IMG/VR virus record: IMGVR_UViG_3300010429_000387
Coordinates: 288,001 to 352,000 of that record
Reading direction: 5' to 3' (one strand)
DNA length: 64,000 nt
Source: a virus
Lineage: Duplodnaviria; Caudoviricetes
The notes beneath the pieces were generated by a model. The model had not been told where the DNA came from. It ran no database searches and saw nothing but the letters and a program-made list of their open reading frames with translations. The position numbers were made by a program, and so were the translations under genes. Positions 1-64,000 of the stretch are shown piece after piece (the stretch's first letter is position 1; each line of letters starts with the position of its first letter).

Positions 1-810
1 GCTGACTGGGCTGCCAAGCATGAGGAAGCTATTGCTGGCTACAATGAGACAGCAGAGCAGATCAAGAAGCTCAGGGCTGCTCTTGGTATGGATGAGACCG
101 TAGCGTCTCTCCCTGAGGTCAAGTTGGCAGCAGCTCCCACCAAGGCCAAGAGCGCCCCCAAGGCCAAGAGCACCCCCAAGGCCAAGTCAAAGCCAAAGGC
201 GAAGGCCAAGAAGAAGGCCAAGAGCGCCCCCAAGGCGAAGGCTTCACCCAAGGTCAAAGGTGGAAGGAAGTCCGCCTCCAAGTCGGTCCCCAGGCTCATC
301 GAAGCCATCCAGATCGTGATGGGCAAGTCCACTGCAACGGGGGCAGAGATCCATGCTGAGCTGAAGCGACGGCATTGGCTGCCCAACTCGGATGACCCGC
401 TTGGTTACATCCGCTACACCCTGTCTGCCAACAAGAACCTGTTCCTCCGTGTCGAGGGCGACCGAGGTCACTACTACCTCGATCCGTCGAACCCCTACGC
501 TTCCGGGAAGAAGACCCACGACGAACCGAAGGAAGAGTCTGTCCCGGCCCCCAAGGCCGCTGTGGTTGCCCCTGAACCAGTGGTAGCAGAGGTCCCCAAG
601 GCTGAGCCCAAGAAGGCTGAGCCCAAGGTGGAGGCCAAGAAGGCTGAGCCCAAGAAGGCTGAGCCCAAGGTGGAGGCCCCCAAGGTGGAGGCCAAGAAGG
701 CCGAGCCCAAGAAGGCTGCCCCTGTGGTGGTTGACCCCCTCGACCCCGAGTCCCCCGAGGCAATCGTTGACTCGATCCTCAGCAGTCACGGAGTTGGGTC
801 CTTCTCCTGA
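1..810 (+). CDS. Lys/Ala/Pro-rich histone-H1-like protein with central winged-helix (HARE-HTH-like) domain; 5' truncated by window edge
   Basis: Frame is open from position 1 (ADWAAKHEE...) into the 88..810 ORF; KAKSAPK repeats, LIEAIQIVM...GAEIHAEL...YIRYTLS...LFLRV..RGHY core, AEPKK repeats. Confidence 0.6.
   Translation, partial: ADWAAKHEEAIAGYNETAEQIKKLRAALGMDETVASLPEVKLAAAPTKAKSAPKAKSTPKAKSKPKAKAKKKAKSAPKAKASPKVKGGRKSASKSVPRLIEAIQIVMGKSTATGAEIHAELKRRHWLPNSDDPLGYIRYTLSANKNLFLRVEGDRGHYYLDPSNPYASGKKTHDEPKEESVPAPKAAVVAPEPVVAEVPKAEPKKAEPKVEAKKAEPKKAEPKVEAPKVEAKKAEPKKAAPVVVDPLDPESPEAIVDSILSSHGVGSFS
595..720 (+). repeat. In-frame tandem coding repeats (AEPKK / VEAKK units)
   Basis: gctgagcccaagaag and gtggaggcc units repeated. 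Confidence 0.9.
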
Positions 811-823
811 TCCGACCAAGGAG

Positions 824-867
824 AAAATCAGGGGTGTTGGGTAACTACCCGACACCCCTGATTTTTT
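824..867 (+). terminator. Intrinsic terminator
   Basis: aaaatcaggggtgttgggt-aact-acccgacacccctgatttttt hairpin with T tract, after the stop at 810. Confidence 0.8.
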
Positions 868-869
868 CT

Positions 870-875
870 GGTGTA
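870..875 (+). promoter_or_regulatory. Class A motif GGTGTA (first of >20 copies upstream of starts)
   Basis: 8 nt before GTG 884; other copies listed in findings. Confidence 0.75.
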
Positions 876-883
876 TTATCATC

Positions 884-1237
884 GTGACCTCAAGCCACCG
901 AACACTCTTGGCGGTTACCCGACTCCTGAAGTCCCAAATGAGGCTCTTTGTCTATGAGCGGAAGAGTTCCGAGGGGGCAGGTGACTACTGGGAACCCTTT
1001 CTCACAGTAGAGCAGGACTTCCTGATCGGTGCTCAGGGGGAGTGGACGGAGGTGCTCCAGCAATGGATGTCCCAGGGTGGGTCCAAGGAGGAGCTTGACT
1101 TCCTGGTCCAGCAGGGGTGCAAGGAGGCTCGGTTGGGGGTGGTTCGAGCCCTTACTGAGAGGGTTCCGGAGGTGGACAGCATCTTAGCTGACTTCCTCGC
1201 TTCTGGCCGGTGTTGCATCCTCCAAGGGAACAACTGA
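884..1237 (+). CDS. Hypothetical protein
   Basis: ORF after class A motif; TGATG coupling to next gene. Confidence 0.7.
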   Translation: MTSSHRTLLAVTRLLKSQMRLFVYERKSSEGAGDYWEPFLTVEQDFLIGAQGEWTEVLQQWMSQGGSKEELDFLVQQGCKEARLGVVRALTERVPEVDSILADFLASGRCCILQGNN

Positions 1238-1764
1238 TGGAGCTTGGCGATCTGGTTCAGTACCAAGACAAGCGGTGGCTGGTCACGAGCTACGACCGGG
1301 TAGCTCGCCTGATGACACTCTACAGCCTGGATGGGTCGAAGATAGAGCTTCCTCGGGAGTTCGACCGGACCCACACGGCTGAGCTGGGGGTTGTTGCCAA
1401 CCCTCCGAAGCAATGGCCGATGCTGACTGCTCCCTTCAAGAGCGGGGCGGGTCCTTTCGTCAGGTTGGTTGTCCCTGGACCCCCTGGCAGGGACTCTGAG
1501 AGGGTTCTGGAACCTTGGGTGGATTGGGTCCCGAGCGACTTTGCCAGAGAGGGCGGGTCCTTCTTCGTTCGACCCGAGGTCCGACTCCTTCCCGGTATGC
1601 TCTTGTTGGCAACCCATAGAAGTGGGTCCTTGATCCGGATCGTCGTGCCCAAGACGTTCGGCACGGTGGCTCACCGGGTGGCAGTTTCCAAGGCCAGGGC
1701 GCCAGCCGCAAGGCCATCCGAACAGAACCGATTCACCAGACTCTTCAATGACGATGACGACTAA
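1237..1764 (+). CDS. Hypothetical protein with C-terminal RF tag (NRFTRLFNDDDD)
   Basis: ATG at 1237 overlaps previous stop. Confidence 0.75.
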   Translation: MELGDLVQYQDKRWLVTSYDRVARLMTLYSLDGSKIELPREFDRTHTAELGVVANPPKQWPMLTAPFKSGAGPFVRLVVPGPPGRDSERVLEPWVDWVPSDFAREGGSFFVRPEVRLLPGMLLLATHRSGSLIRIVVPKTFGTVAHRVAVSKARAPAARPSEQNRFTRLFNDDDD

Positions 1765-2392
1765 GCGCAAGCTCCCCATAGTGGTCGAGAACTCGGTCGG
1801 AAAGGTCGAAGTTCTTCGGCACGATATGGCTTCGAGCTTCGAGCGAAGAATCCAGGATGAGATCCCCAAGCACGGGGCTAGGGTCACCTGTAGCACTGGA
1901 TGTGCTTGGTGCTGTTACCACCCAATAGCCATCTCGATCCTTGAGGGAATCCTCATCTACCGGTGGCTCCTGAAGCATCGAAAGTGGACCCTCGGACTCA
2001 AGGAGAGGTTGAGGTCCACAGCGGACAAGCAGTTCGGGACGACCTACGAGATGTGGCTCCTCTCGATGATCCCATGCCCCCTCTTGAACGAGAAGAAGCG
2101 CTGTATGGCCTACCTCGCAAGGCCACTGATCTGTCGAGCTTACTACGCCATCTCAGACCCATACTACTGTCACCCTCATCGACTTGGCGACTCCACCCAG
2201 ATCATTCCTCGTGACGACATAGCGGATCCTTTCCACCTGGAGCAGGAGAAGATTCTGCGAAAGCACAACCTCCAGATGATGACGATGCCCATCGGGTCAG
2301 CCTTGCTACTGGCTGAGAGGGTCTGCTTGGGGGAGGTGGATCTAGACACCATCGACTCCATTCTCCTCAAGGAATACGGGGAAAAGGGATGA
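1748..2392 (+). CDS. YkgJ/FliB-like cysteine-cluster (Fe-S/Zn) protein
   Basis: CxxxCxxCC (CSTGCAWCC), CPLL...C..Y..RPLICR. Confidence 0.8.
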   Translation: MTMTTKRKLPIVVENSVGKVEVLRHDMASSFERRIQDEIPKHGARVTCSTGCAWCCYHPIAISILEGILIYRWLLKHRKWTLGLKERLRSTADKQFGTTYEMWLLSMIPCPLLNEKKRCMAYLARPLICRAYYAISDPYYCHPHRLGDSTQIIPRDDIADPFHLEQEKILRKHNLQMMTMPIGSALLLAERVCLGEVDLDTIDSILLKEYGEKG

Positions 2393-2691
2393 AACTCACA
2401 TGTTCTGTATGTGGTCGAGAGCGTGATGAGGAGGCGATGACCATCTTCTCACCGACTACCAAGGAGAAGGCAGCCATGCGGAAGATGGGTGAGGAGAAGC
2501 CCCTCGACAAGTACCCCTTCTGTCGGGCTTGTATTAGGCTGCTCTCCAAGCCAGAGACGGCGATTCCCCTGATGAAGGGGATCGTCCAGTTCAAGGCCCG
2601 CTCTGCTGGTGTATCGGTACAGGATGCTGAGGCCATTGCGGAGCGGTATGGGAACAAGGTCCTGGCTGTGACTCCTAAGCCTCGCTCGTGA
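2389..2691 (+). CDS. Small CxxC/CxxC zinc-finger-like protein
   Basis: CSVC and CRAC; ATGA overlap. Confidence 0.6.
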   Translation: MKLTCSVCGRERDEEAMTIFSPTTKEKAAMRKMGEEKPLDKYPFCRACIRLLSKPETAIPLMKGIVQFKARSAGVSVQDAEAIAERYGNKVLAVTPKPRS

Positions 2692-2698
2692 GAGACCC

Positions 2699-3187
2699 AT
2701 GACCCAACCAATGCCCCCTGAAGCTGCCCAGATGATGGCAGAGGCCCTCCGGCAGTCGATGCCGGGGATGAAAACCCAGGCCCAGTTCACCAGCTTCATG
2801 CTGGCCTTTGACTCCTTCCGACTTCTGTGTGACTCGATCTTCTCTGGGGACCGGAACCGAGAAGCAGACGCAAGGGATGCCTTCGAGAAGGCCATTGGGG
2901 CCGTCCGAACCTCTACCGAGCTGAGCAAGAAGTTCGAGGAAATACCAGAAGAGAGCAGGGGTACCGCCTCGAACCCGTTCGTCCAACCCCCGAACCAGTT
3001 CCAGGAGTATGACATTCAAAAGAAGCTCCTGGGCGAACTCGGGCGGATCGTCAGTAGGGACGAGCTGAACAAGTGGTACGCTGAAACCAAACCAGAGCGT
3101 GATCGGGTGGTCTCTCAAACGCTTAGGAATGTTTTGATAGATAGCATCCGAGAGAAGAAGGACGCTCTTGAGCGCAAGGAAGGTTAA
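2699..3187 (+). CDS. Hypothetical protein
   Basis: ORF in operon, matching codon usage. Confidence 0.7.
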   Translation: MTQPMPPEAAQMMAEALRQSMPGMKTQAQFTSFMLAFDSFRLLCDSIFSGDRNREADARDAFEKAIGAVRTSTELSKKFEEIPEESRGTASNPFVQPPNQFQEYDIQKKLLGELGRIVSRDELNKWYAETKPERDRVVSQTLRNVLIDSIREKKDALERKEG

Positions 3188-3192
3188 CACCG

Positions 3193-4365
3193 ATGACCCT
3201 CGATGCTGATAAGCTACAAACCATCAGAACCATCGTGACACATGAGAACTGCTCTGATGGTCTGGCGTCGGCCATGATCCTGAAGAGCGTTCTTCCTGGC
3301 GCCAACGTGGTGTTCCTCTCTTACAACTCGGCAGCTCACAAGGAGCTTTCAGCCATCCCTGGGATGATCTTCTGCGACTTCAGCCCCTATGTGGAGCGAG
3401 TCCAGGAGTTCATCGACGCTGGGGCCATCGTTCTGGACCACCACAAGTACCAGAAGGACGTGGTCGAGGCGTTCGGTGCCAACGGGGTCTTTGCCGATGA
3501 GACCACCAATCCTGGGGTCGCTGGAGCACTCTTGGCCTACCAAGAGGTGTGGCTTCCCCTCGTGAAGTCGGATCCCCAGAGCTACCTGAATGGTGGTGCT
3601 CGTTTGGCCTTCGAGCAGTATCAGCTACAGCTTTCACAGTTGAAGGCTTCTGTTTCTGACCAGCTACTCAAGAGCCTTGGCGAGAAGCCCTCCGTTCAGT
3701 CAATCGACCAGAACCCCGAGGTGGTCCAACTCAACCAGTTCATCGAGAACCTTGTGACCAAGGGGACCTTCTCCAATACGGTGGAGAGGTTCGCCAGGTT
3801 GATCAGCACTCGGGACACCTGGCAGACTCAGTCCGAGCTATGGCACGCTGCCCGTGAGGCACATGAGGCTCTTCAGTTCTTCTCCAAGGACACCTGGCTG
3901 AAGACCCCCATCTTCCCGAACAACGGGGAAGAAGTGGAGTGGAATATCCGAATGAGCATGGGCCACTTCCTGGTCGAGAAGCAGGATCGGAAGACGGCCA
4001 AGGTTCTGGAGGGTGCCTACAAGGGTACCACTCCCAATGGGCTCAAGGTGCTCATCCACCAGGGTGTCTCGGCCACAAGTGACGTGGCTGAGATGTCCAC
4101 GGGCAACGTTGACTTGATCCTCGGGTTCAGCTACTTCTCAGAGAAGGACGATGACCTGGTCAACTGGCCTGGGGCTGGGAACGCTGTTGGACCCAAGATC
4201 GCAGTCTCTTGCCGGACTCGTAACGGGTTCGATGTGGGTGCATTCGCCAAGGCCCACGGGGGTGGCGGACACACCAAGGCAGCAGGGTTCAGCTTCAACG
4301 TGAAGCCGGAGGATCCCAACCCATACATCTACCTCCTCAATCTCGTCAAAGCGTATACGCCGTAG
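3193..4365 (+). CDS. DHH/DHHA1 phosphoesterase
   Basis: HENCSDG, CDFS, LDHH and C-terminal GGGGHTKAAGF. Confidence 0.85.
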   Translation: MTLDADKLQTIRTIVTHENCSDGLASAMILKSVLPGANVVFLSYNSAAHKELSAIPGMIFCDFSPYVERVQEFIDAGAIVLDHHKYQKDVVEAFGANGVFADETTNPGVAGALLAYQEVWLPLVKSDPQSYLNGGARLAFEQYQLQLSQLKASVSDQLLKSLGEKPSVQSIDQNPEVVQLNQFIENLVTKGTFSNTVERFARLISTRDTWQTQSELWHAAREAHEALQFFSKDTWLKTPIFPNNGEEVEWNIRMSMGHFLVEKQDRKTAKVLEGAYKGTTPNGLKVLIHQGVSATSDVAEMSTGNVDLILGFSYFSEKDDDLVNWPGAGNAVGPKIAVSCRTRNGFDVGAFAKAHGGGGHTKAAGFSFNVKPEDPNPYIYLLNLVKAYTP

Positions 4366-4384
4366 GCGTGATAGGGGAAAATTC

Positions 4385-4419
4385 CAAGGGCCGGGTGGTA
4401 GTCCCATTCCGGCCCTTGG
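4385..4419. terminator. Probable bidirectional terminator between convergent genes
   Basis: ccaagggccgg...ccggcccttgg inverted repeat. Confidence 0.55.
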
Positions 4420-4491
4420 TCTTTTGTGATCTCGGTGCGAGGGATTTGGGGATGCCCTCCACATAGGATGGGAATCCACCTAGAACGGGGG

Positions 4492-5319
4492 CTAGAGGTT
4501 GGCTCCGATGAGGACTTCCCCGACCATCCCACGCTTGTCCCCGTCGCTGTTGATGCTCCTCTTGGCCTCGATGCGGGCGATTCGGCAGCCCTGGAAGAGC
4601 TTCCTGGTGGTGGACACGTCAGCATTGGACAGGAGAACGGACACTCCTCGGGCAGCCAGGTCCTTGTAGAGTTGGGCCAGCCGTTGGTGGTCCTCGATTC
4701 CGAACCCGTCCTCCGTGTAGGAGACGAAGTTGGCGGTATCGGACTTAGGGAGGTAGGGGGGGTCGAAGTAGACCACGTCCCCTGGTTGGGCACCAGCCAC
4801 CGAGAGGGCGAAGTCCTGGCACTCGATGGTGACCCCCTGAAGGACCTTTGCGGCCTCCAGAATCCCCTCAGAGTCACAGATGGTGGGGTTCGTGTACTTG
4901 CCGAAGGGGACATTGAAGCCCCCGCTCTTGTTGACCCTGTAGAGCCCGTTGAACCCAGCCTTGTTCAAGTAGATGAACCGGGCTGCCCGCTCCTCCAGGG
5001 GGAGGTCGGCGGGGAGCCTGGTCCTCATCTCGTTGAAGAAGTCCCGGTCGTAGGGGTAGGTCTTCAGGATGTCGATGACCCCTTGGGCCTTTCCCGTAGC
5101 GAGGGCTCGGTAGGTATCAGCCAGCTCCGAGTTCATGTCGTTCAGGACGGCCCGCTTGAAGGCCCCTCGGTTGGCAAGAGCGAAGAAGACCGCCCCTCCC
5201 CCCACGAAGGGCTCGTAGTAGGTGTTCATCTGGGCTGGGAGACGGCGGCGAATCGAGGCCAGGAGTTGCCTCTTGCCACCTGCCCACTTCACGAAGGGGG
5301 AGGCTTTGGTCTGGGTCAT
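4492..5319 (-). CDS. dam: Dam-type (D12 class) DNA adenine methyltransferase
   Basis: KWAGGK, YYEPFVGGG, FNGLYRVN, DPPY. Confidence 0.92.
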   Translation of the reverse strand: MTQTKASPFVKWAGGKRQLLASIRRRLPAQMNTYYEPFVGGGAVFFALANRGAFKRAVLNDMNSELADTYRALATGKAQGVIDILKTYPYDRDFFNEMRTRLPADLPLEERAARFIYLNKAGFNGLYRVNKSGGFNVPFGKYTNPTICDSEGILEAAKVLQGVTIECQDFALSVAGAQPGDVVYFDPPYLPKSDTANFVSYTEDGFGIEDHQRLAQLYKDLAARGVSVLLSNADVSTTRKLFQGCRIARIEAKRSINSDGDKRGMVGEVLIGANL

Positions 5320-5504
5320 GTATCCTCAAACACCGTTTGGGTGATGGCTACGTGGAACTCTACGGCACCAACTGTGACGATGAGGCCGGGCTCCGTTCCG
5401 AAACCCTTGTCTTTCACCGTTACAGCTTTGATCGATAGATCATTGGCCTCAGCAAACTCTTTGAGGGCCATCACCAGGATGTCCTCAAGGTCTTGTTCGT
5501 CCAT
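5316..5504 (-). CDS. Hypothetical protein
   Basis: Short ORF coupled to dam. Confidence 0.55.
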   Translation of the reverse strand: MDEQDLEDILVMALKEFAEANDLSIKAVTVKDKGFGTEPGLIVTVGAVEFHVAITQTVFEDT

Positions 5505-5517
5505 CACCCATCCTGTC

Positions 5518-5769
5518 TTAGTTGAGTGCCCGGAAGATCCACCTCCGGACAGCATTGGTGCGAAGGAAGAGGACATCCCCCTTCAGTTCGTAGGCATCGA
5601 TCTTGAATCGGATCTGGGGCTCGGTTCGACTGTCTATGATGGCCTCAAGCCCATCCTGGGAATCCCTCACCTCTACTTCGACGACCCCGAAGGTAGCGGG
5701 ATCCCATGGCCCCGACTGGATAACATGAAAGAGGGACCTGGGGCGGGGAAGCGTGGACTCGTTGTTCAT
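5518..5769 (-). CDS. Hypothetical protein
   Basis: GGAGG upstream of MNNEST. Confidence 0.55.
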   Translation of the reverse strand: MNNESTLPRPRSLFHVIQSGPWDPATFGVVEVEVRDSQDGLEAIIDSRTEPQIRFKIDAYELKGDVLFLRTNAVRRWIFRALN

Positions 5770-5821
5770 GTGGACCTCCAAGCGGGAAATTCCGCTTGGT
5801 CCCGTGGTACATGGGGTCCCT

Positions 5822-6067
5822 TCAGCAGGCCAAGTTTTCGGTGACGATTCTTTCCAGCCGGGTCGGGGGTGGCGGGGTAGGAGGCGGAGGTGGACCCGCT
5901 ATCTCGTCCAAAATGGCAAAAACCCGAGCATCTTCCTCGGCTTGTATCTCCTGGATCGCCTGCCAGTGGAGCCCTCGGTACGGAGGTGGTGGAGGCGGAC
6001 GGGGTTGCCGCCTTCCCAGGGCAAAGTACCAACTCGCCTCGATACTGCCGTCATCCTCGAACAACAC
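5822..6067 (-). CDS. Small Pro-rich protein with capsid-like helix and RF-type tag
   Basis: GGTGTA-N10-GTG; QAIQEIQAEEDARVFAILDEIA; PTRLERIV. Confidence 0.7.
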   Translation of the reverse strand: MLFEDDGSIEASWYFALGRRQPRPPPPPPYRGLHWQAIQEIQAEEDARVFAILDEIAGPPPPPTPPPPTRLERIVTENLAC

Positions 6068-6114
6068 TGAAGTCTCCTACACCACTCAGGATTCTCTTAT
6101 GCGTTCGGGTCAGA

Positions 6115-6525
6115 GTGGTCTCCGAACTAGACAAGAAGTGGGTCAAACGGCAGCAAGCCTACCAGAGACGAAAGACCCTCCGGGAACAAGCGGTCGCCTA
6201 CAAGGGGGGCAAGTGTGTCATCTGTGGCTACACTGGATTCCCGAGTGCCTTCGACTTTCATCATTTTGACCCTAGGACCAAAGACTTCACCATCTCGAAG
6301 CGGGTGGTGGCGTTCGAGACCATCCGGCCAGAGCTGGACAAATGCGTTCTGGTCTGCTGTAGGTGCCACCGAGAGATCCACGACGGGCTTCACCCTGGGT
6401 ACCTCGTTCGGGACGATGACGACCGGGGCGGGTGGGATGGGTACGACCCCGATGAAGAGGACCCCAACGAGTTGACCTACGAGGAGGAGCTGGAGGTCAA
6501 CGAGGTCCTTGCTTCGGTCAGCTAG
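6115..6525 (+). CDS. HNH endonuclease-like protein with acidic tail
   Basis: CVICGY...FDFHH.DP..K...CVLVCCRCHREIH; start uncertain. Confidence 0.8.
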   Translation: MVSELDKKWVKRQQAYQRRKTLREQAVAYKGGKCVICGYTGFPSAFDFHHFDPRTKDFTISKRVVAFETIRPELDKCVLVCCRCHREIHDGLHPGYLVRDDDDRGGWDGYDPDEEDPNELTYEEELEVNEVLASVS

Positions 6526-6544
6526 ATTTTTTCTACGAACCTGG

Positions 6545-6572
6545 TTGAAAGATTCGGGGCTGGCCCGTTGTA
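6545..6572 (+). promoter_or_regulatory. Class B bipartite promoter TTGAAAG-N14-CGTTGTA
   Basis: 5 nt before ATG 6578; nine copies in window. Confidence 0.8.
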
Positions 6573-6577
6573 GAGAC

Positions 6578-6961
6578 ATGGCAACCCGATATGTTGAAGT
6601 CAGCAGCCAGGCGATTGAAAACCTCCTCAGCTCGAAGGGCTTCGTCCGCACGGTCCAGAACCGTGAGGTGGTCTATGTGTTCACGCACAAGGCCGACCCC
6701 TGCGTCAAGGTGAAGGTCTACACGAGCCTTCGGGACGGGGCCTCGGTTGCCCGTGGTTGTGGCGAGGACGCCATTCGGATCTGCACCGTGTTCGAGGGCA
6801 ACGGAAAGTCCTTCGGAATCGGCAAGTTCCCGAAGATCCTTCGCACGGGTTCTGAGGAAGCGGTTTTGGACCGCATCATCGAGCGTGCCCGTATTGCCTA
6901 CCTCCGTGGGACTGAGTTCGTGAAGGAGTCCCGAGCCCGCTTCGCCAATCGTGCCTCTTGA
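6578..6961 (+). CDS. Hypothetical protein
   Basis: Start fixed by class B motif. Confidence 0.75.
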   Translation: MATRYVEVSSQAIENLLSSKGFVRTVQNREVVYVFTHKADPCVKVKVYTSLRDGASVARGCGEDAIRICTVFEGNGKSFGIGKFPKILRTGSEEAVLDRIIERARIAYLRGTEFVKESRARFANRAS

Positions 6962-6973
6962 AAGGAGCCAACC

Positions 6974-7231
6974 ATGTTCGCTATCGGCCAGATCGTTTCC
7001 ACCCCTGGTGCCCGTGAGCGCTTCTCTACCGACTTCATGACCCTCTCCCTCGCCCGCCACCTGAACGGGGACTGGGGCGACCTCGATGACGAGGACAAGG
7101 CGTCCAACGACTCTTCCCTGGCCTCCGGGGGCCGTCTTCTGTCGTCCTACAAGAAGGATTCGGACACCCTCTGGATCATCACGGAAGCAGACCGGAGCGT
7201 GACCACGTTCCTCCTCCCCTCGGAATACTAG
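6974..7231 (+). CDS. Conserved small plasmid/phage-associated protein
   Basis: RH..GDWG...EDK..N...RLLSSY...WIITEADRSVTT.LLP.EY; AAGGAG RBS. Confidence 0.8.
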   Translation: MFAIGQIVSTPGARERFSTDFMTLSLARHLNGDWGDLDDEDKASNDSSLASGGRLLSSYKKDSDTLWIITEADRSVTTFLLPSEY

Positions 7232-7239
7232 GCGCCTGG

Positions 7240-7267
7240 TTGAAAGACTCGGACCTCGAACGTTGTA
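7240..7267 (+). promoter_or_regulatory. Class B promoter
   Basis: TTGAAAG-N14-CGTTGTA-N5-ATG(7273). Confidence 0.8.
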
Positions 7268-7272
7268 GGACC

Positions 7273-7563
7273 ATGGACCAAGTTCAAGCTCACGCTCTCC
7301 AAGTCGAGACCCAGGCTAAGCGCAAGGAGCTGGGTGCCCAGCTCCCGGCCCTTGCGATGAGGGTCTTTGCCCTTCAGGGCAAGCACTACCAGGGGAGCGG
7401 GTACCACTGGACCCTGGTCAAGGCCATCGGGGCCTTGCTTTGGAACGTCAACGACTACGACTCCAAATTCACTTGGGATGACCTGCTGGTCAACGAGGTC
7501 ATTTACGAGGACCTGGTCGAACAAGTCGGAGAAGCAGAGAAGGCGGTGGCAAGTGGTCAGTGA
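7273..7563 (+). CDS. Hypothetical protein
   Basis: Start fixed by class B motif. Confidence 0.65.
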   Translation: MDQVQAHALQVETQAKRKELGAQLPALAMRVFALQGKHYQGSGYHWTLVKAIGALLWNVNDYDSKFTWDDLLVNEVIYEDLVEQVGEAEKAVASGQ

Positions 7564-7870
7564 CAAGGATCAACTGAAACAGGCTCTCCATGAGGCTCAG
7601 GGGAGACTAGGGACCCCGCTCATGCCAAGTACCCCGGACCTGGTGATCGACAGTCTGCCTGACGCCTCAGACCTGGTTATACTCTCAGGACTCAACAACG
7701 AGTTGAGTGTCGCCAAGTTGAGGGAGCTTCGTCCACTGGCAGTCGAAGTGCTCTCAGAGGCAGGCATCTGTTCTTGCGGCACCAGAAGGACCTCGGTAGG
7801 GCGCTGCCCTTGTTGCAGCCTTCTCTGGCCGGACTCCCTCCCTAGGTACCAAATAAGTCGAGGCTGCTGA
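7553..7870 (+). CDS. Hypothetical protein with C-terminal Cys cluster
   Basis: CSCG...CPCC; overlaps upstream stop. Confidence 0.5.
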   Translation: MVSDKDQLKQALHEAQGRLGTPLMPSTPDLVIDSLPDASDLVILSGLNNELSVAKLRELRPLAVEVLSEAGICSCGTRRTSVGRCPCCSLLWPDSLPRYQISRGC

Positions 7871-7881
7871 GAGGTCGATTC

Positions 7882-8244
7882 ATGCGACTCCCAACGCTTG
7901 ATGCCTTTATCGCTCAGGCCAAGGTCTCCTGGCCCCACAACGGATGGGTCAGAGAGCCAGGGTTCTCTGGTCTCTACGTGAGGATCAGCCAACGGAAGAT
8001 CGATGGGGTCGAGCGTACCTTCCTCGACCTGGCGAACATGGAGGCACGGAAGCCGGGAAGCGGAACCCTCACCCGGTTGGTGGCCCGTCTGAAGGTCGAT
8101 CACCCGGACCTATCGCTGTACGTCGAGAGTGTCCTGAACCCTCGACTCCCTTCGATGCTCGTGAACAAGCTGGGATTCAAGCCGCACCCCTACCTACCTG
8201 GGTGCTTCTACCTTCTTCACCCCGAAGCCAGACAGGCACAGTGA
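7882..8244 (+). CDS. Possible GNAT-fold protein
   Basis: LDLANMEARKPGSGTLTRL...YVESVLNPRL resembles the acetyl-CoA binding segment. Confidence 0.45.
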   Translation: MRLPTLDAFIAQAKVSWPHNGWVREPGFSGLYVRISQRKIDGVERTFLDLANMEARKPGSGTLTRLVARLKVDHPDLSLYVESVLNPRLPSMLVNKLGFKPHPYLPGCFYLLHPEARQAQ

Positions 8245-8520
8245 TCGGCTAGGACCCGACCATACTCGGGGTGCCCCACCGACTCACCCTTCTTGATGTC
8301 CTCTGCCCCAACCGGCTGAAGCCCTTTGGCTTCCCGCTCCAAGTTGACCTCGGTCAGGAGAAGAGACCTCTCGTGAATGGCCCAGGCGGGGACCTTATTG
8401 CCGTCGGAATCCCGAACTTCCTCGGCTCTTTTGTCCCTGTCCATGCTAGCTACCAGCAAAACTTGGTAGAACCGTCGAGACAACACGTTTCCCATACCGC
8501 CCTCCGGTGTAAGAGGTCAC

Positions 8521-9684
8521 ATGAACTTCGATTGGAACGAGTACAAGGGGAATCTCACCTGGCTCCCTGACAGGACGCTCTATCTCACGAGGCACGGAAG
8601 CCATGCCTACGGGACGAGTCTCCCAACCTCGGATGTGGACATCCGAGGGATCTGCATCGCCCCGAAGACCTACTACCTCGGATTCTCTCAGGTTTTCGAG
8701 CAGGCGGACCAGAAGGAGCCAGACTTCTGCATCTTCGAGATCCGGAAGTTCCTCCGGTTGGCTTCGGATGCTAACCCGAACGTGCTGGAGTTGCTGCATA
8801 CGGACCCTGAGGATCACCTTCTGACGAGCCAACTGGGTCAGAAACTCATCGACCATCGGCACCTGTTCTTGAGCCGGAAGGCCAAGCACACCTTCTCTGG
8901 GTACGCCGTTTCTCAGCTCAAGAGGATCAACACCCACTACCGGTGGCTGAAGAACCCACCTACGGGTGCCCCTTCGAGGGGAGAGTTCGGACTTCCCGAG
9001 CGGACAGTCATTCCTGGGGACCAGCTTGCGGCTGCCAACTCTGCCATCAAGAAGCGCCTGGACGAGTGGAACTGGCATGAGCTGGAGAACATCGAGCCCG
9101 CCATGCGTCAGGCCATCCAGGATGAGTTCTACCGTCGCCTGACCGAGATCACCCAGTGGTCCTGGGAGCAGACTGATGAGAAGGTCTGGCAGGCAGCAGC
9201 AAACAGCCTGGGCCTGTCTACCAACTTCATCGAGTTACTAGACAAGGAGCGCCAGTACACGGCTCGCCTTCGAGAGTGGCAGCAGTACAACGAGTGGAAG
9301 AAGAACCGGAACCAGGACCGGGCCAAGCTCGAAGAGAAGTTCGGCTACGACACGAAGCATGGGATGCACCTGGTTCGCCTACTCCGAATGTGTCGGGAGA
9401 TCCTGACCGAGGGCAAGGTCTTGGTTCGTCGCCCGGATGCGGAAGAGCTTCTTCGGATCCGGGCTGGGGCCTGGGACTACTTCGAGCTGGTGGCTTGGGC
9501 GGAGCAACAGGACAAGGAACTCGAAGAGCTGATGAAGACCTCGTCCCTTCCAAAGCAGCCTGACCGGGCCAGGATCGATGACCTGTGCATCGAACTTGTC
9601 GAGGAATCCTTCATGACTTCGTGGAAGGCCATCCCACCTGCTGGTGGGGACCGGTTCAGCCACATTCTTGGGGATGACAAGTAG
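8521..9684 (+). CDS. RlaP/YcgL-like pol-beta superfamily nucleotidyltransferase, RF-tagged
   Basis: GSHAYG...SDVDIRG, ANPNVLE, YDTKHGMHLVRLL; GGTGTA-N9-ATG; ends DRFSHILGDDK. Confidence 0.88.
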   Translation: MNFDWNEYKGNLTWLPDRTLYLTRHGSHAYGTSLPTSDVDIRGICIAPKTYYLGFSQVFEQADQKEPDFCIFEIRKFLRLASDANPNVLELLHTDPEDHLLTSQLGQKLIDHRHLFLSRKAKHTFSGYAVSQLKRINTHYRWLKNPPTGAPSRGEFGLPERTVIPGDQLAAANSAIKKRLDEWNWHELENIEPAMRQAIQDEFYRRLTEITQWSWEQTDEKVWQAAANSLGLSTNFIELLDKERQYTARLREWQQYNEWKKNRNQDRAKLEEKFGYDTKHGMHLVRLLRMCREILTEGKVLVRRPDAEELLRIRAGAWDYFELVAWAEQQDKELEELMKTSSLPKQPDRARIDDLCIELVEESFMTSWKAIPPAGGDRFSHILGDDK

Positions 9685-9922
9685 GCGGGATCGAGTCGTG
9701 AGTCAGCACCCTCTCGAAGCGTGAAGCTGCTGGGGATCCACTTTCAGGGTGACCCGGCTGAGCGTATGCAAGAAGGGCGGATTCAATCTCCGCCCTTCTT
9801 CTTTCTGCCCTTGCAAGACTCATTGCCCTTGAGGCCACAATGGGTTTGACCCCTGGGATGCCTTGGATCTCCACGTAGTAGAGACCTTGCTTTTCCAGGT
9901 GTTGAAGCACAACCTCGATCAC
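9656..9922 (-). CDS. Hypothetical protein, RF-tagged (SRFERVL)
   Basis: ORF carries the recurring tag. Confidence 0.6.
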   Translation of the reverse strand: MIEVVLQHLEKQGLYYVEIQGIPGVKPIVASRAMSLARAERRRAEIESALLAYAQPGHPESGSPAASRFERVLTHDSIPPTCHPQECG

Positions 9923-9976
9923 GTCTTTACAGAGGTGGACACATAAGGGGAGTAGTCCTTCGATGCACTGTGGCTT

Positions 9977-11419
9977 GTGATGGACCCGATCATCAAAGCT
10001 GTGGCCCTGAGATACCGGATCGCCTCCAATGTTGCCCGTCGGTTTGCTGCCGTGGTTGACAAGGCAAAGCTGGAGCAGTGGAAGAAGGACCTCCGGGTCA
10101 TGACCAAGATTTACAGGGACATTCCCCTGGACTTCTCTTGGGACGATGATTCCACCAGTGAGAAAGCTAAGAGCCAGTTCCTTGAGGCTCAGAAGCTCTT
10201 CCGAGTCTTCAGAGATGGGTTCACTGACTGGGTCTACAAGGTGGTCCTTCCCAAGAAGGACAAGAAGGACCAGGGGTACCTAGAGCGTGAGGTGTCAAAG
10301 TCTGCTTGGGACTTCCAGTACACGCTGAGCCTTCTGTTCCCCACCATGTACGGGAACATCCCGGAACTCTCGAAGCTCAAGCATGAGCGGGAGCGTAACA
10401 TCAAGCGCTACCAGGTGGCAGCTACGAAGGCGTTCAAGGACCTGGATGAGTATCTGGCCTCTCAGGGAGGCGGACCCCTTCAGCGGCACGACCCGGTAGA
10501 GACCCTGGATGTCGGAGGGATTCGGGTCACCCTTGAGAACTATGGTCGGGATGAGGACAGTGAGGACGACCTCCACAAAACCTTGAACCAGCTCAAGAAG
10601 TGGGTTTCAGGGGTCTCGAAGGCAGGCTTCCCTGGGGCTGTTCAGGGCCTCTCAGTCACCATCAACTTCGACCAGAAGGAAGCCCTCACCAACGGGATGT
10701 ACAACCCAGCCACGGATACCCTGACCCTCCTCCCTCTTGGGATGGCAGGGAATGATACCATCCGGACGGTGACCCACGAGATCGGGCATCGGTTCTACTT
10801 CCGAGACCTCCCTGGTCAAGCTCGGTCCTACTGGGATGAGGTGATGGAGTCCAAGGGCATCAAGATCACCAAGGAGGACATCCATCGGTTCGCTGATGCT
10901 GTCATTCCCAAGGTGGACCCGGACAATCCCAGAGCGATGAACGATGAGGCCAAGGTTCTCCAGGTGGCCCTTCAGGCAGCTCGGAATGAGTCGGATGAGC
11001 TTCGCTTCAGGGAGCTTGCCAAGTTACCGGTTGTCTCCTGGGATGCTAGGACCTTCGACCGTAGCAAGTACCTGGACCTCCTGATGGGCAGCGAGGGTGA
11101 GACCGTTCTGGTGGAGGAGATCACAGACTATGGTCGAACCTCCCCTGTTGAAGCCTTTGCAGAGTGTTTCCAGCTCTGGATTCTCAAGGGTCCCCGAGCC
11201 CTCGGACCCTGGACCCAGGAGTTCTTCCGGACCATCTGCCGGGCAGGTGGCGCAAAGATTGCGTCTGAGCACTACACAGAGGTTTGCGGCAAGTGCGGAA
11301 CGGTGATCAGTCAATGCCGGTGCATGAGCCCCAACAAGACGACCCGAATCGGACTCTGTGACGAATGTGCCGGAATCAAGAGGGAAGACCCTCTAGCTCA
11401 GTGGTTCCCCGTTCCCTGA
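9977..11419 (+). CDS. Zincin-like metallopeptidase (HExxH) with N-terminal VAxRF motif; candidate virion-packaged protein
   Basis: VTHEIGHRF, TDYGRTSPVEAFAE; C-terminal Cys cluster. Confidence 0.7.
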   Translation: MMDPIIKAVALRYRIASNVARRFAAVVDKAKLEQWKKDLRVMTKIYRDIPLDFSWDDDSTSEKAKSQFLEAQKLFRVFRDGFTDWVYKVVLPKKDKKDQGYLEREVSKSAWDFQYTLSLLFPTMYGNIPELSKLKHERERNIKRYQVAATKAFKDLDEYLASQGGGPLQRHDPVETLDVGGIRVTLENYGRDEDSEDDLHKTLNQLKKWVSGVSKAGFPGAVQGLSVTINFDQKEALTNGMYNPATDTLTLLPLGMAGNDTIRTVTHEIGHRFYFRDLPGQARSYWDEVMESKGIKITKEDIHRFADAVIPKVDPDNPRAMNDEAKVLQVALQAARNESDELRFRELAKLPVVSWDARTFDRSKYLDLLMGSEGETVLVEEITDYGRTSPVEAFAECFQLWILKGPRALGPWTQEFFRTICRAGGAKIASEHYTEVCGKCGTVISQCRCMSPNKTTRIGLCDECAGIKREDPLAQWFPVP

Positions 11420-11713
11420 TGTAGTGACGGTGTAGCTGCATGACGGTGGAACCCGTCATGCAAGAGTACCCCTGGATCCAGGGGTCTGGTTGACCCGGAC
11501 CTGGTGGACGGATCTTGCCGAAATCGCTAGATAAGTTAGCCACTGGTTTCGACCTGAAACAGGGGCATTCAAGAGGGTTCCACCTGCTACTTCGAGAACA
11601 TCGTTGACCCACCTGGAGACTTTTCTTGGTGGGTCAAGTCGATTTTTCAGAGAACCTAGGACCCATCGGTGTAGATCGAGGGTAACCTGAACCACGAAAC
11701 AGGAGCGTACTGA

Positions 11714-14065
11714 ATGTCATCCTACAAGGTCTCCGACGGGCTTTTCCTCGTTCGCCAACCAGTTGCCAAGGTAGCGGCTCCGGCCAAGCCTGCTGAGACT
11801 CCGGTCAACCACATTGTCGTCATCGACTGCTCCGGCTCGATGTACGGGGAACTGCCGAAGATTCGTGAGCAGCTCAAGAAGAAGCTCCCGAAGCTGATCG
11901 GAGACAAGGACACCCTCTCGGTGATCTGGTTCTCTGGCCGTGGAGAGTTCGGAGCGCTCCTCGAAGCGGAGCCTGTGGCGACCCTGGCGGACCTGGCCGA
12001 CGTGAACAAGGCCATCGACCGGTGGTTGAAGCCGGTGGGCCTCACGGGCTTCAAGGAGCCCCTGGAAGAGGTCTCCAAGCTCATCGACCGAGTAGCCAAG
12101 AAGAACAAGGCGGTCTTCAGCCTCTTCTTCATGAGCGACGGCTGTGACAACCAGTGGTCACGGGCGGACATCCTCAAGACCGTCGAGAAGGCTGCTGGGG
12201 GCCTCTCCTCTGCCACCTTCGTGGAGTACGGCTACTATGCTGACCGTCCCCTTCTGACGGCCATGGCCGAGAAGGCCGGTGGGCAGCTCATCTTCGCTGA
12301 GCACTTCGACAAGTACCAGCCCGCCTTCGAGGCCATCATGTCCAAGAAGCTCTCTGGGGCTCCTCGGATCGAGGTCAAGGTTCCGGGTGGGACCGTGGGC
12401 GGGTTCGCCTATGCCCTGGCCGACGGGGACCTCACGACCTATGCCGTGGAGGAAGGGAAAGTCCAGGTACCCGAGGATACCACGTCCCTCTGGTGGCTCT
12501 CCCCCTTCGACCCCATGAACGGGAAGTCCCCCGATGCGGGTGCTCTGGTCAAGGACTTCGCCAAGAGCGGCAAGGACACGGAGATCATCGCCCCCCTCTA
12601 TGCGGCGGTCTCCCTCTACAGCGTCAGGATGAAGCCCGAGACGGTCTTTCCCCTCCTGAAGTGCCTCGGGGACGTGGCCTTCATCGAGCAGTTCAGCACT
12701 TGCTTCGGAAAGCAGAAGTATTCCGAGTATATGGACGCATCGAAGGCAGCAGCTTTCGACGTGAAGGCCCGGTTCACCAAGGGCTACGACCCGAACAAGG
12801 TCCCGGCGGATGATGCCTACACGGTGCTCGACCTTCTCCAGCTCCTCTCCTCGGACGACACGAACCGGGTTCTCCTCGACCACCCCGAGTTCAAGTACGC
12901 TCGGATCGGCCGTGGCCGGATCGATGCTGACGAGGTGATGACCGAAGAAGAGCAGGTCAAGGTGGCCGAGATCACCAAGAAGATGGCGGGGGAGAAGAAC
13001 GCCTCCAAGATCAAGGCCCTGCAAGAAGAGCTGGCAGCCCTCACGGCAAACAAGCCCGAGGCTCTGAAGTTCGAGGCAGACCCGGTTTCGGATGGGTACC
13101 CCATCTCCAGCCTGACCTACAACGAGGACCGCCCCAACATCTCCATGCTGGTTCGCAAGACCGGTAAGGTGGACCTCTCCAAGCGCCTCCCGGCTGAGTT
13201 CAAGGGGAAGGTACCCGACTCTTTCCCGACGTTCATCTTCCGGAACTACGCCGTGGTCAAGGATGGCCTCGTGAACATCGAGAAGTTGCCCGTTCGAGTG
13301 ACGAAGGAAACGGCCAACAAGCTCGCCACCCTCCTCCCTGAGGAAGCCAAGCCCTCCAAGCTCACGGTTGCTGGGGACTATGTCGAAGGCGTGATCAATC
13401 TCCGGGCTCTTCCGGTGATCAACCGTCGCATGGTCAAGGCGGCCTCGGCCAAGGTCCTCTTCGAGGAGCAGTTCGCTCTGGAGTCGGCTCGGGCTGCCCA
13501 GAAGGTCTTCAAGGCGTACCGTGACGAGAAGGTTGCCAAGAAGGAATCGGCATCCTTCAAGCTCACCTACGGAGAAGCGGCAGCCGAGTGGCTGAAGAAC
13601 CAAGGATTCACTGACTACAGTGGGTTCGGACCCAAGGTCGTCCAGGCCGAAGCCACCGACTTCTACATGGGCAAGGAGCTTTCGGTCAGCATCAAGGGCC
13701 TCTCTTCCCTTCCCAAGGTGGCCGATGTGAAGGCCAAGATGGGCGGGAAGATGACCCCTGGGATCGCCCTGATGGCTCCCTACGTGAAGGAAGTCGAAGC
13801 CTGGCTGGCCTCGGATGCCTACACGAAGGCCCCCAACAAGGATGAAGCCTTCATCTCCTGGATTGACGGCAAGGCCAAGGAGTCCATCAACAAGGCTCGT
13901 CAGTTCATCTACGAGATTGCCTGCATCAAGTTCGCAATCGTGGTCGGGCAGGTCTGGTTCTCGGAGTTTGCATCCCTCGATGAGAACTCGATGACCCTCG
14001 ACTTCGGTGACCTGAAGGGCGTCCTCTGCAAGGTCGATATGAAGGAGATTCAAGTCAAAATCTGA
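11714..14065 (+). CDS. Large VWA-domain protein
   Basis: VIDCSGSM MIDAS, GLT, FMSDG; AGGAG RBS; strong codon bias. Confidence 0.85.
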   Translation: MSSYKVSDGLFLVRQPVAKVAAPAKPAETPVNHIVVIDCSGSMYGELPKIREQLKKKLPKLIGDKDTLSVIWFSGRGEFGALLEAEPVATLADLADVNKAIDRWLKPVGLTGFKEPLEEVSKLIDRVAKKNKAVFSLFFMSDGCDNQWSRADILKTVEKAAGGLSSATFVEYGYYADRPLLTAMAEKAGGQLIFAEHFDKYQPAFEAIMSKKLSGAPRIEVKVPGGTVGGFAYALADGDLTTYAVEEGKVQVPEDTTSLWWLSPFDPMNGKSPDAGALVKDFAKSGKDTEIIAPLYAAVSLYSVRMKPETVFPLLKCLGDVAFIEQFSTCFGKQKYSEYMDASKAAAFDVKARFTKGYDPNKVPADDAYTVLDLLQLLSSDDTNRVLLDHPEFKYARIGRGRIDADEVMTEEEQVKVAEITKKMAGEKNASKIKALQEELAALTANKPEALKFEADPVSDGYPISSLTYNEDRPNISMLVRKTGKVDLSKRLPAEFKGKVPDSFPTFIFRNYAVVKDGLVNIEKLPVRVTKETANKLATLLPEEAKPSKLTVAGDYVEGVINLRALPVINRRMVKAASAKVLFEEQFALESARAAQKVFKAYRDEKVAKKESASFKLTYGEAAAEWLKNQGFTDYSGFGPKVVQAEATDFYMGKELSVSIKGLSSLPKVADVKAKMGGKMTPGIALMAPYVKEVEAWLASDAYTKAPNKDEAFISWIDGKAKESINKARQFIYEIACIKFAIVVGQVWFSEFASLDENSMTLDFGDLKGVLCKVDMKEIQVKI

Positions 14066-14082
14066 CCTGAATCAGGCATACT

Positions 14083-14122
14083 GAACGGCGGAGTAGGCTA
14101 CCTGCTCCGCCGTTCTGCATTT
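14083..14122 (+). terminator. Probable terminator hairpin
   Basis: gaacggcggagtagg-cta-cctgctccgccgttc. Confidence 0.6.
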
Positions 14123-14140
14123 CTGGTGTAGTGTGTGCTC

Positions 14141-15799
14141 GTGAACACCCGAACAAAATGGGCCATCGGCATCACGGTTGGAGTCTTTGGAGTCTCGACC
14201 ATCACCACCTGGTTGACCTTCCCCTACTTCCTGAAGAGGTATGTCAACGGCCTCAAGCCGGGGGTTCAGGTGGACGAGGTCAAGTGGAAGAGCTGGGATT
14301 GTGCCCAGCTCAGGGGAATCCACATCGACCGCCCCAACGTGAAGGGGGTGCTTACTCAGGCAGTGGCCTGCAAGGATGCCAAGACCTTCGATGCTGACGG
14401 TGGAAAGCTCGAAGTCACCCTCATGGATGGTGATCCCAAAGAGGAGGGTGATGGGTTCACAATCACAGCAAAGAACCTTCAGGTCCACGTCACACGGGGC
14501 AAGTGGACGGCTGATGCTGAGGGGGTGACCTTGGACTCCACCAAGGTCTGTGGCGCTAAGGCAACGGCCAAGCACAAGGGGGTGGAAGCCTCCCTGGAGA
14601 GCCCCTGCCTGGACCGGAAGACCAAGGTGGTCACCTTCACCAGCGGGGAGGCTACCCCCGACCTTGAGTTCCAGGGTCACAAGGTAGGTAAGGTCTCCTT
14701 CGGGAAGGGCTTCTTCGACCCGGTTGGGTCGGTTCAGCTCGATTCCCTGGTCCGAGCCCCAGTGTCCTTCCAGGGCCTCTCGGTGAGCCTCCAGGATGGC
14801 AAGCTCCTGGTCAAGGCTCGTGGAGTCACGGTCACGCATGAGAGGCTCTACACGGCTCCTGTGACCCTTCAGAACGTGGAGGTGATCCCCATCGACCTGA
14901 AGTCTCCTTCTGCCGGGGACCTGTGGGTCTCGGTCAACGGAGCCAAGCTCAACTTCAACCTGGATACCAAGCACGCTTGGGGGTCGGAACCCTGCCAGAA
15001 GTGGCTGGGAGCGGTCCCCCAGGAGATGAAGATCGACCCGATCCCCCAGGTCAAGTTCGTCGGGGACTTCAAGTTCGACCTGAAGATCGAGCCGGACGTG
15101 AAGCTGTCCCTGACCAACACCTGCAAGATCGATGGCCCTCGCCCGGCCTTCATCAAGGCTCTGGACGGGAAATTCAAGTACACGGCCTACCACCCTGGAA
15201 CCAAGCCCTTCGAGCGTGAGACTGGATCGGGTACCCTAGATTGGACCCCCCTTCAGGCAGTCTCCCCGAACATGGCGACAGCCCTTACCACAACCGAGGA
15301 CCCTGGTTTCTTCGGGCACCGGGGTTTCATCACAGCGGCCATCGAGAACAGCCTGAGAGACAACATGAAGCTCGGGAAGTTCTTCCGGGGCGGCTCTACC
15401 CTCACAATGCAGCTCGCAAAGAACCTCTGGCTCTCTCGGACTCGAACCATCGGGAGGAAGGTCCAAGAAGCGATCCTCACCGTGGCTCTTGAAAGCACCC
15501 TACCCAAGGACAAAATCCTGGAGCTGTATCTCAATGTAGTCGAGTTCGGCCCGGACATCTACGGGATTGGTCCGGCAAGTCGGACCCTCCTGCACAAGGA
15601 GCCGATGACCCTCTCTATCCCGGAGTCCTTGTACTTGGTGCTTCGGCTCCCGGCCCCCAACAACTCAGCCTCCTACGAGCAGAAGAAGGGCCTTATCAAG
15701 CGATTGATGGACAACATCGCTGCTTCAGGGAAGGTCCCTGCTGAACTCATCGAGGTTGAGAAGGGCCTTCTTGACTCAGACACTCAGGAGATCCCATGA
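14141..15799 (+). CDS. Membrane-anchored GT51 peptidoglycan glycosyltransferase (MtgA-like, no transpeptidase domain)
   Basis: N-terminal TM; EDPGFFGHRG, GGSTLTMQLAKNL, RKVQE, KDKILELYLN, YGIG. Confidence 0.88.
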   Translation: MNTRTKWAIGITVGVFGVSTITTWLTFPYFLKRYVNGLKPGVQVDEVKWKSWDCAQLRGIHIDRPNVKGVLTQAVACKDAKTFDADGGKLEVTLMDGDPKEEGDGFTITAKNLQVHVTRGKWTADAEGVTLDSTKVCGAKATAKHKGVEASLESPCLDRKTKVVTFTSGEATPDLEFQGHKVGKVSFGKGFFDPVGSVQLDSLVRAPVSFQGLSVSLQDGKLLVKARGVTVTHERLYTAPVTLQNVEVIPIDLKSPSAGDLWVSVNGAKLNFNLDTKHAWGSEPCQKWLGAVPQEMKIDPIPQVKFVGDFKFDLKIEPDVKLSLTNTCKIDGPRPAFIKALDGKFKYTAYHPGTKPFERETGSGTLDWTPLQAVSPNMATALTTTEDPGFFGHRGFITAAIENSLRDNMKLGKFFRGGSTLTMQLAKNLWLSRTRTIGRKVQEAILTVALESTLPKDKILELYLNVVEFGPDIYGIGPASRTLLHKEPMTLSIPESLYLVLRLPAPNNSASYEQKKGLIKRLMDNIAASGKVPAELIEVEKGLLDSDTQEIP

Positions 15800-17028
15800 A
15801 AGACCCGCTAGCTTGGAAAGCAGACCGAGGACCAATGACCGTCGTCTATGCCAGGGAAGCGCTCCCCACTTCAGTGGTCAAGAGCATCTTCTTGGCTGGT
15901 CCCACCCCAAGGGACAAGAGCGTCCCCTCCTGGCGCCCTGATGCCCTGAAGGCTCTTAGTGACCTCGGGTTCAACGGTCACGTCTTCGTGCCCGAACCCA
16001 GGGAAGGGGTCTTCACCGAGGACTACGTAGAACAGGTTGAGTGGGAGAGTGATGCCCTCAACATGGCTGACGTGGTCGTGTTCTGGGTTCCCAGGGAGAT
16101 GAAGACGATGCCAGCTCTCACCACGAACGTTGAGTTCGGGGTCTGGGCGGATAGCGGCAAGGCAATCCTAGGGTACCCTGAGGGGGCTGAGAGCGTTCGT
16201 TACCTTCAGCACATGGCGGACAAGCTGAAGATACCCTCGGTCAAGACCCTCCCCGATACTATGACCCGAGCCCTGGAGATTCTTGGTGAGGGTGCCCCCC
16301 GAGTGGACGGTGAGGCCAAGGTCCCCCTCCTGATCTGGAACCACCCAACGTTCCAGAGGTGGTATGCAGCCCAACGGAAGGTTGGGAACCGTCTCGACTC
16401 CGCCAAGTTGCTCTGGACCTTCCGAGTGGGGCCAAACCGGGACAAGGTGTTTTGCTGGGTGCTCCATGTCAACGTCTGGATCCGCTCTGAGGGCCGGGTG
16501 AAGTCCAACGAGTTCGTTTTCGGGAGGACGGACATCTCTTCAATCGCCCTTTTCTACCGGCCTGAGGAGAAGGTTGGCACGTCGGACTACCTCTTCGATA
16601 CAGAGGTTCTCCTGGTTCGGGAGTTTCGGAGCCCGGCTCGAACTCCCTCGGGGGACATCATGGAGCTGCCTGGAGGGTCCTCCAAGACGGACACGGGGGA
16701 GACTCTTCGGGTTGCGGTGGAGGAGCTGAAGGAGGAGACCTCCTTCGGGATCGATCCTGCCAGGATGACTGAGTTGGGTACCCTTCAGATAGCTGGCACC
16801 CTCTCTGCTCACACGAGCACGCTCTTCGCTAGTCGCCTCACGAAAGAGGAGCGGGACCAGATTTGGAAGATCGCTTCGTCTGGAAAGACCTTCGGTGTTG
16901 AAGAGGATACGGAGAAGACCTACGTCGAGATTCGGACCCTTCGCCAGATCATGGAGCACAACATGGTGGACTGGTCCACTCTCGGCATGATCCTCACCTC
17001 GATACTGACCGACGGGACCCACACATGA
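15796..17028 (+). CDS. Nucleoside 2-deoxyribosyltransferase-like domain fused to Nudix hydrolase
   Basis: IFLAGPTPR...WR...EWE...ADVVVFW.P...TTNVEFG; ELPGG...AVEELKEET. Confidence 0.75.
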   Translation: MKDPLAWKADRGPMTVVYAREALPTSVVKSIFLAGPTPRDKSVPSWRPDALKALSDLGFNGHVFVPEPREGVFTEDYVEQVEWESDALNMADVVVFWVPREMKTMPALTTNVEFGVWADSGKAILGYPEGAESVRYLQHMADKLKIPSVKTLPDTMTRALEILGEGAPRVDGEAKVPLLIWNHPTFQRWYAAQRKVGNRLDSAKLLWTFRVGPNRDKVFCWVLHVNVWIRSEGRVKSNEFVFGRTDISSIALFYRPEEKVGTSDYLFDTEVLLVREFRSPARTPSGDIMELPGGSSKTDTGETLRVAVEELKEETSFGIDPARMTELGTLQIAGTLSAHTSTLFASRLTKEERDQIWKIASSGKTFGVEEDTEKTYVEIRTLRQIMEHNMVDWSTLGMILTSILTDGTHT

Positions 17029-17375
17029 CCTCTGACGTGAGCCGACCCCCAAGAGCTGTCACCTACTGCTCCTTCGCCACCGATGAGGCTGGTTGCCTTG
17101 GGGTGTGCATTCTGGAGGGGAGCCTGGACCCGGTAGCCGCCTCGAAGATGGCCTGGGGCCTGAAGATCAACCCAGGGGGTCAGCTCATGGCGATCTCTTG
17201 CCAGGAGACCGACGAAGATGTCCCCTTGAGCATCTTCGAGGCCATGTGGGCCAACCGAGGGAGGCTCATCTCAGGAGCAGAGGCCCGAGACCTGTTCGAG
17301 GCCAAGAGCGTCCGGGAACTTGATGAGGAGAGGGAGGGAGCACCCAAGGGCACCCCCTCCGCTCAGGTCAGTTGA
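17025..17375 (+). CDS. Hypothetical protein
   Basis: ATGA overlap. Confidence 0.6.
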   Translation: MTSDVSRPPRAVTYCSFATDEAGCLGVCILEGSLDPVAASKMAWGLKINPGGQLMAISCQETDEDVPLSIFEAMWANRGRLISGAEARDLFEAKSVRELDEEREGAPKGTPSAQVS

Positions 17376-17796
17376 CTTCGTGCTCTGGGCTCCAGGCCAG
17401 GACAATCTCAGTCGTCTCCCCGAAGTAGACCTTCTCGCCCCGGCATCGAACGTAGAGCCGCTTCAGGAGGTACTCGGGCAGGTCCTCGATAATCCCCAGG
17501 AAGGTGGCCCAGAAGGCACGGAAGGCGTCATCTGGGAGGCGTGGGAGGAAGCAGATGGCCTGCCCTCCCAGCTTGGTCGTGAACTTCGCCTGGAACCCCT
17601 TGTCCGGGCGACGCCAGAGGACCGTGTGAACCCTACCAATGAGCTGATCACCCTGGTGGAGGTCCACCAGGCCCGTCGAGTGAAGGGTCACCCTGTAGGA
17701 GTTTCCATCACTTGCAAATGTGGACACACGAAGAATTGAGTTGAACTTCTTCTCTTCGCTTTTCTTGTTGCGCAAACCGTTATTTGGTCTTATCAT
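17368..17796 (-). CDS. Hypothetical protein
   Basis: ORF only. Confidence 0.45.
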   Translation of the reverse strand: MIRPNNGLRNKKSEEKKFNSILRVSTFASDGNSYRVTLHSTGLVDLHQGDQLIGRVHTVLWRRPDKGFQAKFTTKLGGQAICFLPRLPDDAFRAFWATFLGIIEDLPEYLLKRLYVRCRGEKVYFGETTEIVLAWSPEHEVN

Positions 17797-17959
17797 TATC
17801 TTGACTTTCTGATCTGTGATTTGGTGTTACATCAGAAAGTGGTGTTCCTAGCGCCACTTTCGGACCCTCTACTGTACACCAGGATCGGGGTGAGTCAACG
17901 GACCCCTGGGGTGGATTTCCACTTTGGGGGTCTCGCCTTTTCTGGTGTATGCCTCGGGG

Positions 17960-18250
17960 ATGAACGACGCCTACCTTGCAGAAGAGATCATCCAACGCCT
18001 CAACCGCCTCATCCAAGATCCCAACGTCAGGGATGACATTGGCAAACTTCTTGAGGTTCGGGTCAATGCAAGCCCAGAGACCTGCAACCACCCAACCATC
18101 CAGGTGCAGTCCGACCTTTTGGGGACCCTGGGGCTCCTGAATGGAATCGTTGGGTCCATCAACTCCGGCTCCAAGCAGGGCTGGGGGTACATCGCTGCTG
18201 TCTTCGATGATAACGGGGTGCTGAAGATCTTCACAAGGATCGGGGCATGA
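17960..18250 (+). CDS. Hypothetical protein
   Basis: GGTGTA-N10-ATG. Confidence 0.7.
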   Translation: MNDAYLAEEIIQRLNRLIQDPNVRDDIGKLLEVRVNASPETCNHPTIQVQSDLLGTLGLLNGIVGSINSGSKQGWGYIAAVFDDNGVLKIFTRIGA

Positions 18251-18966
18251 TCGTAGGGATTTCGGGTCTCACCATCGAGAGGGGGATCTTCGGGTTCTGG
18301 TCTCGACGGGGCAACGCTGGGGCTGGGAAGGACGAAGCCGCCAAGAGGCTCATTCAGGAGCATGGGTTCGTTCCCCTGGCCTTTGCCGACCCGATGAAGC
18401 GAATCATCAAGGAGGTCTACGCCTTCAGTGATGACCAGCTCTGGGGTCCGAGTGAGATGAGGAACCAGCCAGACCAGAGGTACCCTCAGCACATGTCCCA
18501 TGGCCCGGCCATTGTGGATGTGGTGGACGGCAAGACGGTCCCTCACTGCCTGACCCCCAGGTTTGCCCTCCAGACGCTTGGGGAGGAATGGGGCCGGAAC
18601 TGCTATCGAAACACCTGGGCAGAGTATGCTCTGCGGATAGCTAAGCTCATCGAAGCTGGGGGTTGGGACTACGACCAGAAGACTGGGCTCACCCGGCGAG
18701 ATGGGGCTCCATCTCGGAACGTGGTCATCACGGACCTTCGCTACAAGAACGAGGCGGAAGCAGTCCAGCTTGGAGATGGTTATCTCGTTCGGTGCAAGCG
18801 GGTGGTCCCCAAGCTGAAGGTGGTCCCCAACCACAAGAGCGAGGTGGATCTGCTCTCCGTCCACGATGACGACTTTAACTGGATCCTCAACAACGACGGG
18901 ACAGTTCAAGACCTCTGGAACAAGGTGGACGAGATGGTTCGAGTCTGGCTGGCGAGGGGCAAGTGA
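18247..18966 (+). CDS. Deoxynucleoside monophosphate kinase
   Basis: GNAGAGKD, FADPMK, TPRFALQTLGEEWGR, ITDLRYKNE, HKSE, NDGT. Confidence 0.88.
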   Translation: MIVGISGLTIERGIFGFWSRRGNAGAGKDEAAKRLIQEHGFVPLAFADPMKRIIKEVYAFSDDQLWGPSEMRNQPDQRYPQHMSHGPAIVDVVDGKTVPHCLTPRFALQTLGEEWGRNCYRNTWAEYALRIAKLIEAGGWDYDQKTGLTRRDGAPSRNVVITDLRYKNEAEAVQLGDGYLVRCKRVVPKLKVVPNHKSEVDLLSVHDDDFNWILNNDGTVQDLWNKVDEMVRVWLARGK

Positions 18967-19172
18967 GCTGCCAGACCTGTGGCGGGTACCGTTGGTTCGA
19001 TGACCGAGGGTTCCCTGCCTCAGGTCAGCCTGCCTTCGACTTCACCCCCTGTAAGACCTGCAACCCCGAAGGGAAGCGGGAGATGTGGGGGAACGAGCCA
19101 GGGGACCCAGGGTACAAGCCAGGACCCGATCATCGGTTCGTCATGGTCCTAAGGCCCGACGAACCGGTCTAG
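18963..19172 (+). CDS. Small CxxC protein
   Basis: CQTC, CKTC; GTGA overlap. Confidence 0.5.
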   Translation: MSCQTCGGYRWFDDRGFPASGQPAFDFTPCKTCNPEGKREMWGNEPGDPGYKPGPDHRFVMVLRPDEPV

Positions 19173-19393
19173 ATCACCTGACGAACCTCCCTGACAAGAT
19201 CCATGTATTCCCCGATCAAGTCAACTCGTTCGGCCTGGTCTGGGGTCTCGACCGTCCACTGGCCGAACATTTCAGCAAACCTGTCGAGTCTCTCCGCAAG
19301 ACGAAGTGACTCAAGGGTCCTCTGCTGACGGAGCTTGGCAGCGAGCCCTTCAGCGCTCTTTTGGAAGGAAGAGGCTAGGAGTGCTTCGCCCAA
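19169..19393 (-). CDS. Hypothetical protein
   Basis: Follows endolysin. Confidence 0.5.
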   Translation of the reverse strand: MGEALLASSFQKSAEGLAAKLRQQRTLESLRLAERLDRFAEMFGQWTVETPDQAERVDLIGEYMDLVREVRQVI

Positions 19394-19406
19394 GACTCAT
19401 GAACTC

Positions 19407-20186
19407 TCACAGGATCTTGGCAAGCTCGAAGTGCATCCCATCTTTTCGTGGGAAGTGTCCGCCCCAGTAGAACCCATGTTCGTTGGCAAGGGGTACGAGC
19501 TTTCGGACGGAGCCTTCCTTGCCAGCAAGTGCTGGAACAGCACCAAGGTAGTTCCAGGCCACATTGATGTCGAAGGCTGTCCCGAATGCGTGGTTGGACA
19601 AGATGGTCCGGCTTCCTCGGATGAACCTTGGGGCATAGGAACCACCCCAGGACTTCACGAGCGGTAGCAGACCAGCGTCTTCCCATGCCTTGAAGAGGGC
19701 TGTGAGTTGGTCAGCCCCCTTGCGGTGGAAGAGGATGCTGTTCCGGATTGGACCACCTTGAACACCTTGGAGCTGTGGGACAACCACGGTCACCATGTTC
19801 TTCGACACCCAACTGTCGGTGATCCGAATGCACTCAGGGTTGCTCGGAATTGAAGCCGGAATGAAGCTGAAACGCCCAAACAAGTCCTCCCTGGTCTTCT
19901 GACTCGGGGGGTTGAAGTTCGGAGGGATAGGCCACCGCTCATCAAGGTCCTCAGGGTTCTCCGTAGGTGGGTTGAAGCCCAACTCCTTGGCCTTCCCCAA
20001 GGTCTGTGGCCCCACCTTACCGTCTACATCCAGATTGAAGTCCTCCTGGAACTGGCTGGTGGCAGCTTCAGTAGCTTCACAGAAGAGCCCAAACCGGTTG
20101 ACTGCCTTCAGGTAATCCTTGGCAATGAGGAAGTTCTGCCAGTCAACGACAGGTTGCCCGGTGGAGCCCTTGAGGAGGATGTCCAT
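19407..20186 (-). CDS. Endolysin: peptidoglycan-binding domain plus M15 peptidase
   Basis: WQ.FL...FQ...LDVDGKVGPQT; SNHAFGTAFDIN, WGG.F...DGMHFE. Confidence 0.88.
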   Translation of the reverse strand: MDILLKGSTGQPVVDWQNFLIAKDYLKAVNRFGLFCEATEAATSQFQEDFNLDVDGKVGPQTLGKAKELGFNPPTENPEDLDERWPIPPNFNPPSQKTREDLFGRFSFIPASIPSNPECIRITDSWVSKNMVTVVVPQLQGVQGGPIRNSILFHRKGADQLTALFKAWEDAGLLPLVKSWGGSYAPRFIRGSRTILSNHAFGTAFDINVAWNYLGAVPALAGKEGSVRKLVPLANEHGFYWGGHFPRKDGMHFELAKIL

Positions 20187-20334
20187 GCCTACTCTGGCTG
20201 ATAAGTGGACTCGCAACCCTAAGATTCCGGGTGGTTGCAAAAAAGATCGGGGTTCGGTCGATTTGTGTTCGACAGACACAATCCCGTGGTGTAGATGACT
20301 GTGTAGGACGGACACAGTCATCCCTGAGGCCCAC

Positions 20335-21111
20335 ATGGTTGCACCCTTTGATCACGAAGAAGCTGAGGACAGGCGACTCAAGTATCGGTACGAGTTTCCG
20401 ATGGCAGCCCTCACCGTGGATGGGGTCGTATTCGGGTTCGACCCGGACGACGTTGACGACCCGCTCAAGGTTCTGCTGATCTTCCGTGGAGAGGAGCCCT
20501 TCAAGGATTGCTGGGCGATTCCAGGTGGGCACGTTAAGATCATCAACGATGAGGGCCTAGAAGATGCCGTTCGTCGGGAGCTTCGTGAGGAGACCGGGGC
20601 TACGATTTCCCACCTCGAACAGCTCTACACCTTTGCGGCCCCTCACCGGGACCCCCGTGGACGTGTTGTTTCGGTGGCCTACCTGGCCCTTGTTCGAGCT
20701 TCCGACTTCGATGTGAAGGGCGGGGACGATGCCACAGAGGCCCGGTGGGTCTCTGTCAACGACCTCAACTTCTCCGGCCAGCAGGTACCGCCCCTTCAAC
20801 TGGCCTTTGACCATGCGGAAATCCTGCTGACGGCCCTGACCCGGCTCCAAGGCAAGATCCGGTATGCCCCCATCGGGTTCAACCTCTTGCCCCCAAGGTT
20901 CACCCTCGCTCAGTTGCAACAACTGTACGAGGCAGTCCTTCAGAGGAAACTCGACAAGAGAAACTTCCGTAAGAGGATCCTCTCAATGGGAATCCTTGTT
21001 GAGGTCGGTGTCAATGAGGAACGTAAGCCGGGTCCGGCTGCCCGCCTCTATCGTTTCGACAAGCGGGCCTATGACCAGGCAGTGAAGCGTGGTTTCAACT
21101 TTGAGATGTAA
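20335..21111 (+). CDS. NrtR-family Nudix/wHTH regulator
   Basis: WAIPGG, RRELREETG, LEQLYTF...RDPRGR, LAFDH, FTL.QLQ.LYE...NFRKRIL. Confidence 0.9.
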   Translation: MVAPFDHEEAEDRRLKYRYEFPMAALTVDGVVFGFDPDDVDDPLKVLLIFRGEEPFKDCWAIPGGHVKIINDEGLEDAVRRELREETGATISHLEQLYTFAAPHRDPRGRVVSVAYLALVRASDFDVKGGDDATEARWVSVNDLNFSGQQVPPLQLAFDHAEILLTALTRLQGKIRYAPIGFNLLPPRFTLAQLQQLYEAVLQRKLDKRNFRKRILSMGILVEVGVNEERKPGPAARLYRFDKRAYDQAVKRGFNFEM

Positions 21112-21133
21112 CATCAGGAAAGGTAGGTAAACT

Positions 21134-22069
21134 ATGGGAAGCAGTCATTGGAGTGATGATTTCTACGCTCAACGTGAGCAAGTTCGGAAGAGCACTGGGA
21201 CCTCGGCCTTCGCTCACGATGCCGCTGTGAAGCGGGCGGCACCGAAGGACCAGAAGGTTCACGAGAAGTTGGACCCCAAGGGGGTCAAGTTCCGTGAGGC
21301 TCGGGACTCTCTGGCCCATCCGGAGTCGCTGCCCATCATGGTGATGCTGGACGTGACCGGGTCGATGCAGAACTCGCCCAGGGTGATCCAGGCAGCCCTC
21401 CCTAAGCTGATGGGGAGCATCACGACCTTGGGCGGGACCCAGCACCCTCAGATCCTCTTCGGGGCCATTGGGGATTCCAGGTCGGATCGAGGGTCCCTCC
21501 AGGTCGGCCAGTTCGAGAGTGGGATCGAGATGGATGACGACCTCGGTCGGTTCTGGCTCGAAGGTGGCGGTGGTGGTTCGGGCGAGGAGTCCTACCAGAA
21601 CGCCATCTACTTTGCGGCTCGCCACACGGTCACGGACCATTGGGAGAAGCGCCAGAAGAAAGGCTACCTCTTCATGATCGGGGATGAACTCCCCTACCCT
21701 CAGGTCAGTGCTTCCGAGATCATGACCCTCTGTGACAAGAGCCTCGAAGGGGTGAACATCCCGACGGAGCAGATCGTCAAGGAGGCCCAGGAGCGGTACA
21801 ACGTCTTCTTCATCATCCCACGTCACGCTGACCATGGGTCGGATCCCCGTCTCCGTCAGAGGTGGAGTGACCTTCTTGGGGAAGACCATGTCATCCTGAT
21901 GGACCGGGAAGACTTGATCTCCGAGACCATCGCCCTGGCAATCGGCCTGTGTGAGGGGAACGTGAACCTCGAATCGGAGAAGGTTGATGCCTCGGTGGCG
22001 CTCTCCCTCCGGACCCTCGCTGCAAGCCTCGGGAAGAAGATCCCGACCCCCAAGACCGTTCGCCTGTAA
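21134..22069 (+). CDS. VWA-fold protein
   Basis: LDVTGSM, GQFES, EGGGGG...ESY, IGDE. Confidence 0.8.
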   Translation: MGSSHWSDDFYAQREQVRKSTGTSAFAHDAAVKRAAPKDQKVHEKLDPKGVKFREARDSLAHPESLPIMVMLDVTGSMQNSPRVIQAALPKLMGSITTLGGTQHPQILFGAIGDSRSDRGSLQVGQFESGIEMDDDLGRFWLEGGGGGSGEESYQNAIYFAARHTVTDHWEKRQKKGYLFMIGDELPYPQVSASEIMTLCDKSLEGVNIPTEQIVKEAQERYNVFFIIPRHADHGSDPRLRQRWSDLLGEDHVILMDREDLISETIALAIGLCEGNVNLESEKVDASVALSLRTLAASLGKKIPTPKTVRL

Positions 22070-22119
22070 CTCGTTCACGAAGCCGGGGAGGAGGGGTCCT
22101 CCCCGGTTCTGAGGTTGTC

Positions 22120-23457
22120 ATGTCAAAGGTCATCTTGGTTGCTGGAGCAGGCTTCGGAGACGAGGGCAAGGGGTCGATTGTAGACCACCTGACCCGCAAG
22201 CACTCGGCCCAAACCATCGTTCGCTACAACGGGGGAGCCCAAGCAGCCCACAACGTTGTGGACCCCGACGGGAGGCACCACACCTTCTCCCAGTTCGGGT
22301 CGGGTACCCTTGCTGGGGCCAAGACCCACCTCAGTCGATTCATGCTGGTGAACCCCATCTCGATGATCTCCGAGGGCAATCACCTGGTCTCCCTGGGGGT
22401 CTCAGACGCCTTCCAGAGGGTGACAGTAGATGGTGAAGCCCTGGTCACCACACCCTTCCACGTCTCCCTCAACCGAATCCGGGAGTTGTGCCGGGATGCT
22501 GGGGAGGGGCGGCACGGGTCCTGTGGAATGGGAATCGGAGAGACTGTGGCCTATGCAGTAGCCAACCCTGAGGGGGCTATCAGGTTCAAGGACCTTTCCA
22601 ATCCAGGGACCCTGATGGTGAAGCTCGGGGACCTCCAGGACTACATGGTCACGGAGGCCAGCAAACTGGTGGGCAAGGTTCCCCTCAATGATGGCTTGGA
22701 GAAGGAGTGCAAGCTCATTTGCCAAGATGAGTTGGCGTCAATCTGCTTGGAGTGGTTCGCTAAGCTCCTGAGTCTTGGGGTCAGATCAGTAGGCCCTGAG
22801 TATCTGTCGGCAGTCCTCACCAAAGGGACAACCATCTTCGAGGGAGCCCAAGGGGTTCTCTTGGATGAGGAGTGGGGCTTCCATCCCTTCACGACCCGGA
22901 GCAACTGTACCTTCGAGAACGCCCTCCAGCTCATCGAGGGCTTCAATGGTGAGGTCACCAAGGTAGGGGTCCTTCGAGCCTACCACACTCGGCACGGGGC
23001 TGGCCCCTTCCCAACTGAGAGCCCAGAGGTCAAGGCTACAGGAGACCACAATGGGGTCGGACCTTGGCAGAAAGGATTCCGAGCCGGGTACTTCGACTTC
23101 GTGTTGGCCCGGTATGCTCGTCTGGCCCTCGGGGGCGTCGATGAGGTGGCCCTCTGCCATCTCGACCACGTCCAGGGACCCCAGAAGGTCTGCCTCGCCT
23201 ACGCATGGCCCCACTGGTATGGCCCTCAAGGCCCGAACCAGTACAAGATCCACAAGATACCCAGGGCAGACTACGAGCGGCTGAAGGCAATGTTCGATGA
23301 AGAGGGGAGCACGTATCAGCACCCCTACGACGGGACGATAGAGCCTGTCTACACGACACTTCCGAGCGTTGACCGTCTGATCTCCGGTGTAGAGAAGGCT
23401 ATGAGAGCACCTGTGACGATTCGATCCTATGGGACTAGAGCTGGAGACAAGCGATGA
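22120..23457 (+). CDS. Divergent adenylosuccinate-synthetase-like (PurA fold) protein
   Basis: GDEGKG, NGGAQAAH, HGSCGMGIGE, FEGAQG.LLD, TRHGAGPFPTE; TTGR loop absent. Confidence 0.85.
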   Translation: MSKVILVAGAGFGDEGKGSIVDHLTRKHSAQTIVRYNGGAQAAHNVVDPDGRHHTFSQFGSGTLAGAKTHLSRFMLVNPISMISEGNHLVSLGVSDAFQRVTVDGEALVTTPFHVSLNRIRELCRDAGEGRHGSCGMGIGETVAYAVANPEGAIRFKDLSNPGTLMVKLGDLQDYMVTEASKLVGKVPLNDGLEKECKLICQDELASICLEWFAKLLSLGVRSVGPEYLSAVLTKGTTIFEGAQGVLLDEEWGFHPFTTRSNCTFENALQLIEGFNGEVTKVGVLRAYHTRHGAGPFPTESPEVKATGDHNGVGPWQKGFRAGYFDFVLARYARLALGGVDEVALCHLDHVQGPQKVCLAYAWPHWYGPQGPNQYKIHKIPRADYERLKAMFDEEGSTYQHPYDGTIEPVYTTLPSVDRLISGVEKAMRAPVTIRSYGTRAGDKR

Positions 23458-24452
23458 GCGTCAAGGCGGTCCTGGCTCAGACGGAGCACCTGAACAGGCT
23501 GGTGGCTTCGATTCGGTTCGACAAGCCTGGGGTGAAGTCCGTCAAGTTCGGGGACAAGACCCTGGTCGTTCAGGGGCGGGTGCTTCAGGGGGACCTCTGC
23601 GACATCTACGAGGGTACCTACACAGACCCGAAGCCCGTGGATGAGACCGCCAAGACTGTCGGCACCCGGTTCGACCGGATCCTTGACGATGAAGACGAGG
23701 TTGAAGGTGGGATTCCTGTGCTGGTCAAGGTAGCGAGGAGCGACCTCGACAACGACCTGGTTGAGAACGAGGCCAACAACCTGGGTGTCCTCTACCCTCT
23801 CACCGAGAAGGACGAGAAGTTCTACCGGTACCTCCCCCGAAGCTATGGGGGGTTCAAGACCAAGAACGAGCTTCAAGCCCACATCCTTGGCAGGATCGAT
23901 GGGTTCGTCACCTTGGCTGACATCTTGAAAGCCTACCCGAAGGGACTGGACTTCCGGGACATGGTCTGGATGTTCAAGCGGACCCTGGCCGGGATCGGGT
24001 TCGCTCACGAGAACAAGTTCGTCCACGGGGCGATCCTGCCACCTCACCTGATGTTCCACCCGACCGACCACGGGGCAAAGATCATCGACTGGTCCTACTC
24101 GATTCGGATGACCAGCTCCAAGGGGGGTCGGCTCAAGGCCATGGTGGCAGGGTACGAGGATTTCTACGCTCCGGAGATTCCTGACCGGAGAGACACCAAC
24201 CAGACGGCAGACCTGTACATGGTTGCCAAGTGCATGATGGCGACCTTGGGGGCGGACCTGAAGACGAACGCCATGCCGGACTCGGTACCCAAGCCTCTTC
24301 AGGACTTCCTTCGTCGCTTTATCGACCCCCAGCCTGGGATGAGGGTCTCCGATGCGTGGGCACTCCACGATGTCCTTGACGGGATCCTGCTGGACCTCGT
24401 TGGGAAGCCCAAGTACCGACCGCTCAAGATGCCATCCCACACGGCCCCCTAA
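23454..24452 (+). CDS. Atypical protein-kinase-fold protein with internal RF tag
   Basis: LVK...E, HGAILPPHL (no catalytic Asp), IIDW, YAPE, DLY. Confidence 0.75.
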   Translation: MSVKAVLAQTEHLNRLVASIRFDKPGVKSVKFGDKTLVVQGRVLQGDLCDIYEGTYTDPKPVDETAKTVGTRFDRILDDEDEVEGGIPVLVKVARSDLDNDLVENEANNLGVLYPLTEKDEKFYRYLPRSYGGFKTKNELQAHILGRIDGFVTLADILKAYPKGLDFRDMVWMFKRTLAGIGFAHENKFVHGAILPPHLMFHPTDHGAKIIDWSYSIRMTSSKGGRLKAMVAGYEDFYAPEIPDRRDTNQTADLYMVAKCMMATLGADLKTNAMPDSVPKPLQDFLRRFIDPQPGMRVSDAWALHDVLDGILLDLVGKPKYRPLKMPSHTAP

Positions 24453-24475
24453 AGCCCTTTTCAAGTCTGTAGGGT

Positions 24476-25219
24476 ATGGCCGACAGACTACCCGATCAGA
24501 AAACGCCCTCAACCAAAGAAGAGCTGCTCGAAGCCCTCTGGAGGGCCTGGCTTCACCTGTTTGGGGAGCCTCCCAAGAAGGAATCCATCTGGATCCTGAT
24601 GGCACAATGGGCCTTGGAAACCGGATGGGGCAAGTATTGCCACAACTACAACCTCGGGAACGTGAAGTCCTCGAACGGGGACGGGTACGACTACACCTAC
24701 TTCGCTTGCAACGAGATCCTGAAGACAGCTCAGGCTCAAGCCTATGCTGCGAAGAGTCCGGACACAGCCAAGATCACCGTCTACCGGAAGGATGGAACGG
24801 CCATCATCTGGTTCTATCCGGACCACCCTGGTTGCCGGTTCCGAGCCTTCCACACGCTCCTGGAAGGGGCTACTGACCACATCAGTATCGTTCACAAGCG
24901 GTTCTCGAAGGCATGGCCTGCTGTGATTGCTGGCAATCCAGCTCAGTATTCCCACATGCTTCGGCAGCAGGGGTACTACACGGCTGACGAGTCCAGCTAC
25001 ACGAAGACCCTGGTGTCGGTCTACAACACCATCAAGGCGGTCAAGTTCGATTACGACTCTCTCCCCGTGGTGAACGAGGAACAGAGTGAACGGATCATGA
25101 ACTTGGTTGCTCTGACCATGCAGCAAAGCATCGAGGAGAGCACCCGATTCACACGGGTGCTATTCGATGATGAGGACGAGAATCCAACAGTGGATGAGTC
25201 GGGGAAAGCGAACGCCTGA
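24476..25219 (+). CDS. GH73/FlgJ-like glucosaminidase, RF-tagged
   Basis: AQWALETGWG, YNLGNVK, FRAF, GYYTA...Y; STRFTRVLFDDEDE. Confidence 0.75.
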   Translation: MADRLPDQKTPSTKEELLEALWRAWLHLFGEPPKKESIWILMAQWALETGWGKYCHNYNLGNVKSSNGDGYDYTYFACNEILKTAQAQAYAAKSPDTAKITVYRKDGTAIIWFYPDHPGCRFRAFHTLLEGATDHISIVHKRFSKAWPAVIAGNPAQYSHMLRQQGYYTADESSYTKTLVSVYNTIKAVKFDYDSLPVVNEEQSERIMNLVALTMQQSIEESTRFTRVLFDDEDENPTVDESGKANA

Positions 25220-25225
25220 GGGCGC

Positions 25226-25582
25226 TCAGTTCTTCCCTTTCCTGCCACTTTTCTTGGTCCAGTTCTCTGGCGGGGCCGGAGTCGGAGCGGGAGCCGGGGC
25301 TTCCTCAACGGGGGCCTCGGGCTCAGCCTTGACAGGCTCCTCTGCTTTGACAGGCTCGGGGGCTGGGACAGCCTTCCGGACCTCCATCTCTCCAACGATC
25401 AGGGTGCCCTTGGAGGATGAGGCAGACTCTACCTGAGTGACAACCGGCTTCCGAAGCTCCTGGACCTCTTCGATGAGTTCCAGAATGTAGTTGGTCGCAT
25501 TTCCGAGGGTTGCACCAGAGCCCATGGCCTGGATTGCCCGAGCCCTGAGGTCGATGAGTTCCTGATCTGTCATTCGAGCCAT
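25226..25582 (-). CDS. Hypothetical protein with Pro/Glu-rich tail
   Basis: GGAGG RBS. Confidence 0.65.
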   Translation of the reverse strand: MARMTDQELIDLRARAIQAMGSGATLGNATNYILELIEEVQELRKPVVTQVESASSSKGTLIVGEMEVRKAVPAPEPVKAEEPVKAEPEAPVEEAPAPAPTPAPPENWTKKSGRKGKN

Positions 25583-25628
25583 TCTAGTCCTCCAGTCTGT
25601 CTCCTTGATAAGTAGATCCAGCCACTAC

Positions 25629-26459
25629 TCAGAAGGAGAAGCGTTCTGCCCGACGGGTCATCCGAATGTTGGAGAGCATGTAGCTGGTCCTGAATGGTAG
25701 GACCTGCGGGCTGGTCTCCAACTGGAACAACGGACCCCCTCGAAGTACGAGGGACGAGACCAGGAAATCTGGGGGTGTGTCTGAAGGGTCTTCCTTGGGG
25801 GGAGGTGCCAGCCAGGCAACCACGTCAGCATCCTTGAAGGTTGGTGCCTTAGTCTGCATCCACCGAAGAGCAAGACCCATCCTACGACGGCTCTCGGTCT
25901 CACCCTTGTCACAGGACCCGCTAGCATAGACCTTCAGCTTGTCCTGGAGGGGTGTCATGCCACAAGAGGCAAAAGAGGTTCGTAGAACAGCCAGAGCTGC
26001 ATGGAAGCACTTCTTCCGGTCGGACACTAGGTCTTCCCCACCCCAACCCTCATCTGCTTTGGTGGTGAAACGGTAACCTCCTCCGATGTTCACCACGATC
26101 CGGGTAGGAGTTTTCCCTTGGGTATTGGCCTTCCCAAGGTTGAGCTGATTCAGGCACCAACTCTTGCCACCGTCTCCTCTTGAGAGTTTCCCTTCACCGT
26201 AGTCAACGTCCTTGCGAAAACCACTCTCAAACGTGGCAACAGCGAGCAAGACGTTGATGGTCTTGATCCTGGCAGTATCCCCTGAGAACAAGGGTTTCTC
26301 CGAAGGATCATAGACTACTTCGATTGCGTCACGGGCGATTGACTCATACCGCTCCTGAGCTTCTTCAGCCGTCTCCTTAGCCTCTGGGATGTACTGAGGC
26401 CGTCCCATAGGGGCAACGGCAGACATGAGCGACAGAATCCATGCGATTACTAGGTCCAA
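25629..26459 (-). CDS. Secreted lysozyme/lytic-transglycosylase-like protein
   Basis: Signal-like N-terminus; AVATFESGF...GKSWCLNQL; AGGAGG RBS. Confidence 0.5.
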   Translation of the reverse strand: MDLVIAWILSLMSAVAPMGRPQYIPEAKETAEEAQERYESIARDAIEVVYDPSEKPLFSGDTARIKTINVLLAVATFESGFRKDVDYGEGKLSRGDGGKSWCLNQLNLGKANTQGKTPTRIVVNIGGGYRFTTKADEGWGGEDLVSDRKKCFHAALAVLRTSFASCGMTPLQDKLKVYASGSCDKGETESRRRMGLALRWMQTKAPTFKDADVVAWLAPPPKEDPSDTPPDFLVSSLVLRGGPLFQLETSPQVLPFRTSYMLSNIRMTRRAERFSF

Positions 26460-26980
26460 GGCGTATCCTCCTTCTTAGGGGGGCGTCTTCACTTCTGGTG
26501 ATAGGTCCTCTTCCACTTGGCTTTTAGACGCTATCCCACTTGATTTGGTCGGGGCGTTTCGGTGGCTGTCATCCTATTAGGAGGTGGGGTCAGACGATAC
26601 CGCTCCTAACATTCGGGTCAATCAAAAAGTAACCGATGACCGCTACCACCTAGACTTGATCCATCTGTACACTTTCAACGTGATTTGCAGCGTTACACAC
26701 CTCTTTTGACAGTAGTTCCCACACCCACACTCAAGGGGTCAACACAGGGTCGAGTCTCCTTGAGCCTGGAGGGTTACGACCTGGTCTAGCTCTCGGTTTT
26801 CAGGGGTAGTCTGGCTGACCAACAGGGTCCATCTATCGACATGGCCCTTCCAGTTACACCGGCAGCGGAACCTACACCTGGACCACACTGAAGGTGCTGG
26901 TAGCAGATTCCCATGTGGGGTGATCTACACCGGAACCCGATTTCACAGAATGAGCTTATCCAATCAGCTAAAGTGAGAAC

Positions 26981-27670
26981 ATGTCAACCCGCTGGTCTAC
27001 TAAGAGGGTCCCTTTGGACTTCGACTGGCCCCTGGGCCAAGTGTGGCATGGGTATGTCAACCCATGGCCTGGCCCTGTCATTTGCGGTCAGTGCTTAGGG
27101 ACTGGGTTGAGTACCGAGGGGAAGAGGCTCTACGACTCTTTTCGTAGTTGGTCATTTCGGATGACGGATGTGGAGGCCACCTTGCTCCGGGCGGGAGGGG
27201 TCTCTGCTCGGGACGTTACTAGACTCCGAAACCGAAACTGGACGGCAGACACTCCAAGCGTTCGGATCCTCTTGGTGGAGATCCGAACCAAGAGGAAGGG
27301 TACCTGGAAAGCCTGTGACACTTGTGCTGGGTCTCTGATGGTACCCAACCCAAACCCAGCCGTTCAACAGCTCTACGAGGGTGTGGATCTCTACGAGGAG
27401 TGGACCCCCATTGAACCCCCGAAAGGAGATGGCTGGCAACTCTGGACCGGAGAGGCCCCTGATGGTCGGCCCTACTCCCCAGTGTTCTCTTCCTGTGAGG
27501 ACCTAGCCAAGTGGTGCTCCAAGAAGTTCAAGACGGCCTATCAGGACTGGCTTGTGTGGGCTCAACGAGAATGCCTTATCACTGACGAGCCCAAGGACCC
27601 AGTGTTCCAGCTCAAGAGTGACAGCTTGCGAGTCTACATGGCACCCCCCACCCCAACCAAGAGAACCTGA
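26981..27670 (+). CDS. Conserved phage hypothetical protein
   Basis: CxxCxG x2; WTPIEPPKGDGWQLW...SPVF. Confidence 0.7.
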   Translation: MSTRWSTKRVPLDFDWPLGQVWHGYVNPWPGPVICGQCLGTGLSTEGKRLYDSFRSWSFRMTDVEATLLRAGGVSARDVTRLRNRNWTADTPSVRILLVEIRTKRKGTWKACDTCAGSLMVPNPNPAVQQLYEGVDLYEEWTPIEPPKGDGWQLWTGEAPDGRPYSPVFSSCEDLAKWCSKKFKTAYQDWLVWAQRECLITDEPKDPVFQLKSDSLRVYMAPPTPTKRT

Positions 27671-27918
27671 TGCTCTTCACCCAATGGTTGGACACCCAGA
27701 GGTACCGAGGGGACCTGGTAGGGGAACTGGCCGAACAGGTACACTGTAGGAGATGGCCCCACACGGACGACCTGAGGGTACTTCGAGTTCGGATGACCTT
27801 GGAACGGGCCACCCCCTTGGCAGTGAAAGCGCTTCACCTGGCCCATGAAGAGTGGGTCCTAACCAGGCATCTGCCGCCATTGACGGTCGTCCCCTCCTAT
27901 CCACTCCCTCTCAACTGA
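27670..27918 (+). CDS. YozE SAM-like protein
   Basis: FTQWL..Q..R.D.VGELA. Confidence 0.5.
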   Translation: MLFTQWLDTQRYRGDLVGELAEQVHCRRWPHTDDLRVLRVRMTLERATPLAVKALHLAHEEWVLTRHLPPLTVVPSYPLPLN

Positions 27919-28073
27919 CGGCAGTTCTCTCTTCCTGGTGTAGTCCGGGTGGCCTGGACGGAGGTCGAGTGCCCTTCCGTTCGGTAGCTTGAGAAACATC
28001 AGGATCTCGGTGGATCCTCGGTGTATTTGATCATGTGCCCCGATCATCCCCTGGAAGTCGAGAGAACTAAGCG

Positions 28074-28529
28074 ATGGCTAACCCTGTAGGAGTCCACGGT
28101 ACTTTCCTTGGTCGGTCGGTGACTGACCAGCAAAAAGCCCTTTACGAGAGCACCTCGGGCAGGGGTTTTTCCTCGAAGGAGAGGGACCCATCCCTGACCG
28201 ATGCCACCCTGATCATGGCCCTAGCCCTGGCAAAGGTGGAGGGCACCACAGTCTTCTCCCCGGTCTACATCTTCTCCCCGTCGAACATGCACCAGTGGGT
28301 GTTCGAGCGAATCCATCACTTGGCGCTCAACTTGACGGCCAGGGTCAAGGGTTCCATGGACTTGGAGAAAAAGAAGAGGTCCCTTGGGATAGCCCGACAG
28401 TGGCTCGAAGTCCTCAAGGTGGGGGCACCCAAGCTGGCAGACCTTCAGAGTGAGCCAGAGAGGTGGGTGTCCGTCGGGTACACGAAAGAGGACGCCCTTC
28501 CCGAGTGGTTCAAGAGAGCCCTGCTGTGA
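28074..28529 (+). CDS. Hypothetical protein
   Basis: ORF. Confidence 0.65.
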   Translation: MANPVGVHGTFLGRSVTDQQKALYESTSGRGFSSKERDPSLTDATLIMALALAKVEGTTVFSPVYIFSPSNMHQWVFERIHHLALNLTARVKGSMDLEKKKRSLGIARQWLEVLKVGAPKLADLQSEPERWVSVGYTKEDALPEWFKRALL

Positions 28530-29590
28530 ACCAGAAGGACCCGAAGAAGTTTCCGATGCAGGTTGCGAACGAAGTGCATCGGATGATGGTGGGTGAGATC
28601 CCAGAAAACTACTGCCCCCCAGTCATGAGCAACGACCAGCTCATGGGACTCGGGAAGATGATCTGGGAGCACACTTACAAGCTAACCCAGCGGGATGATG
28701 ACGCCTTCAACCTGGCATTCAACCTGGCTGAGGCTCTTACCAGGGTGAACCCGGATATGGGTTTGGCCTATCGGTCTGCCCTTGTCATCCCCCATGAACA
28801 GATGAGGATCATGTGGGCAGCTCGTTGGGTAGATCAGGGTTGCCCCAGGTTCGTGGTGGATGGGCCATTCGCTGCCCTCCTCATGTCCACGGACGCAGGT
28901 CCCGAAGTAGCTGAACTGGTGGTACCACCCTGGAAGGCATTCCTCATCGAGATCCCCTTGGGGATTCTCCCCTGTCACAACGACAGGACTGGGAAGACCG
29001 TCTATCTTCGGAGAGTCTTCGCCCAACACGTTATCACAACGGATGGGAATCCCGTGTGGAATCTTGTTGCAGAGGGAGAGGATGGGCTCCAACTGTGGCG
29101 TCATGGGGTTCGCACTGAACAGCTCCTCTACGTTGACAAGGGGGACGCCTGGCAGAAGGAGGACGCTTCTGAGTTCCTTCAGGATATGGAGTCACAGGAT
29201 GAGCGAAACCTGCTGATGGTTGGACGGCTCATTGTGTCCATGTGCCTCTCCCTAAGCGACCCCACCGTCCAAAGGGAGCAGAAGAAGACGAAGGGCAGGG
29301 GTGCCAGCAAGTTCCGGCTCAACAAGGACGGACCCGAGATTCGGACGTTCGTGATCGGTAGGCCAGTCAGTATCGACTGTCGTCAAACCGTTCGGGACTA
29401 TGTTGAGGGCAAGAAGCGTGGAGGTCGAGTCACCGTCCAGTTCTTGGTTCGGGGTCACTGGCGTAACCAGCCCCATGGGCCTGGGAACTCGCTCCGGAAG
29501 GTCATCCACATTGAGCCCTATTGGAAGGGACCCGAGGACGGGAAGCTGGTGGCAAAAGCCATGAACGTGACAGGTGGTGTAGGTAGGTGA
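28526..29590 (+). CDS. Phage hypothetical protein with VRGHWRNQ C-terminal domain
   Basis: VRGHWRNQPHG...HIEPYWKG. Confidence 0.75.
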   Translation: MNQKDPKKFPMQVANEVHRMMVGEIPENYCPPVMSNDQLMGLGKMIWEHTYKLTQRDDDAFNLAFNLAEALTRVNPDMGLAYRSALVIPHEQMRIMWAARWVDQGCPRFVVDGPFAALLMSTDAGPEVAELVVPPWKAFLIEIPLGILPCHNDRTGKTVYLRRVFAQHVITTDGNPVWNLVAEGEDGLQLWRHGVRTEQLLYVDKGDAWQKEDASEFLQDMESQDERNLLMVGRLIVSMCLSLSDPTVQREQKKTKGRGASKFRLNKDGPEIRTFVIGRPVSIDCRQTVRDYVEGKKRGGRVTVQFLVRGHWRNQPHGPGNSLRKVIHIEPYWKGPEDGKLVAKAMNVTGGVGR

Positions 29591-29599
29591 GGATGCCGA

Positions 29600-30169
29600 A
29601 TGGTTCTGACAGCCATACAAGACCTGGAGGAGTTCTGGGATGCGGTCAAAGTGGACCGGGTCCAAGTTCGCCCAGAGGAAGCTGACGGACCTGAGACGGT
29701 CATAGACCGAGCCTTGTCTAGGCTTAGCCGGGATCTCCCGGAAATTCTCACGAAAGAGCACACCGGCAAGTCCTTTCAGGTGCCCGAGCACCTGACTGAG
29801 ATCCTGGTGACCTTTGCCAGAGAGCTACTTCACAACCTCTATCTGGAGCAACAGAAGCAGGATGTTAGCGTATTGATTCAACTATTCCTTGAGGTACCGG
29901 GTCTTCCGGCCCTCGATGTGAAGGGTTTCGTTCGGACACTCCCACAAGACCTTCTGAACAGGATCCTAGTACGTCTGGAAGAGCGACGTAGAAGGACTGG
30001 TCTCCAGGCTCTACTGAGCATTGAGGCCATGTGGAGGGATAGATCCCTACACCAGGACTACGAAGTGCAGAAGGATACGGACGGAAAGTTGGTCATCACA
30101 TTCTTCCCCTTGGAGCATCCAGGGCCATTGAGCTTCCGTTTGAGAGAGCTGTTCGTAGGTGAGAGATGA
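29600..30169 (+). CDS. Hypothetical protein
   Basis: ORF in operon. Confidence 0.65.
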   Translation: MVLTAIQDLEEFWDAVKVDRVQVRPEEADGPETVIDRALSRLSRDLPEILTKEHTGKSFQVPEHLTEILVTFARELLHNLYLEQQKQDVSVLIQLFLEVPGLPALDVKGFVRTLPQDLLNRILVRLEERRRRTGLQALLSIEAMWRDRSLHQDYEVQKDTDGKLVITFFPLEHPGPLSFRLRELFVGER

Positions 30170-31118
30170 GAACCCAAGACCCCAGAGGAGGATAGCCATG
30201 GAGTCTGCTATCGAGGAGTATTGGGTCGATTTACGGCGTGGGCGATCCAAGGCAAAGCGTCTTGCACCTAGCTTCTGTTCCCCCGCCATGTTGAGCCCCC
30301 TAGTTTCATGGGCCAAGCAGCTCTACCAGCCAGACCGGGTGACTACTCAAGTTCTTCCTGGGGACTACAGGGAGGGCTCACTGAAGCTCATCATCGACGA
30401 ACTTCCACAGGAAGTCCTGGTTCGAGCTGGCTCACTTCAACGTGGGGATGACCCGATGAAGATGGTCCTGCATACGATTCGGGATATGAAGGTACCATCC
30501 AGGAACCGAACTATGTCCCAGTTCGAGTTCCTCCCGCCGCACCCAGCAGAGAACCCCTTCGGGTGGGACCTCCTCTGGTGTCTTGTAGCTTGCAACGAGG
30601 TTACCCTCCCGGCACACCTCCGAGACCTCGTGAATCGGAGATCCAGGATGTCCGATTTCTATCGAGCCCTCGTTGAGATTCGGTTCGAGGCGCGAGAGAA
30701 GCACTTCTTTCCAGCCATCGAAGAGAACGTCATCGCCCTCAGCCAGTGGGTAGAGGGACAGTACAAGGAAGATGATGATCACCTCTCAGCCTTGCTTCAG
30801 AAGGCCAACATCAAGTCACCTGTTCGGACAGAGGAGCGGTTCGAGCTTCTCCTCTTCATCCTTACCCTTGCTCAGCACAATCGGCTCCTTGATGACCTCA
30901 TTGTCTACCTTGACCAACTGGACCAGCTATCCACAGATGGCTGCGAGCAGTTGCTCAAGATGGTCGGGGCGGTAGACCGATGGGCGCACTACGGCTGTCC
31001 GATGAATCTTCTTCTAGGGTGGAGGGGATCGAAAGAGGACTTGAGGATGCTCCGAAGTCAACACGCACGCCTTGCCGCTCGTCTTCGAGAGGGCATGGAG
31101 TGGACCCAGAGGGTGTGA
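30159..31118 (+). CDS. Hypothetical protein
   Basis: ORF in operon. Confidence 0.65.
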   Translation: MRDENPRPQRRIAMESAIEEYWVDLRRGRSKAKRLAPSFCSPAMLSPLVSWAKQLYQPDRVTTQVLPGDYREGSLKLIIDELPQEVLVRAGSLQRGDDPMKMVLHTIRDMKVPSRNRTMSQFEFLPPHPAENPFGWDLLWCLVACNEVTLPAHLRDLVNRRSRMSDFYRALVEIRFEAREKHFFPAIEENVIALSQWVEGQYKEDDDHLSALLQKANIKSPVRTEERFELLLFILTLAQHNRLLDDLIVYLDQLDQLSTDGCEQLLKMVGAVDRWAHYGCPMNLLLGWRGSKEDLRMLRSQHARLAARLREGMEWTQRV

Positions 31119-31474
31119 TGGTTGACCGCCATCGTATATTCGGGGACTACCTCCGAAAGGCCAGAGAGAAGAAGGGGGTGACCCTTTCGGCCCTTGCTCG
31201 CCTCCTCGGGTGCTCGGTACCCTATCTTTCAGACGTGGAGACCGGAAGACGGAACCCCCTGACCGAGAAGAAGCTGGTACAAACGGCTGAGTTCCTCGGA
31301 CTTCAGCCAGAGAGCCTCAAGATCAAGGCTGCCATGAGCCTTGGTCAGTTCAACCTGCCTGCTGGGTCCCCCAAGGCTGACCGCCTTGCCGTCAAACTAG
31401 CCAAGGCATGGCCGGACCTGGAAGAGGAAGACCTTCAGGCCATCGAGAAAATCATCGAGAAGGTTTCTGCGTGA
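31118..31474 (+). CDS. XRE-family HTH regulator
   Basis: FGDYLRKARE.KG.TL..LA..LG.S..YLSDVETGRR. Confidence 0.88.
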   Translation: MVDRHRIFGDYLRKAREKKGVTLSALARLLGCSVPYLSDVETGRRNPLTEKKLVQTAEFLGLQPESLKIKAAMSLGQFNLPAGSPKADRLAVKLAKAWPDLEEEDLQAIEKIIEKVSA

Positions 31475-31965
31475 TTTGCATTGACCTTTCCCAGGTCGAG
31501 GCCCGAATAGACCTGGCACCTGCCTCGAAGGTGCCCTTGGTCATTCTTGGGTGTGGCCCGGAAGAGGTCTGGAAGCCGGGGCTCTTCAAGGTCCTGAAGG
31601 AGCCGACCCGAAGGTGGAGAGTTGCCTGCAACTTCACTGCGGGTGGAATGACTGACCTGCTTCGAGTGTCTGACGGTTGCTTCTCAGCTCACTCTTTCCC
31701 CGGAGCCCGAAGGGGCAATGCCCTGGTGTTCGACTTCACCCTCACGAAGATCGGGGACACCTGGGAAGACCTCATCCTGGACATCACCAACGTCAACGAA
31801 CCCCTGAACCTCTGGGGGCTTGGGGTCCGGATCGCTCTGGAGGCGAACTCACCTTCTGTCCGGTTGACGGCCAAGGGACTCAGCCGCCAGCTCAGAGACA
31901 TCACCTGGGAAGGCGCCACCATCCCGACCACCAGGTTCGACCGACTCGATTCCATGGATCTGTAG
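31471..31965 (+). CDS. Hypothetical protein, RF-tagged (TTRFDRLDSMDL)
   Basis: GTGA overlap. Confidence 0.65.
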   Translation: MICIDLSQVEARIDLAPASKVPLVILGCGPEEVWKPGLFKVLKEPTRRWRVACNFTAGGMTDLLRVSDGCFSAHSFPGARRGNALVFDFTLTKIGDTWEDLILDITNVNEPLNLWGLGVRIALEANSPSVRLTAKGLSRQLRDITWEGATIPTTRFDRLDSMDL

Positions 31966-31985
31966 CCCTTGGTGTAGATCCTTAC

Positions 31986-32540
31986 ATGGGCGATCCCCTA
32001 GATATCGACGATTCCATCGGCCTGGATGACAACCCCCTAGCGGCCAACTTCCGAAGCACCTCGATGCTGAGGTCCAGGGAAGAGTTGGAGGCAGAGTTCC
32101 CTCGTCAGCGAAGGGACCTCAGATGCCCGGACTGTGGGGGTTTTCTGATACTGAAGGACAGCAAGTTCGGGATCTTCTACGGCTGTGAGAGTTGGCACTC
32201 GACGGGCTGTAGGGGTGCCCACAACTGCCACAAGACCACAGCAGAGCCCTTGGGCTTCCCGGCCAACGCTGAGACCCGAGCCCTCCGGAAGAAGGCTCAC
32301 GAAGCCTTAGACAAGCTCTGGAAGCGGGCCGACCAGGATGACAGGGACGAGAGGAAGGCTGGACGACCCTTGATGGACCGAAGGCAAGCCTACGACTGGC
32401 TGTCCAAGGAACTGGAGATGCGGGTGGGGGACACCCACATCTCCAGATTCACCAAGGACCAGTGCCTTGAGGTTCTCCGAATCGTCAAGCGCTTCACTGG
32501 GGAGAACACCCGCTTCGACCGAGTCCTGGAAGACGACTAG
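31986..32540 (+). CDS. DUF3268-like zinc-finger protein, RF-tagged (TRFDRVLEDD)
   Basis: CPDCG...FYGC...PLG.PA...R..AH..LD.LW...AY.WL...HI..F...QC; GGTGTA-N9-ATG. Confidence 0.75.
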   Translation: MGDPLDIDDSIGLDDNPLAANFRSTSMLRSREELEAEFPRQRRDLRCPDCGGFLILKDSKFGIFYGCESWHSTGCRGAHNCHKTTAEPLGFPANAETRALRKKAHEALDKLWKRADQDDRDERKAGRPLMDRRQAYDWLSKELEMRVGDTHISRFTKDQCLEVLRIVKRFTGENTRFDRVLEDD

Positions 32541-32707
32541 GCTGGGTACCGAGCCTCCTTCTCAGAGGCGTCCAGGCGCTCCTTCTCCCTGAAGTCTCTG
32601 GCACGCAAGGCTTTCAACGAGTCCTTGAACTCGTTGCACTTGTGCCACTTGCACAGCTTGCAGCCAGCCCTACGAGACCTAGGCTTCCCACGCTTGTGAT
32701 GTCCCAT
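32537..32707 (-). CDS. 56-aa basic CxxC protein (missed by the ORF track)
   Basis: MGHHKRGKPRSRRAGCKLCKWHK...; GGAGG RBS. Confidence 0.65.
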   Translation of the reverse strand: MGHHKRGKPRSRRAGCKLCKWHKCNEFKDSLKALRARDFREKERLDASEKEARYPA

Positions 32708-32824
32708 GATTCCTCCATTCCGGCGGAGGCGGGATGCCTCGGGTGCCGGGTGTGAGGCTCAGGGATTCTGGCGGGGTCCTGGTGTTCATGGTCCCAGCAT
32801 GACGCAACTGGGACCTCAGATCAA

Positions 32825-33472
32825 TCAGTTGACCGGACCACCCTTGGGCTCTTTCCCTGGGATGGGGATTGGGATGAGCACGGCACCCTTGAGATGTTCA
32901 CGGATGGCGGTTGTCTGCCCCATCTCCGAGAGGTTCCGGATGACCAGGCGCCCTACCCGAAGGAGGCGCTTTTCGTACTTCACCCGAGCCTTCTCGACCT
33001 CCTCAACCATGTCGTGAGCCCACTCGGGGAGTTCGGGGTCTGTCTCGTCCAGCTCATCAAGGAACCTGGACCCAAGTTCCTGAAGGAGGGCGAACCGCTC
33101 TTGGTCATCCTCGCTCTTGGTGAACCGGTCGTAGATCGAGATCATCTCCGGGGTGAACGGGTTGGTCCCGTGGTGCTCCCCGCACGAGGGGCACTTCCCA
33201 GCAGCATCACCCGCAAGGAAGTCCTTCTGGGTGGGGACCGTGGTACCGTCCGAGAAGACCTTGTCCCATAGAGCTGGGGTGGTCTCATGCAAGTGGGGCT
33301 CGACCACTCGCCCATCGGTTCGGTCCACCAGAACCCGAAGAATCGGAGCCGGACCCGCCTCGGTGACCCCAAGGGCAATGGATTGAACCACGCCCTCATG
33401 GGGGGTTGGGGCATAGGTCGAGGAACTCCTCACTCGATCACCCACTTCAATGCGAACACCCTTGTTGGTCAT
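32825..33472 (-). CDS. Hypothetical protein
   Basis: GGTGTA-N10-ATG. Confidence 0.7.
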   Translation of the reverse strand: MTNKGVRIEVGDRVRSSSTYAPTPHEGVVQSIALGVTEAGPAPILRVLVDRTDGRVVEPHLHETTPALWDKVFSDGTTVPTQKDFLAGDAAGKCPSCGEHHGTNPFTPEMISIYDRFTKSEDDQERFALLQELGSRFLDELDETDPELPEWAHDMVEEVEKARVKYEKRLLRVGRLVIRNLSEMGQTTAIREHLKGAVLIPIPIPGKEPKGGPVN

Positions 33473-33732
33473 GTCTTCACCATACACCGACGACGCTCCA
33501 TCTCCGACTTTCTGACGGATCGGAGGTCGATGTCCTTGCTTGTGAAAGGTCCTGGGTTCCTCAACTCGTAGACTTCCTGCTGGGCCACGTACCGGTCTGA
33601 AGTCTCAACGGTCTTCAGTACACGGTCGTACATCCAGAGGTAAAGGTCGTAGGCCACGATGGGGTCCTCAGGCTCCGGCTGGGCCTTCTTCCTCGAACGG
33701 GACACCCGAGGGGTGAGCTTGAGGGTCATCAC
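33469..33732 (-). CDS. Hypothetical protein
   Basis: Coupled to neighbours. Confidence 0.55.
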   Translation of the reverse strand: MMTLKLTPRVSRSRKKAQPEPEDPIVAYDLYLWMYDRVLKTVETSDRYVAQQEVYELRNPGPFTSKDIDLRSVRKSEMERRRCMVKT

Positions 33733-34433
33733 TTGCGTTGGCCTTTCTTGCCCTTGGTTGCCTTCAGGACGGCTTGCGCTTCAGCCTGGGCTCGGAGCCT
33801 GGCCCTATCAGCTTCAAACTCCTGGAGGGCCTTCTGGATGGGTTCCCGGTCCAACCTGGACTGAGCTTGGATCTCCTCCGGACTCGGAGCCTGGTACTCC
33901 GGCTTGCCCAGGATGAGACCCTTGACCCGGTTGATTTCCTCATCCGTGTGGATGGTCCCACCGGCATTCAGGTCGATGTACCACTGAAGCACCTCGGGAT
34001 AGGTTTCCAGGTCGTTGACGTGCCACTTGAAGTTGGCCTTGAGCATGTCCGGGTGGTCTGTGTAGTCCCGTCGGTAGTGCCCTCCGAAGATCGGGACCTC
34101 GTTGTTCAGGAACCCCAGGACGGCATCGAGCCTCTGTTTCCCGTCCACCAGGACGTACCAGCCCTCGGGGTAGTTCCGACCAACCCGACCCATCCGCCAC
34201 CCTGGGCAGTTGAGGTAAAGGTCCCGTCCAGTCATCCCACCCTGGAGGATGAACTCGATGTACCGAACCTTCTGCTCTGGGGTCCAGACATAGGCCCTCT
34301 GGAAGTCCGGGTTGATGTCGAGTTGGTCCTCTACAATGGCCCTCGTGTAGTGGAGGTGTAGATACTCCCAGGAGATGTCCACCGCATAGGGGGCACTCCG
34401 GGTGAACTGGGGGATGTCTTGGAAACGGGGCAT
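33729..34433 (-). CDS. DUF262 (ParB-like/GmrS-type) domain protein
   Basis: NPDFQR.YVW, IE.IL.G, VLVDGKQRL; class B promoter. Confidence 0.85.
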   Translation of the reverse strand: MPRFQDIPQFTRSAPYAVDISWEYLHLHYTRAIVEDQLDINPDFQRAYVWTPEQKVRYIEFILQGGMTGRDLYLNCPGWRMGRVGRNYPEGWYVLVDGKQRLDAVLGFLNNEVPIFGGHYRRDYTDHPDMLKANFKWHVNDLETYPEVLQWYIDLNAGGTIHTDEEINRVKGLILGKPEYQAPSPEEIQAQSRLDREPIQKALQEFEADRARLRAQAEAQAVLKATKGKKGQRK

Positions 34434-34440
34434 GGTGATC

Positions 34441-34722
34441 CTACAACGCCTGGGCGTTGAAACTTTCAACCAGGAACCGGACGGACTTCTCCAGGTTGTC
34501 GAGAGCTTCTTGTTCGGTCAGCTCCACATGAGAGTGAATCCTACCCGTCTCGAAGGTGATGTAGGCGGTCCATCCGAAGGTCGAGTGAAGGAGCCCCAGC
34601 ATGAAGGGGGTCGGGGGGTCACCCTTCCAGGACAGATGACCCCATCCGGTATAGCCCTCCTTGCACCTGAAGGGACGGCTGCGCCCCATGAAGTTGAAAA
34701 GCTCGACCCTACCGGTTGTCAT
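34441..34722 (-). CDS. Hypothetical protein
   Basis: ATGA overlap with helicase. Confidence 0.55.
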   Translation of the reverse strand: MTTGRVELFNFMGRSRPFRCKEGYTGWGHLSWKGDPPTPFMLGLLHSTFGWTAYITFETGRIHSHVELTEQEALDNLEKSVRFLVESFNAQAL

Positions 34723-37016
34723 AGGGGGCACTTCCCGATCTGACGGTGGTACTTCTTGCAGAGGGAGACTGCCGTTGCCCACTCCTCATCGGTGAGACCC
34801 ACCTCGGTCATGACTGCAAGGGCGTGACCGGTGCTTCCGTCACCAGCGTTGAAGCCCACATCGTTCTTCTCCCGAGCACGGTCGGGGTCGAGGTCGGCCA
34901 GGGTCACGAGGGCCTTGGCAGCCCACTCCTCAGCGGCATCCTTGGCAGCCCGACGCTCGGTGATGTTGACCTGGGCACGGGCCAGGATCCGGGCACGCTT
35001 GGCCTGGCGCTTGCGCTCCTTGGTGGCCTTCTCGTTCTCGGCCCGGATACGCTCCTGGTCGGCAGCGAACTCGGTCTCCCGACGCTTGGCCTCGGCCTGA
35101 GCCTCAGCCAGCTTGCGGGCCTCCTCCTCAGCGATCCTCTGGGCAGCAGCCAGGTCCACCTCAGGGATGACGATCTCGGGGGCCACGTTGGCAGCCGCTT
35201 CGACCGAACCCCTGATGATGGTCCTCTTGGCGGAAAGAAGCTCAGTGACCCGGCGGTCGAGGAAGACGTTGCCCACCAGGGTGGTGATGCAGACGCCACG
35301 GGTCTGGCCGATACGGCAGAGGCGGTCCTCGGCCTGGGAGTTGAGGGCCGGGGTCCACTCCAGGTCCACGAAGATGGCCTGAGAGGCACGGGTCAGGGTG
35401 ATGGCAACACCCATGGCCTTGATGGTCCCGGCAACACCCTTGAGCTTGCCAGCCTGGAAGTCGTTCTCGATCCGGGTACGCTCCTCGGTGGGGGTGTCCC
35501 CGGTGATGACGGCCCAGCCAGGGCGGCTGGCAAGGAAGTCCACCGGAGCCCGGTGAGCCGAGAAGACCACGACGGGCTCTTCCTGCTCCTCGAAGGACTC
35601 CACCAGCTCCATGAGGGCCGGGATCTTGGCCTTGGCGATAGCCGCTCGGGTAGCCGACAGCTTCTCGAAGTCCCCACGGTTCATCTGGCTGAAGGAGGCA
35701 AGAGCCTTCTCGATCTCATCCGCCATGGGGCCGTACTTGGCGGAGTCTTCAGCCTTGAGCTTGGCGATGGTCTCCTCAGGGGAATCCTCGTCCAGGATCC
35801 GGGAGAACCGAGTGTAAGAGGCCAGAACCTCCTCGAACTTGGCACAGAGCTTCTTGGTGGGGCCATCCAGCTCCACCAGGACGTTCTGCCACATCTTCTG
35901 GGGCAGGTCGGGGAGGACTTCCACCTTGGTACGGCGGAGGGAGACCCGACGGATCCGCTCGGCAACCTCGGGATCGGGCTGGCCCCACTCGAAGCCACCC
36001 CAGTCACCCGGCTGGGCGTTGAAGAGGCGGAGGAAGTTGTTCCAGGAGCCGAACGCCTCACGGGCGATGTTGGCGGCCTGGAACACGTTCCACATCTCCG
36101 GGGGGCGGTTGAGGAGGGGGGTAGCCGTGAGGAGCCAGACCTTTCCGGTCTTGGAGACCTGCTCGGAGAGGGCACGGAACTTCTTGGTGCGGGCGGTCTT
36201 GGATCCCTTGAGGTTGTGGGCCTCATCAGCGATGAGGATGGTGCCCTGGGGGCACTCGGAGACAACATCAGAGAGGATGTCGTAGTTGATGATGACCATC
36301 TCGGAAGCCGAGGGCCAACGGAAGGAACCACGGCCCGAGAGGACGGTGACCTTGAGGTCGGGGCGCCACTTGGAGGTCTCACGCTCCCAGACACCCTTGG
36401 CGACGGCCGGGGCCACCACCACGACGGGGGCTCCCTCGGGGATGGAGATGAGGGTCTGGATGGTCTTCCCAAGGCCCATATCGTCGGCCAGGAGGGCTCC
36501 CGTGCGGCTGGCGAGCCACTTCACGCCCACTTTCTGGAAGGGGAAGAGCGCCAGGCCACGGGCCTGAAGAAGGGCATCCACCTTGTCGGCCCGGTCGGAG
36601 GCTTCGACGATGCCTGCCTTGAGGGAGGCGGTCTGGGCCTGGATGGAGGCGGCCAGCTCGGGGGCCATGTTGACAGCGAATCTGCTCTGAAGGAGCCTCT
36701 GAACGATGCCCACAGCCTTGTCGAGGCTGGCAACCTGAACCTTGCGAGAGGGCTCGAACCTGGAACCCTCGGTCGCCCTCCGGTAGGTGGCGAAGAGGTC
36801 GCCCCCGAGGAAGCCCGTGGGCTTGAAGACCACGGAGGAACCCTCAAGGGTGGCGCTCACCTGGGGCTTGGCGTCGGCAACGATGCCAGCGCAAGCCTTG
36901 CACTTGACCACCCACTTGCCGTAGCCACTGGGGTTGGGCTCTGCCACGCCAGCGTTGGCGGGGACTTTGGTGCCGCAGGTGATGCAGTTGTCGGGGTAGA
37001 AGTTTGAGCGTGCCAT
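34719..37016 (-). CDS. SNF2-family (SMARCAL1/HARP-like) helicase with internal RF tag
   Basis: LADDMGLGKT, DEAH, TATP, QAEDR..RIGQ; class B promoter. Confidence 0.92.
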   Translation of the reverse strand: MARSNFYPDNCITCGTKVPANAGVAEPNPSGYGKWVVKCKACAGIVADAKPQVSATLEGSSVVFKPTGFLGGDLFATYRRATEGSRFEPSRKVQVASLDKAVGIVQRLLQSRFAVNMAPELAASIQAQTASLKAGIVEASDRADKVDALLQARGLALFPFQKVGVKWLASRTGALLADDMGLGKTIQTLISIPEGAPVVVVAPAVAKGVWERETSKWRPDLKVTVLSGRGSFRWPSASEMVIINYDILSDVVSECPQGTILIADEAHNLKGSKTARTKKFRALSEQVSKTGKVWLLTATPLLNRPPEMWNVFQAANIAREAFGSWNNFLRLFNAQPGDWGGFEWGQPDPEVAERIRRVSLRRTKVEVLPDLPQKMWQNVLVELDGPTKKLCAKFEEVLASYTRFSRILDEDSPEETIAKLKAEDSAKYGPMADEIEKALASFSQMNRGDFEKLSATRAAIAKAKIPALMELVESFEEQEEPVVVFSAHRAPVDFLASRPGWAVITGDTPTEERTRIENDFQAGKLKGVAGTIKAMGVAITLTRASQAIFVDLEWTPALNSQAEDRLCRIGQTRGVCITTLVGNVFLDRRVTELLSAKRTIIRGSVEAAANVAPEIVIPEVDLAAAQRIAEEEARKLAEAQAEAKRRETEFAADQERIRAENEKATKERKRQAKRARILARAQVNITERRAAKDAAEEWAAKALVTLADLDPDRAREKNDVGFNAGDGSTGHALAVMTEVGLTDEEWATAVSLCKKYHRQIGKCPL

Positions 37017-37145
37017 GGTCTCACAACGTTTGAGGGGGCTCGGTCTTCAACCAACTACACCGAAAAAGTTGAGGCAACCTCCAGATTGCTCCGAAGGTGG
37101 CCGAAGAAGGCTACGCCCAACCCAAGCGAAGATATGAACCTTGGT

Positions 37146-37529
37146 TCAGACTACTTCTGGGCACTTTTGGTGACTCTCCTCCTTCTGGGCACTTTTGGTG
37201 ACTCTCCTCCCACGTCTCTTTGGCTTGTGGGTGGAGGTCCTACCTTTAGTTACAGTAGTCTTGGGGCGGGCCACCCTTGGGGGAGCGAGGGGGGCTGGGG
37301 GGTTCCACCAGCGCTCCTCCTTGGTGACTCGTTCCTTGGGAATTTCCTTTTCTTTTCGTAGGCAGAAGACACAGTCAACCACTCGATTCGTGGCTTCCAT
37401 GGATCTACAAGCCCCACCTCGACCACAGATGGCTGAGAGGCCGTCGTTTGTGAATCGGGTCTTGGACTCTACTTCTGCAAGGTGAACAGTTTCTCCTGGG
37501 GGGATCAAAACTCTAGCGTAGTACGGCAT
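37146..37529 (-). CDS. Hypothetical basic protein; C-terminus altered by 28-bp duplication
   Basis: H...CG...C..C motif. Confidence 0.55.
   Translation of the reverse strand: MPYYARVLIPPGETVHLAEVESKTRFTNDGLSAICGRGGACRSMEATNRVVDCVFCLRKEKEIPKERVTKEERWWNPPAPLAPPRVARPKTTVTKGRTSTHKPKRRGRRVTKSAQKEESHQKCPEVV
37154..37209. repeat. Perfect 28-bp tandem duplication
   Basis: cttctgggcacttttggtgactctcctc x2. Confidence 0.95.
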
Positions 37530-37965
37530 TTGCCTCGGGAATGTTGTTGATGTCCGTCTCGGACCAGTAGCCCCCTGGGCCAGCCCAACGAACAAGTGGG
37601 CCAGTTGGGCGGACGAACCGGCGGTTGTACCACTTCCCCTCCCAGTACGCTGGGCACCCACAAAGGAGGTGGTTCACCTTCACCTTGTAGGTTTTCCCGG
37701 CTGGTTTGGGGTCCCGCCCAATGGTCTTGACGATGACACCCTTCGAGATGGTCACTTCCATCCCTGGCTGAATTGGCAGTTCTTCATCCCGATAGGGTCC
37801 CTGAAACGTAGGTACCGGAACTCCGGATTTCCGGTCCTCGTCCCCGATGAGCCATCCCTCGTTGTACTCCGAGCCAGGCCACTCGGAGAGCTTGGGGTCC
37901 GGGTCGAGGCCCTTGAGCCCGTCCATGTAGCCTTCATGCAGCCAGTTCGAGGATCGTTCGGTCAT
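37513..37965 (-). CDS. Hypothetical protein
   Basis: Class B motif N5-ATG. Confidence 0.7.
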   Translation of the reverse strand: MTERSSNWLHEGYMDGLKGLDPDPKLSEWPGSEYNEGWLIGDEDRKSGVPVPTFQGPYRDEELPIQPGMEVTISKGVIVKTIGRDPKPAGKTYKVKVNHLLCGCPAYWEGKWYNRRFVRPTGPLVRWAGPGGYWSETDINNIPEANAVLR

Positions 37966-37994
37966 GGTAGTACAACGTTTGGGTTGCCCCTAAC

Positions 37995-38492
37995 TCAACT
38001 GGAAAATCCGAACTTATGGCGTAATGCCTCTCGGACTGCTGGGTGGACGTAGTAGCTTACATCCCCACCGTACTTGGCGATCTCCTTCACGACCGAGGAG
38101 GAGACGAAGGAGTTCTGAGGAGTTGTGACCAGGAAGAAGGTGTCCAGGTCGGGAGCAAGCTGAGCGTTGGCATGAGCGATCCCCAGCTCCATCTCGAAGT
38201 CGGTGACAGCTCGGAGACCCCTAACGATGATCTGAGCCTTCACTTCCCGGCAGAAGTTGACCAGGAGTCCGGTGAAGATTCGGACCTCGACCTTGTCCTG
38301 AAGAGGGGCCTGGAGGCTCTTGAAGACCTCCTTCATGAGGGACTCTCGCTCCCCAGGAAGGAACAGGCCCTTCTTGGCCGAGTTAGTCCCGATCCCCACG
38401 ATGACCTTGTCGAAGACCCTGGCGGCCCTCTCGATGAGGTCTTGGTGCCCGTGGGTGATAGGATCGAAGCTGCCAGCGTAGACTGCGATCAT
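37995..38492 (-). CDS. coaD: Phosphopantetheine adenylyltransferase
   Basis: YAGSFDPITHGH, RGLRAVTDFEME, FVSSSVVKEIA. Confidence 0.95.
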   Translation of the reverse strand: MIAVYAGSFDPITHGHQDLIERAARVFDKVIVGIGTNSAKKGLFLPGERESLMKEVFKSLQAPLQDKVEVRIFTGLLVNFCREVKAQIIVRGLRAVTDFEMELGIAHANAQLAPDLDTFFLVTTPQNSFVSSSVVKEIAKYGGDVSYYVHPAVREALRHKFGFSS

Positions 38493-38764
38493 AGGGTCCC
38501 TTCCTTTCGATACACCTCAAGGCACTTCGGGCAACAGTGGGAGAGGTGGTGCTCGGTGATCTTGACATTCACGTCCCACCCACCAAACTTATGGGGATCA
38601 ACATGCCCGCAAAGGCTTGGAGTATCCACGCCCCCTGAGAGATGGAGCTTGGAAGTCACCCTCCGGATGTGCCACCTGGAGTTCCCTCCGGCGGTAGTGG
38701 CTTCACAGAATGCAAACCTGGGTACCTCGCCTGGGGCGTAGGTTCCTGATTGAACATAGCCCAT
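38489..38764 (-). CDS. Small Zn-binding hypothetical protein
   Basis: WH...LCG...CPKC. Confidence 0.6.
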   Translation of the reverse strand: MGYVQSGTYAPGEVPRFAFCEATTAGGNSRWHIRRVTSKLHLSGGVDTPSLCGHVDPHKFGGWDVNVKITEHHLSHCCPKCLEVYRKEGTL

Positions 38765-38766
38765 GG

Positions 38767-38964
38767 TCAGTTCATCCGAGCTTTTGCTTCGTTGGTCATG
38801 GTCTCGATGTCGTGTTCCAGGGCCTCAACGAGGTCCTTGGTGGGGGCTTTCCCGTCAAGACTGACCAGAAGTCCGTGCTGGGGGTGGATTCTCACGTCGA
38901 TTCGGTAGGGGGCGACCTTCCAGACTTGAGAAATGCGTCTGATAACGGCGGTTTCCGTGTTCAT
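38767..38964 (-). CDS. Hypothetical protein
   Basis: AAGGAG RBS; class B promoter upstream. Confidence 0.55.
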   Translation of the reverse strand: MNTETAVIRRISQVWKVAPYRIDVRIHPQHGLLVSLDGKAPTKDLVEALEHDIETMTNEAKARMN

Positions 38965-39028
38965 GCTACTGCTCCTTGGGACCGCTGGGGTCCTACCCGT
39001 ACAACGTTTCATGGCTGGCCCCTTTCAA

Positions 39029-39259
39029 CTAAGAGCAGGTGCAATCGTTACGAGGCCCAGGCCCGTAGCCATTTGACTGGCAGCAGGCCCGCTTCAACTC
39101 GTAGCAGGTCTTCATGCACACCTTGTCCCCATGACACCTGGTCCTACACCCGGAACAGGATCGGTAGCACCCCTGACGGTCCCCCCGGCAGTAGGCCGGG
39201 CTTGGGGGGTAGCCTAGAACAAGGGCGGAGACGAAGATGAGACATAACCAGGATCGCAT
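39029..39259 (-). CDS. Secreted Cys-rich small protein
   Basis: Hydrophobic N-terminus followed by 11 Cys. Confidence 0.55.
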   Translation of the reverse strand: MRSWLCLIFVSALVLGYPPSPAYCRGDRQGCYRSCSGCRTRCHGDKVCMKTCYELKRACCQSNGYGPGPRNDCTCS

Positions 39260-39546
39260 GTTTTCCTTGCCTTCACCTGGATCGACATGACGCAGAGGTC
39301 GGAGGGCAGCCCCCACTGACCTGGATTCGTCATGTAGGTCACGGTTGCAACGATCATACGATCTCTATAACACCGAGAATCCTGGTCCCACTCGTAGAGG
39401 ACCAGGTTGTCCCCTACAGAGAAATCTCTGTCAGCCTTGCGGATCTCGTAGCACTTCAGCCCATCCCAGATGGCTTGGAAGGCTTGCGGCCAGGTTTTCA
39501 GTTCGTGTACCACTGAAACTGTTACCCCGAATCCTTGTGCTTCCAC
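39214..39546 (-). CDS. DUF3850 / ASCH-like protein
   Basis: HELKTWP..F.AI..G.K.YEIR..DRDF.VGD.L.L.EW. Confidence 0.8.
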   Translation of the reverse strand: MEAQGFGVTVSVVHELKTWPQAFQAIWDGLKCYEIRKADRDFSVGDNLVLYEWDQDSRCYRDRMIVATVTYMTNPGQWGLPSDLCVMSIQVKARKTCDPGYVSSSSPPLF

Positions 39547-39917
39547 TTCTGACCGGGGATGGGGCGCTTCTGGGGCGGCTTTGGCGGATCGACCACGGGA
39601 ATCGGGGGTACCGGAACTGGTAGCTTAGGCAGCTTCTTCGGCTTCGGGGGCTTCTTCGGCTTGGGCGGGGGCTCGGGGGCAGGAAGGGTCTCCTTGCCCG
39701 GATGCTCGGGCCTGTGGGGCCTTCCCTTGGGGTTTCGCTGGTAGGGCTGGGGGAGCTTCTGGTACTTCTGGGGGTTGCCTTGGAGGGCCTCTGGGGTCTT
39801 CCAGACGACCTCGCCCGTGTCTCGGTTCTTGACCTTGACCGTCTTGTTGGACGCAAGGAATCGAGCCGCTACCCGGAGCGCCAGGTAGCGGTCAACGACA
39901 TTGGAGACAATGTCCAT
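39522..39917 (-). CDS. Pro/Lys-rich protein with N-terminal RVAARF motif
   Basis: VVDRYLALRVAARFLAS. Confidence 0.7.
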   Translation of the reverse strand: MDIVSNVVDRYLALRVAARFLASNKTVKVKNRDTGEVVWKTPEALQGNPQKYQKLPQPYQRNPKGRPHRPEHPGKETLPAPEPPPKPKKPPKPKKLPKLPVPVPPIPVVDPPKPPQKRPIPGQKWKHKDSG

Positions 39918-40666
39918 CATCCCTCGACCCGACGAATGACCCAGAAGTCGTCCGCCAGGTTGGGGTTGAGCAAGTAGTCGATAGGCATGGTGAAATGCCC
40001 GTTCTTGCCCCAGCTCGGACCCCAGGAGTTCCGGACGATGACCCTCTTGGTCTTCATGCTGTAGCCGACGGCCATGACCGCATGACCACCGAGGAAGGAT
40101 TCGTTCTTCTTGGGGAGGTAGAGCACGCCCGTCCTGGCAACCGTCTCACCCTCGAAGGCGGAGTAGACCGAGAACCCGAAAACGAACGGGAGGCCCTCGG
40201 CAAGGACTCCACAGATGCCCTCGATGGTCCTAGGTACCCGCTCATAGACGAGGGCCTGGTGCTTCTTGGCTTCCGTGTAGCAGTTGGCTGGAGGCTTGGT
40301 CTTGAACTTGTCGATCTTGTAGGGCCACAAGGTCTCAGGGTAGACGCCCTGGGCGACAACGACCTTGATCCCGGTTCGGATCTGGGCGCCAGAGTCGGAC
40401 TGAACGGTCCCCTCCTTGACCCGCTCATCGTAGTACAGCCCGAGCCTGCTGGGGGTGAAGTCTTCAACCCCTTGCCGAAGGAGGTCAAATTCGTAGCTAG
40501 CTCCGATGGCGTTCGCCGTACAAGAGCCAAGATCCCCCTGGTCGTACACGGGAGGACACTTCTTGCGCAAGTCCGCTGTAGGGGGAAGAGCCTTCAGCCT
40601 ACGCTTGATCGTGTATGTGAAGTCCCGGTGGTCAGGTACGTCAGGTCGCCAGCCATAGTTCCGCAT
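39917..40666 (-). CDS. Papain-like C1A cysteine peptidase
   Basis: DQGDLGSCTANA, GGHAV.AVGY, RNSWG. Confidence 0.92.
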   Translation of the reverse strand: MRNYGWRPDVPDHRDFTYTIKRRLKALPPTADLRKKCPPVYDQGDLGSCTANAIGASYEFDLLRQGVEDFTPSRLGLYYDERVKEGTVQSDSGAQIRTGIKVVVAQGVYPETLWPYKIDKFKTKPPANCYTEAKKHQALVYERVPRTIEGICGVLAEGLPFVFGFSVYSAFEGETVARTGVLYLPKKNESFLGGHAVMAVGYSMKTKRVIVRNSWGPSWGKNGHFTMPIDYLLNPNLADDFWVIRRVEG

Positions 40667-40876
40667 ACCTAGAAGGGCGCATCGGTGGATTCACAAAGGG
40701 ACTGAACCGACGAATACCTGAAGCCACTGTACTAGGATCTACTACCAAAGTTATTGATTTGCCGAGCCTTCTTCCTGGTGTAACTTGATCTAAGAGAGCC
40801 GACAACGAAATGACTCAGCCCAACTGGGGATCCCGAAGTAGCTTAGAGTCGAAACCCCTCTCTTCGGAGAGCCAAG

Positions 40877-41236
40877 ATGTATACCAAGACGAAAAAACTC
40901 AGCATTCCTGTCAGTCCCGAGATTGCCTCCTTTTCTGTGTGCCTGGAATCCTACCTTGAGGCAAGGGGGCTAGACCTACTTGAGAGTTGGGAGGGGGTGC
41001 CCATGAAGGAGATTGTTCGCCAGCTTCGGGACAAGGTCCTTCAGCTTGACCTGGACAAGCTGGATCAAGCCAACCCCCATGCCCTGTTCGAGCACGTCAT
41101 CTCGATGGGGTGCTACGTGATGATCCTATCCGAGCTGGTCTACCAGAAGAGTGGTGTGGACCGGAATGAACTCCAGTCGATTCCACCCTCGGTCCTCATG
41201 CTTCCGACTCCAAAGAAGGAACCGATGAAGATGTGA
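40877..41236 (+). CDS. Hypothetical protein
   Basis: GGAGAG RBS. Confidence 0.6.
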   Translation: MYTKTKKLSIPVSPEIASFSVCLESYLEARGLDLLESWEGVPMKEIVRQLRDKVLQLDLDKLDQANPHALFEHVISMGCYVMILSELVYQKSGVDRNELQSIPPSVLMLPTPKKEPMKM

Positions 41237-41266
41237 GAACCTTCTTGTGGGTCAAACCAAGGTAGG

Positions 41267-41923
41267 ATGGCTACGTTGGACTCAATAGCCAGAATATACG
41301 TTCTGGTTGACCCCCTCACGTCTGAGATCAGGTACGTGGGTTGGACAACCAAGCCACTACACAGGCGGCTTCGGCATCACCTAACTGAGGCTAAAAAGAG
41401 CAACAACCACAAGTCAACTTGGGTTCGATCCTTGGTTCGTAGGGGTTACGTGCCTGATATCCGTCTGGTGCAGGAAGTTCCCCTTACAGTGTGGAAAGAA
41501 GCCGAGGTATATTGGATCGCCAAGTTCAAGTCGCTCGGATGTCCTTTGGTCAATGCCACCTCTGGCGGAGAGGGGACCCCTGGACACGTTGTCAGTGACT
41601 CCGTTAGGGAGCAGAATAGCCAACTTCACAAGGGTAAAGTGATTTCAGAGTCCCATCGAGAGGCAATCTCACAATCAGCTAAGAAGAGGTGGGAGCGCTG
41701 GCGTACTGATGGGTCAAGTGCCTCTGAGGAGACCCGAGAAAAAATCAGGGCTGCTAGGACAGGGAAAAAGGCATCTGAGGAAACTAAGAAGGCCATGAGC
41801 CTGTCCGCAAGTGGTCGCTCACTCTCCGATGAACATCGAGAGAAAATCAGACAGTCTTTGCTCGGAAAAGCTAAGACCCCTGAGCATCGGGCAAAGTGTC
41901 TCACTCAATACATGGGTAAGTGA
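41267..41923 (+). CDS. GIY-YIG-like homing endonuclease with NUMOD3 repeats
   Basis: IYVLVDP...RYVGWT...RRL..H; GGEG; SEETREKI repeats. Confidence 0.85.
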   Translation: MATLDSIARIYVLVDPLTSEIRYVGWTTKPLHRRLRHHLTEAKKSNNHKSTWVRSLVRRGYVPDIRLVQEVPLTVWKEAEVYWIAKFKSLGCPLVNATSGGEGTPGHVVSDSVREQNSQLHKGKVISESHREAISQSAKKRWERWRTDGSSASEETREKIRAARTGKKASEETKKAMSLSASGRSLSDEHREKIRQSLLGKAKTPEHRAKCLTQYMGK

Positions 41924-42477
41924 TGGCGATCCTAGGTATAAAAGTCCCACATGAAGTAACAAGGGCATTCACATCCATTGAGGTCCCTGGGGAAAAGATA
42001 CAGTCTGCTGAGTTCCACATTACCCTCATCCACTTCGGCAGCAAGGTGCCGATTGACACGATCACCGAAGCGATTGTGGCGGCTTATGAGGTAGCCTCGA
42101 AGACTGTGCCCTTCTCCTTGTCCGTGAGTGAGGTGAGCTGCTTCCCCAAGGGGGAGGACGGTGTTCCCATCATCACGAGAGTTGAGAGTCCAGAGCTACA
42201 CAAGCTCTGGGGTGACCTCTGTGCGGGGCTCGACAAGGCTGGGGTGGACTACTCGAAGAAATTTCCCGAGTTCTCTCCGCACATTACTCTCTCGTATAGC
42301 ACTGACCCGATTGAACCCTTCCCACTAGGTCCAATGGAGTGGTCTGTCTATGAAATGGTTCTTTGGGGTGGAGATCAGGGAGACGAGAGAATCTCAGTAC
42401 ACTTGCCCTTCTCCCTCCCAGGGAAACAAGCTCTGTTCCGAAACCTTATTCAGGCTATCACTAGATTTCCACCTTGA
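41920..42477 (+). CDS. 2H phosphoesterase (LigT/Acb1-like)
   Basis: Two HxT motifs: FHITL and PHITL. Confidence 0.85.
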   Translation: MMAILGIKVPHEVTRAFTSIEVPGEKIQSAEFHITLIHFGSKVPIDTITEAIVAAYEVASKTVPFSLSVSEVSCFPKGEDGVPIITRVESPELHKLWGDLCAGLDKAGVDYSKKFPEFSPHITLSYSTDPIEPFPLGPMEWSVYEMVLWGGDQGDERISVHLPFSLPGKQALFRNLIQAITRFPP

Positions 42478-42509
42478 CCGTACAGCCAGGGGTAGTAAGA
42501 TAGAGTTAC

Positions 42510-43172
42510 ATGTGCTACCTCTATGTTCTGGTGGACCCGACTTCGGGAGAGATCCGGTATGTAGGTTGGACTGCCAAGGCCCTTTCTACCCGGCTAGCAA
42601 GCCACCTGAGGGATCGATGTAAGTGCCATCGAACTTGGTGGATCAAGAGCCTAGCTCGGGTTGGACTGAAGCCTCAAATCAGGCTGATTCAAGAGGTACC
42701 CGATGGTCTCCAACATGAGGCTGAGTGCTACTGGATCTCGTACTTTCTACAAATAGGGTGTCCTCTCACGAATGGCACTAGGGGTGGGGAGGGTATGTTG
42801 GGGCACTCTCCCTCACCAGAGACTAGGGCCAAACTCAGTGCGGCTGCCAAACGACAATTTGAAGACCCAACTGCCAGGGATGCAGTGAGTAGAGTTCATC
42901 GTGGGAAGCAAATCTCTGAGGAACACCGTGCCATCGTCAGTGCGGCCAGCAAGGCAAAGTGGGAGAGGTGGCGTCAAGAGGGAATGCAGGCATCCCCTGA
43001 AACAAGGTCGAAGATCAGTGCTGCAAGAAAGGGTACCCTGATGTCAGAGGAGTCCCGAAGCAAGATCAGCAGCACGTCTAAGGGGAGGCCAAAGTCTGAG
43101 GAACACCGTGCCAAGATTCGAGAGGGACTCAAACAGGCTTGGGCACGTAAGCGGGAAGAGGGTCCCCCTTGA
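42510..43172 (+). CDS. GIY-YIG-like homing endonuclease with NUMOD3 repeats (paralog of 41267)
   Basis: LYVLVDP...RYVGWT; GGEG; SPETRAKLS repeats. Confidence 0.85.
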   Translation: MCYLYVLVDPTSGEIRYVGWTAKALSTRLASHLRDRCKCHRTWWIKSLARVGLKPQIRLIQEVPDGLQHEAECYWISYFLQIGCPLTNGTRGGEGMLGHSPSPETRAKLSAAAKRQFEDPTARDAVSRVHRGKQISEEHRAIVSAASKAKWERWRQEGMQASPETRSKISAARKGTLMSEESRSKISSTSKGRPKSEEHRAKIREGLKQAWARKREEGPP

Positions 43173-43176
43173 GGCT

Positions 43177-43662
43177 CTACGCCGTACCCTGGTCCAGGCT
43201 CGGGTCAGGTTCCCGGACTTCTCCTGAGGCCACTGGGACGGGTCCAGCTTGCTTCTCGTACTCTGCTAGACGGACCACGGCCACGGCCGGGTCAGCGAGG
43301 CGATAGACGGCTGGGTACCCCTCTCCAAGAAGGACCCCCAGCTCCACCAGCTTCTTGCAGGTGCTCCGGATGCTCGACTGGGAGCAGTCCACGGTACCCT
43401 CAAGTTGCTTGACCGTCCGAGTCTCGGTCGGGTTGTTCAGCATGTCCCGAAGGATTCCCACAGAAGCATGGTAGAAGGTCTTGTGGAGGGTCGGGTCGTA
43501 GCTCGACCTGTCCCGAGGCTTCTGCTTCCGAGGGGGCTCAGCAGGGAACGCTTCCTCTTTCGTGGGCTCCTTGACCCCCTCAGGGAAGTCCGACAGAAGA
43601 ATGTCGGCAATCCTACGAAGACCTACTCCGATGACGTGGCGAAGGGTGGTTTGGATTTGCAT
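43177..43662 (-). CDS. Winged-helix DNA-binding protein
   Basis: TVKQLE..V.CSQSSIRSTCKKLVELGVL. Confidence 0.55.
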   Translation of the reverse strand: MQIQTTLRHVIGVGLRRIADILLSDFPEGVKEPTKEEAFPAEPPRKQKPRDRSSYDPTLHKTFYHASVGILRDMLNNPTETRTVKQLEGTVDCSQSSIRSTCKKLVELGVLLGEGYPAVYRLADPAVAVVRLAEYEKQAGPVPVASGEVREPDPSLDQGTA

Positions 43663-43691
43663 GGCTATCAGAATTACACCACGTAAGGGCG

Positions 43692-44618
43692 TCATTCGTC
43701 ACCTTCCTCTTCGGTGGTGCGTTCCAGGCGTGTTTTCGGTGGCGCCTTGGGGGCTCTTGTAGCCGGAACGATGATCCTCGCCTCTTGTGGAGGGGCATCT
43801 CCCAGGGAAATTCCCTCTTGCCTTGTACTGGCAGCCTGAATCTGAGCTTGCCTCTGCTGGCGTCGGGCCTCAGCCTCAGCAGATGCGTTCGGGTTCCTGC
43901 CCGTGTTCGAGACGCTGGTTCGACCTGAGACCGCTGGGGAGGCAAAGGGCCTCGGGCCAGGGGTGGTGGAGGGGCGTGGGTCCTCCTGAGCCTCTTGAAG
44001 ATCAAAGTTTGCCAGGCGCTCTTGGCGGCGACGCTCGATCTCGGACCCAGAAACCCCAGCGTACCCCTGGTGGGTCCGGCGGTAGGCGTTGATCACCACC
44101 TCATCAGGGACCCGCATGTTGTCGATTCCAGGGGGTCCACTTGTGTACTCGTCCCCACGCCCGGCACCATAGTTGCGGTTGATGGCAGGGATGGGGGCAT
44201 TCGGGTTGAAAGTTGGGTTAGCGATGTCCCACTCTTGACCCCCGGCCGAGATACGGATGATGCCTCCACCAATGATGGGAAAGATCATCGTCATGTCCAA
44301 AGTTCGGGTACCGTAGCTTGCAGCCGCTACCCGGAAGGAACTTCGAGCCACGATGTTGAACCCAGCGGTAGCGCCACGCCTTCCTAGGGAATCGTGAAGC
44401 CTATCAAAGGGTAGGACATATTCGTTCACCCTCATACCCTGAAGAATATCGAGCTGGCGGGTTGGTTGAATCTCTTCAGTCACCCGGCGACTACTATCCA
44501 GGTAGTGAACTGCAAGGTCCCCAGGGCATCCGTCATAGGCCAGGCAGTAGACCACCATGTTTTCCGGAAACTCTTGCGCATTCAGGATGAGTCTTGGGTT
44601 GTCCAAACGGAAAAGCAT
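43692..44618 (-). CDS. Hypothetical protein, RF-type tag (KTRLERTTEEEGDE)
   Basis: ORF with disordered tail; start uncertain. Confidence 0.65.
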   Translation of the reverse strand: MLFRLDNPRLILNAQEFPENMVVYCLAYDGCPGDLAVHYLDSSRRVTEEIQPTRQLDILQGMRVNEYVLPFDRLHDSLGRRGATAGFNIVARSSFRVAAASYGTRTLDMTMIFPIIGGGIIRISAGGQEWDIANPTFNPNAPIPAINRNYGAGRGDEYTSGPPGIDNMRVPDEVVINAYRRTHQGYAGVSGSEIERRRQERLANFDLQEAQEDPRPSTTPGPRPFASPAVSGRTSVSNTGRNPNASAEAEARRQQRQAQIQAASTRQEGISLGDAPPQEARIIVPATRAPKAPPKTRLERTTEEEGDE

Positions 44619-44622
44619 CGCA

Positions 44623-45021
44623 TCAAATCCCTTCAAGGATGGTCTTCTTGAGCCCATCCCTTCGTTCTAGCTCTCGGTCTATGGCTTTGACCGCTCTCTC
44701 CCAGTCCTCGACCCGCATGAGGCGGCACGAGAAGAAAGTGGGGTACCCGTTGACTCCCCTAGGGCCAGCAGCCGAGTAGTATTCCCAGATCACCCCTATC
44801 TTCCCTAGGGTTCTCTCACTGAAGTCTGAGAGTGCCCCCAGGGCAATGGGCATGAAGATCATGGGCAGTAGGTTGAGCTGCCTCACGTTCGCAGACGTTA
44901 GGATCTTCCCATCGCAGTAGGCCAGGACGAAATCCGCTAGAGCTGCATCAGTCAGCCTAGGGATTGCGGGTTCCTGGATGTCACTCCAGGACTCCTCGAC
45001 CTCTTCTTGGGTGGCGGTCAT
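44623..45021 (-). CDS. Conserved phage hypothetical protein
   Basis: EYY..AGPR..NGYP.FFSC. Confidence 0.7.
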   Translation of the reverse strand: MTATQEEVEESWSDIQEPAIPRLTDAALADFVLAYCDGKILTSANVRQLNLLPMIFMPIALGALSDFSERTLGKIGVIWEYYSAAGPRGVNGYPTFFSCRLMRVEDWERAVKAIDRELERRDGLKKTILEGI

Positions 45022-45056
45022 GCTTCTTTCAGACACCGATCTTGAAGGAGGCCACC

Positions 45057-45335
45057 ATGAGAAGGCTCGTTCGACTGTGCAATGCAATCCGTGCCATCTC
45101 TCCCTATGGGGGCCTGAGTTTGACTGGGCTCCCGTCTGAGGATGGATCTGCGGATCTGTGGGACGGTAAGATTACAGTGGGTGGTGTGATTCTCGTTGAG
45201 ACCAAGGGAGAACTGGAGGCTGTACTTGATGAGCTGACTCACAAACTTGAGAAGATGTCCCAAAGAATGCTCGCTAGGCTCACCTCTGTCCCGCCGCCTC
45301 CAGGGGAAGAACCCCCACCTAGCTCTCAACAGTGA
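45057..45335 (+). CDS. Hypothetical protein
   Basis: AAGGAGG RBS. Confidence 0.65.
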   Translation: MRRLVRLCNAIRAISPYGGLSLTGLPSEDGSADLWDGKITVGGVILVETKGELEAVLDELTHKLEKMSQRMLARLTSVPPPPGEEPPPSSQQ

Positions 45336-45336
45336 G

Positions 45337-46086
45337 CTAGAGGCTCCGTAAGATTTCATCAAGGTCCAACTCGCCTTCTTGGGGCTTCCTCGGGGGCTCC
45401 GGCTTGAAGTTCTTTTGCAACACCTCATCCAACTCGGCCAGGGTTGCCCGCTTCTTGGGCACTGGGGGGAGGGGCTTGGGCTTCTCCTCCTCCGAGTCCC
45501 CAAGGATGCGCTCGAACCGAGTCTTGGCCTTGGGCGTGCTGATCTCTCCAATCGGACGGCCCCCACGACCACGCTTCCGACCCCCACCAAGGACGGGTCC
45601 CGAAGCCTGTAGCCTCTTTCTACTGAAAACGTCAGAGAGCTGACTCGGGCGGTAGAGGGTCCCAGAGGAGGAGAACCGGACCTCAGTTATGAGGGCTGCC
45701 CCATAGACTGGACCAAAGTCCCTTGGGTCCCCCCCGCCCAGGATTGCAGGGTACATGTGGGACCAGTTCTCGAAGATTCTGAGCGTGAAGTCACTCGCTA
45801 CACAGAAGAACAGGCTTACTCTATGTGGGGATAGCCTCTCGGTCACCTGATAGAAGTGGTCAGCCTCAAGTGCGACTTCCTCCTCGTCTAGGGCATCCGA
45901 GGCATCCGCCTCACCCCCATAGATAGGGGTCATCTCGGCATCAACCTGTTGGGTTGACCCGAGGATGATAGCTTCCTCCACCTGAAAGAGGTGCCCAAAC
46001 CCAATCACAAGACATTGACGGTTATGCCTTGGGGTCTCTTCGAGTTGGATTTCCCCCCTTTGGGAGAACGTGATGCGGGTGCCCAT
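45337..46086 (-). CDS. Hypothetical protein, RF-tagged (KTRFERILGDSEEE)
   Basis: ORF. Confidence 0.7.
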   Translation of the reverse strand: MGTRITFSQRGEIQLEETPRHNRQCLVIGFGHLFQVEEAIILGSTQQVDAEMTPIYGGEADASDALDEEEVALEADHFYQVTERLSPHRVSLFFCVASDFTLRIFENWSHMYPAILGGGDPRDFGPVYGAALITEVRFSSSGTLYRPSQLSDVFSRKRLQASGPVLGGGRKRGRGGRPIGEISTPKAKTRFERILGDSEEEKPKPLPPVPKKRATLAELDEVLQKNFKPEPPRKPQEGELDLDEILRSL

Positions 46087-46091
46087 GTTGA

Positions 46092-46379
46092 CTAGCTTCC
46101 TGGTGGCTTGAGGGGCTTGTCCTTCTCCCAGGGGAACACAACCGGAGGGGCCTTCTGGACCTTCACCTTGGGGGGCGGAGTGTCCTTGAAGGCCCGGTCG
46201 AGCTGTAGATGGTAGTATTTCTGTTCAGCCCACTGCCTCTGTGACTTCGAGAGGTTGATGATCCGACCATTCTCCAGGTCGGTGAGCATCCCCTTGAACG
46301 CCTTCTCCTCGCTGGAAGACAACCGAGCCTTCACAGCGAGGAGAGACCTCAGGATGGTGAGGTCAGTTGGCTTGCTCAC
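46092..46379 (-). CDS. Hypothetical protein
   Basis: GTGA overlap. Confidence 0.6.
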   Translation of the reverse strand: MSKPTDLTILRSLLAVKARLSSSEEKAFKGMLTDLENGRIINLSKSQRQWAEQKYYHLQLDRAFKDTPPPKVKVQKAPPVVFPWEKDKPLKPPGS

Positions 46380-47596
46380 GAGTCATCACCCTCATCGTCG
46401 TCATCATCATCGTCGTCCTCGTCATCCCAGTCCTCATCATCATCCTCATCCTCGTTCTCGTCTTCGTCAGTCTCGTCCTCGGAGTCAGCAATCTCCTCGG
46501 CCTTGGCGAAGCGGTAGACCTCAGCAAGGGACTGGGGACCCTCGAACGTGACTTCGGTACCCATGAGGCGGTTGTAGACCTCGGCAGCCTTCTCAGCACT
46601 CAGGAGGCCAACGTGAATCTGGCGAGACAGACGGCCAGGTCGCTTCAGGGCTGAGTCGATCTCATCGATCTTGGCGTTCGTGGTACAGACGATCCGGAGG
46701 TTCAGGGTGTGCCCCAGAATGCCGTCCGACACGTTCAGGAGAGCCGAGATGGCCGTCAGAGAGCCTTCTTGGTCTCCCCTGGGTACCAGGGCCTTGTCGG
46801 CATCCTCGATGACCAGGACGATGGGCTTGTCACTCCCAGCAAGGCTCCGGGCTCGGATGAGCATCGGAACCAGCTCGGGACCGGCTAGGTCCTCAACCAT
46901 GTGGCTCGGGACCAGGACGAAGATGGCATCCAGAACTTCGTGGATGAGGCCACGGATGAAGAAGGTCTTCCCCGTCCCAGGGTCACCGTCGATGAGAAGG
47001 AGTCGTCCGATGGGCTCTTCCCGCTGGAGTTCGGCAACAGCAAACTTGAAGTCCTCGATGACCTCCTCGTTGTAGTTGTCCTCCTCCCAGTCTTGCCCAG
47101 CCAGGCCGACCTCAGCGATCTCGATCCCGTTGGCTCCGTCCGCCAGGGAGTAGACCGGTTGACGGACGTTCTCCGGGAGCAGGTACTCACCAAGAGTCTC
47201 ACCGATGGCCTTGTGGTCCACCTCGCTGGTGGTCGAGACCGCAACCGAAATCTTGTTGTCGGTACCCACCCGGACCACAATCGATCCGTTCGCCCAGACC
47301 AGCCACGTCTCGTGAGGCCCCCGACCGAAGATCGGACCACTGGCGAAGGTGGCCGAAGCCCGTACCTTGTCACACAGGGCCTTGAGGAACGCCTCGATGG
47401 CCCCTTCTTCTCCCTGATCTTCCAGGATTCCACGACACGTTCCCGTGTAGACCGTGGCCCCGGTAGAGATGGCGTGGGTGACGAGCATACGGGTGGTAGG
47501 CCCATATTCGTCGAGGTTTCCGCACAGGGCAGGGTTCCACCAGGCGGGTTTTTCGGTTGCTGCTGGCTTTGAAGCTGTCTTCGTAGGTTTTGTCAT
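46376..47596 (-). CDS. AAA+ ATPase with poly-acidic tail
   Basis: GDPGTGKT, VIEDAD, TTN...IDSALKRPGRL. Confidence 0.9.
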   Translation of the reverse strand: MTKPTKTASKPAATEKPAWWNPALCGNLDEYGPTTRMLVTHAISTGATVYTGTCRGILEDQGEEGAIEAFLKALCDKVRASATFASGPIFGRGPHETWLVWANGSIVVRVGTDNKISVAVSTTSEVDHKAIGETLGEYLLPENVRQPVYSLADGANGIEIAEVGLAGQDWEEDNYNEEVIEDFKFAVAELQREEPIGRLLLIDGDPGTGKTFFIRGLIHEVLDAIFVLVPSHMVEDLAGPELVPMLIRARSLAGSDKPIVLVIEDADKALVPRGDQEGSLTAISALLNVSDGILGHTLNLRIVCTTNAKIDEIDSALKRPGRLSRQIHVGLLSAEKAAEVYNRLMGTEVTFEGPQSLAEVYRFAKAEEIADSEDETDEDENEDEDDDEDWDDEDDDDDDDDEGDDS

Positions 47597-47638
47597 GGCG
47601 TTCGCTTGAGATACACCGGCTTGCATTGAGAACGGAGT

Positions 47639-49153
47639 TCAGATGTCGAAATCTCTCTCGAACCTCGAAAGAGGGATGAGGTTCCCCTCCTCTTCGGACC
47701 CATCTGCTGCGAAGGACCACATGTGTTTCTTCGCACAGTGGTAGGCACGGATCTTGATCTGGCTCCGTTCCTCAACTGGTTTGTTTCGACCCCCGTACTC
47801 ACCACAGTACGGGCACTTGAGTTCTGCCATGGGTACCCCATCTTTCCCCAGGGGCTCGAAGTCCCGCTCCAAGGTCGCATACGGGGCGTCCTCCCAGTTG
47901 CTACTGATCTTGACCTCGGGCTCGAAACGTTCTACCCGTTGAAGCCGGACCATTCGTTGAACGTCATCGAGCTTGGTGACCCAGAGGGTCCTTCTGGGCC
48001 GTCGAAGGGTTCGGATGAAGGCACCAGGGGCGACCCAGTTGGGGACATAGGCCCCGCTAGACCTGGGGACAATGGGAGTCAGTTCTGGACGATGGGGTCG
48101 AACCTCCAAGAGGGACCCAGCAGGGCGCCAGTTCTGTTCCAGGTTGGTCATTGCAAAGCGAACGGGCCTGACCTCACCCTCCAAGGTCAAGGTCATGGCC
48201 CCGGTTAGAGGGTCAAGGCCCAACACTTGGTAGCTTTGGTTGTCTCTTCGCTGAACGATGTGAGATCCCACTGACAGCCAAGGTGGTGTTGGAGTCTCCA
48301 GTGGGCGGTACCAGGACGCCACCTGTTGAATGTTGAAGGCTCGAACCCTGCCCCCAAGCTGAATAGGGCTCGTATCCGACCGTTCGATGTCACGAATGTG
48401 AACCTGCCCGTTGGAGACCCCTGTGATGATCCCTCCTTGGTCACCTATGGTCGAAGCCAACCTGGCTCCGGGTCGCATCCAGCTTGGTGGTTCGGCCCTG
48501 ACCTGCCTCAAGGTCACGAAGTAGTGAGGGGTCAACCCAGTAGAGGTGGGGAGAACTCCGAACCGAGTTGGGGTCTCCGTCCTGGTCCGGTCGAGGGAGG
48601 TGGTGACTGATTCCACTCGGAACTCTACCGTCTCTCCGTTCTCCTCCACTAGCATCCCATTGCGAAGAACTTCGACCCTCTGACCGGTCATCACCTGGAA
48701 GGGCATCGGGACGTTGTTGATCTCGATGATCGGACCCGTGGGGTGAGCCACCTGATGTTCGGTCACGCCGTCCATGGGTAGGGACACCCGAACCATCTCT
48801 GGCGGGTTCGGGGGGAAGGGGTCTTCCCCTACCGCAATGTCCCTTCTGGGGGGCATCGTTCCGACATACTCGGGGGGCCAGGAGACGTAAACGTTGCCTT
48901 GCCCAAAGCCGAACTGGTCCTCCCCAACAATGGTGAAGTCGTTACGCCTGATCTCTGGAAGCGAAATCCAGTCCCTCTCAAAGTTGAGCAAGGGGATCGA
49001 AACCACCTGGTCGTTGTTCACCCGGAGGTGTACCTCATCTGAGCCTATGAAGACCACATAGGCACGGGAGGCAGCCGCAACCTCCGTAGCACTTGGGTCA
49101 CGGGGGCGGAGGTACAGTATCTCACCTATCTGAAGCCAGTTTGGAGCGGGCAC
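47639..49153 (-). CDS. Repeat protein with four PxW..G beta-rich modules and C-terminal Zn ribbon, RF-tagged
   Basis: PNWLQIG, PSWMRPG, PPWLSVG, PNWVAPG; CPYC..C..H; LSRFERDFDI; GGTGTA-N9-GTG. Confidence 0.75.
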   Translation of the reverse strand: MPAPNWLQIGEILYLRPRDPSATEVAAASRAYVVFIGSDEVHLRVNNDQVVSIPLLNFERDWISLPEIRRNDFTIVGEDQFGFGQGNVYVSWPPEYVGTMPPRRDIAVGEDPFPPNPPEMVRVSLPMDGVTEHQVAHPTGPIIEINNVPMPFQVMTGQRVEVLRNGMLVEENGETVEFRVESVTTSLDRTRTETPTRFGVLPTSTGLTPHYFVTLRQVRAEPPSWMRPGARLASTIGDQGGIITGVSNGQVHIRDIERSDTSPIQLGGRVRAFNIQQVASWYRPLETPTPPWLSVGSHIVQRRDNQSYQVLGLDPLTGAMTLTLEGEVRPVRFAMTNLEQNWRPAGSLLEVRPHRPELTPIVPRSSGAYVPNWVAPGAFIRTLRRPRRTLWVTKLDDVQRMVRLQRVERFEPEVKISSNWEDAPYATLERDFEPLGKDGVPMAELKCPYCGEYGGRNKPVEERSQIKIRAYHCAKKHMWSFAADGSEEEGNLIPLSRFERDFDI

Positions 49154-49224
49154 AGTCTCACCTACACCAAAAATGTTGAAAGCTCACCGTGACCTAGCTA
49201 TGGTTCGGTGTTTAGGTAGCCTGG

Positions 49225-49602
49225 ATGGACGTACAGGTACTTTCCTTTCAGAAGCCGAAGCAGTTCATTCGGGGGTTCCCCCTCGAAAAGCGAAGGCACT
49301 TCAAGGTGATAGAGCTTCCGGTAGGCTCTCAGATCCTATCAGCGGAAGATCAGTCCCACGAAGGAACCTTGATGCTCTGGGTCATGCTCCCTGCTACCAA
49401 GGACTTGCCCCTGGAGCGAAGAACCCTCCTGGTTACCTACGAGGGGGAGGAGTTCGAGATTTCGGAGGAAGAGATCCCCGGCATAAACTCTGTGATTCCG
49501 AACGTCTACCACATCGGGATGTGGGTGGACCGGACCATGGACGATGGGGACCTCGTCTCGGTCACCGGTCATGTCCTAGAAGTCCTTGGGGATGAAGACT
49601 GA
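49225..49602 (+). CDS. Hypothetical protein
   Basis: ELP.G.QILS...LW...TG.VLE-type small phage protein. Confidence 0.6.
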   Translation: MDVQVLSFQKPKQFIRGFPLEKRRHFKVIELPVGSQILSAEDQSHEGTLMLWVMLPATKDLPLERRTLLVTYEGEEFEISEEEIPGINSVIPNVYHIGMWVDRTMDDGDLVSVTGHVLEVLGDED

Positions 49603-49630
49603 CCCCGCCATCTCGGTGTAATTCTGTTTG

Positions 49631-50158
49631 ATGAGCGACTCTTCCCGAAGCCGATTCGACCGCACCCTCGACATCGACGATCCATCAGAAGTAGCAGTGT
49701 CTCGGTTTGAGCACATCAACCGGGAAGCTGGCCTGGTGGATGCCAAGGTTCTGGCTGGAGCGACTCTTGAAGCTAGAACCGAGGAAAAACGTATCTGGAT
49801 TGGGCTTCGTCCGGACAACCTCTGTGGACGGTACCCGTGTTTCCAGACGGGGTTGATGTCCCTCGGGGAGGCCCTTGAGGGGGACCCGCTGGAAGAGGTT
49901 GAGGGGTCGTGCCCTGGGGCAGATCCTATCGACCAGGCCCTTCTTGCTGGAGCCACCCTTACCGTGGAGCGGCTGGGTGATGCTCTCATCGCCACCTGGG
50001 TGCGTTCCCTGCCTCTCAGGACCTTTCAGTACGAGGGCAAGGAGCACAGGGTCTACCGGAAGGGGACCCGCAAGGCGAAGGGCCTGAGGGTCCTTGAGGC
50101 GGCCTTGGCGGCCTTGGCGGCAGAGGAGAAGGTCTCCGAAGGGTCGATGCTCAGCTAG
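49631..50158 (+). CDS. Hypothetical protein with two N-terminal RF tags
   Basis: SRFDRTLDIDD, SRFEHINRE; GGTGTA-N10-ATG. Confidence 0.7.
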   Translation: MSDSSRSRFDRTLDIDDPSEVAVSRFEHINREAGLVDAKVLAGATLEARTEEKRIWIGLRPDNLCGRYPCFQTGLMSLGEALEGDPLEEVEGSCPGADPIDQALLAGATLTVERLGDALIATWVRSLPLRTFQYEGKEHRVYRKGTRKAKGLRVLEAALAALAAEEKVSEGSMLS

Positions 50159-50600
50159 GTAGGTTGATCAGCAAGGTGTGAATCGAGGTCTGAAGGTCGA
50201 AGTCCAGGGCATTCTCTCGAACGAACAGCTCTGAAACCCCAGAGACCACGAAGATAGCCCAGTCCTTCACCCTCGGACGCATCACATAGATCGGGCGTAT
50301 CCAGTTCGGTATGGTCCGGTCTGGTGCTTCTCCAATGACCCGACACCCAACCCTACACGGGTCGTAGCGCCAGATGTCATCCTTGGATACCACCATCTTG
50401 AGAATCTGGTCCCGCATCTTCGGGGGGAGCACTCCAAGCCTGGCAAAGGGCTCCATCTCCCCGGATTGGAAGGAGAAATAGGCGTAGTGACCACCCTCTT
50501 CCTCCTCCGATATGATGTAACCTTCAAGATCGAGCACCCGAGTCAGTGGGTAGGACCCGGACTGACCTCTTTGGCTGATCGGAGCTGGTTCCAGTAGCAT
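50151..50600 (-). CDS. Hypothetical protein
   Basis: GGAGGT RBS. Confidence 0.6.
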   Translation of the reverse strand: MLLEPAPISQRGQSGSYPLTRVLDLEGYIISEEEEGGHYAYFSFQSGEMEPFARLGVLPPKMRDQILKMVVSKDDIWRYDPCRVGCRVIGEAPDRTIPNWIRPIYVMRPRVKDWAIFVVSGVSELFVRENALDFDLQTSIHTLLINLPS

Positions 50601-50612
50601 AGTTACCTCCCC

Positions 50613-51314
50613 TCACTTGCGCTTCACCTCATCCAAGATTGATTGAATCAACTTGAACCGCCTACGGCTAGCCTCCCTCAGTTGGGACAGGGGTCGGATG
50701 CTGACCGGCTTTTCTAGCCACTCGGTTAGACTGCCCATCGGTTCTTCACCGAAGCTGAGCAGATGGGGGTCTAGGGGAAGCAGTTCCCTCACGAGGGCCT
50801 TGCTGTGAGTCACCAGGACTGAGCCAACAAGGGGCTCAGGAGCCGACTCAATGAAGCTCCGAATTTCAGCCCCGGTGGAAGCAGCCCAGTCGTCCGAGAG
50901 ACCGATGTCTGGCTCGTCCCAGAAGATGACGTGCCGGGTCTCCCGGCCCTTGCTGGTTCTGATGGCCCCCAGGACCGTCTCAGAAGAGTTCTCGCCCGTG
51001 CTCTGCCACTCCTCTGAGCCGTAGACGAAAGCCAGAGCTGGGTTGTAGGCGCAATTTCTGCGCCCCTCCATCGAGAGATGGATGCACTCGATCTTGGTCT
51101 TGGAACAGACCCCCTGGATGATGCGTCGAAAGAAGCTCTTCCCAGAGGCATTGCCACCCACAGCCACGACCAGCTTCCCCTTCCCTGGAACGAAGTTCGC
51201 AGAGATGGGCACTTCCCCGTTGTCGTTCGGGTGGAAATAGTCCAGCGTCAAGCACTCCTGAATCAAGCTCAGGGTATCATTGACCCGGAAATCGCTCTTC
51301 TTTGCCCTGGGCAT
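50613..51314 (-). CDS. ABC-type ATPase-fold protein
   Basis: GGNASGKS, STGE, FWDEPD.GL, VTHS; class B promoter. Confidence 0.75.
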   Translation of the reverse strand: MPRAKKSDFRVNDTLSLIQECLTLDYFHPNDNGEVPISANFVPGKGKLVVAVGGNASGKSFFRRIIQGVCSKTKIECIHLSMEGRRNCAYNPALAFVYGSEEWQSTGENSSETVLGAIRTSKGRETRHVIFWDEPDIGLSDDWAASTGAEIRSFIESAPEPLVGSVLVTHSKALVRELLPLDPHLLSFGEEPMGSLTEWLEKPVSIRPLSQLREASRRRFKLIQSILDEVKRK

Positions 51315-51378
51315 ACCTGGACCTCTCTCCCGTACAACGTCCAGGTACACCAACCTTTCAACTAGGCTCGTCGATTTT

Positions 51379-51699
51379 TCACGGGACCCACTGAGGGTTG
51401 CGGGCGGAACTCGGCATTGCGCTGGGGGCGGAAGACGCTTTGGGTGTTGAGCTGGATGCCTTCGGGGTGGCCGAGTAGAAGTCGTCCCCTACATAGCAGC
51501 ACATCCCGGCGGGGCAACCAGTCCCAACAGGCCCACCACAGACCTCGTTGTTCCAACAGCAGGACAACGGCTTAAGGTTGCAGGGGTGGGCTCGTGTGCC
51601 ACACGGGTATTCTGGCGACACGGGGTTATCGATCTTGTTGCAGTCCTTGCATCCGGAGAAGGTCGCAAGGGCGGCAATCAGCAGCAATGTAGTTCGCAT
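51379..51699 (-). CDS. Cys-rich lipoprotein
   Basis: Lipobox ATFSG-C; multiple Cys; AAGGAG RBS. Confidence 0.7.
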   Translation of the reverse strand: MRTTLLLIAALATFSGCKDCNKIDNPVSPEYPCGTRAHPCNLKPLSCCWNNEVCGGPVGTGCPAGMCCYVGDDFYSATPKASSSTPKASSAPSAMPSSARNPQWVP

Positions 51700-51794
51700 G
51701 AGGTCTCCTTCCCCTAGACCTCTTCATAGAGGATTCTTTCAAATCTGCTCCGACGGATGGTCACTTCGATAACCTCTGGAGGCGGCTGAAGCAC

Positions 51795-51840
51795 TGGACC
51801 AGACCTGTCAATCAGGTTGGACCAGACCTGTCAATCAGGT
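51795..51840. repeat. Perfect 23-bp tandem duplication causing frameshift and premature stop
   Basis: tggaccagacctgtcaatcaggt x2. Confidence 0.95.
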
Positions 51841-52588
51841 CGAACCTTCGTTGCCGGATGTCATCCACTCGAATCGTCGGGTTCGAGATGATTTCAAACT
51901 CGGGTACCGTGACCCGTTGAGCCTGGATGGCTCTCGGGTTGACCACCCCTATTCCGATGTTCTCGGTCACCGTCCACCCAAGGGGGAGTCGGTGGGGCTC
52001 ATCAGCCCCCATGACCGTCAACTCAGACCGTAGTGGGGTTGCAGCCATCGAGGCTTCGAGGTCTTGAAAGATTTGCCGGTCGAAGCTCTCCTGGATCTCT
52101 CTCACCGTCGCCTCAATCATGTCAACGCTGAGGTTGGGCTGGGGGGCTTCTGGGTTGGCGAAAGTTGAGGGGGCCTCGATGCTCATCTGACTTGGGTCGA
52201 AGATCCCAATGAGCCCTGACGGGGGACTGGAAGACACGACGAACCCAACAGGGTTGTCTCCGTTCATGGTCAGTCCACCAGAGGTGGGATCGATTCCCAC
52301 AGGGGTCCCAGGGACGATTCTGGAGACCTGCATCGGACCCCAAATCGAGGGGATGAGTCCCTGTCGCATGACCGTCCCCTTGGAGTTCAAGAGGTAGCTG
52401 ACCTGAGGGTTCTCCGGACCTAGGTCACGAAACTGGACCTCAACCCCCATCAAGTTGGGAACGGTCGGGTCCTCTCGAATCTGGAGGGATGCCAGGTTCC
52501 GGTCCCCTTGCAGAAGACGGATCTCTTCCTGGAAGATTCGGTGCTCGTTCGAGTCTCGGGTTGGGTACCTGAGTGTCCAGGTGGGCAT
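51812..52588 (-). CDS. Mosaic protein with capsid-like fragments; without the duplication it would end at 51714 with SRFERILYEEV
   Basis: WTLRY N-terminus; RVTVPEFEIISNPTI..DIRQRRFDLIDR. Confidence 0.7.
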   Translation of the reverse strand: MPTWTLRYPTRDSNEHRIFQEEIRLLQGDRNLASLQIREDPTVPNLMGVEVQFRDLGPENPQVSYLLNSKGTVMRQGLIPSIWGPMQVSRIVPGTPVGIDPTSGGLTMNGDNPVGFVVSSSPPSGLIGIFDPSQMSIEAPSTFANPEAPQPNLSVDMIEATVREIQESFDRQIFQDLEASMAATPLRSELTVMGADEPHRLPLGWTVTENIGIGVVNPRAIQAQRVTVPEFEIISNPTIRVDDIRQRRFDLIDRSGPT

Positions 52589-52619
52589 GGGGCTACCTAC
52601 CCCGGTGTACTCAAGGGCT

Positions 52620-53006
52620 ATGCCACGGAAGAAAGACCCATGGTTGGCTCCCCTGGATGAGTCCTGGATCGAGGTGGGAAAGAAGATAATCCCACTGCCT
52701 CCAAATCTGGCTGGGAGCTATTCGTTCAGCTTTGGAGACTCCCCTAGTTGGAGCTGTAGCAATCTCCCTGCGAACCCGACTCCCCACGATATGCCGGTGT
52801 TCGTGATCTCAAGGATTGATGTGACGGGGAACGGTACCCGGATGGTCCACTTCCACCTGGTGGCAGACCCTCGTCACGGGTCTGCTTGGTGGTCGAAGGA
52901 CATCAAGTCGAAGTTTCGTCCGGCCCCTAGTCCGAAGAGAGCGCCTCGCCCGAAGAAGCCGAAGCCAACACCCTTGAGTCGGTTTGATCGTGAGGACGTA
53001 GTTTGA
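52620..53006 (+). CDS. Hypothetical protein, RF-tagged (LSRFDREDVV)
   Basis: GGTGTA-N10-ATG. Confidence 0.7.
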   Translation: MPRKKDPWLAPLDESWIEVGKKIIPLPPNLAGSYSFSFGDSPSWSCSNLPANPTPHDMPVFVISRIDVTGNGTRMVHFHLVADPRHGSAWWSKDIKSKFRPAPSPKRAPRPKKPKPTPLSRFDREDVV

Positions 53007-53238
53007 TGAAGACTGGGGTGTTCGGTCCCACCCAGGCCCCGATGGTGTTGAACTCGAAGAACTCAAGAGCAGCCTCGTAGTCCATCCCCTGCCCAACCAG
53101 AATCTCCAAGCACTTGTCGTAGTCGTAGGAGGCCACAGGGGGCTGGCAGGCTCGGTAGCAGATCCCTAGGTAGGCCCTCTCGAACCCATCGGCTAGGAGG
53201 GCATTCGGATTCTCATCTTCGAGTTCTTCAATGCTCAT
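52927..53238 (-). CDS. Conserved phage hypothetical protein
   Basis: ADGF..A.LG...YD...EAALEFFEFNTIGAWVG..TPVF. Confidence 0.75.
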   Translation of the reverse strand: MSIEELEDENPNALLADGFERAYLGICYRACQPPVASYDYDKCLEILVGQGMDYEAALEFFEFNTIGAWVGPNTPVFIKLRPHDQTDSRVLASASSGEALSSD

Positions 53239-53612
53239 GACAGGATCGGCCTCAGTGCTTGGGCCACCACAATGCAGCCCTCTCGTTGGTTGGCATCCAC
53301 CATACAGGCATCCAGCCCTCCCGTGAACCCGAAGAGCTGAATGACCTCGTTGACCACCACTGGGTTCGGGAACCTGTTCCGGTCAGGTACCGAAATGGAA
53401 AGGTGCCGATAGATCATCTGGTCTATCTGGCTCTCAGTAAGAGAGAACACGACTCGGAAGTCCCCGATGTTCATGACATAGTTCGGGTTGTCGCCCGGAG
53501 CCTTCACCTTTGGACCTGGGCGGTAGATGTTCTCCGGCTTCGAGGCAAAGTCCAGTACCTCTGTCGCCCTGGACTTGGCTTCGTTGTCAATGATGAGGAC
53601 TCTGAGGCTCAT
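53235..53612 (-). CDS. Hypothetical protein
   Basis: GGTGTA-N9-ATG; RHLSIS. Confidence 0.7.
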   Translation of the reverse strand: MSLRVLIIDNEAKSRATEVLDFASKPENIYRPGPKVKAPGDNPNYVMNIGDFRVVFSLTESQIDQMIYRHLSISVPDRNRFPNPVVVNEVIQLFGFTGGLDACMVDANQREGCIVVAQALRPILS

Positions 53613-53620
53613 GCCCCCAT

Positions 53621-54832
53621 CTACACCACGGGTTCCCTGGAGAAGCGATCTGCGGTGATGGTGATCTCTGGCATGATGATGGCTTGGGGTCCTGGGTCGG
53701 GGACGCCTGGCTGACGGAAGACTCGCAAGACCCCCTGGTGGCTTGCCAGAGGGGCCAAGGCGGGGTCACTGAGCAGAGCGATGAGGTCCATGTCCTCACC
53801 GTCTACACGGCAGCTACGGGCCACCAGGACGCAAACCTGAGAGTAGTCCGAGTGGTGCATGTCATGGGCGGTTCCTCGACCTTGGATGAGCCGGAGGTAC
53901 TGCCCGTTCGGCCCCTTGGCGAGGGATGCCACAGCTTCCCCTTTGATTCCTTGGTAAGAGGCCCCCTCGAAGTGCCACCCGTAGTTCATGGCCTTCCCGG
54001 TCTTCACCAGGAGGTCGTTGTCGATGACCCAGTGCTTGCCAACCGTACCCAGCAGCCCGGTGGGGTTTCCCAAGCTGACCAGGTCGGCATCGATCTTCCC
54101 CGAGTGCTCGATCATGGCAGCCGTGGATGACGTGATCTGCCTGGGGTGTGGGTTGAGCTTCACCGTCCGCTGGATCCACATGAGGTCGGCCAGCTTCGGG
54201 GTGAGCAGAAGGCACCCGGTCATGTCGGCAATCTTCTGCTGGGTCTCTGCCGTGACGTTGACCCGTACCCCTTCGATCTTCAGAGCATCGGAGAAGACTT
54301 GAAACTCAGCCGTATGCTCGTTGTAGGTTGAGGTTACGGTCGAGAAGCTGGCCTCGTAGTGCCCTTGCGAGACATAGTCGAGGATAGCATTCTCACGATC
54401 CGGACCAGCGTTCTCGGGAAGTTGAAGGGTCATGCTTCGACGGAGCATGACTGCTTTATGCTCGGCTCCCGAGGTCTCCAAGAGGTCGTGATTGACCACT
54501 CGGCTGAACCGAGTAGTCGGGTTCCCGGTGATGAGGCACCAAAGGTCTTCAATCTGGACTACTTTGCCCAGCGTGACTTTGTTCTTGATGGGGTTGAGGA
54601 ATCCGACTGGAGTAGTCTCAGTAGAGCGAACTTCTAGCTGCCCGAACTTCAAAGGTAGGAGCTGGGGTACGGTCAGCACCTTCCAGGGGTCGTTCCCAGG
54701 GTTCCCCGTGTACATCCTGAGTTCGAGAAAGTCCTTCGGGTTGATCTCCACATAATCGGGGTCAAACCCCTCGATTCTGGACATCGTCGCTAGGACGGTG
54801 GCGATCTTCTTGCCAAGGGTCTCAGTCATCAT
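53621..54832 (-). CDS. Fusion protein: capsid-like N-terminal piece plus uncharacterised His/Asp-rich domain; two RF tags
   Basis: KHWV...NYGWH...IQ..G.AH...HSDYSQ; TTRFSRVV, DRFSREPVV. Confidence 0.7.
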   Translation of the reverse strand: MMTETLGKKIATVLATMSRIEGFDPDYVEINPKDFLELRMYTGNPGNDPWKVLTVPQLLPLKFGQLEVRSTETTPVGFLNPIKNKVTLGKVVQIEDLWCLITGNPTTRFSRVVNHDLLETSGAEHKAVMLRRSMTLQLPENAGPDRENAILDYVSQGHYEASFSTVTSTYNEHTAEFQVFSDALKIEGVRVNVTAETQQKIADMTGCLLLTPKLADLMWIQRTVKLNPHPRQITSSTAAMIEHSGKIDADLVSLGNPTGLLGTVGKHWVIDNDLLVKTGKAMNYGWHFEGASYQGIKGEAVASLAKGPNGQYLRLIQGRGTAHDMHHSDYSQVCVLVARSCRVDGEDMDLIALLSDPALAPLASHQGVLRVFRQPGVPDPGPQAIIMPEITITADRFSREPVV

Positions 54833-55634
54833 CGAAGAGGATCCTGGAGAACCGGCTCTCGGGCTCCTTCGGCTCATCGCAAGGAGCCCATTCCCTTGCG
54901 AATGACGTGATGATCTGCCTTCGAGGTGGGTCGAACGACCGCCACACCTGGAACTCGACGTTGAGCATCTCGACCTTGATGATCCTGGCAAACTCCCCAT
55001 TCCGGGTGACCCACTGATCGAGCTTCAGCCACTCTGGGCGGACCCAGGGCTCGGTGGAGGTGGAGCACCCCATTGAAACCTCTGGGATGAGTCCAGACCT
55101 CAGGGTTGCCATGGCACCTGGGTCGGGGTCACGGTCGTAGACTGGAAGGGCACCCTCTGGAATCTGGTCAACGAGGAACGTTCGTCTGGCTACCGAGCTG
55201 TAATCTATCCTTGCTCGAAGCGGGGCTATCATTGAGGCCGCAAGACGGGACCGCCCCTCAGAGCTGTTGATGAACTGGGAGATGATGCTCTCCCGAGCCT
55301 CTGGGGAGAGCATGTCCCCGTTCCGGTTCGGGGTGTCAGGGGGTCCTAGGAGGTTCTGGAACCCAACAACCGTTCTTTCAGTGAAGGGCCTTCGTCGCTC
55401 GTAGAGGTCATGGAGGGCATAGGCTTCTGGACCCTCCCGGTCGTTCGCCATCCTGACGTTGAGTCGGTAGTAGCGGGGGTTGGTCGAGCCAGGGTTGGGG
55501 TCAGGGGGGTCGAGGATGAGAGTTGTACTGAGTACAAACTCGTCCTGCTCGAACCGAGCCCGGTCTACTCGGGCCTGGATCCGGTCGTCTACCGTGTTCT
55601 CATATCGAAGTGTCCACAGGGGACCGGGTGGCAT
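54822..55634 (-). CDS. Mosaic protein with capsid-like N-arm fragment, RF-tagged (SRFSRILFDDD)
   Basis: WTLRY N-terminus; GRSRLAASMIAPLRARIDYSSVARRTFLVDQIPEGALPVYDRD. Confidence 0.75.
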   Translation of the reverse strand: MPPGPLWTLRYENTVDDRIQARVDRARFEQDEFVLSTTLILDPPDPNPGSTNPRYYRLNVRMANDREGPEAYALHDLYERRRPFTERTVVGFQNLLGPPDTPNRNGDMLSPEARESIISQFINSSEGRSRLAASMIAPLRARIDYSSVARRTFLVDQIPEGALPVYDRDPDPGAMATLRSGLIPEVSMGCSTSTEPWVRPEWLKLDQWVTRNGEFARIIKVEMLNVEFQVWRSFDPPRRQIITSFAREWAPCDEPKEPESRFSRILFDDD

Positions 55635-55636
55635 GG

Positions 55637-56098
55637 CTAGGTCCTCATGAAGCGGAGTCGATACTCCCCGTCCGGCCATTGGACGATATGCGTCCACTCG
55701 ATGACCGGTCGCACGAACACCTTAGAGGGGTCACCCAGACTGAAGTAGATGACCGCCACGTCCTCTCTTGAGCCCTGTAGGAGGAGAGCGGTTCTCTCTA
55801 CCGTGTAAAGCCCACCCTTGAAGTGCCGATATGCCCCTGGGGATACCTCCGAGTAGTTGTCCCGCCTCAGAAGAAAACGAAGCAGTTTCTCTGCCTGAAG
55901 GGGGTCACCACGGTCGATGGGTGGGTACCGTTTCAGGAAGTTGTGGATCAGGCCACCAGGGGACTGACTGGAAGTGATGGCCTCTTCAGCCCTGTCTTGA
56001 GCAGCCAACACATCCCCACCCTGAAGCTGTGACTCGGGGACCCCGAGTGCATAGGCAGCCAGGACCCTGTAGGGGTCAATGAGGAATGAGGTGGACAT
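55637..56098 (-). CDS. DUF1653-like protein
   Basis: G.YRHFKG..Y.V...VIY...FVRP..EW; GGTGTA-N10-ATG. Confidence 0.75.
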   Translation of the reverse strand: MSTSFLIDPYRVLAAYALGVPESQLQGGDVLAAQDRAEEAITSSQSPGGLIHNFLKRYPPIDRGDPLQAEKLLRFLLRRDNYSEVSPGAYRHFKGGLYTVERTALLLQGSREDVAVIYFSLGDPSKVFVRPVIEWTHIVQWPDGEYRLRFMRT

Positions 56099-56191
56099 AG
56101 CACCCGAGTACACCACCTATTCTTTCGATGGCAAGTTGCTTGGTTGAAAGATCGAAACCCCAGACGTTGTACTCCTTAGAGGAGATTGAAG

Positions 56192-63654: not shown

Positions 63655-64000
63655 ATGATTCAGACTCTTCATCGACCCGACGGGACACAGACCCAGGTCC
63701 ACCTTGGCGGGTGGAAGAAGCAGTACATCGACACCCGAGACGAACCCTACCGCTTGAAGTTGAACGGTAGCTTCCTCGGAGCCCTTCCCGGATCCGTTGA
63801 CCGGCGTCCGTTCTGCTCTCCGGTTGAGGACCAGGGGAACCTCGGGTCATGCACGGCCCAGATGTTTGCCTCCCTTATCGAGGCCAACGAGCTTCGCCAG
63901 AACACCAAGCTGGCTCAGATCGGTGGAATGTTCGGAGCTGCCACGGCAACCGTGTCCGTGTCGAATGTGGCGGTTGCCTCGGACGGGACCATCACCTTCA
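63655..64000 (+). CDS. Second papain-like C1A peptidase, 3' truncated (absent from ORF track)
   Basis: Manual translation: MIQTLHRPDG...LPGSVDRRPFCSPVEDQGNLGSCTAQMFA. Confidence 0.8.
   Translation, partial: MIQTLHRPDGTQTQVHLGGWKKQYIDTRDEPYRLKLNGSFLGALPGSVDRRPFCSPVEDQGNLGSCTAQMFASLIEANELRQNTKLAQIGGMFGAATATVSVSNVAVASDGTITF

Follow-up and report, generated by a model that had tools for sequence, protein, structure and literature searches.

Known capsid-derived proteins and anti-defense mimics

Capsid proteins rank with the best-established triggers of bacterial immunity; Lit, for one, recognizes Gol, a peptide from the N-arm region of T4. T4 also encodes gp24, a full-length capsid paralogue that enters the shell. 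The four accessory phage genes described here, A to D, resemble the Ccm protein of SaPIbov5 (PMC8569155) in being derived from a capsid protein and doing another job. Ccm and gp24, however, are whole-fold proteins that enter the shell, whereas the products of A to D are tagged fragments, several per genome, encoded outside the head module. The source of the fragments is an HK97-fold major capsid protein (MCP) of the phage G gp27 type (PDB 6WKK; PHROG 2522; Pfam PF05065). The complete fold has N-arm, E-loop, P-domain, and A-domain in that order, and its gene neighbors those for scaffold, protease, and portal in the head module; A to D lack the complete fold and lie elsewhere.

The logic of a decoy is best illustrated by PsXLP1, a disabled paralogue that shields PsXEG1 from a host binder in Phytophthora (PMC12003678). 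It differs from our case in belonging to a eukaryotic pathogen, in being a near full-length enzyme paralogue, and in having a demonstrated function; as with such paralogous decoys, the pieces in A to D are derived from the protein that they would protect, cannot do its job, and are kept by selection. Occupation of a host binder is also seen for DSAD1 acting on DSR2 (PMC11087589), for DNA mimics (10.1101/2025.06.06.658234), and for Acb2/Tad1. The sensors Avs7/8/10, Dsr1, CapRel SJ46, Thoeris ThsB1/B2, and Lit are proposed targets of the mimics and not their relatives. In the literature searched, for which coverage was incomplete, we found no description of capsid-fragment genes, of a capsid-derived inhibitor, or of a counter-measure built from the capsid itself, and the text of the EVADES preprint nowhere mentions the capsid.

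The phage and its capsid protein

The window, the whole 64-kb stretch of DNA that was analyzed, corresponds to G000:288001-352000 in the 407-kb genome (G000) of an uncultured phage with terminal repeats, for which a host look-up via MAG bins led to scattered phyla. Its MCP (P0001, 290 aa) is encoded beyond the window, at G000:133118-133990, and matches phage G gp27 over residues 2-283 with 208 bits. It is nearer to gp27 than to the Bxz1-type MCPs (about 29% identity) with which the original prediction had associated the fragments. The head module, with its scaffold gene at G000:131071-132348, occupies 118-134 kb of the genome, and genes A to D sit away from it at 294 and 340-344 kb. Across the clade the MCPs are 92-99% identical, and the protein is near-frozen, with an amino acid identity of 95% even though just 59% of third positions are shared.

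Capsid segments on unrelated carriers

The MCP was compared by BLAST with all 7857 six-frame open reading frames. Genes A (5822-6067), B (51812-52588), C (53621-54832), and D (54822-55634) are all on the minus strand, and the segments first quoted as capsid-like are all present in the frames to which they had been assigned. In these genes, ancient copies of parts of the MCP (N-arm, spine helix, P-domain strands, and A-domain) are grafted on small carriers, together with a portable C-terminal peptide, the RF tag. Alignments to the phage's own MCP are significant for A, B, and D, with A the weakest by BLAST, and the PHROG 2522 major head protein profile matches B and D, so that a capsid origin of the pieces is supported. 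They diverge from the MCP by 30-55%. Each gene contains just 20-110 MCP residues, partly permuted, on unrelated carrier domains, and covers <40% of the MCP; none is a full capsid protein, as had been supposed, and the four are unable to build a capsid shell.

The clearest copy is in gene D (270 aa), which BLAST aligns with MCP 1-74 at 53% identity (E 8e-22). A copy of MCP 1-65, comprising the N-arm and the first E-loop strand, lies at 55119-55313 between a ferredoxin/ACT-like N domain (55386-55625; best Z 7.5, rmsd 3.0, 70 residues aligned, a common fold) and an SH3/Tudor-like barrel (54879-55043; Z 6.7, rmsd 1.8, 53 aligned), and the protein ends in an RF tag (54825-54863) that was located with the tag matrix and modeled as a helix. 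Residues 135-195 are predicted with pLDDT <50, suggesting that the MCP piece is poorly ordered alone. An atlas search yielded no name for the N domain, and a scan for close relatives with D alone found none. Genes D and C follow a DUF1653 gene on the same strand (55637-56114) that heads their operon; L203 and L210 keep the same DUF1653 neighbor.

Gene B (258 aa) combines an N-terminal domain common to D (52391-52588; seen by alignment, and present in 84 clusters) with scrambled MCP pieces. BLAST finds MCP 246-288 (E 5e-7) followed by MCP 76-115 (E 4e-5). The first belongs to a copy of the C-terminal P-domain strands, MCP 243-288, at 51923-52045 (40.8 bits), and the second to a copy of MCP 83-115 at 51824-51922, giving a permuted junction that is also present in the B orthologues (L087, L209, L210, and L212). 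Further upstream in the gene are a weak copy of an A-domain strand, MCP 202-234 (52292-52390; 8.7 bits, genome-wide E 0.5), and a degenerate segment resembling the spine helix (52052-52117). This segment had been put forward as an echo of the helix in gene A; it is not significant alone, but L209 has a clear helix at the corresponding position (E 2.5e-9). Terminase-like motifs spotted by eye in the B orthologues were unconfirmed on search, and one of them aligns to MCP 238-245. The idea that B and D together rebuild one P-domain in trans received a score of 0.01 in a complex prediction with B 150-258 and D 105-176, a value that counts neither for nor against it.

Gene A (81 aa) consists of a spine-helix copy of MCP 119-140 (5894-5959) between two Pro-rich linkers, followed by an RF tag (5825-5863; tag matrix score 17.0). 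The BLAST match to the MCP is weak (72% over 18 aa, E 0.04); a whole-MCP profile gives E 4e-4, and a spine-helix sub-profile, picked after the fact, gives E 3.5e-8. Reversed-ORF controls gave zero matches. Pro-rich Pfam matches of A are compositional only. A similar helix-Pro-tag arrangement is encoded in G007.

Gene C (403 aa) had also been listed, as the weakest case, among the carriers of capsid sequence. Sequence searches with C found nothing in the MCP or the A-domain profile. What stands is a predicted fold: with moderate support, the N-terminus (54584-54817) folds like an HK97 A-domain. Profile-profile comparison gave 66% (E 6e-5), dropping to 34% once more sequences were added. The model has a pLDDT of 72, and its structural matches are led by seven HK97 capsid A-domains, a fold that also makes up most of the best 50 (best Z 6.2, rmsd 3.7, 84 aligned); Foldseek in BFVD returned nothing below E 0.001. 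An internal RF tag, a former C-terminus according to the alignments, follows at 54485-54520; in relatives the A-domain-like part forms a separate gene of 108-134 aa with its own tag. The remainder is a 250-aa domain widespread in phages, for which an atlas search gave no name, and a terminal RF-type tag recognized by pattern match (53624-53656).

A portable tag and a shared upstream motif

All four genes had been said to carry the RF tag. This holds for A, C, and D; the frame of B ends before its tag (51714-51752, tag matrix), which is now out of frame because of a 23-bp tandem duplication (51795-51840). The duplication recurs identically in L207 and L208, two further assemblies of this phage. 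The tag is in frame in 7/7 aligned orthologues. The tag matrix has 13 matches in called genes, compared to 1.75 in shuffles. The tag is predicted to form a short amphipathic helix and is found at ends and in loops; like the T4 CTS, the encapsulin CLP, and the scaffold hook, it is a short terminal peptide common to unrelated proteins.

A promoter-like GGTGTA motif, whose function is inferred, lies 10 nt ahead of the A start codon (6078-6083) and upstream of the DUF1653-D-C operon (56109-56114). Of the 64 genes called between 140 and 240 kb, none has it upstream, nor do the MCP and portal genes. A sigma-70 -10 box was ruled out for this motif, as there is no T six bases on.

These features bear on the proposal that the genes are adaptors for proteolysis or quality control, in which the tag would dock on the phage ClpX or another machine while the piece captures misfolded MCP or a host sensor. 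Each of the six complete genomes carries a ClpX zinc-finger gene, and the tag can work in loops as well as at ends; the co-occurrence of tag and ClpX, though, is limited to one clade and says little. We regard such adaptors as improbable. A related version, a modular degrader in which own-capsid baits catch host capsid sensors and the shared tag delivers them to the conserved ClpX or another common machine, is a distinctly doubtful proposition.

Conservation and selection among relatives

A search of 29 related records with the MCP revealed 41 extra partial matches, spread over 17 of the records and all six complete genomes, compared to none for the portal and none for the putative tail tube; a decoration-like gene gave 2 weak matches and the terminase 2 paralogues. 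An all-against-all comparison of the phage's own genome likewise singles out the MCP. The MCP is more conserved than the control genes, and pieces of it are therefore more readily found in other genomes. Although the MCPs are near-identical, the repertoire of pieces varies from 1 to 8 matches per genome. Among 84 proteins with the N-terminal domain of B and D, 57 have the RF tag and 48 hold MCP pieces, most commonly the N-arm (42/48); the longest relative, P0123, holds MCP 3-189.

The genes had been considered open to being decaying debris, and functionless recombination of the MCP gene would fit the scrambled order of the pieces and the recent frameshift in B. Against this, dN/dS is about 0.1-0.4, synteny is kept, and frames are intact, while synonymous sites are mostly saturated between the pieces and the MCP. 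The A orthologue P0206 shares 86% amino acid identity (dN 0.077, dS 0.376), and the spine helix of A compared with the MCP gives a pS of 0.93. In the D-type family the MCP piece is the most conserved part (51%, versus 28-31% for the domains). The pieces diverge much faster than the MCP but retain residues that are invariant in it, and in a weakly resolved tree of N-arm pieces (62 columns) they branch, with weak support, outside the near-identical MCP cluster; the N-arm pieces may have one old origin. The pieces are kept by purifying selection and are not debris, a reading that the selection analysis refutes for A and for B-type and D-type genes and that we consider scarcely credible overall.

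Assembly poisons acting on competing phages, a form of superinfection exclusion, were another early suggestion. Dominant-negative fragments are plausible, the pieces differ from the phage's own MCP by the margin given above, and four of the related records carry a provirus classification. However, with MCPs 92-99% identical, self and competitor are barely distinguishable, and this is very unlikely because the phage's own capsid would suffer too.

Possible decoys or handles

We tentatively favor the reading that A to D are paralogous self-mimics, candidate decoys against capsid-sensing immunity. On indirect evidence, it is the best supported of the earlier ideas, and we give it a chance approaching, but short of, even. 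The mimics would belong to a non-structural expression class and be made earlier than the MCP or separately from it. They would bind host receptors that read the HK97 fold (of the STAND/Avs, CapRel, Thoeris TIR, or Lit type) but not carry them through to activation, thereby shielding an MCP too constrained for mutational escape. The RF tag would direct the mimics, or the receptor that they have bound, to one shared partner.

Several observations favor such decoys: the specific copying of the MCP, the purifying selection on the pieces combined with a frozen MCP and a variable repertoire, and the presence of GGTGTA before A and the DUF1653-D-C operon and not before the MCP or portal. In addition, Acb2/Tad1 hairpins (PF24729, above the Pfam cut-off) occur in the relatives G020, G022, and G023, and all three are fused to MCP A-domain copies, two of these fusions being close orthologues of one another. 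The fusions weigh less in that they belong to relatives; G000 has no PF24729 match over the Pfam cut-off. Known sensors read the same regions: Avs7/8/10 sense the capsid A-domain (10.64898/2026.01.04.697583) and CapRel the P-domain sheet and spine helix (PMC9712102), but this overlap is weak evidence because the pieces cover most of the MCP. That binding can stop short of activation is illustrated by a mutant capsid protein that binds ThsB1 with no active Thoeris complex formed (PMC11312562). The decoy reading is weakened by the need of Avs sensors for folded cores and wide interfaces, given the poor order of the D piece alone; a binding piece could also trigger a sensor instead of blocking it, and there is little copying of portal, terminase, and tail tube, which likewise are sensed.

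The N-arm, the piece found most often, points in another direction, since in phage 80alpha this region is the binding site of a scaffold helix (PMC5644958). The pieces might therefore be head-binding handles or assembly modulators that attach to scaffold, MCP, or chaperonin of the phage itself, and so load carriers into the head or tune the timing and size of assembly. The restriction of copying to the MCP, the retention of MCP-invariant residues, and a tag that resembles scaffold hooks in being a short amphipathic helix are consistent with this, as is a protease-like motif after the D piece, a match that is not significant. Yet the genes are located away from the head module and belong to a GGTGTA class that includes GroEL, ClpX, and methylases; the repertoire differs widely among genomes with near-identical MCPs; A-domain copies are joined to an anti-defense hairpin; and the tag also occurs on helicase-, kinase-, and RecA-like proteins. 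We consider handles possible but on balance doubtful.

A frozen MCP alongside a shifting set of piece genes makes it possible to test directly whether self-derived decoys shield a conserved trigger. If they do, the retained pieces would reveal the epitopes read by hosts and serve as baits for new sensors; if the tag leads to degradation, one tag with exchangeable baits would remove many immune sensors. If the pieces are head handles instead, they would represent a new way of addressing proteins to a capsid.

Major capsid protein and head module

The window belongs to a complete 407-kb phage genome (G000) with a head module at 118-134 kb that includes terminase, portal, protease and major capsid protein (MCP). 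The MCP gene (G000:133118-133990) encodes 290 residues that match PF05065 and align with phage G gp27 at 208 bits. The HK97-like capsid fold of the original prediction is borne out; this MCP is closer to gp27 than to the Bxz1-type MCPs, with which it shares ~29% identity. Among the 80 best viral contigs MCP identity is 92-99%, compared to 59-86% for portal, putative tail tube and terminase in the same records, so that MCP is far more conserved across the clade. We use the labels N-arm, E-loop, spine helix, A-domain and P-domain for MCP segments according to the gp27 alignment and the general HK97 pattern.

MCP fragments in accessory genes

Capsid fragments had been predicted in four accessory genes, and sequence searches recovered them in three. 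Gene D (54822-55634) carries a copy of MCP 1-65 (E 8e-22), gene B (51812-52588) has MCP 243-288 followed by MCP 76-115, and the small gene A (5822-6067) contains the spine helix, MCP 119-140, at E 4e-4 with an MCP profile that matched no reversed ORFs. Gene C (53621-54832) gave no MCP match by sequence search; two profile comparisons of its N-terminal domain with MCP (66% and 34%) and its structural model, for which HK97 capsid A-domains make up most of the top 50 structure rows (best Z 6.2), lend moderate support to a capsid A-domain likeness. None of the four belongs to the capsid class or to the Ccm/gp24 class. In the same genome, outside the window, three ORFs have weaker pieces (E 0.004-0.02 for the set): MCP ~87-101 in G000:16319-16984 (L226) and ~253-269 in G000:363993-364379 (L186), both ending in the RF tag, and ~65-99 in G000:398208-398699 (L187). 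In D, a stretch of 13 residues that follows the MCP piece (55065-55103, minus strand) is similar to the residue-179 motif in the phage's own prohead protease and is too short for significance.

The RF tag, a short shared C-terminal sequence, is real, with 13 matches in called genes versus 1.75 in shuffles. It was expected on all four genes and does end A, C and D, with a second, internal copy in C, but in B a 23-bp duplication has put it out of frame; because all seven aligned B orthologues keep it in frame, this loss is recent. A large RF-tagged ORF at 47639-49153 (minus strand) combines repeated SH3-like units with a zinc ribbon and matches no family. The putative scaffold (G000:131071-132348) ends in a short aromatic helix slightly like the W-type tag variants.

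Across 29 related records MCP has 41 extra partial matches (28 with E <0.001); they come from 17 records, among them each of the six complete ones. Portal and putative tail tube have none, a decoration-like gene has two weak ones and terminase has two paralogues. The higher conservation of MCP makes its pieces easier to find in foreign genomes, an advantage that does not apply to the phage's own genome, where no head protein but MCP has short pieces in accessory genes. One related genome holds a degenerate terminase paralogue of 392 aa (G020:51437-52318). In-frame large insertions at conserved sites of three portals (G008, G009 and G027, near 341-346) and ~10 terminases (near 131-161) are probably inteins.

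Carrier domains and gene order

B and D have an N-terminal domain in common that carries no name and is ferredoxin-like in the model of D. This model also predicts an SH3/Tudor-like barrel and a helix for the tag, with an MCP piece whose first half would be helical and whose second half would be poorly ordered. A profile of the shared domain matched 84 clusters at 50% identity, 57 of them with the RF tag pattern near the end and 48 with MCP pieces (none when reversed). In one relative the same domain is followed by MCP 3-189, which would point to an ancestral domain-MCP fusion shortened in different ways. Among the 48 carriers the N-arm occurs in 42, the C-terminal strands in 9 and residues 80-116 in 7. 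In other phages the N-arm is a scaffold-binding surface (PMC5644958), and its being the commonest piece counts against a decoy role and favors the view that the pieces are handles binding the phage's own head components, which we consider possible though rather unlikely.

Relatives keep the gene order DUF1653, D, C, with B-type genes 1-2 kb downstream, and in them the A-domain-like region of C stands as an RF-tagged gene of its own, 108-134 aa long. C also includes a 250-aa domain (53678-54436, minus strand) with >250 homologues, mostly stand-alone, and no Pfam or PHROG family. Terminase-like and decoration-like motifs seen by eye in the middle of B orthologues (L087:3440-3850, P0139, P0130) were not confirmed by searches.

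Selection and age

The original prediction gave a lack of significant capsid alignment, or relaxed selection as in decaying debris, as grounds against it, and neither was observed. Alongside the significant matches, the pieces have dN/dS of 0.12-0.35 between orthologues where dS is measurable (A-domain copies in relatives reach 0.46). Compared with the phage's own MCP, pS is 0.83 for D and 0.93 for A, while the two pieces of B have 0.72 and 0.51. The MCP-invariant residues P31, R33, D37, Y38, R43, P52 and G54 are retained in 91-100% of the carriers covering each. In the D family the MCP piece is the best-kept part (51% versus 28-31% elsewhere), a contrast inflated by selecting carriers through that piece. 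In a weak tree the pieces branch outside the near-identical MCP cluster. The pieces are old and under selection, neither fresh copies nor debris, and the debris explanation is accordingly very improbable.

Regulation and anti-defense fusions

The motif GGTGTA (YGGTGTA genome-wide) lies upstream of ~70 non-structural genes, GroEL and ClpX among them, in many cases 9-10 nt ahead of the start codon. Of 64 genes at 140-240 kb not one is preceded by it, and it is absent before MCP and portal. It stands upstream of A and of the DUF1653-D-C operon, with a one-base variant at B. We infer that GGTGTA marks a promoter class, YGGTGTA probably being a promoter element of leaderless transcripts. The GroEL-like gene is at G000:83430, and an intein that contains a LAGLIDADG domain splits a ClpX-like ATPase with a zinc finger (G000:280061-282388; L222:4561-6885). 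The ClpX zinc finger occurs in all six complete genomes. That the MCP-piece proteins serve as proteolytic adaptors seems improbable to us, and that they poison competing phages still more so.

Relatives have yet another kind of protein, in which MCP 160-241 is fused to a helical hairpin. PF24729 (Acb2/Tad1) was matched three times in the 29 records, each time by a fusion of this kind with one or two A-domain copies (L084:1376-2281, L085:1242-2147 and L232:1195-1713); two of these are close orthologues. Hairpin fusions resembling them in L083, L086 and L088 fall below the Pfam cut-off.

Candidate decoys

The most likely reading, a tentative one, is that the MCP-piece genes are candidate decoys: MCP-derived copies would occupy capsid sensors unproductively and so shield MCP. 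Avs7, 8 and 10 bind monomeric MCP at its A-domain (10.64898/2026.01.04.697583), and a predicted CapRel complex has contacts to the P-domain sheet and the spine helix (PMC9712102). Unproductive binding is possible, since one mutant capsid protein binds ThsB1 yet yields no active complex (PMC11312562). Decoys would fit with an MCP that hardly changes beside a shifting set of copies that evolve faster, with separate regulation and with the fusion to an anti-defense domain. Against them, sensors read folded surfaces, a bound piece could trigger the response instead of blocking it, and other sensed proteins are hardly copied.

If the decoy reading is right, the genes would work as do the paralogous decoy PsXLP1 (PMC12003678) and competitive anti-defense proteins, but here with pieces of a structural protein of the phage itself and a portable tag; our literature search found no paper on capsid-fragment genes with such a tag. 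The Acb2/Tad1 hairpin fusions could display A-domains as a pseudo-capsomer.
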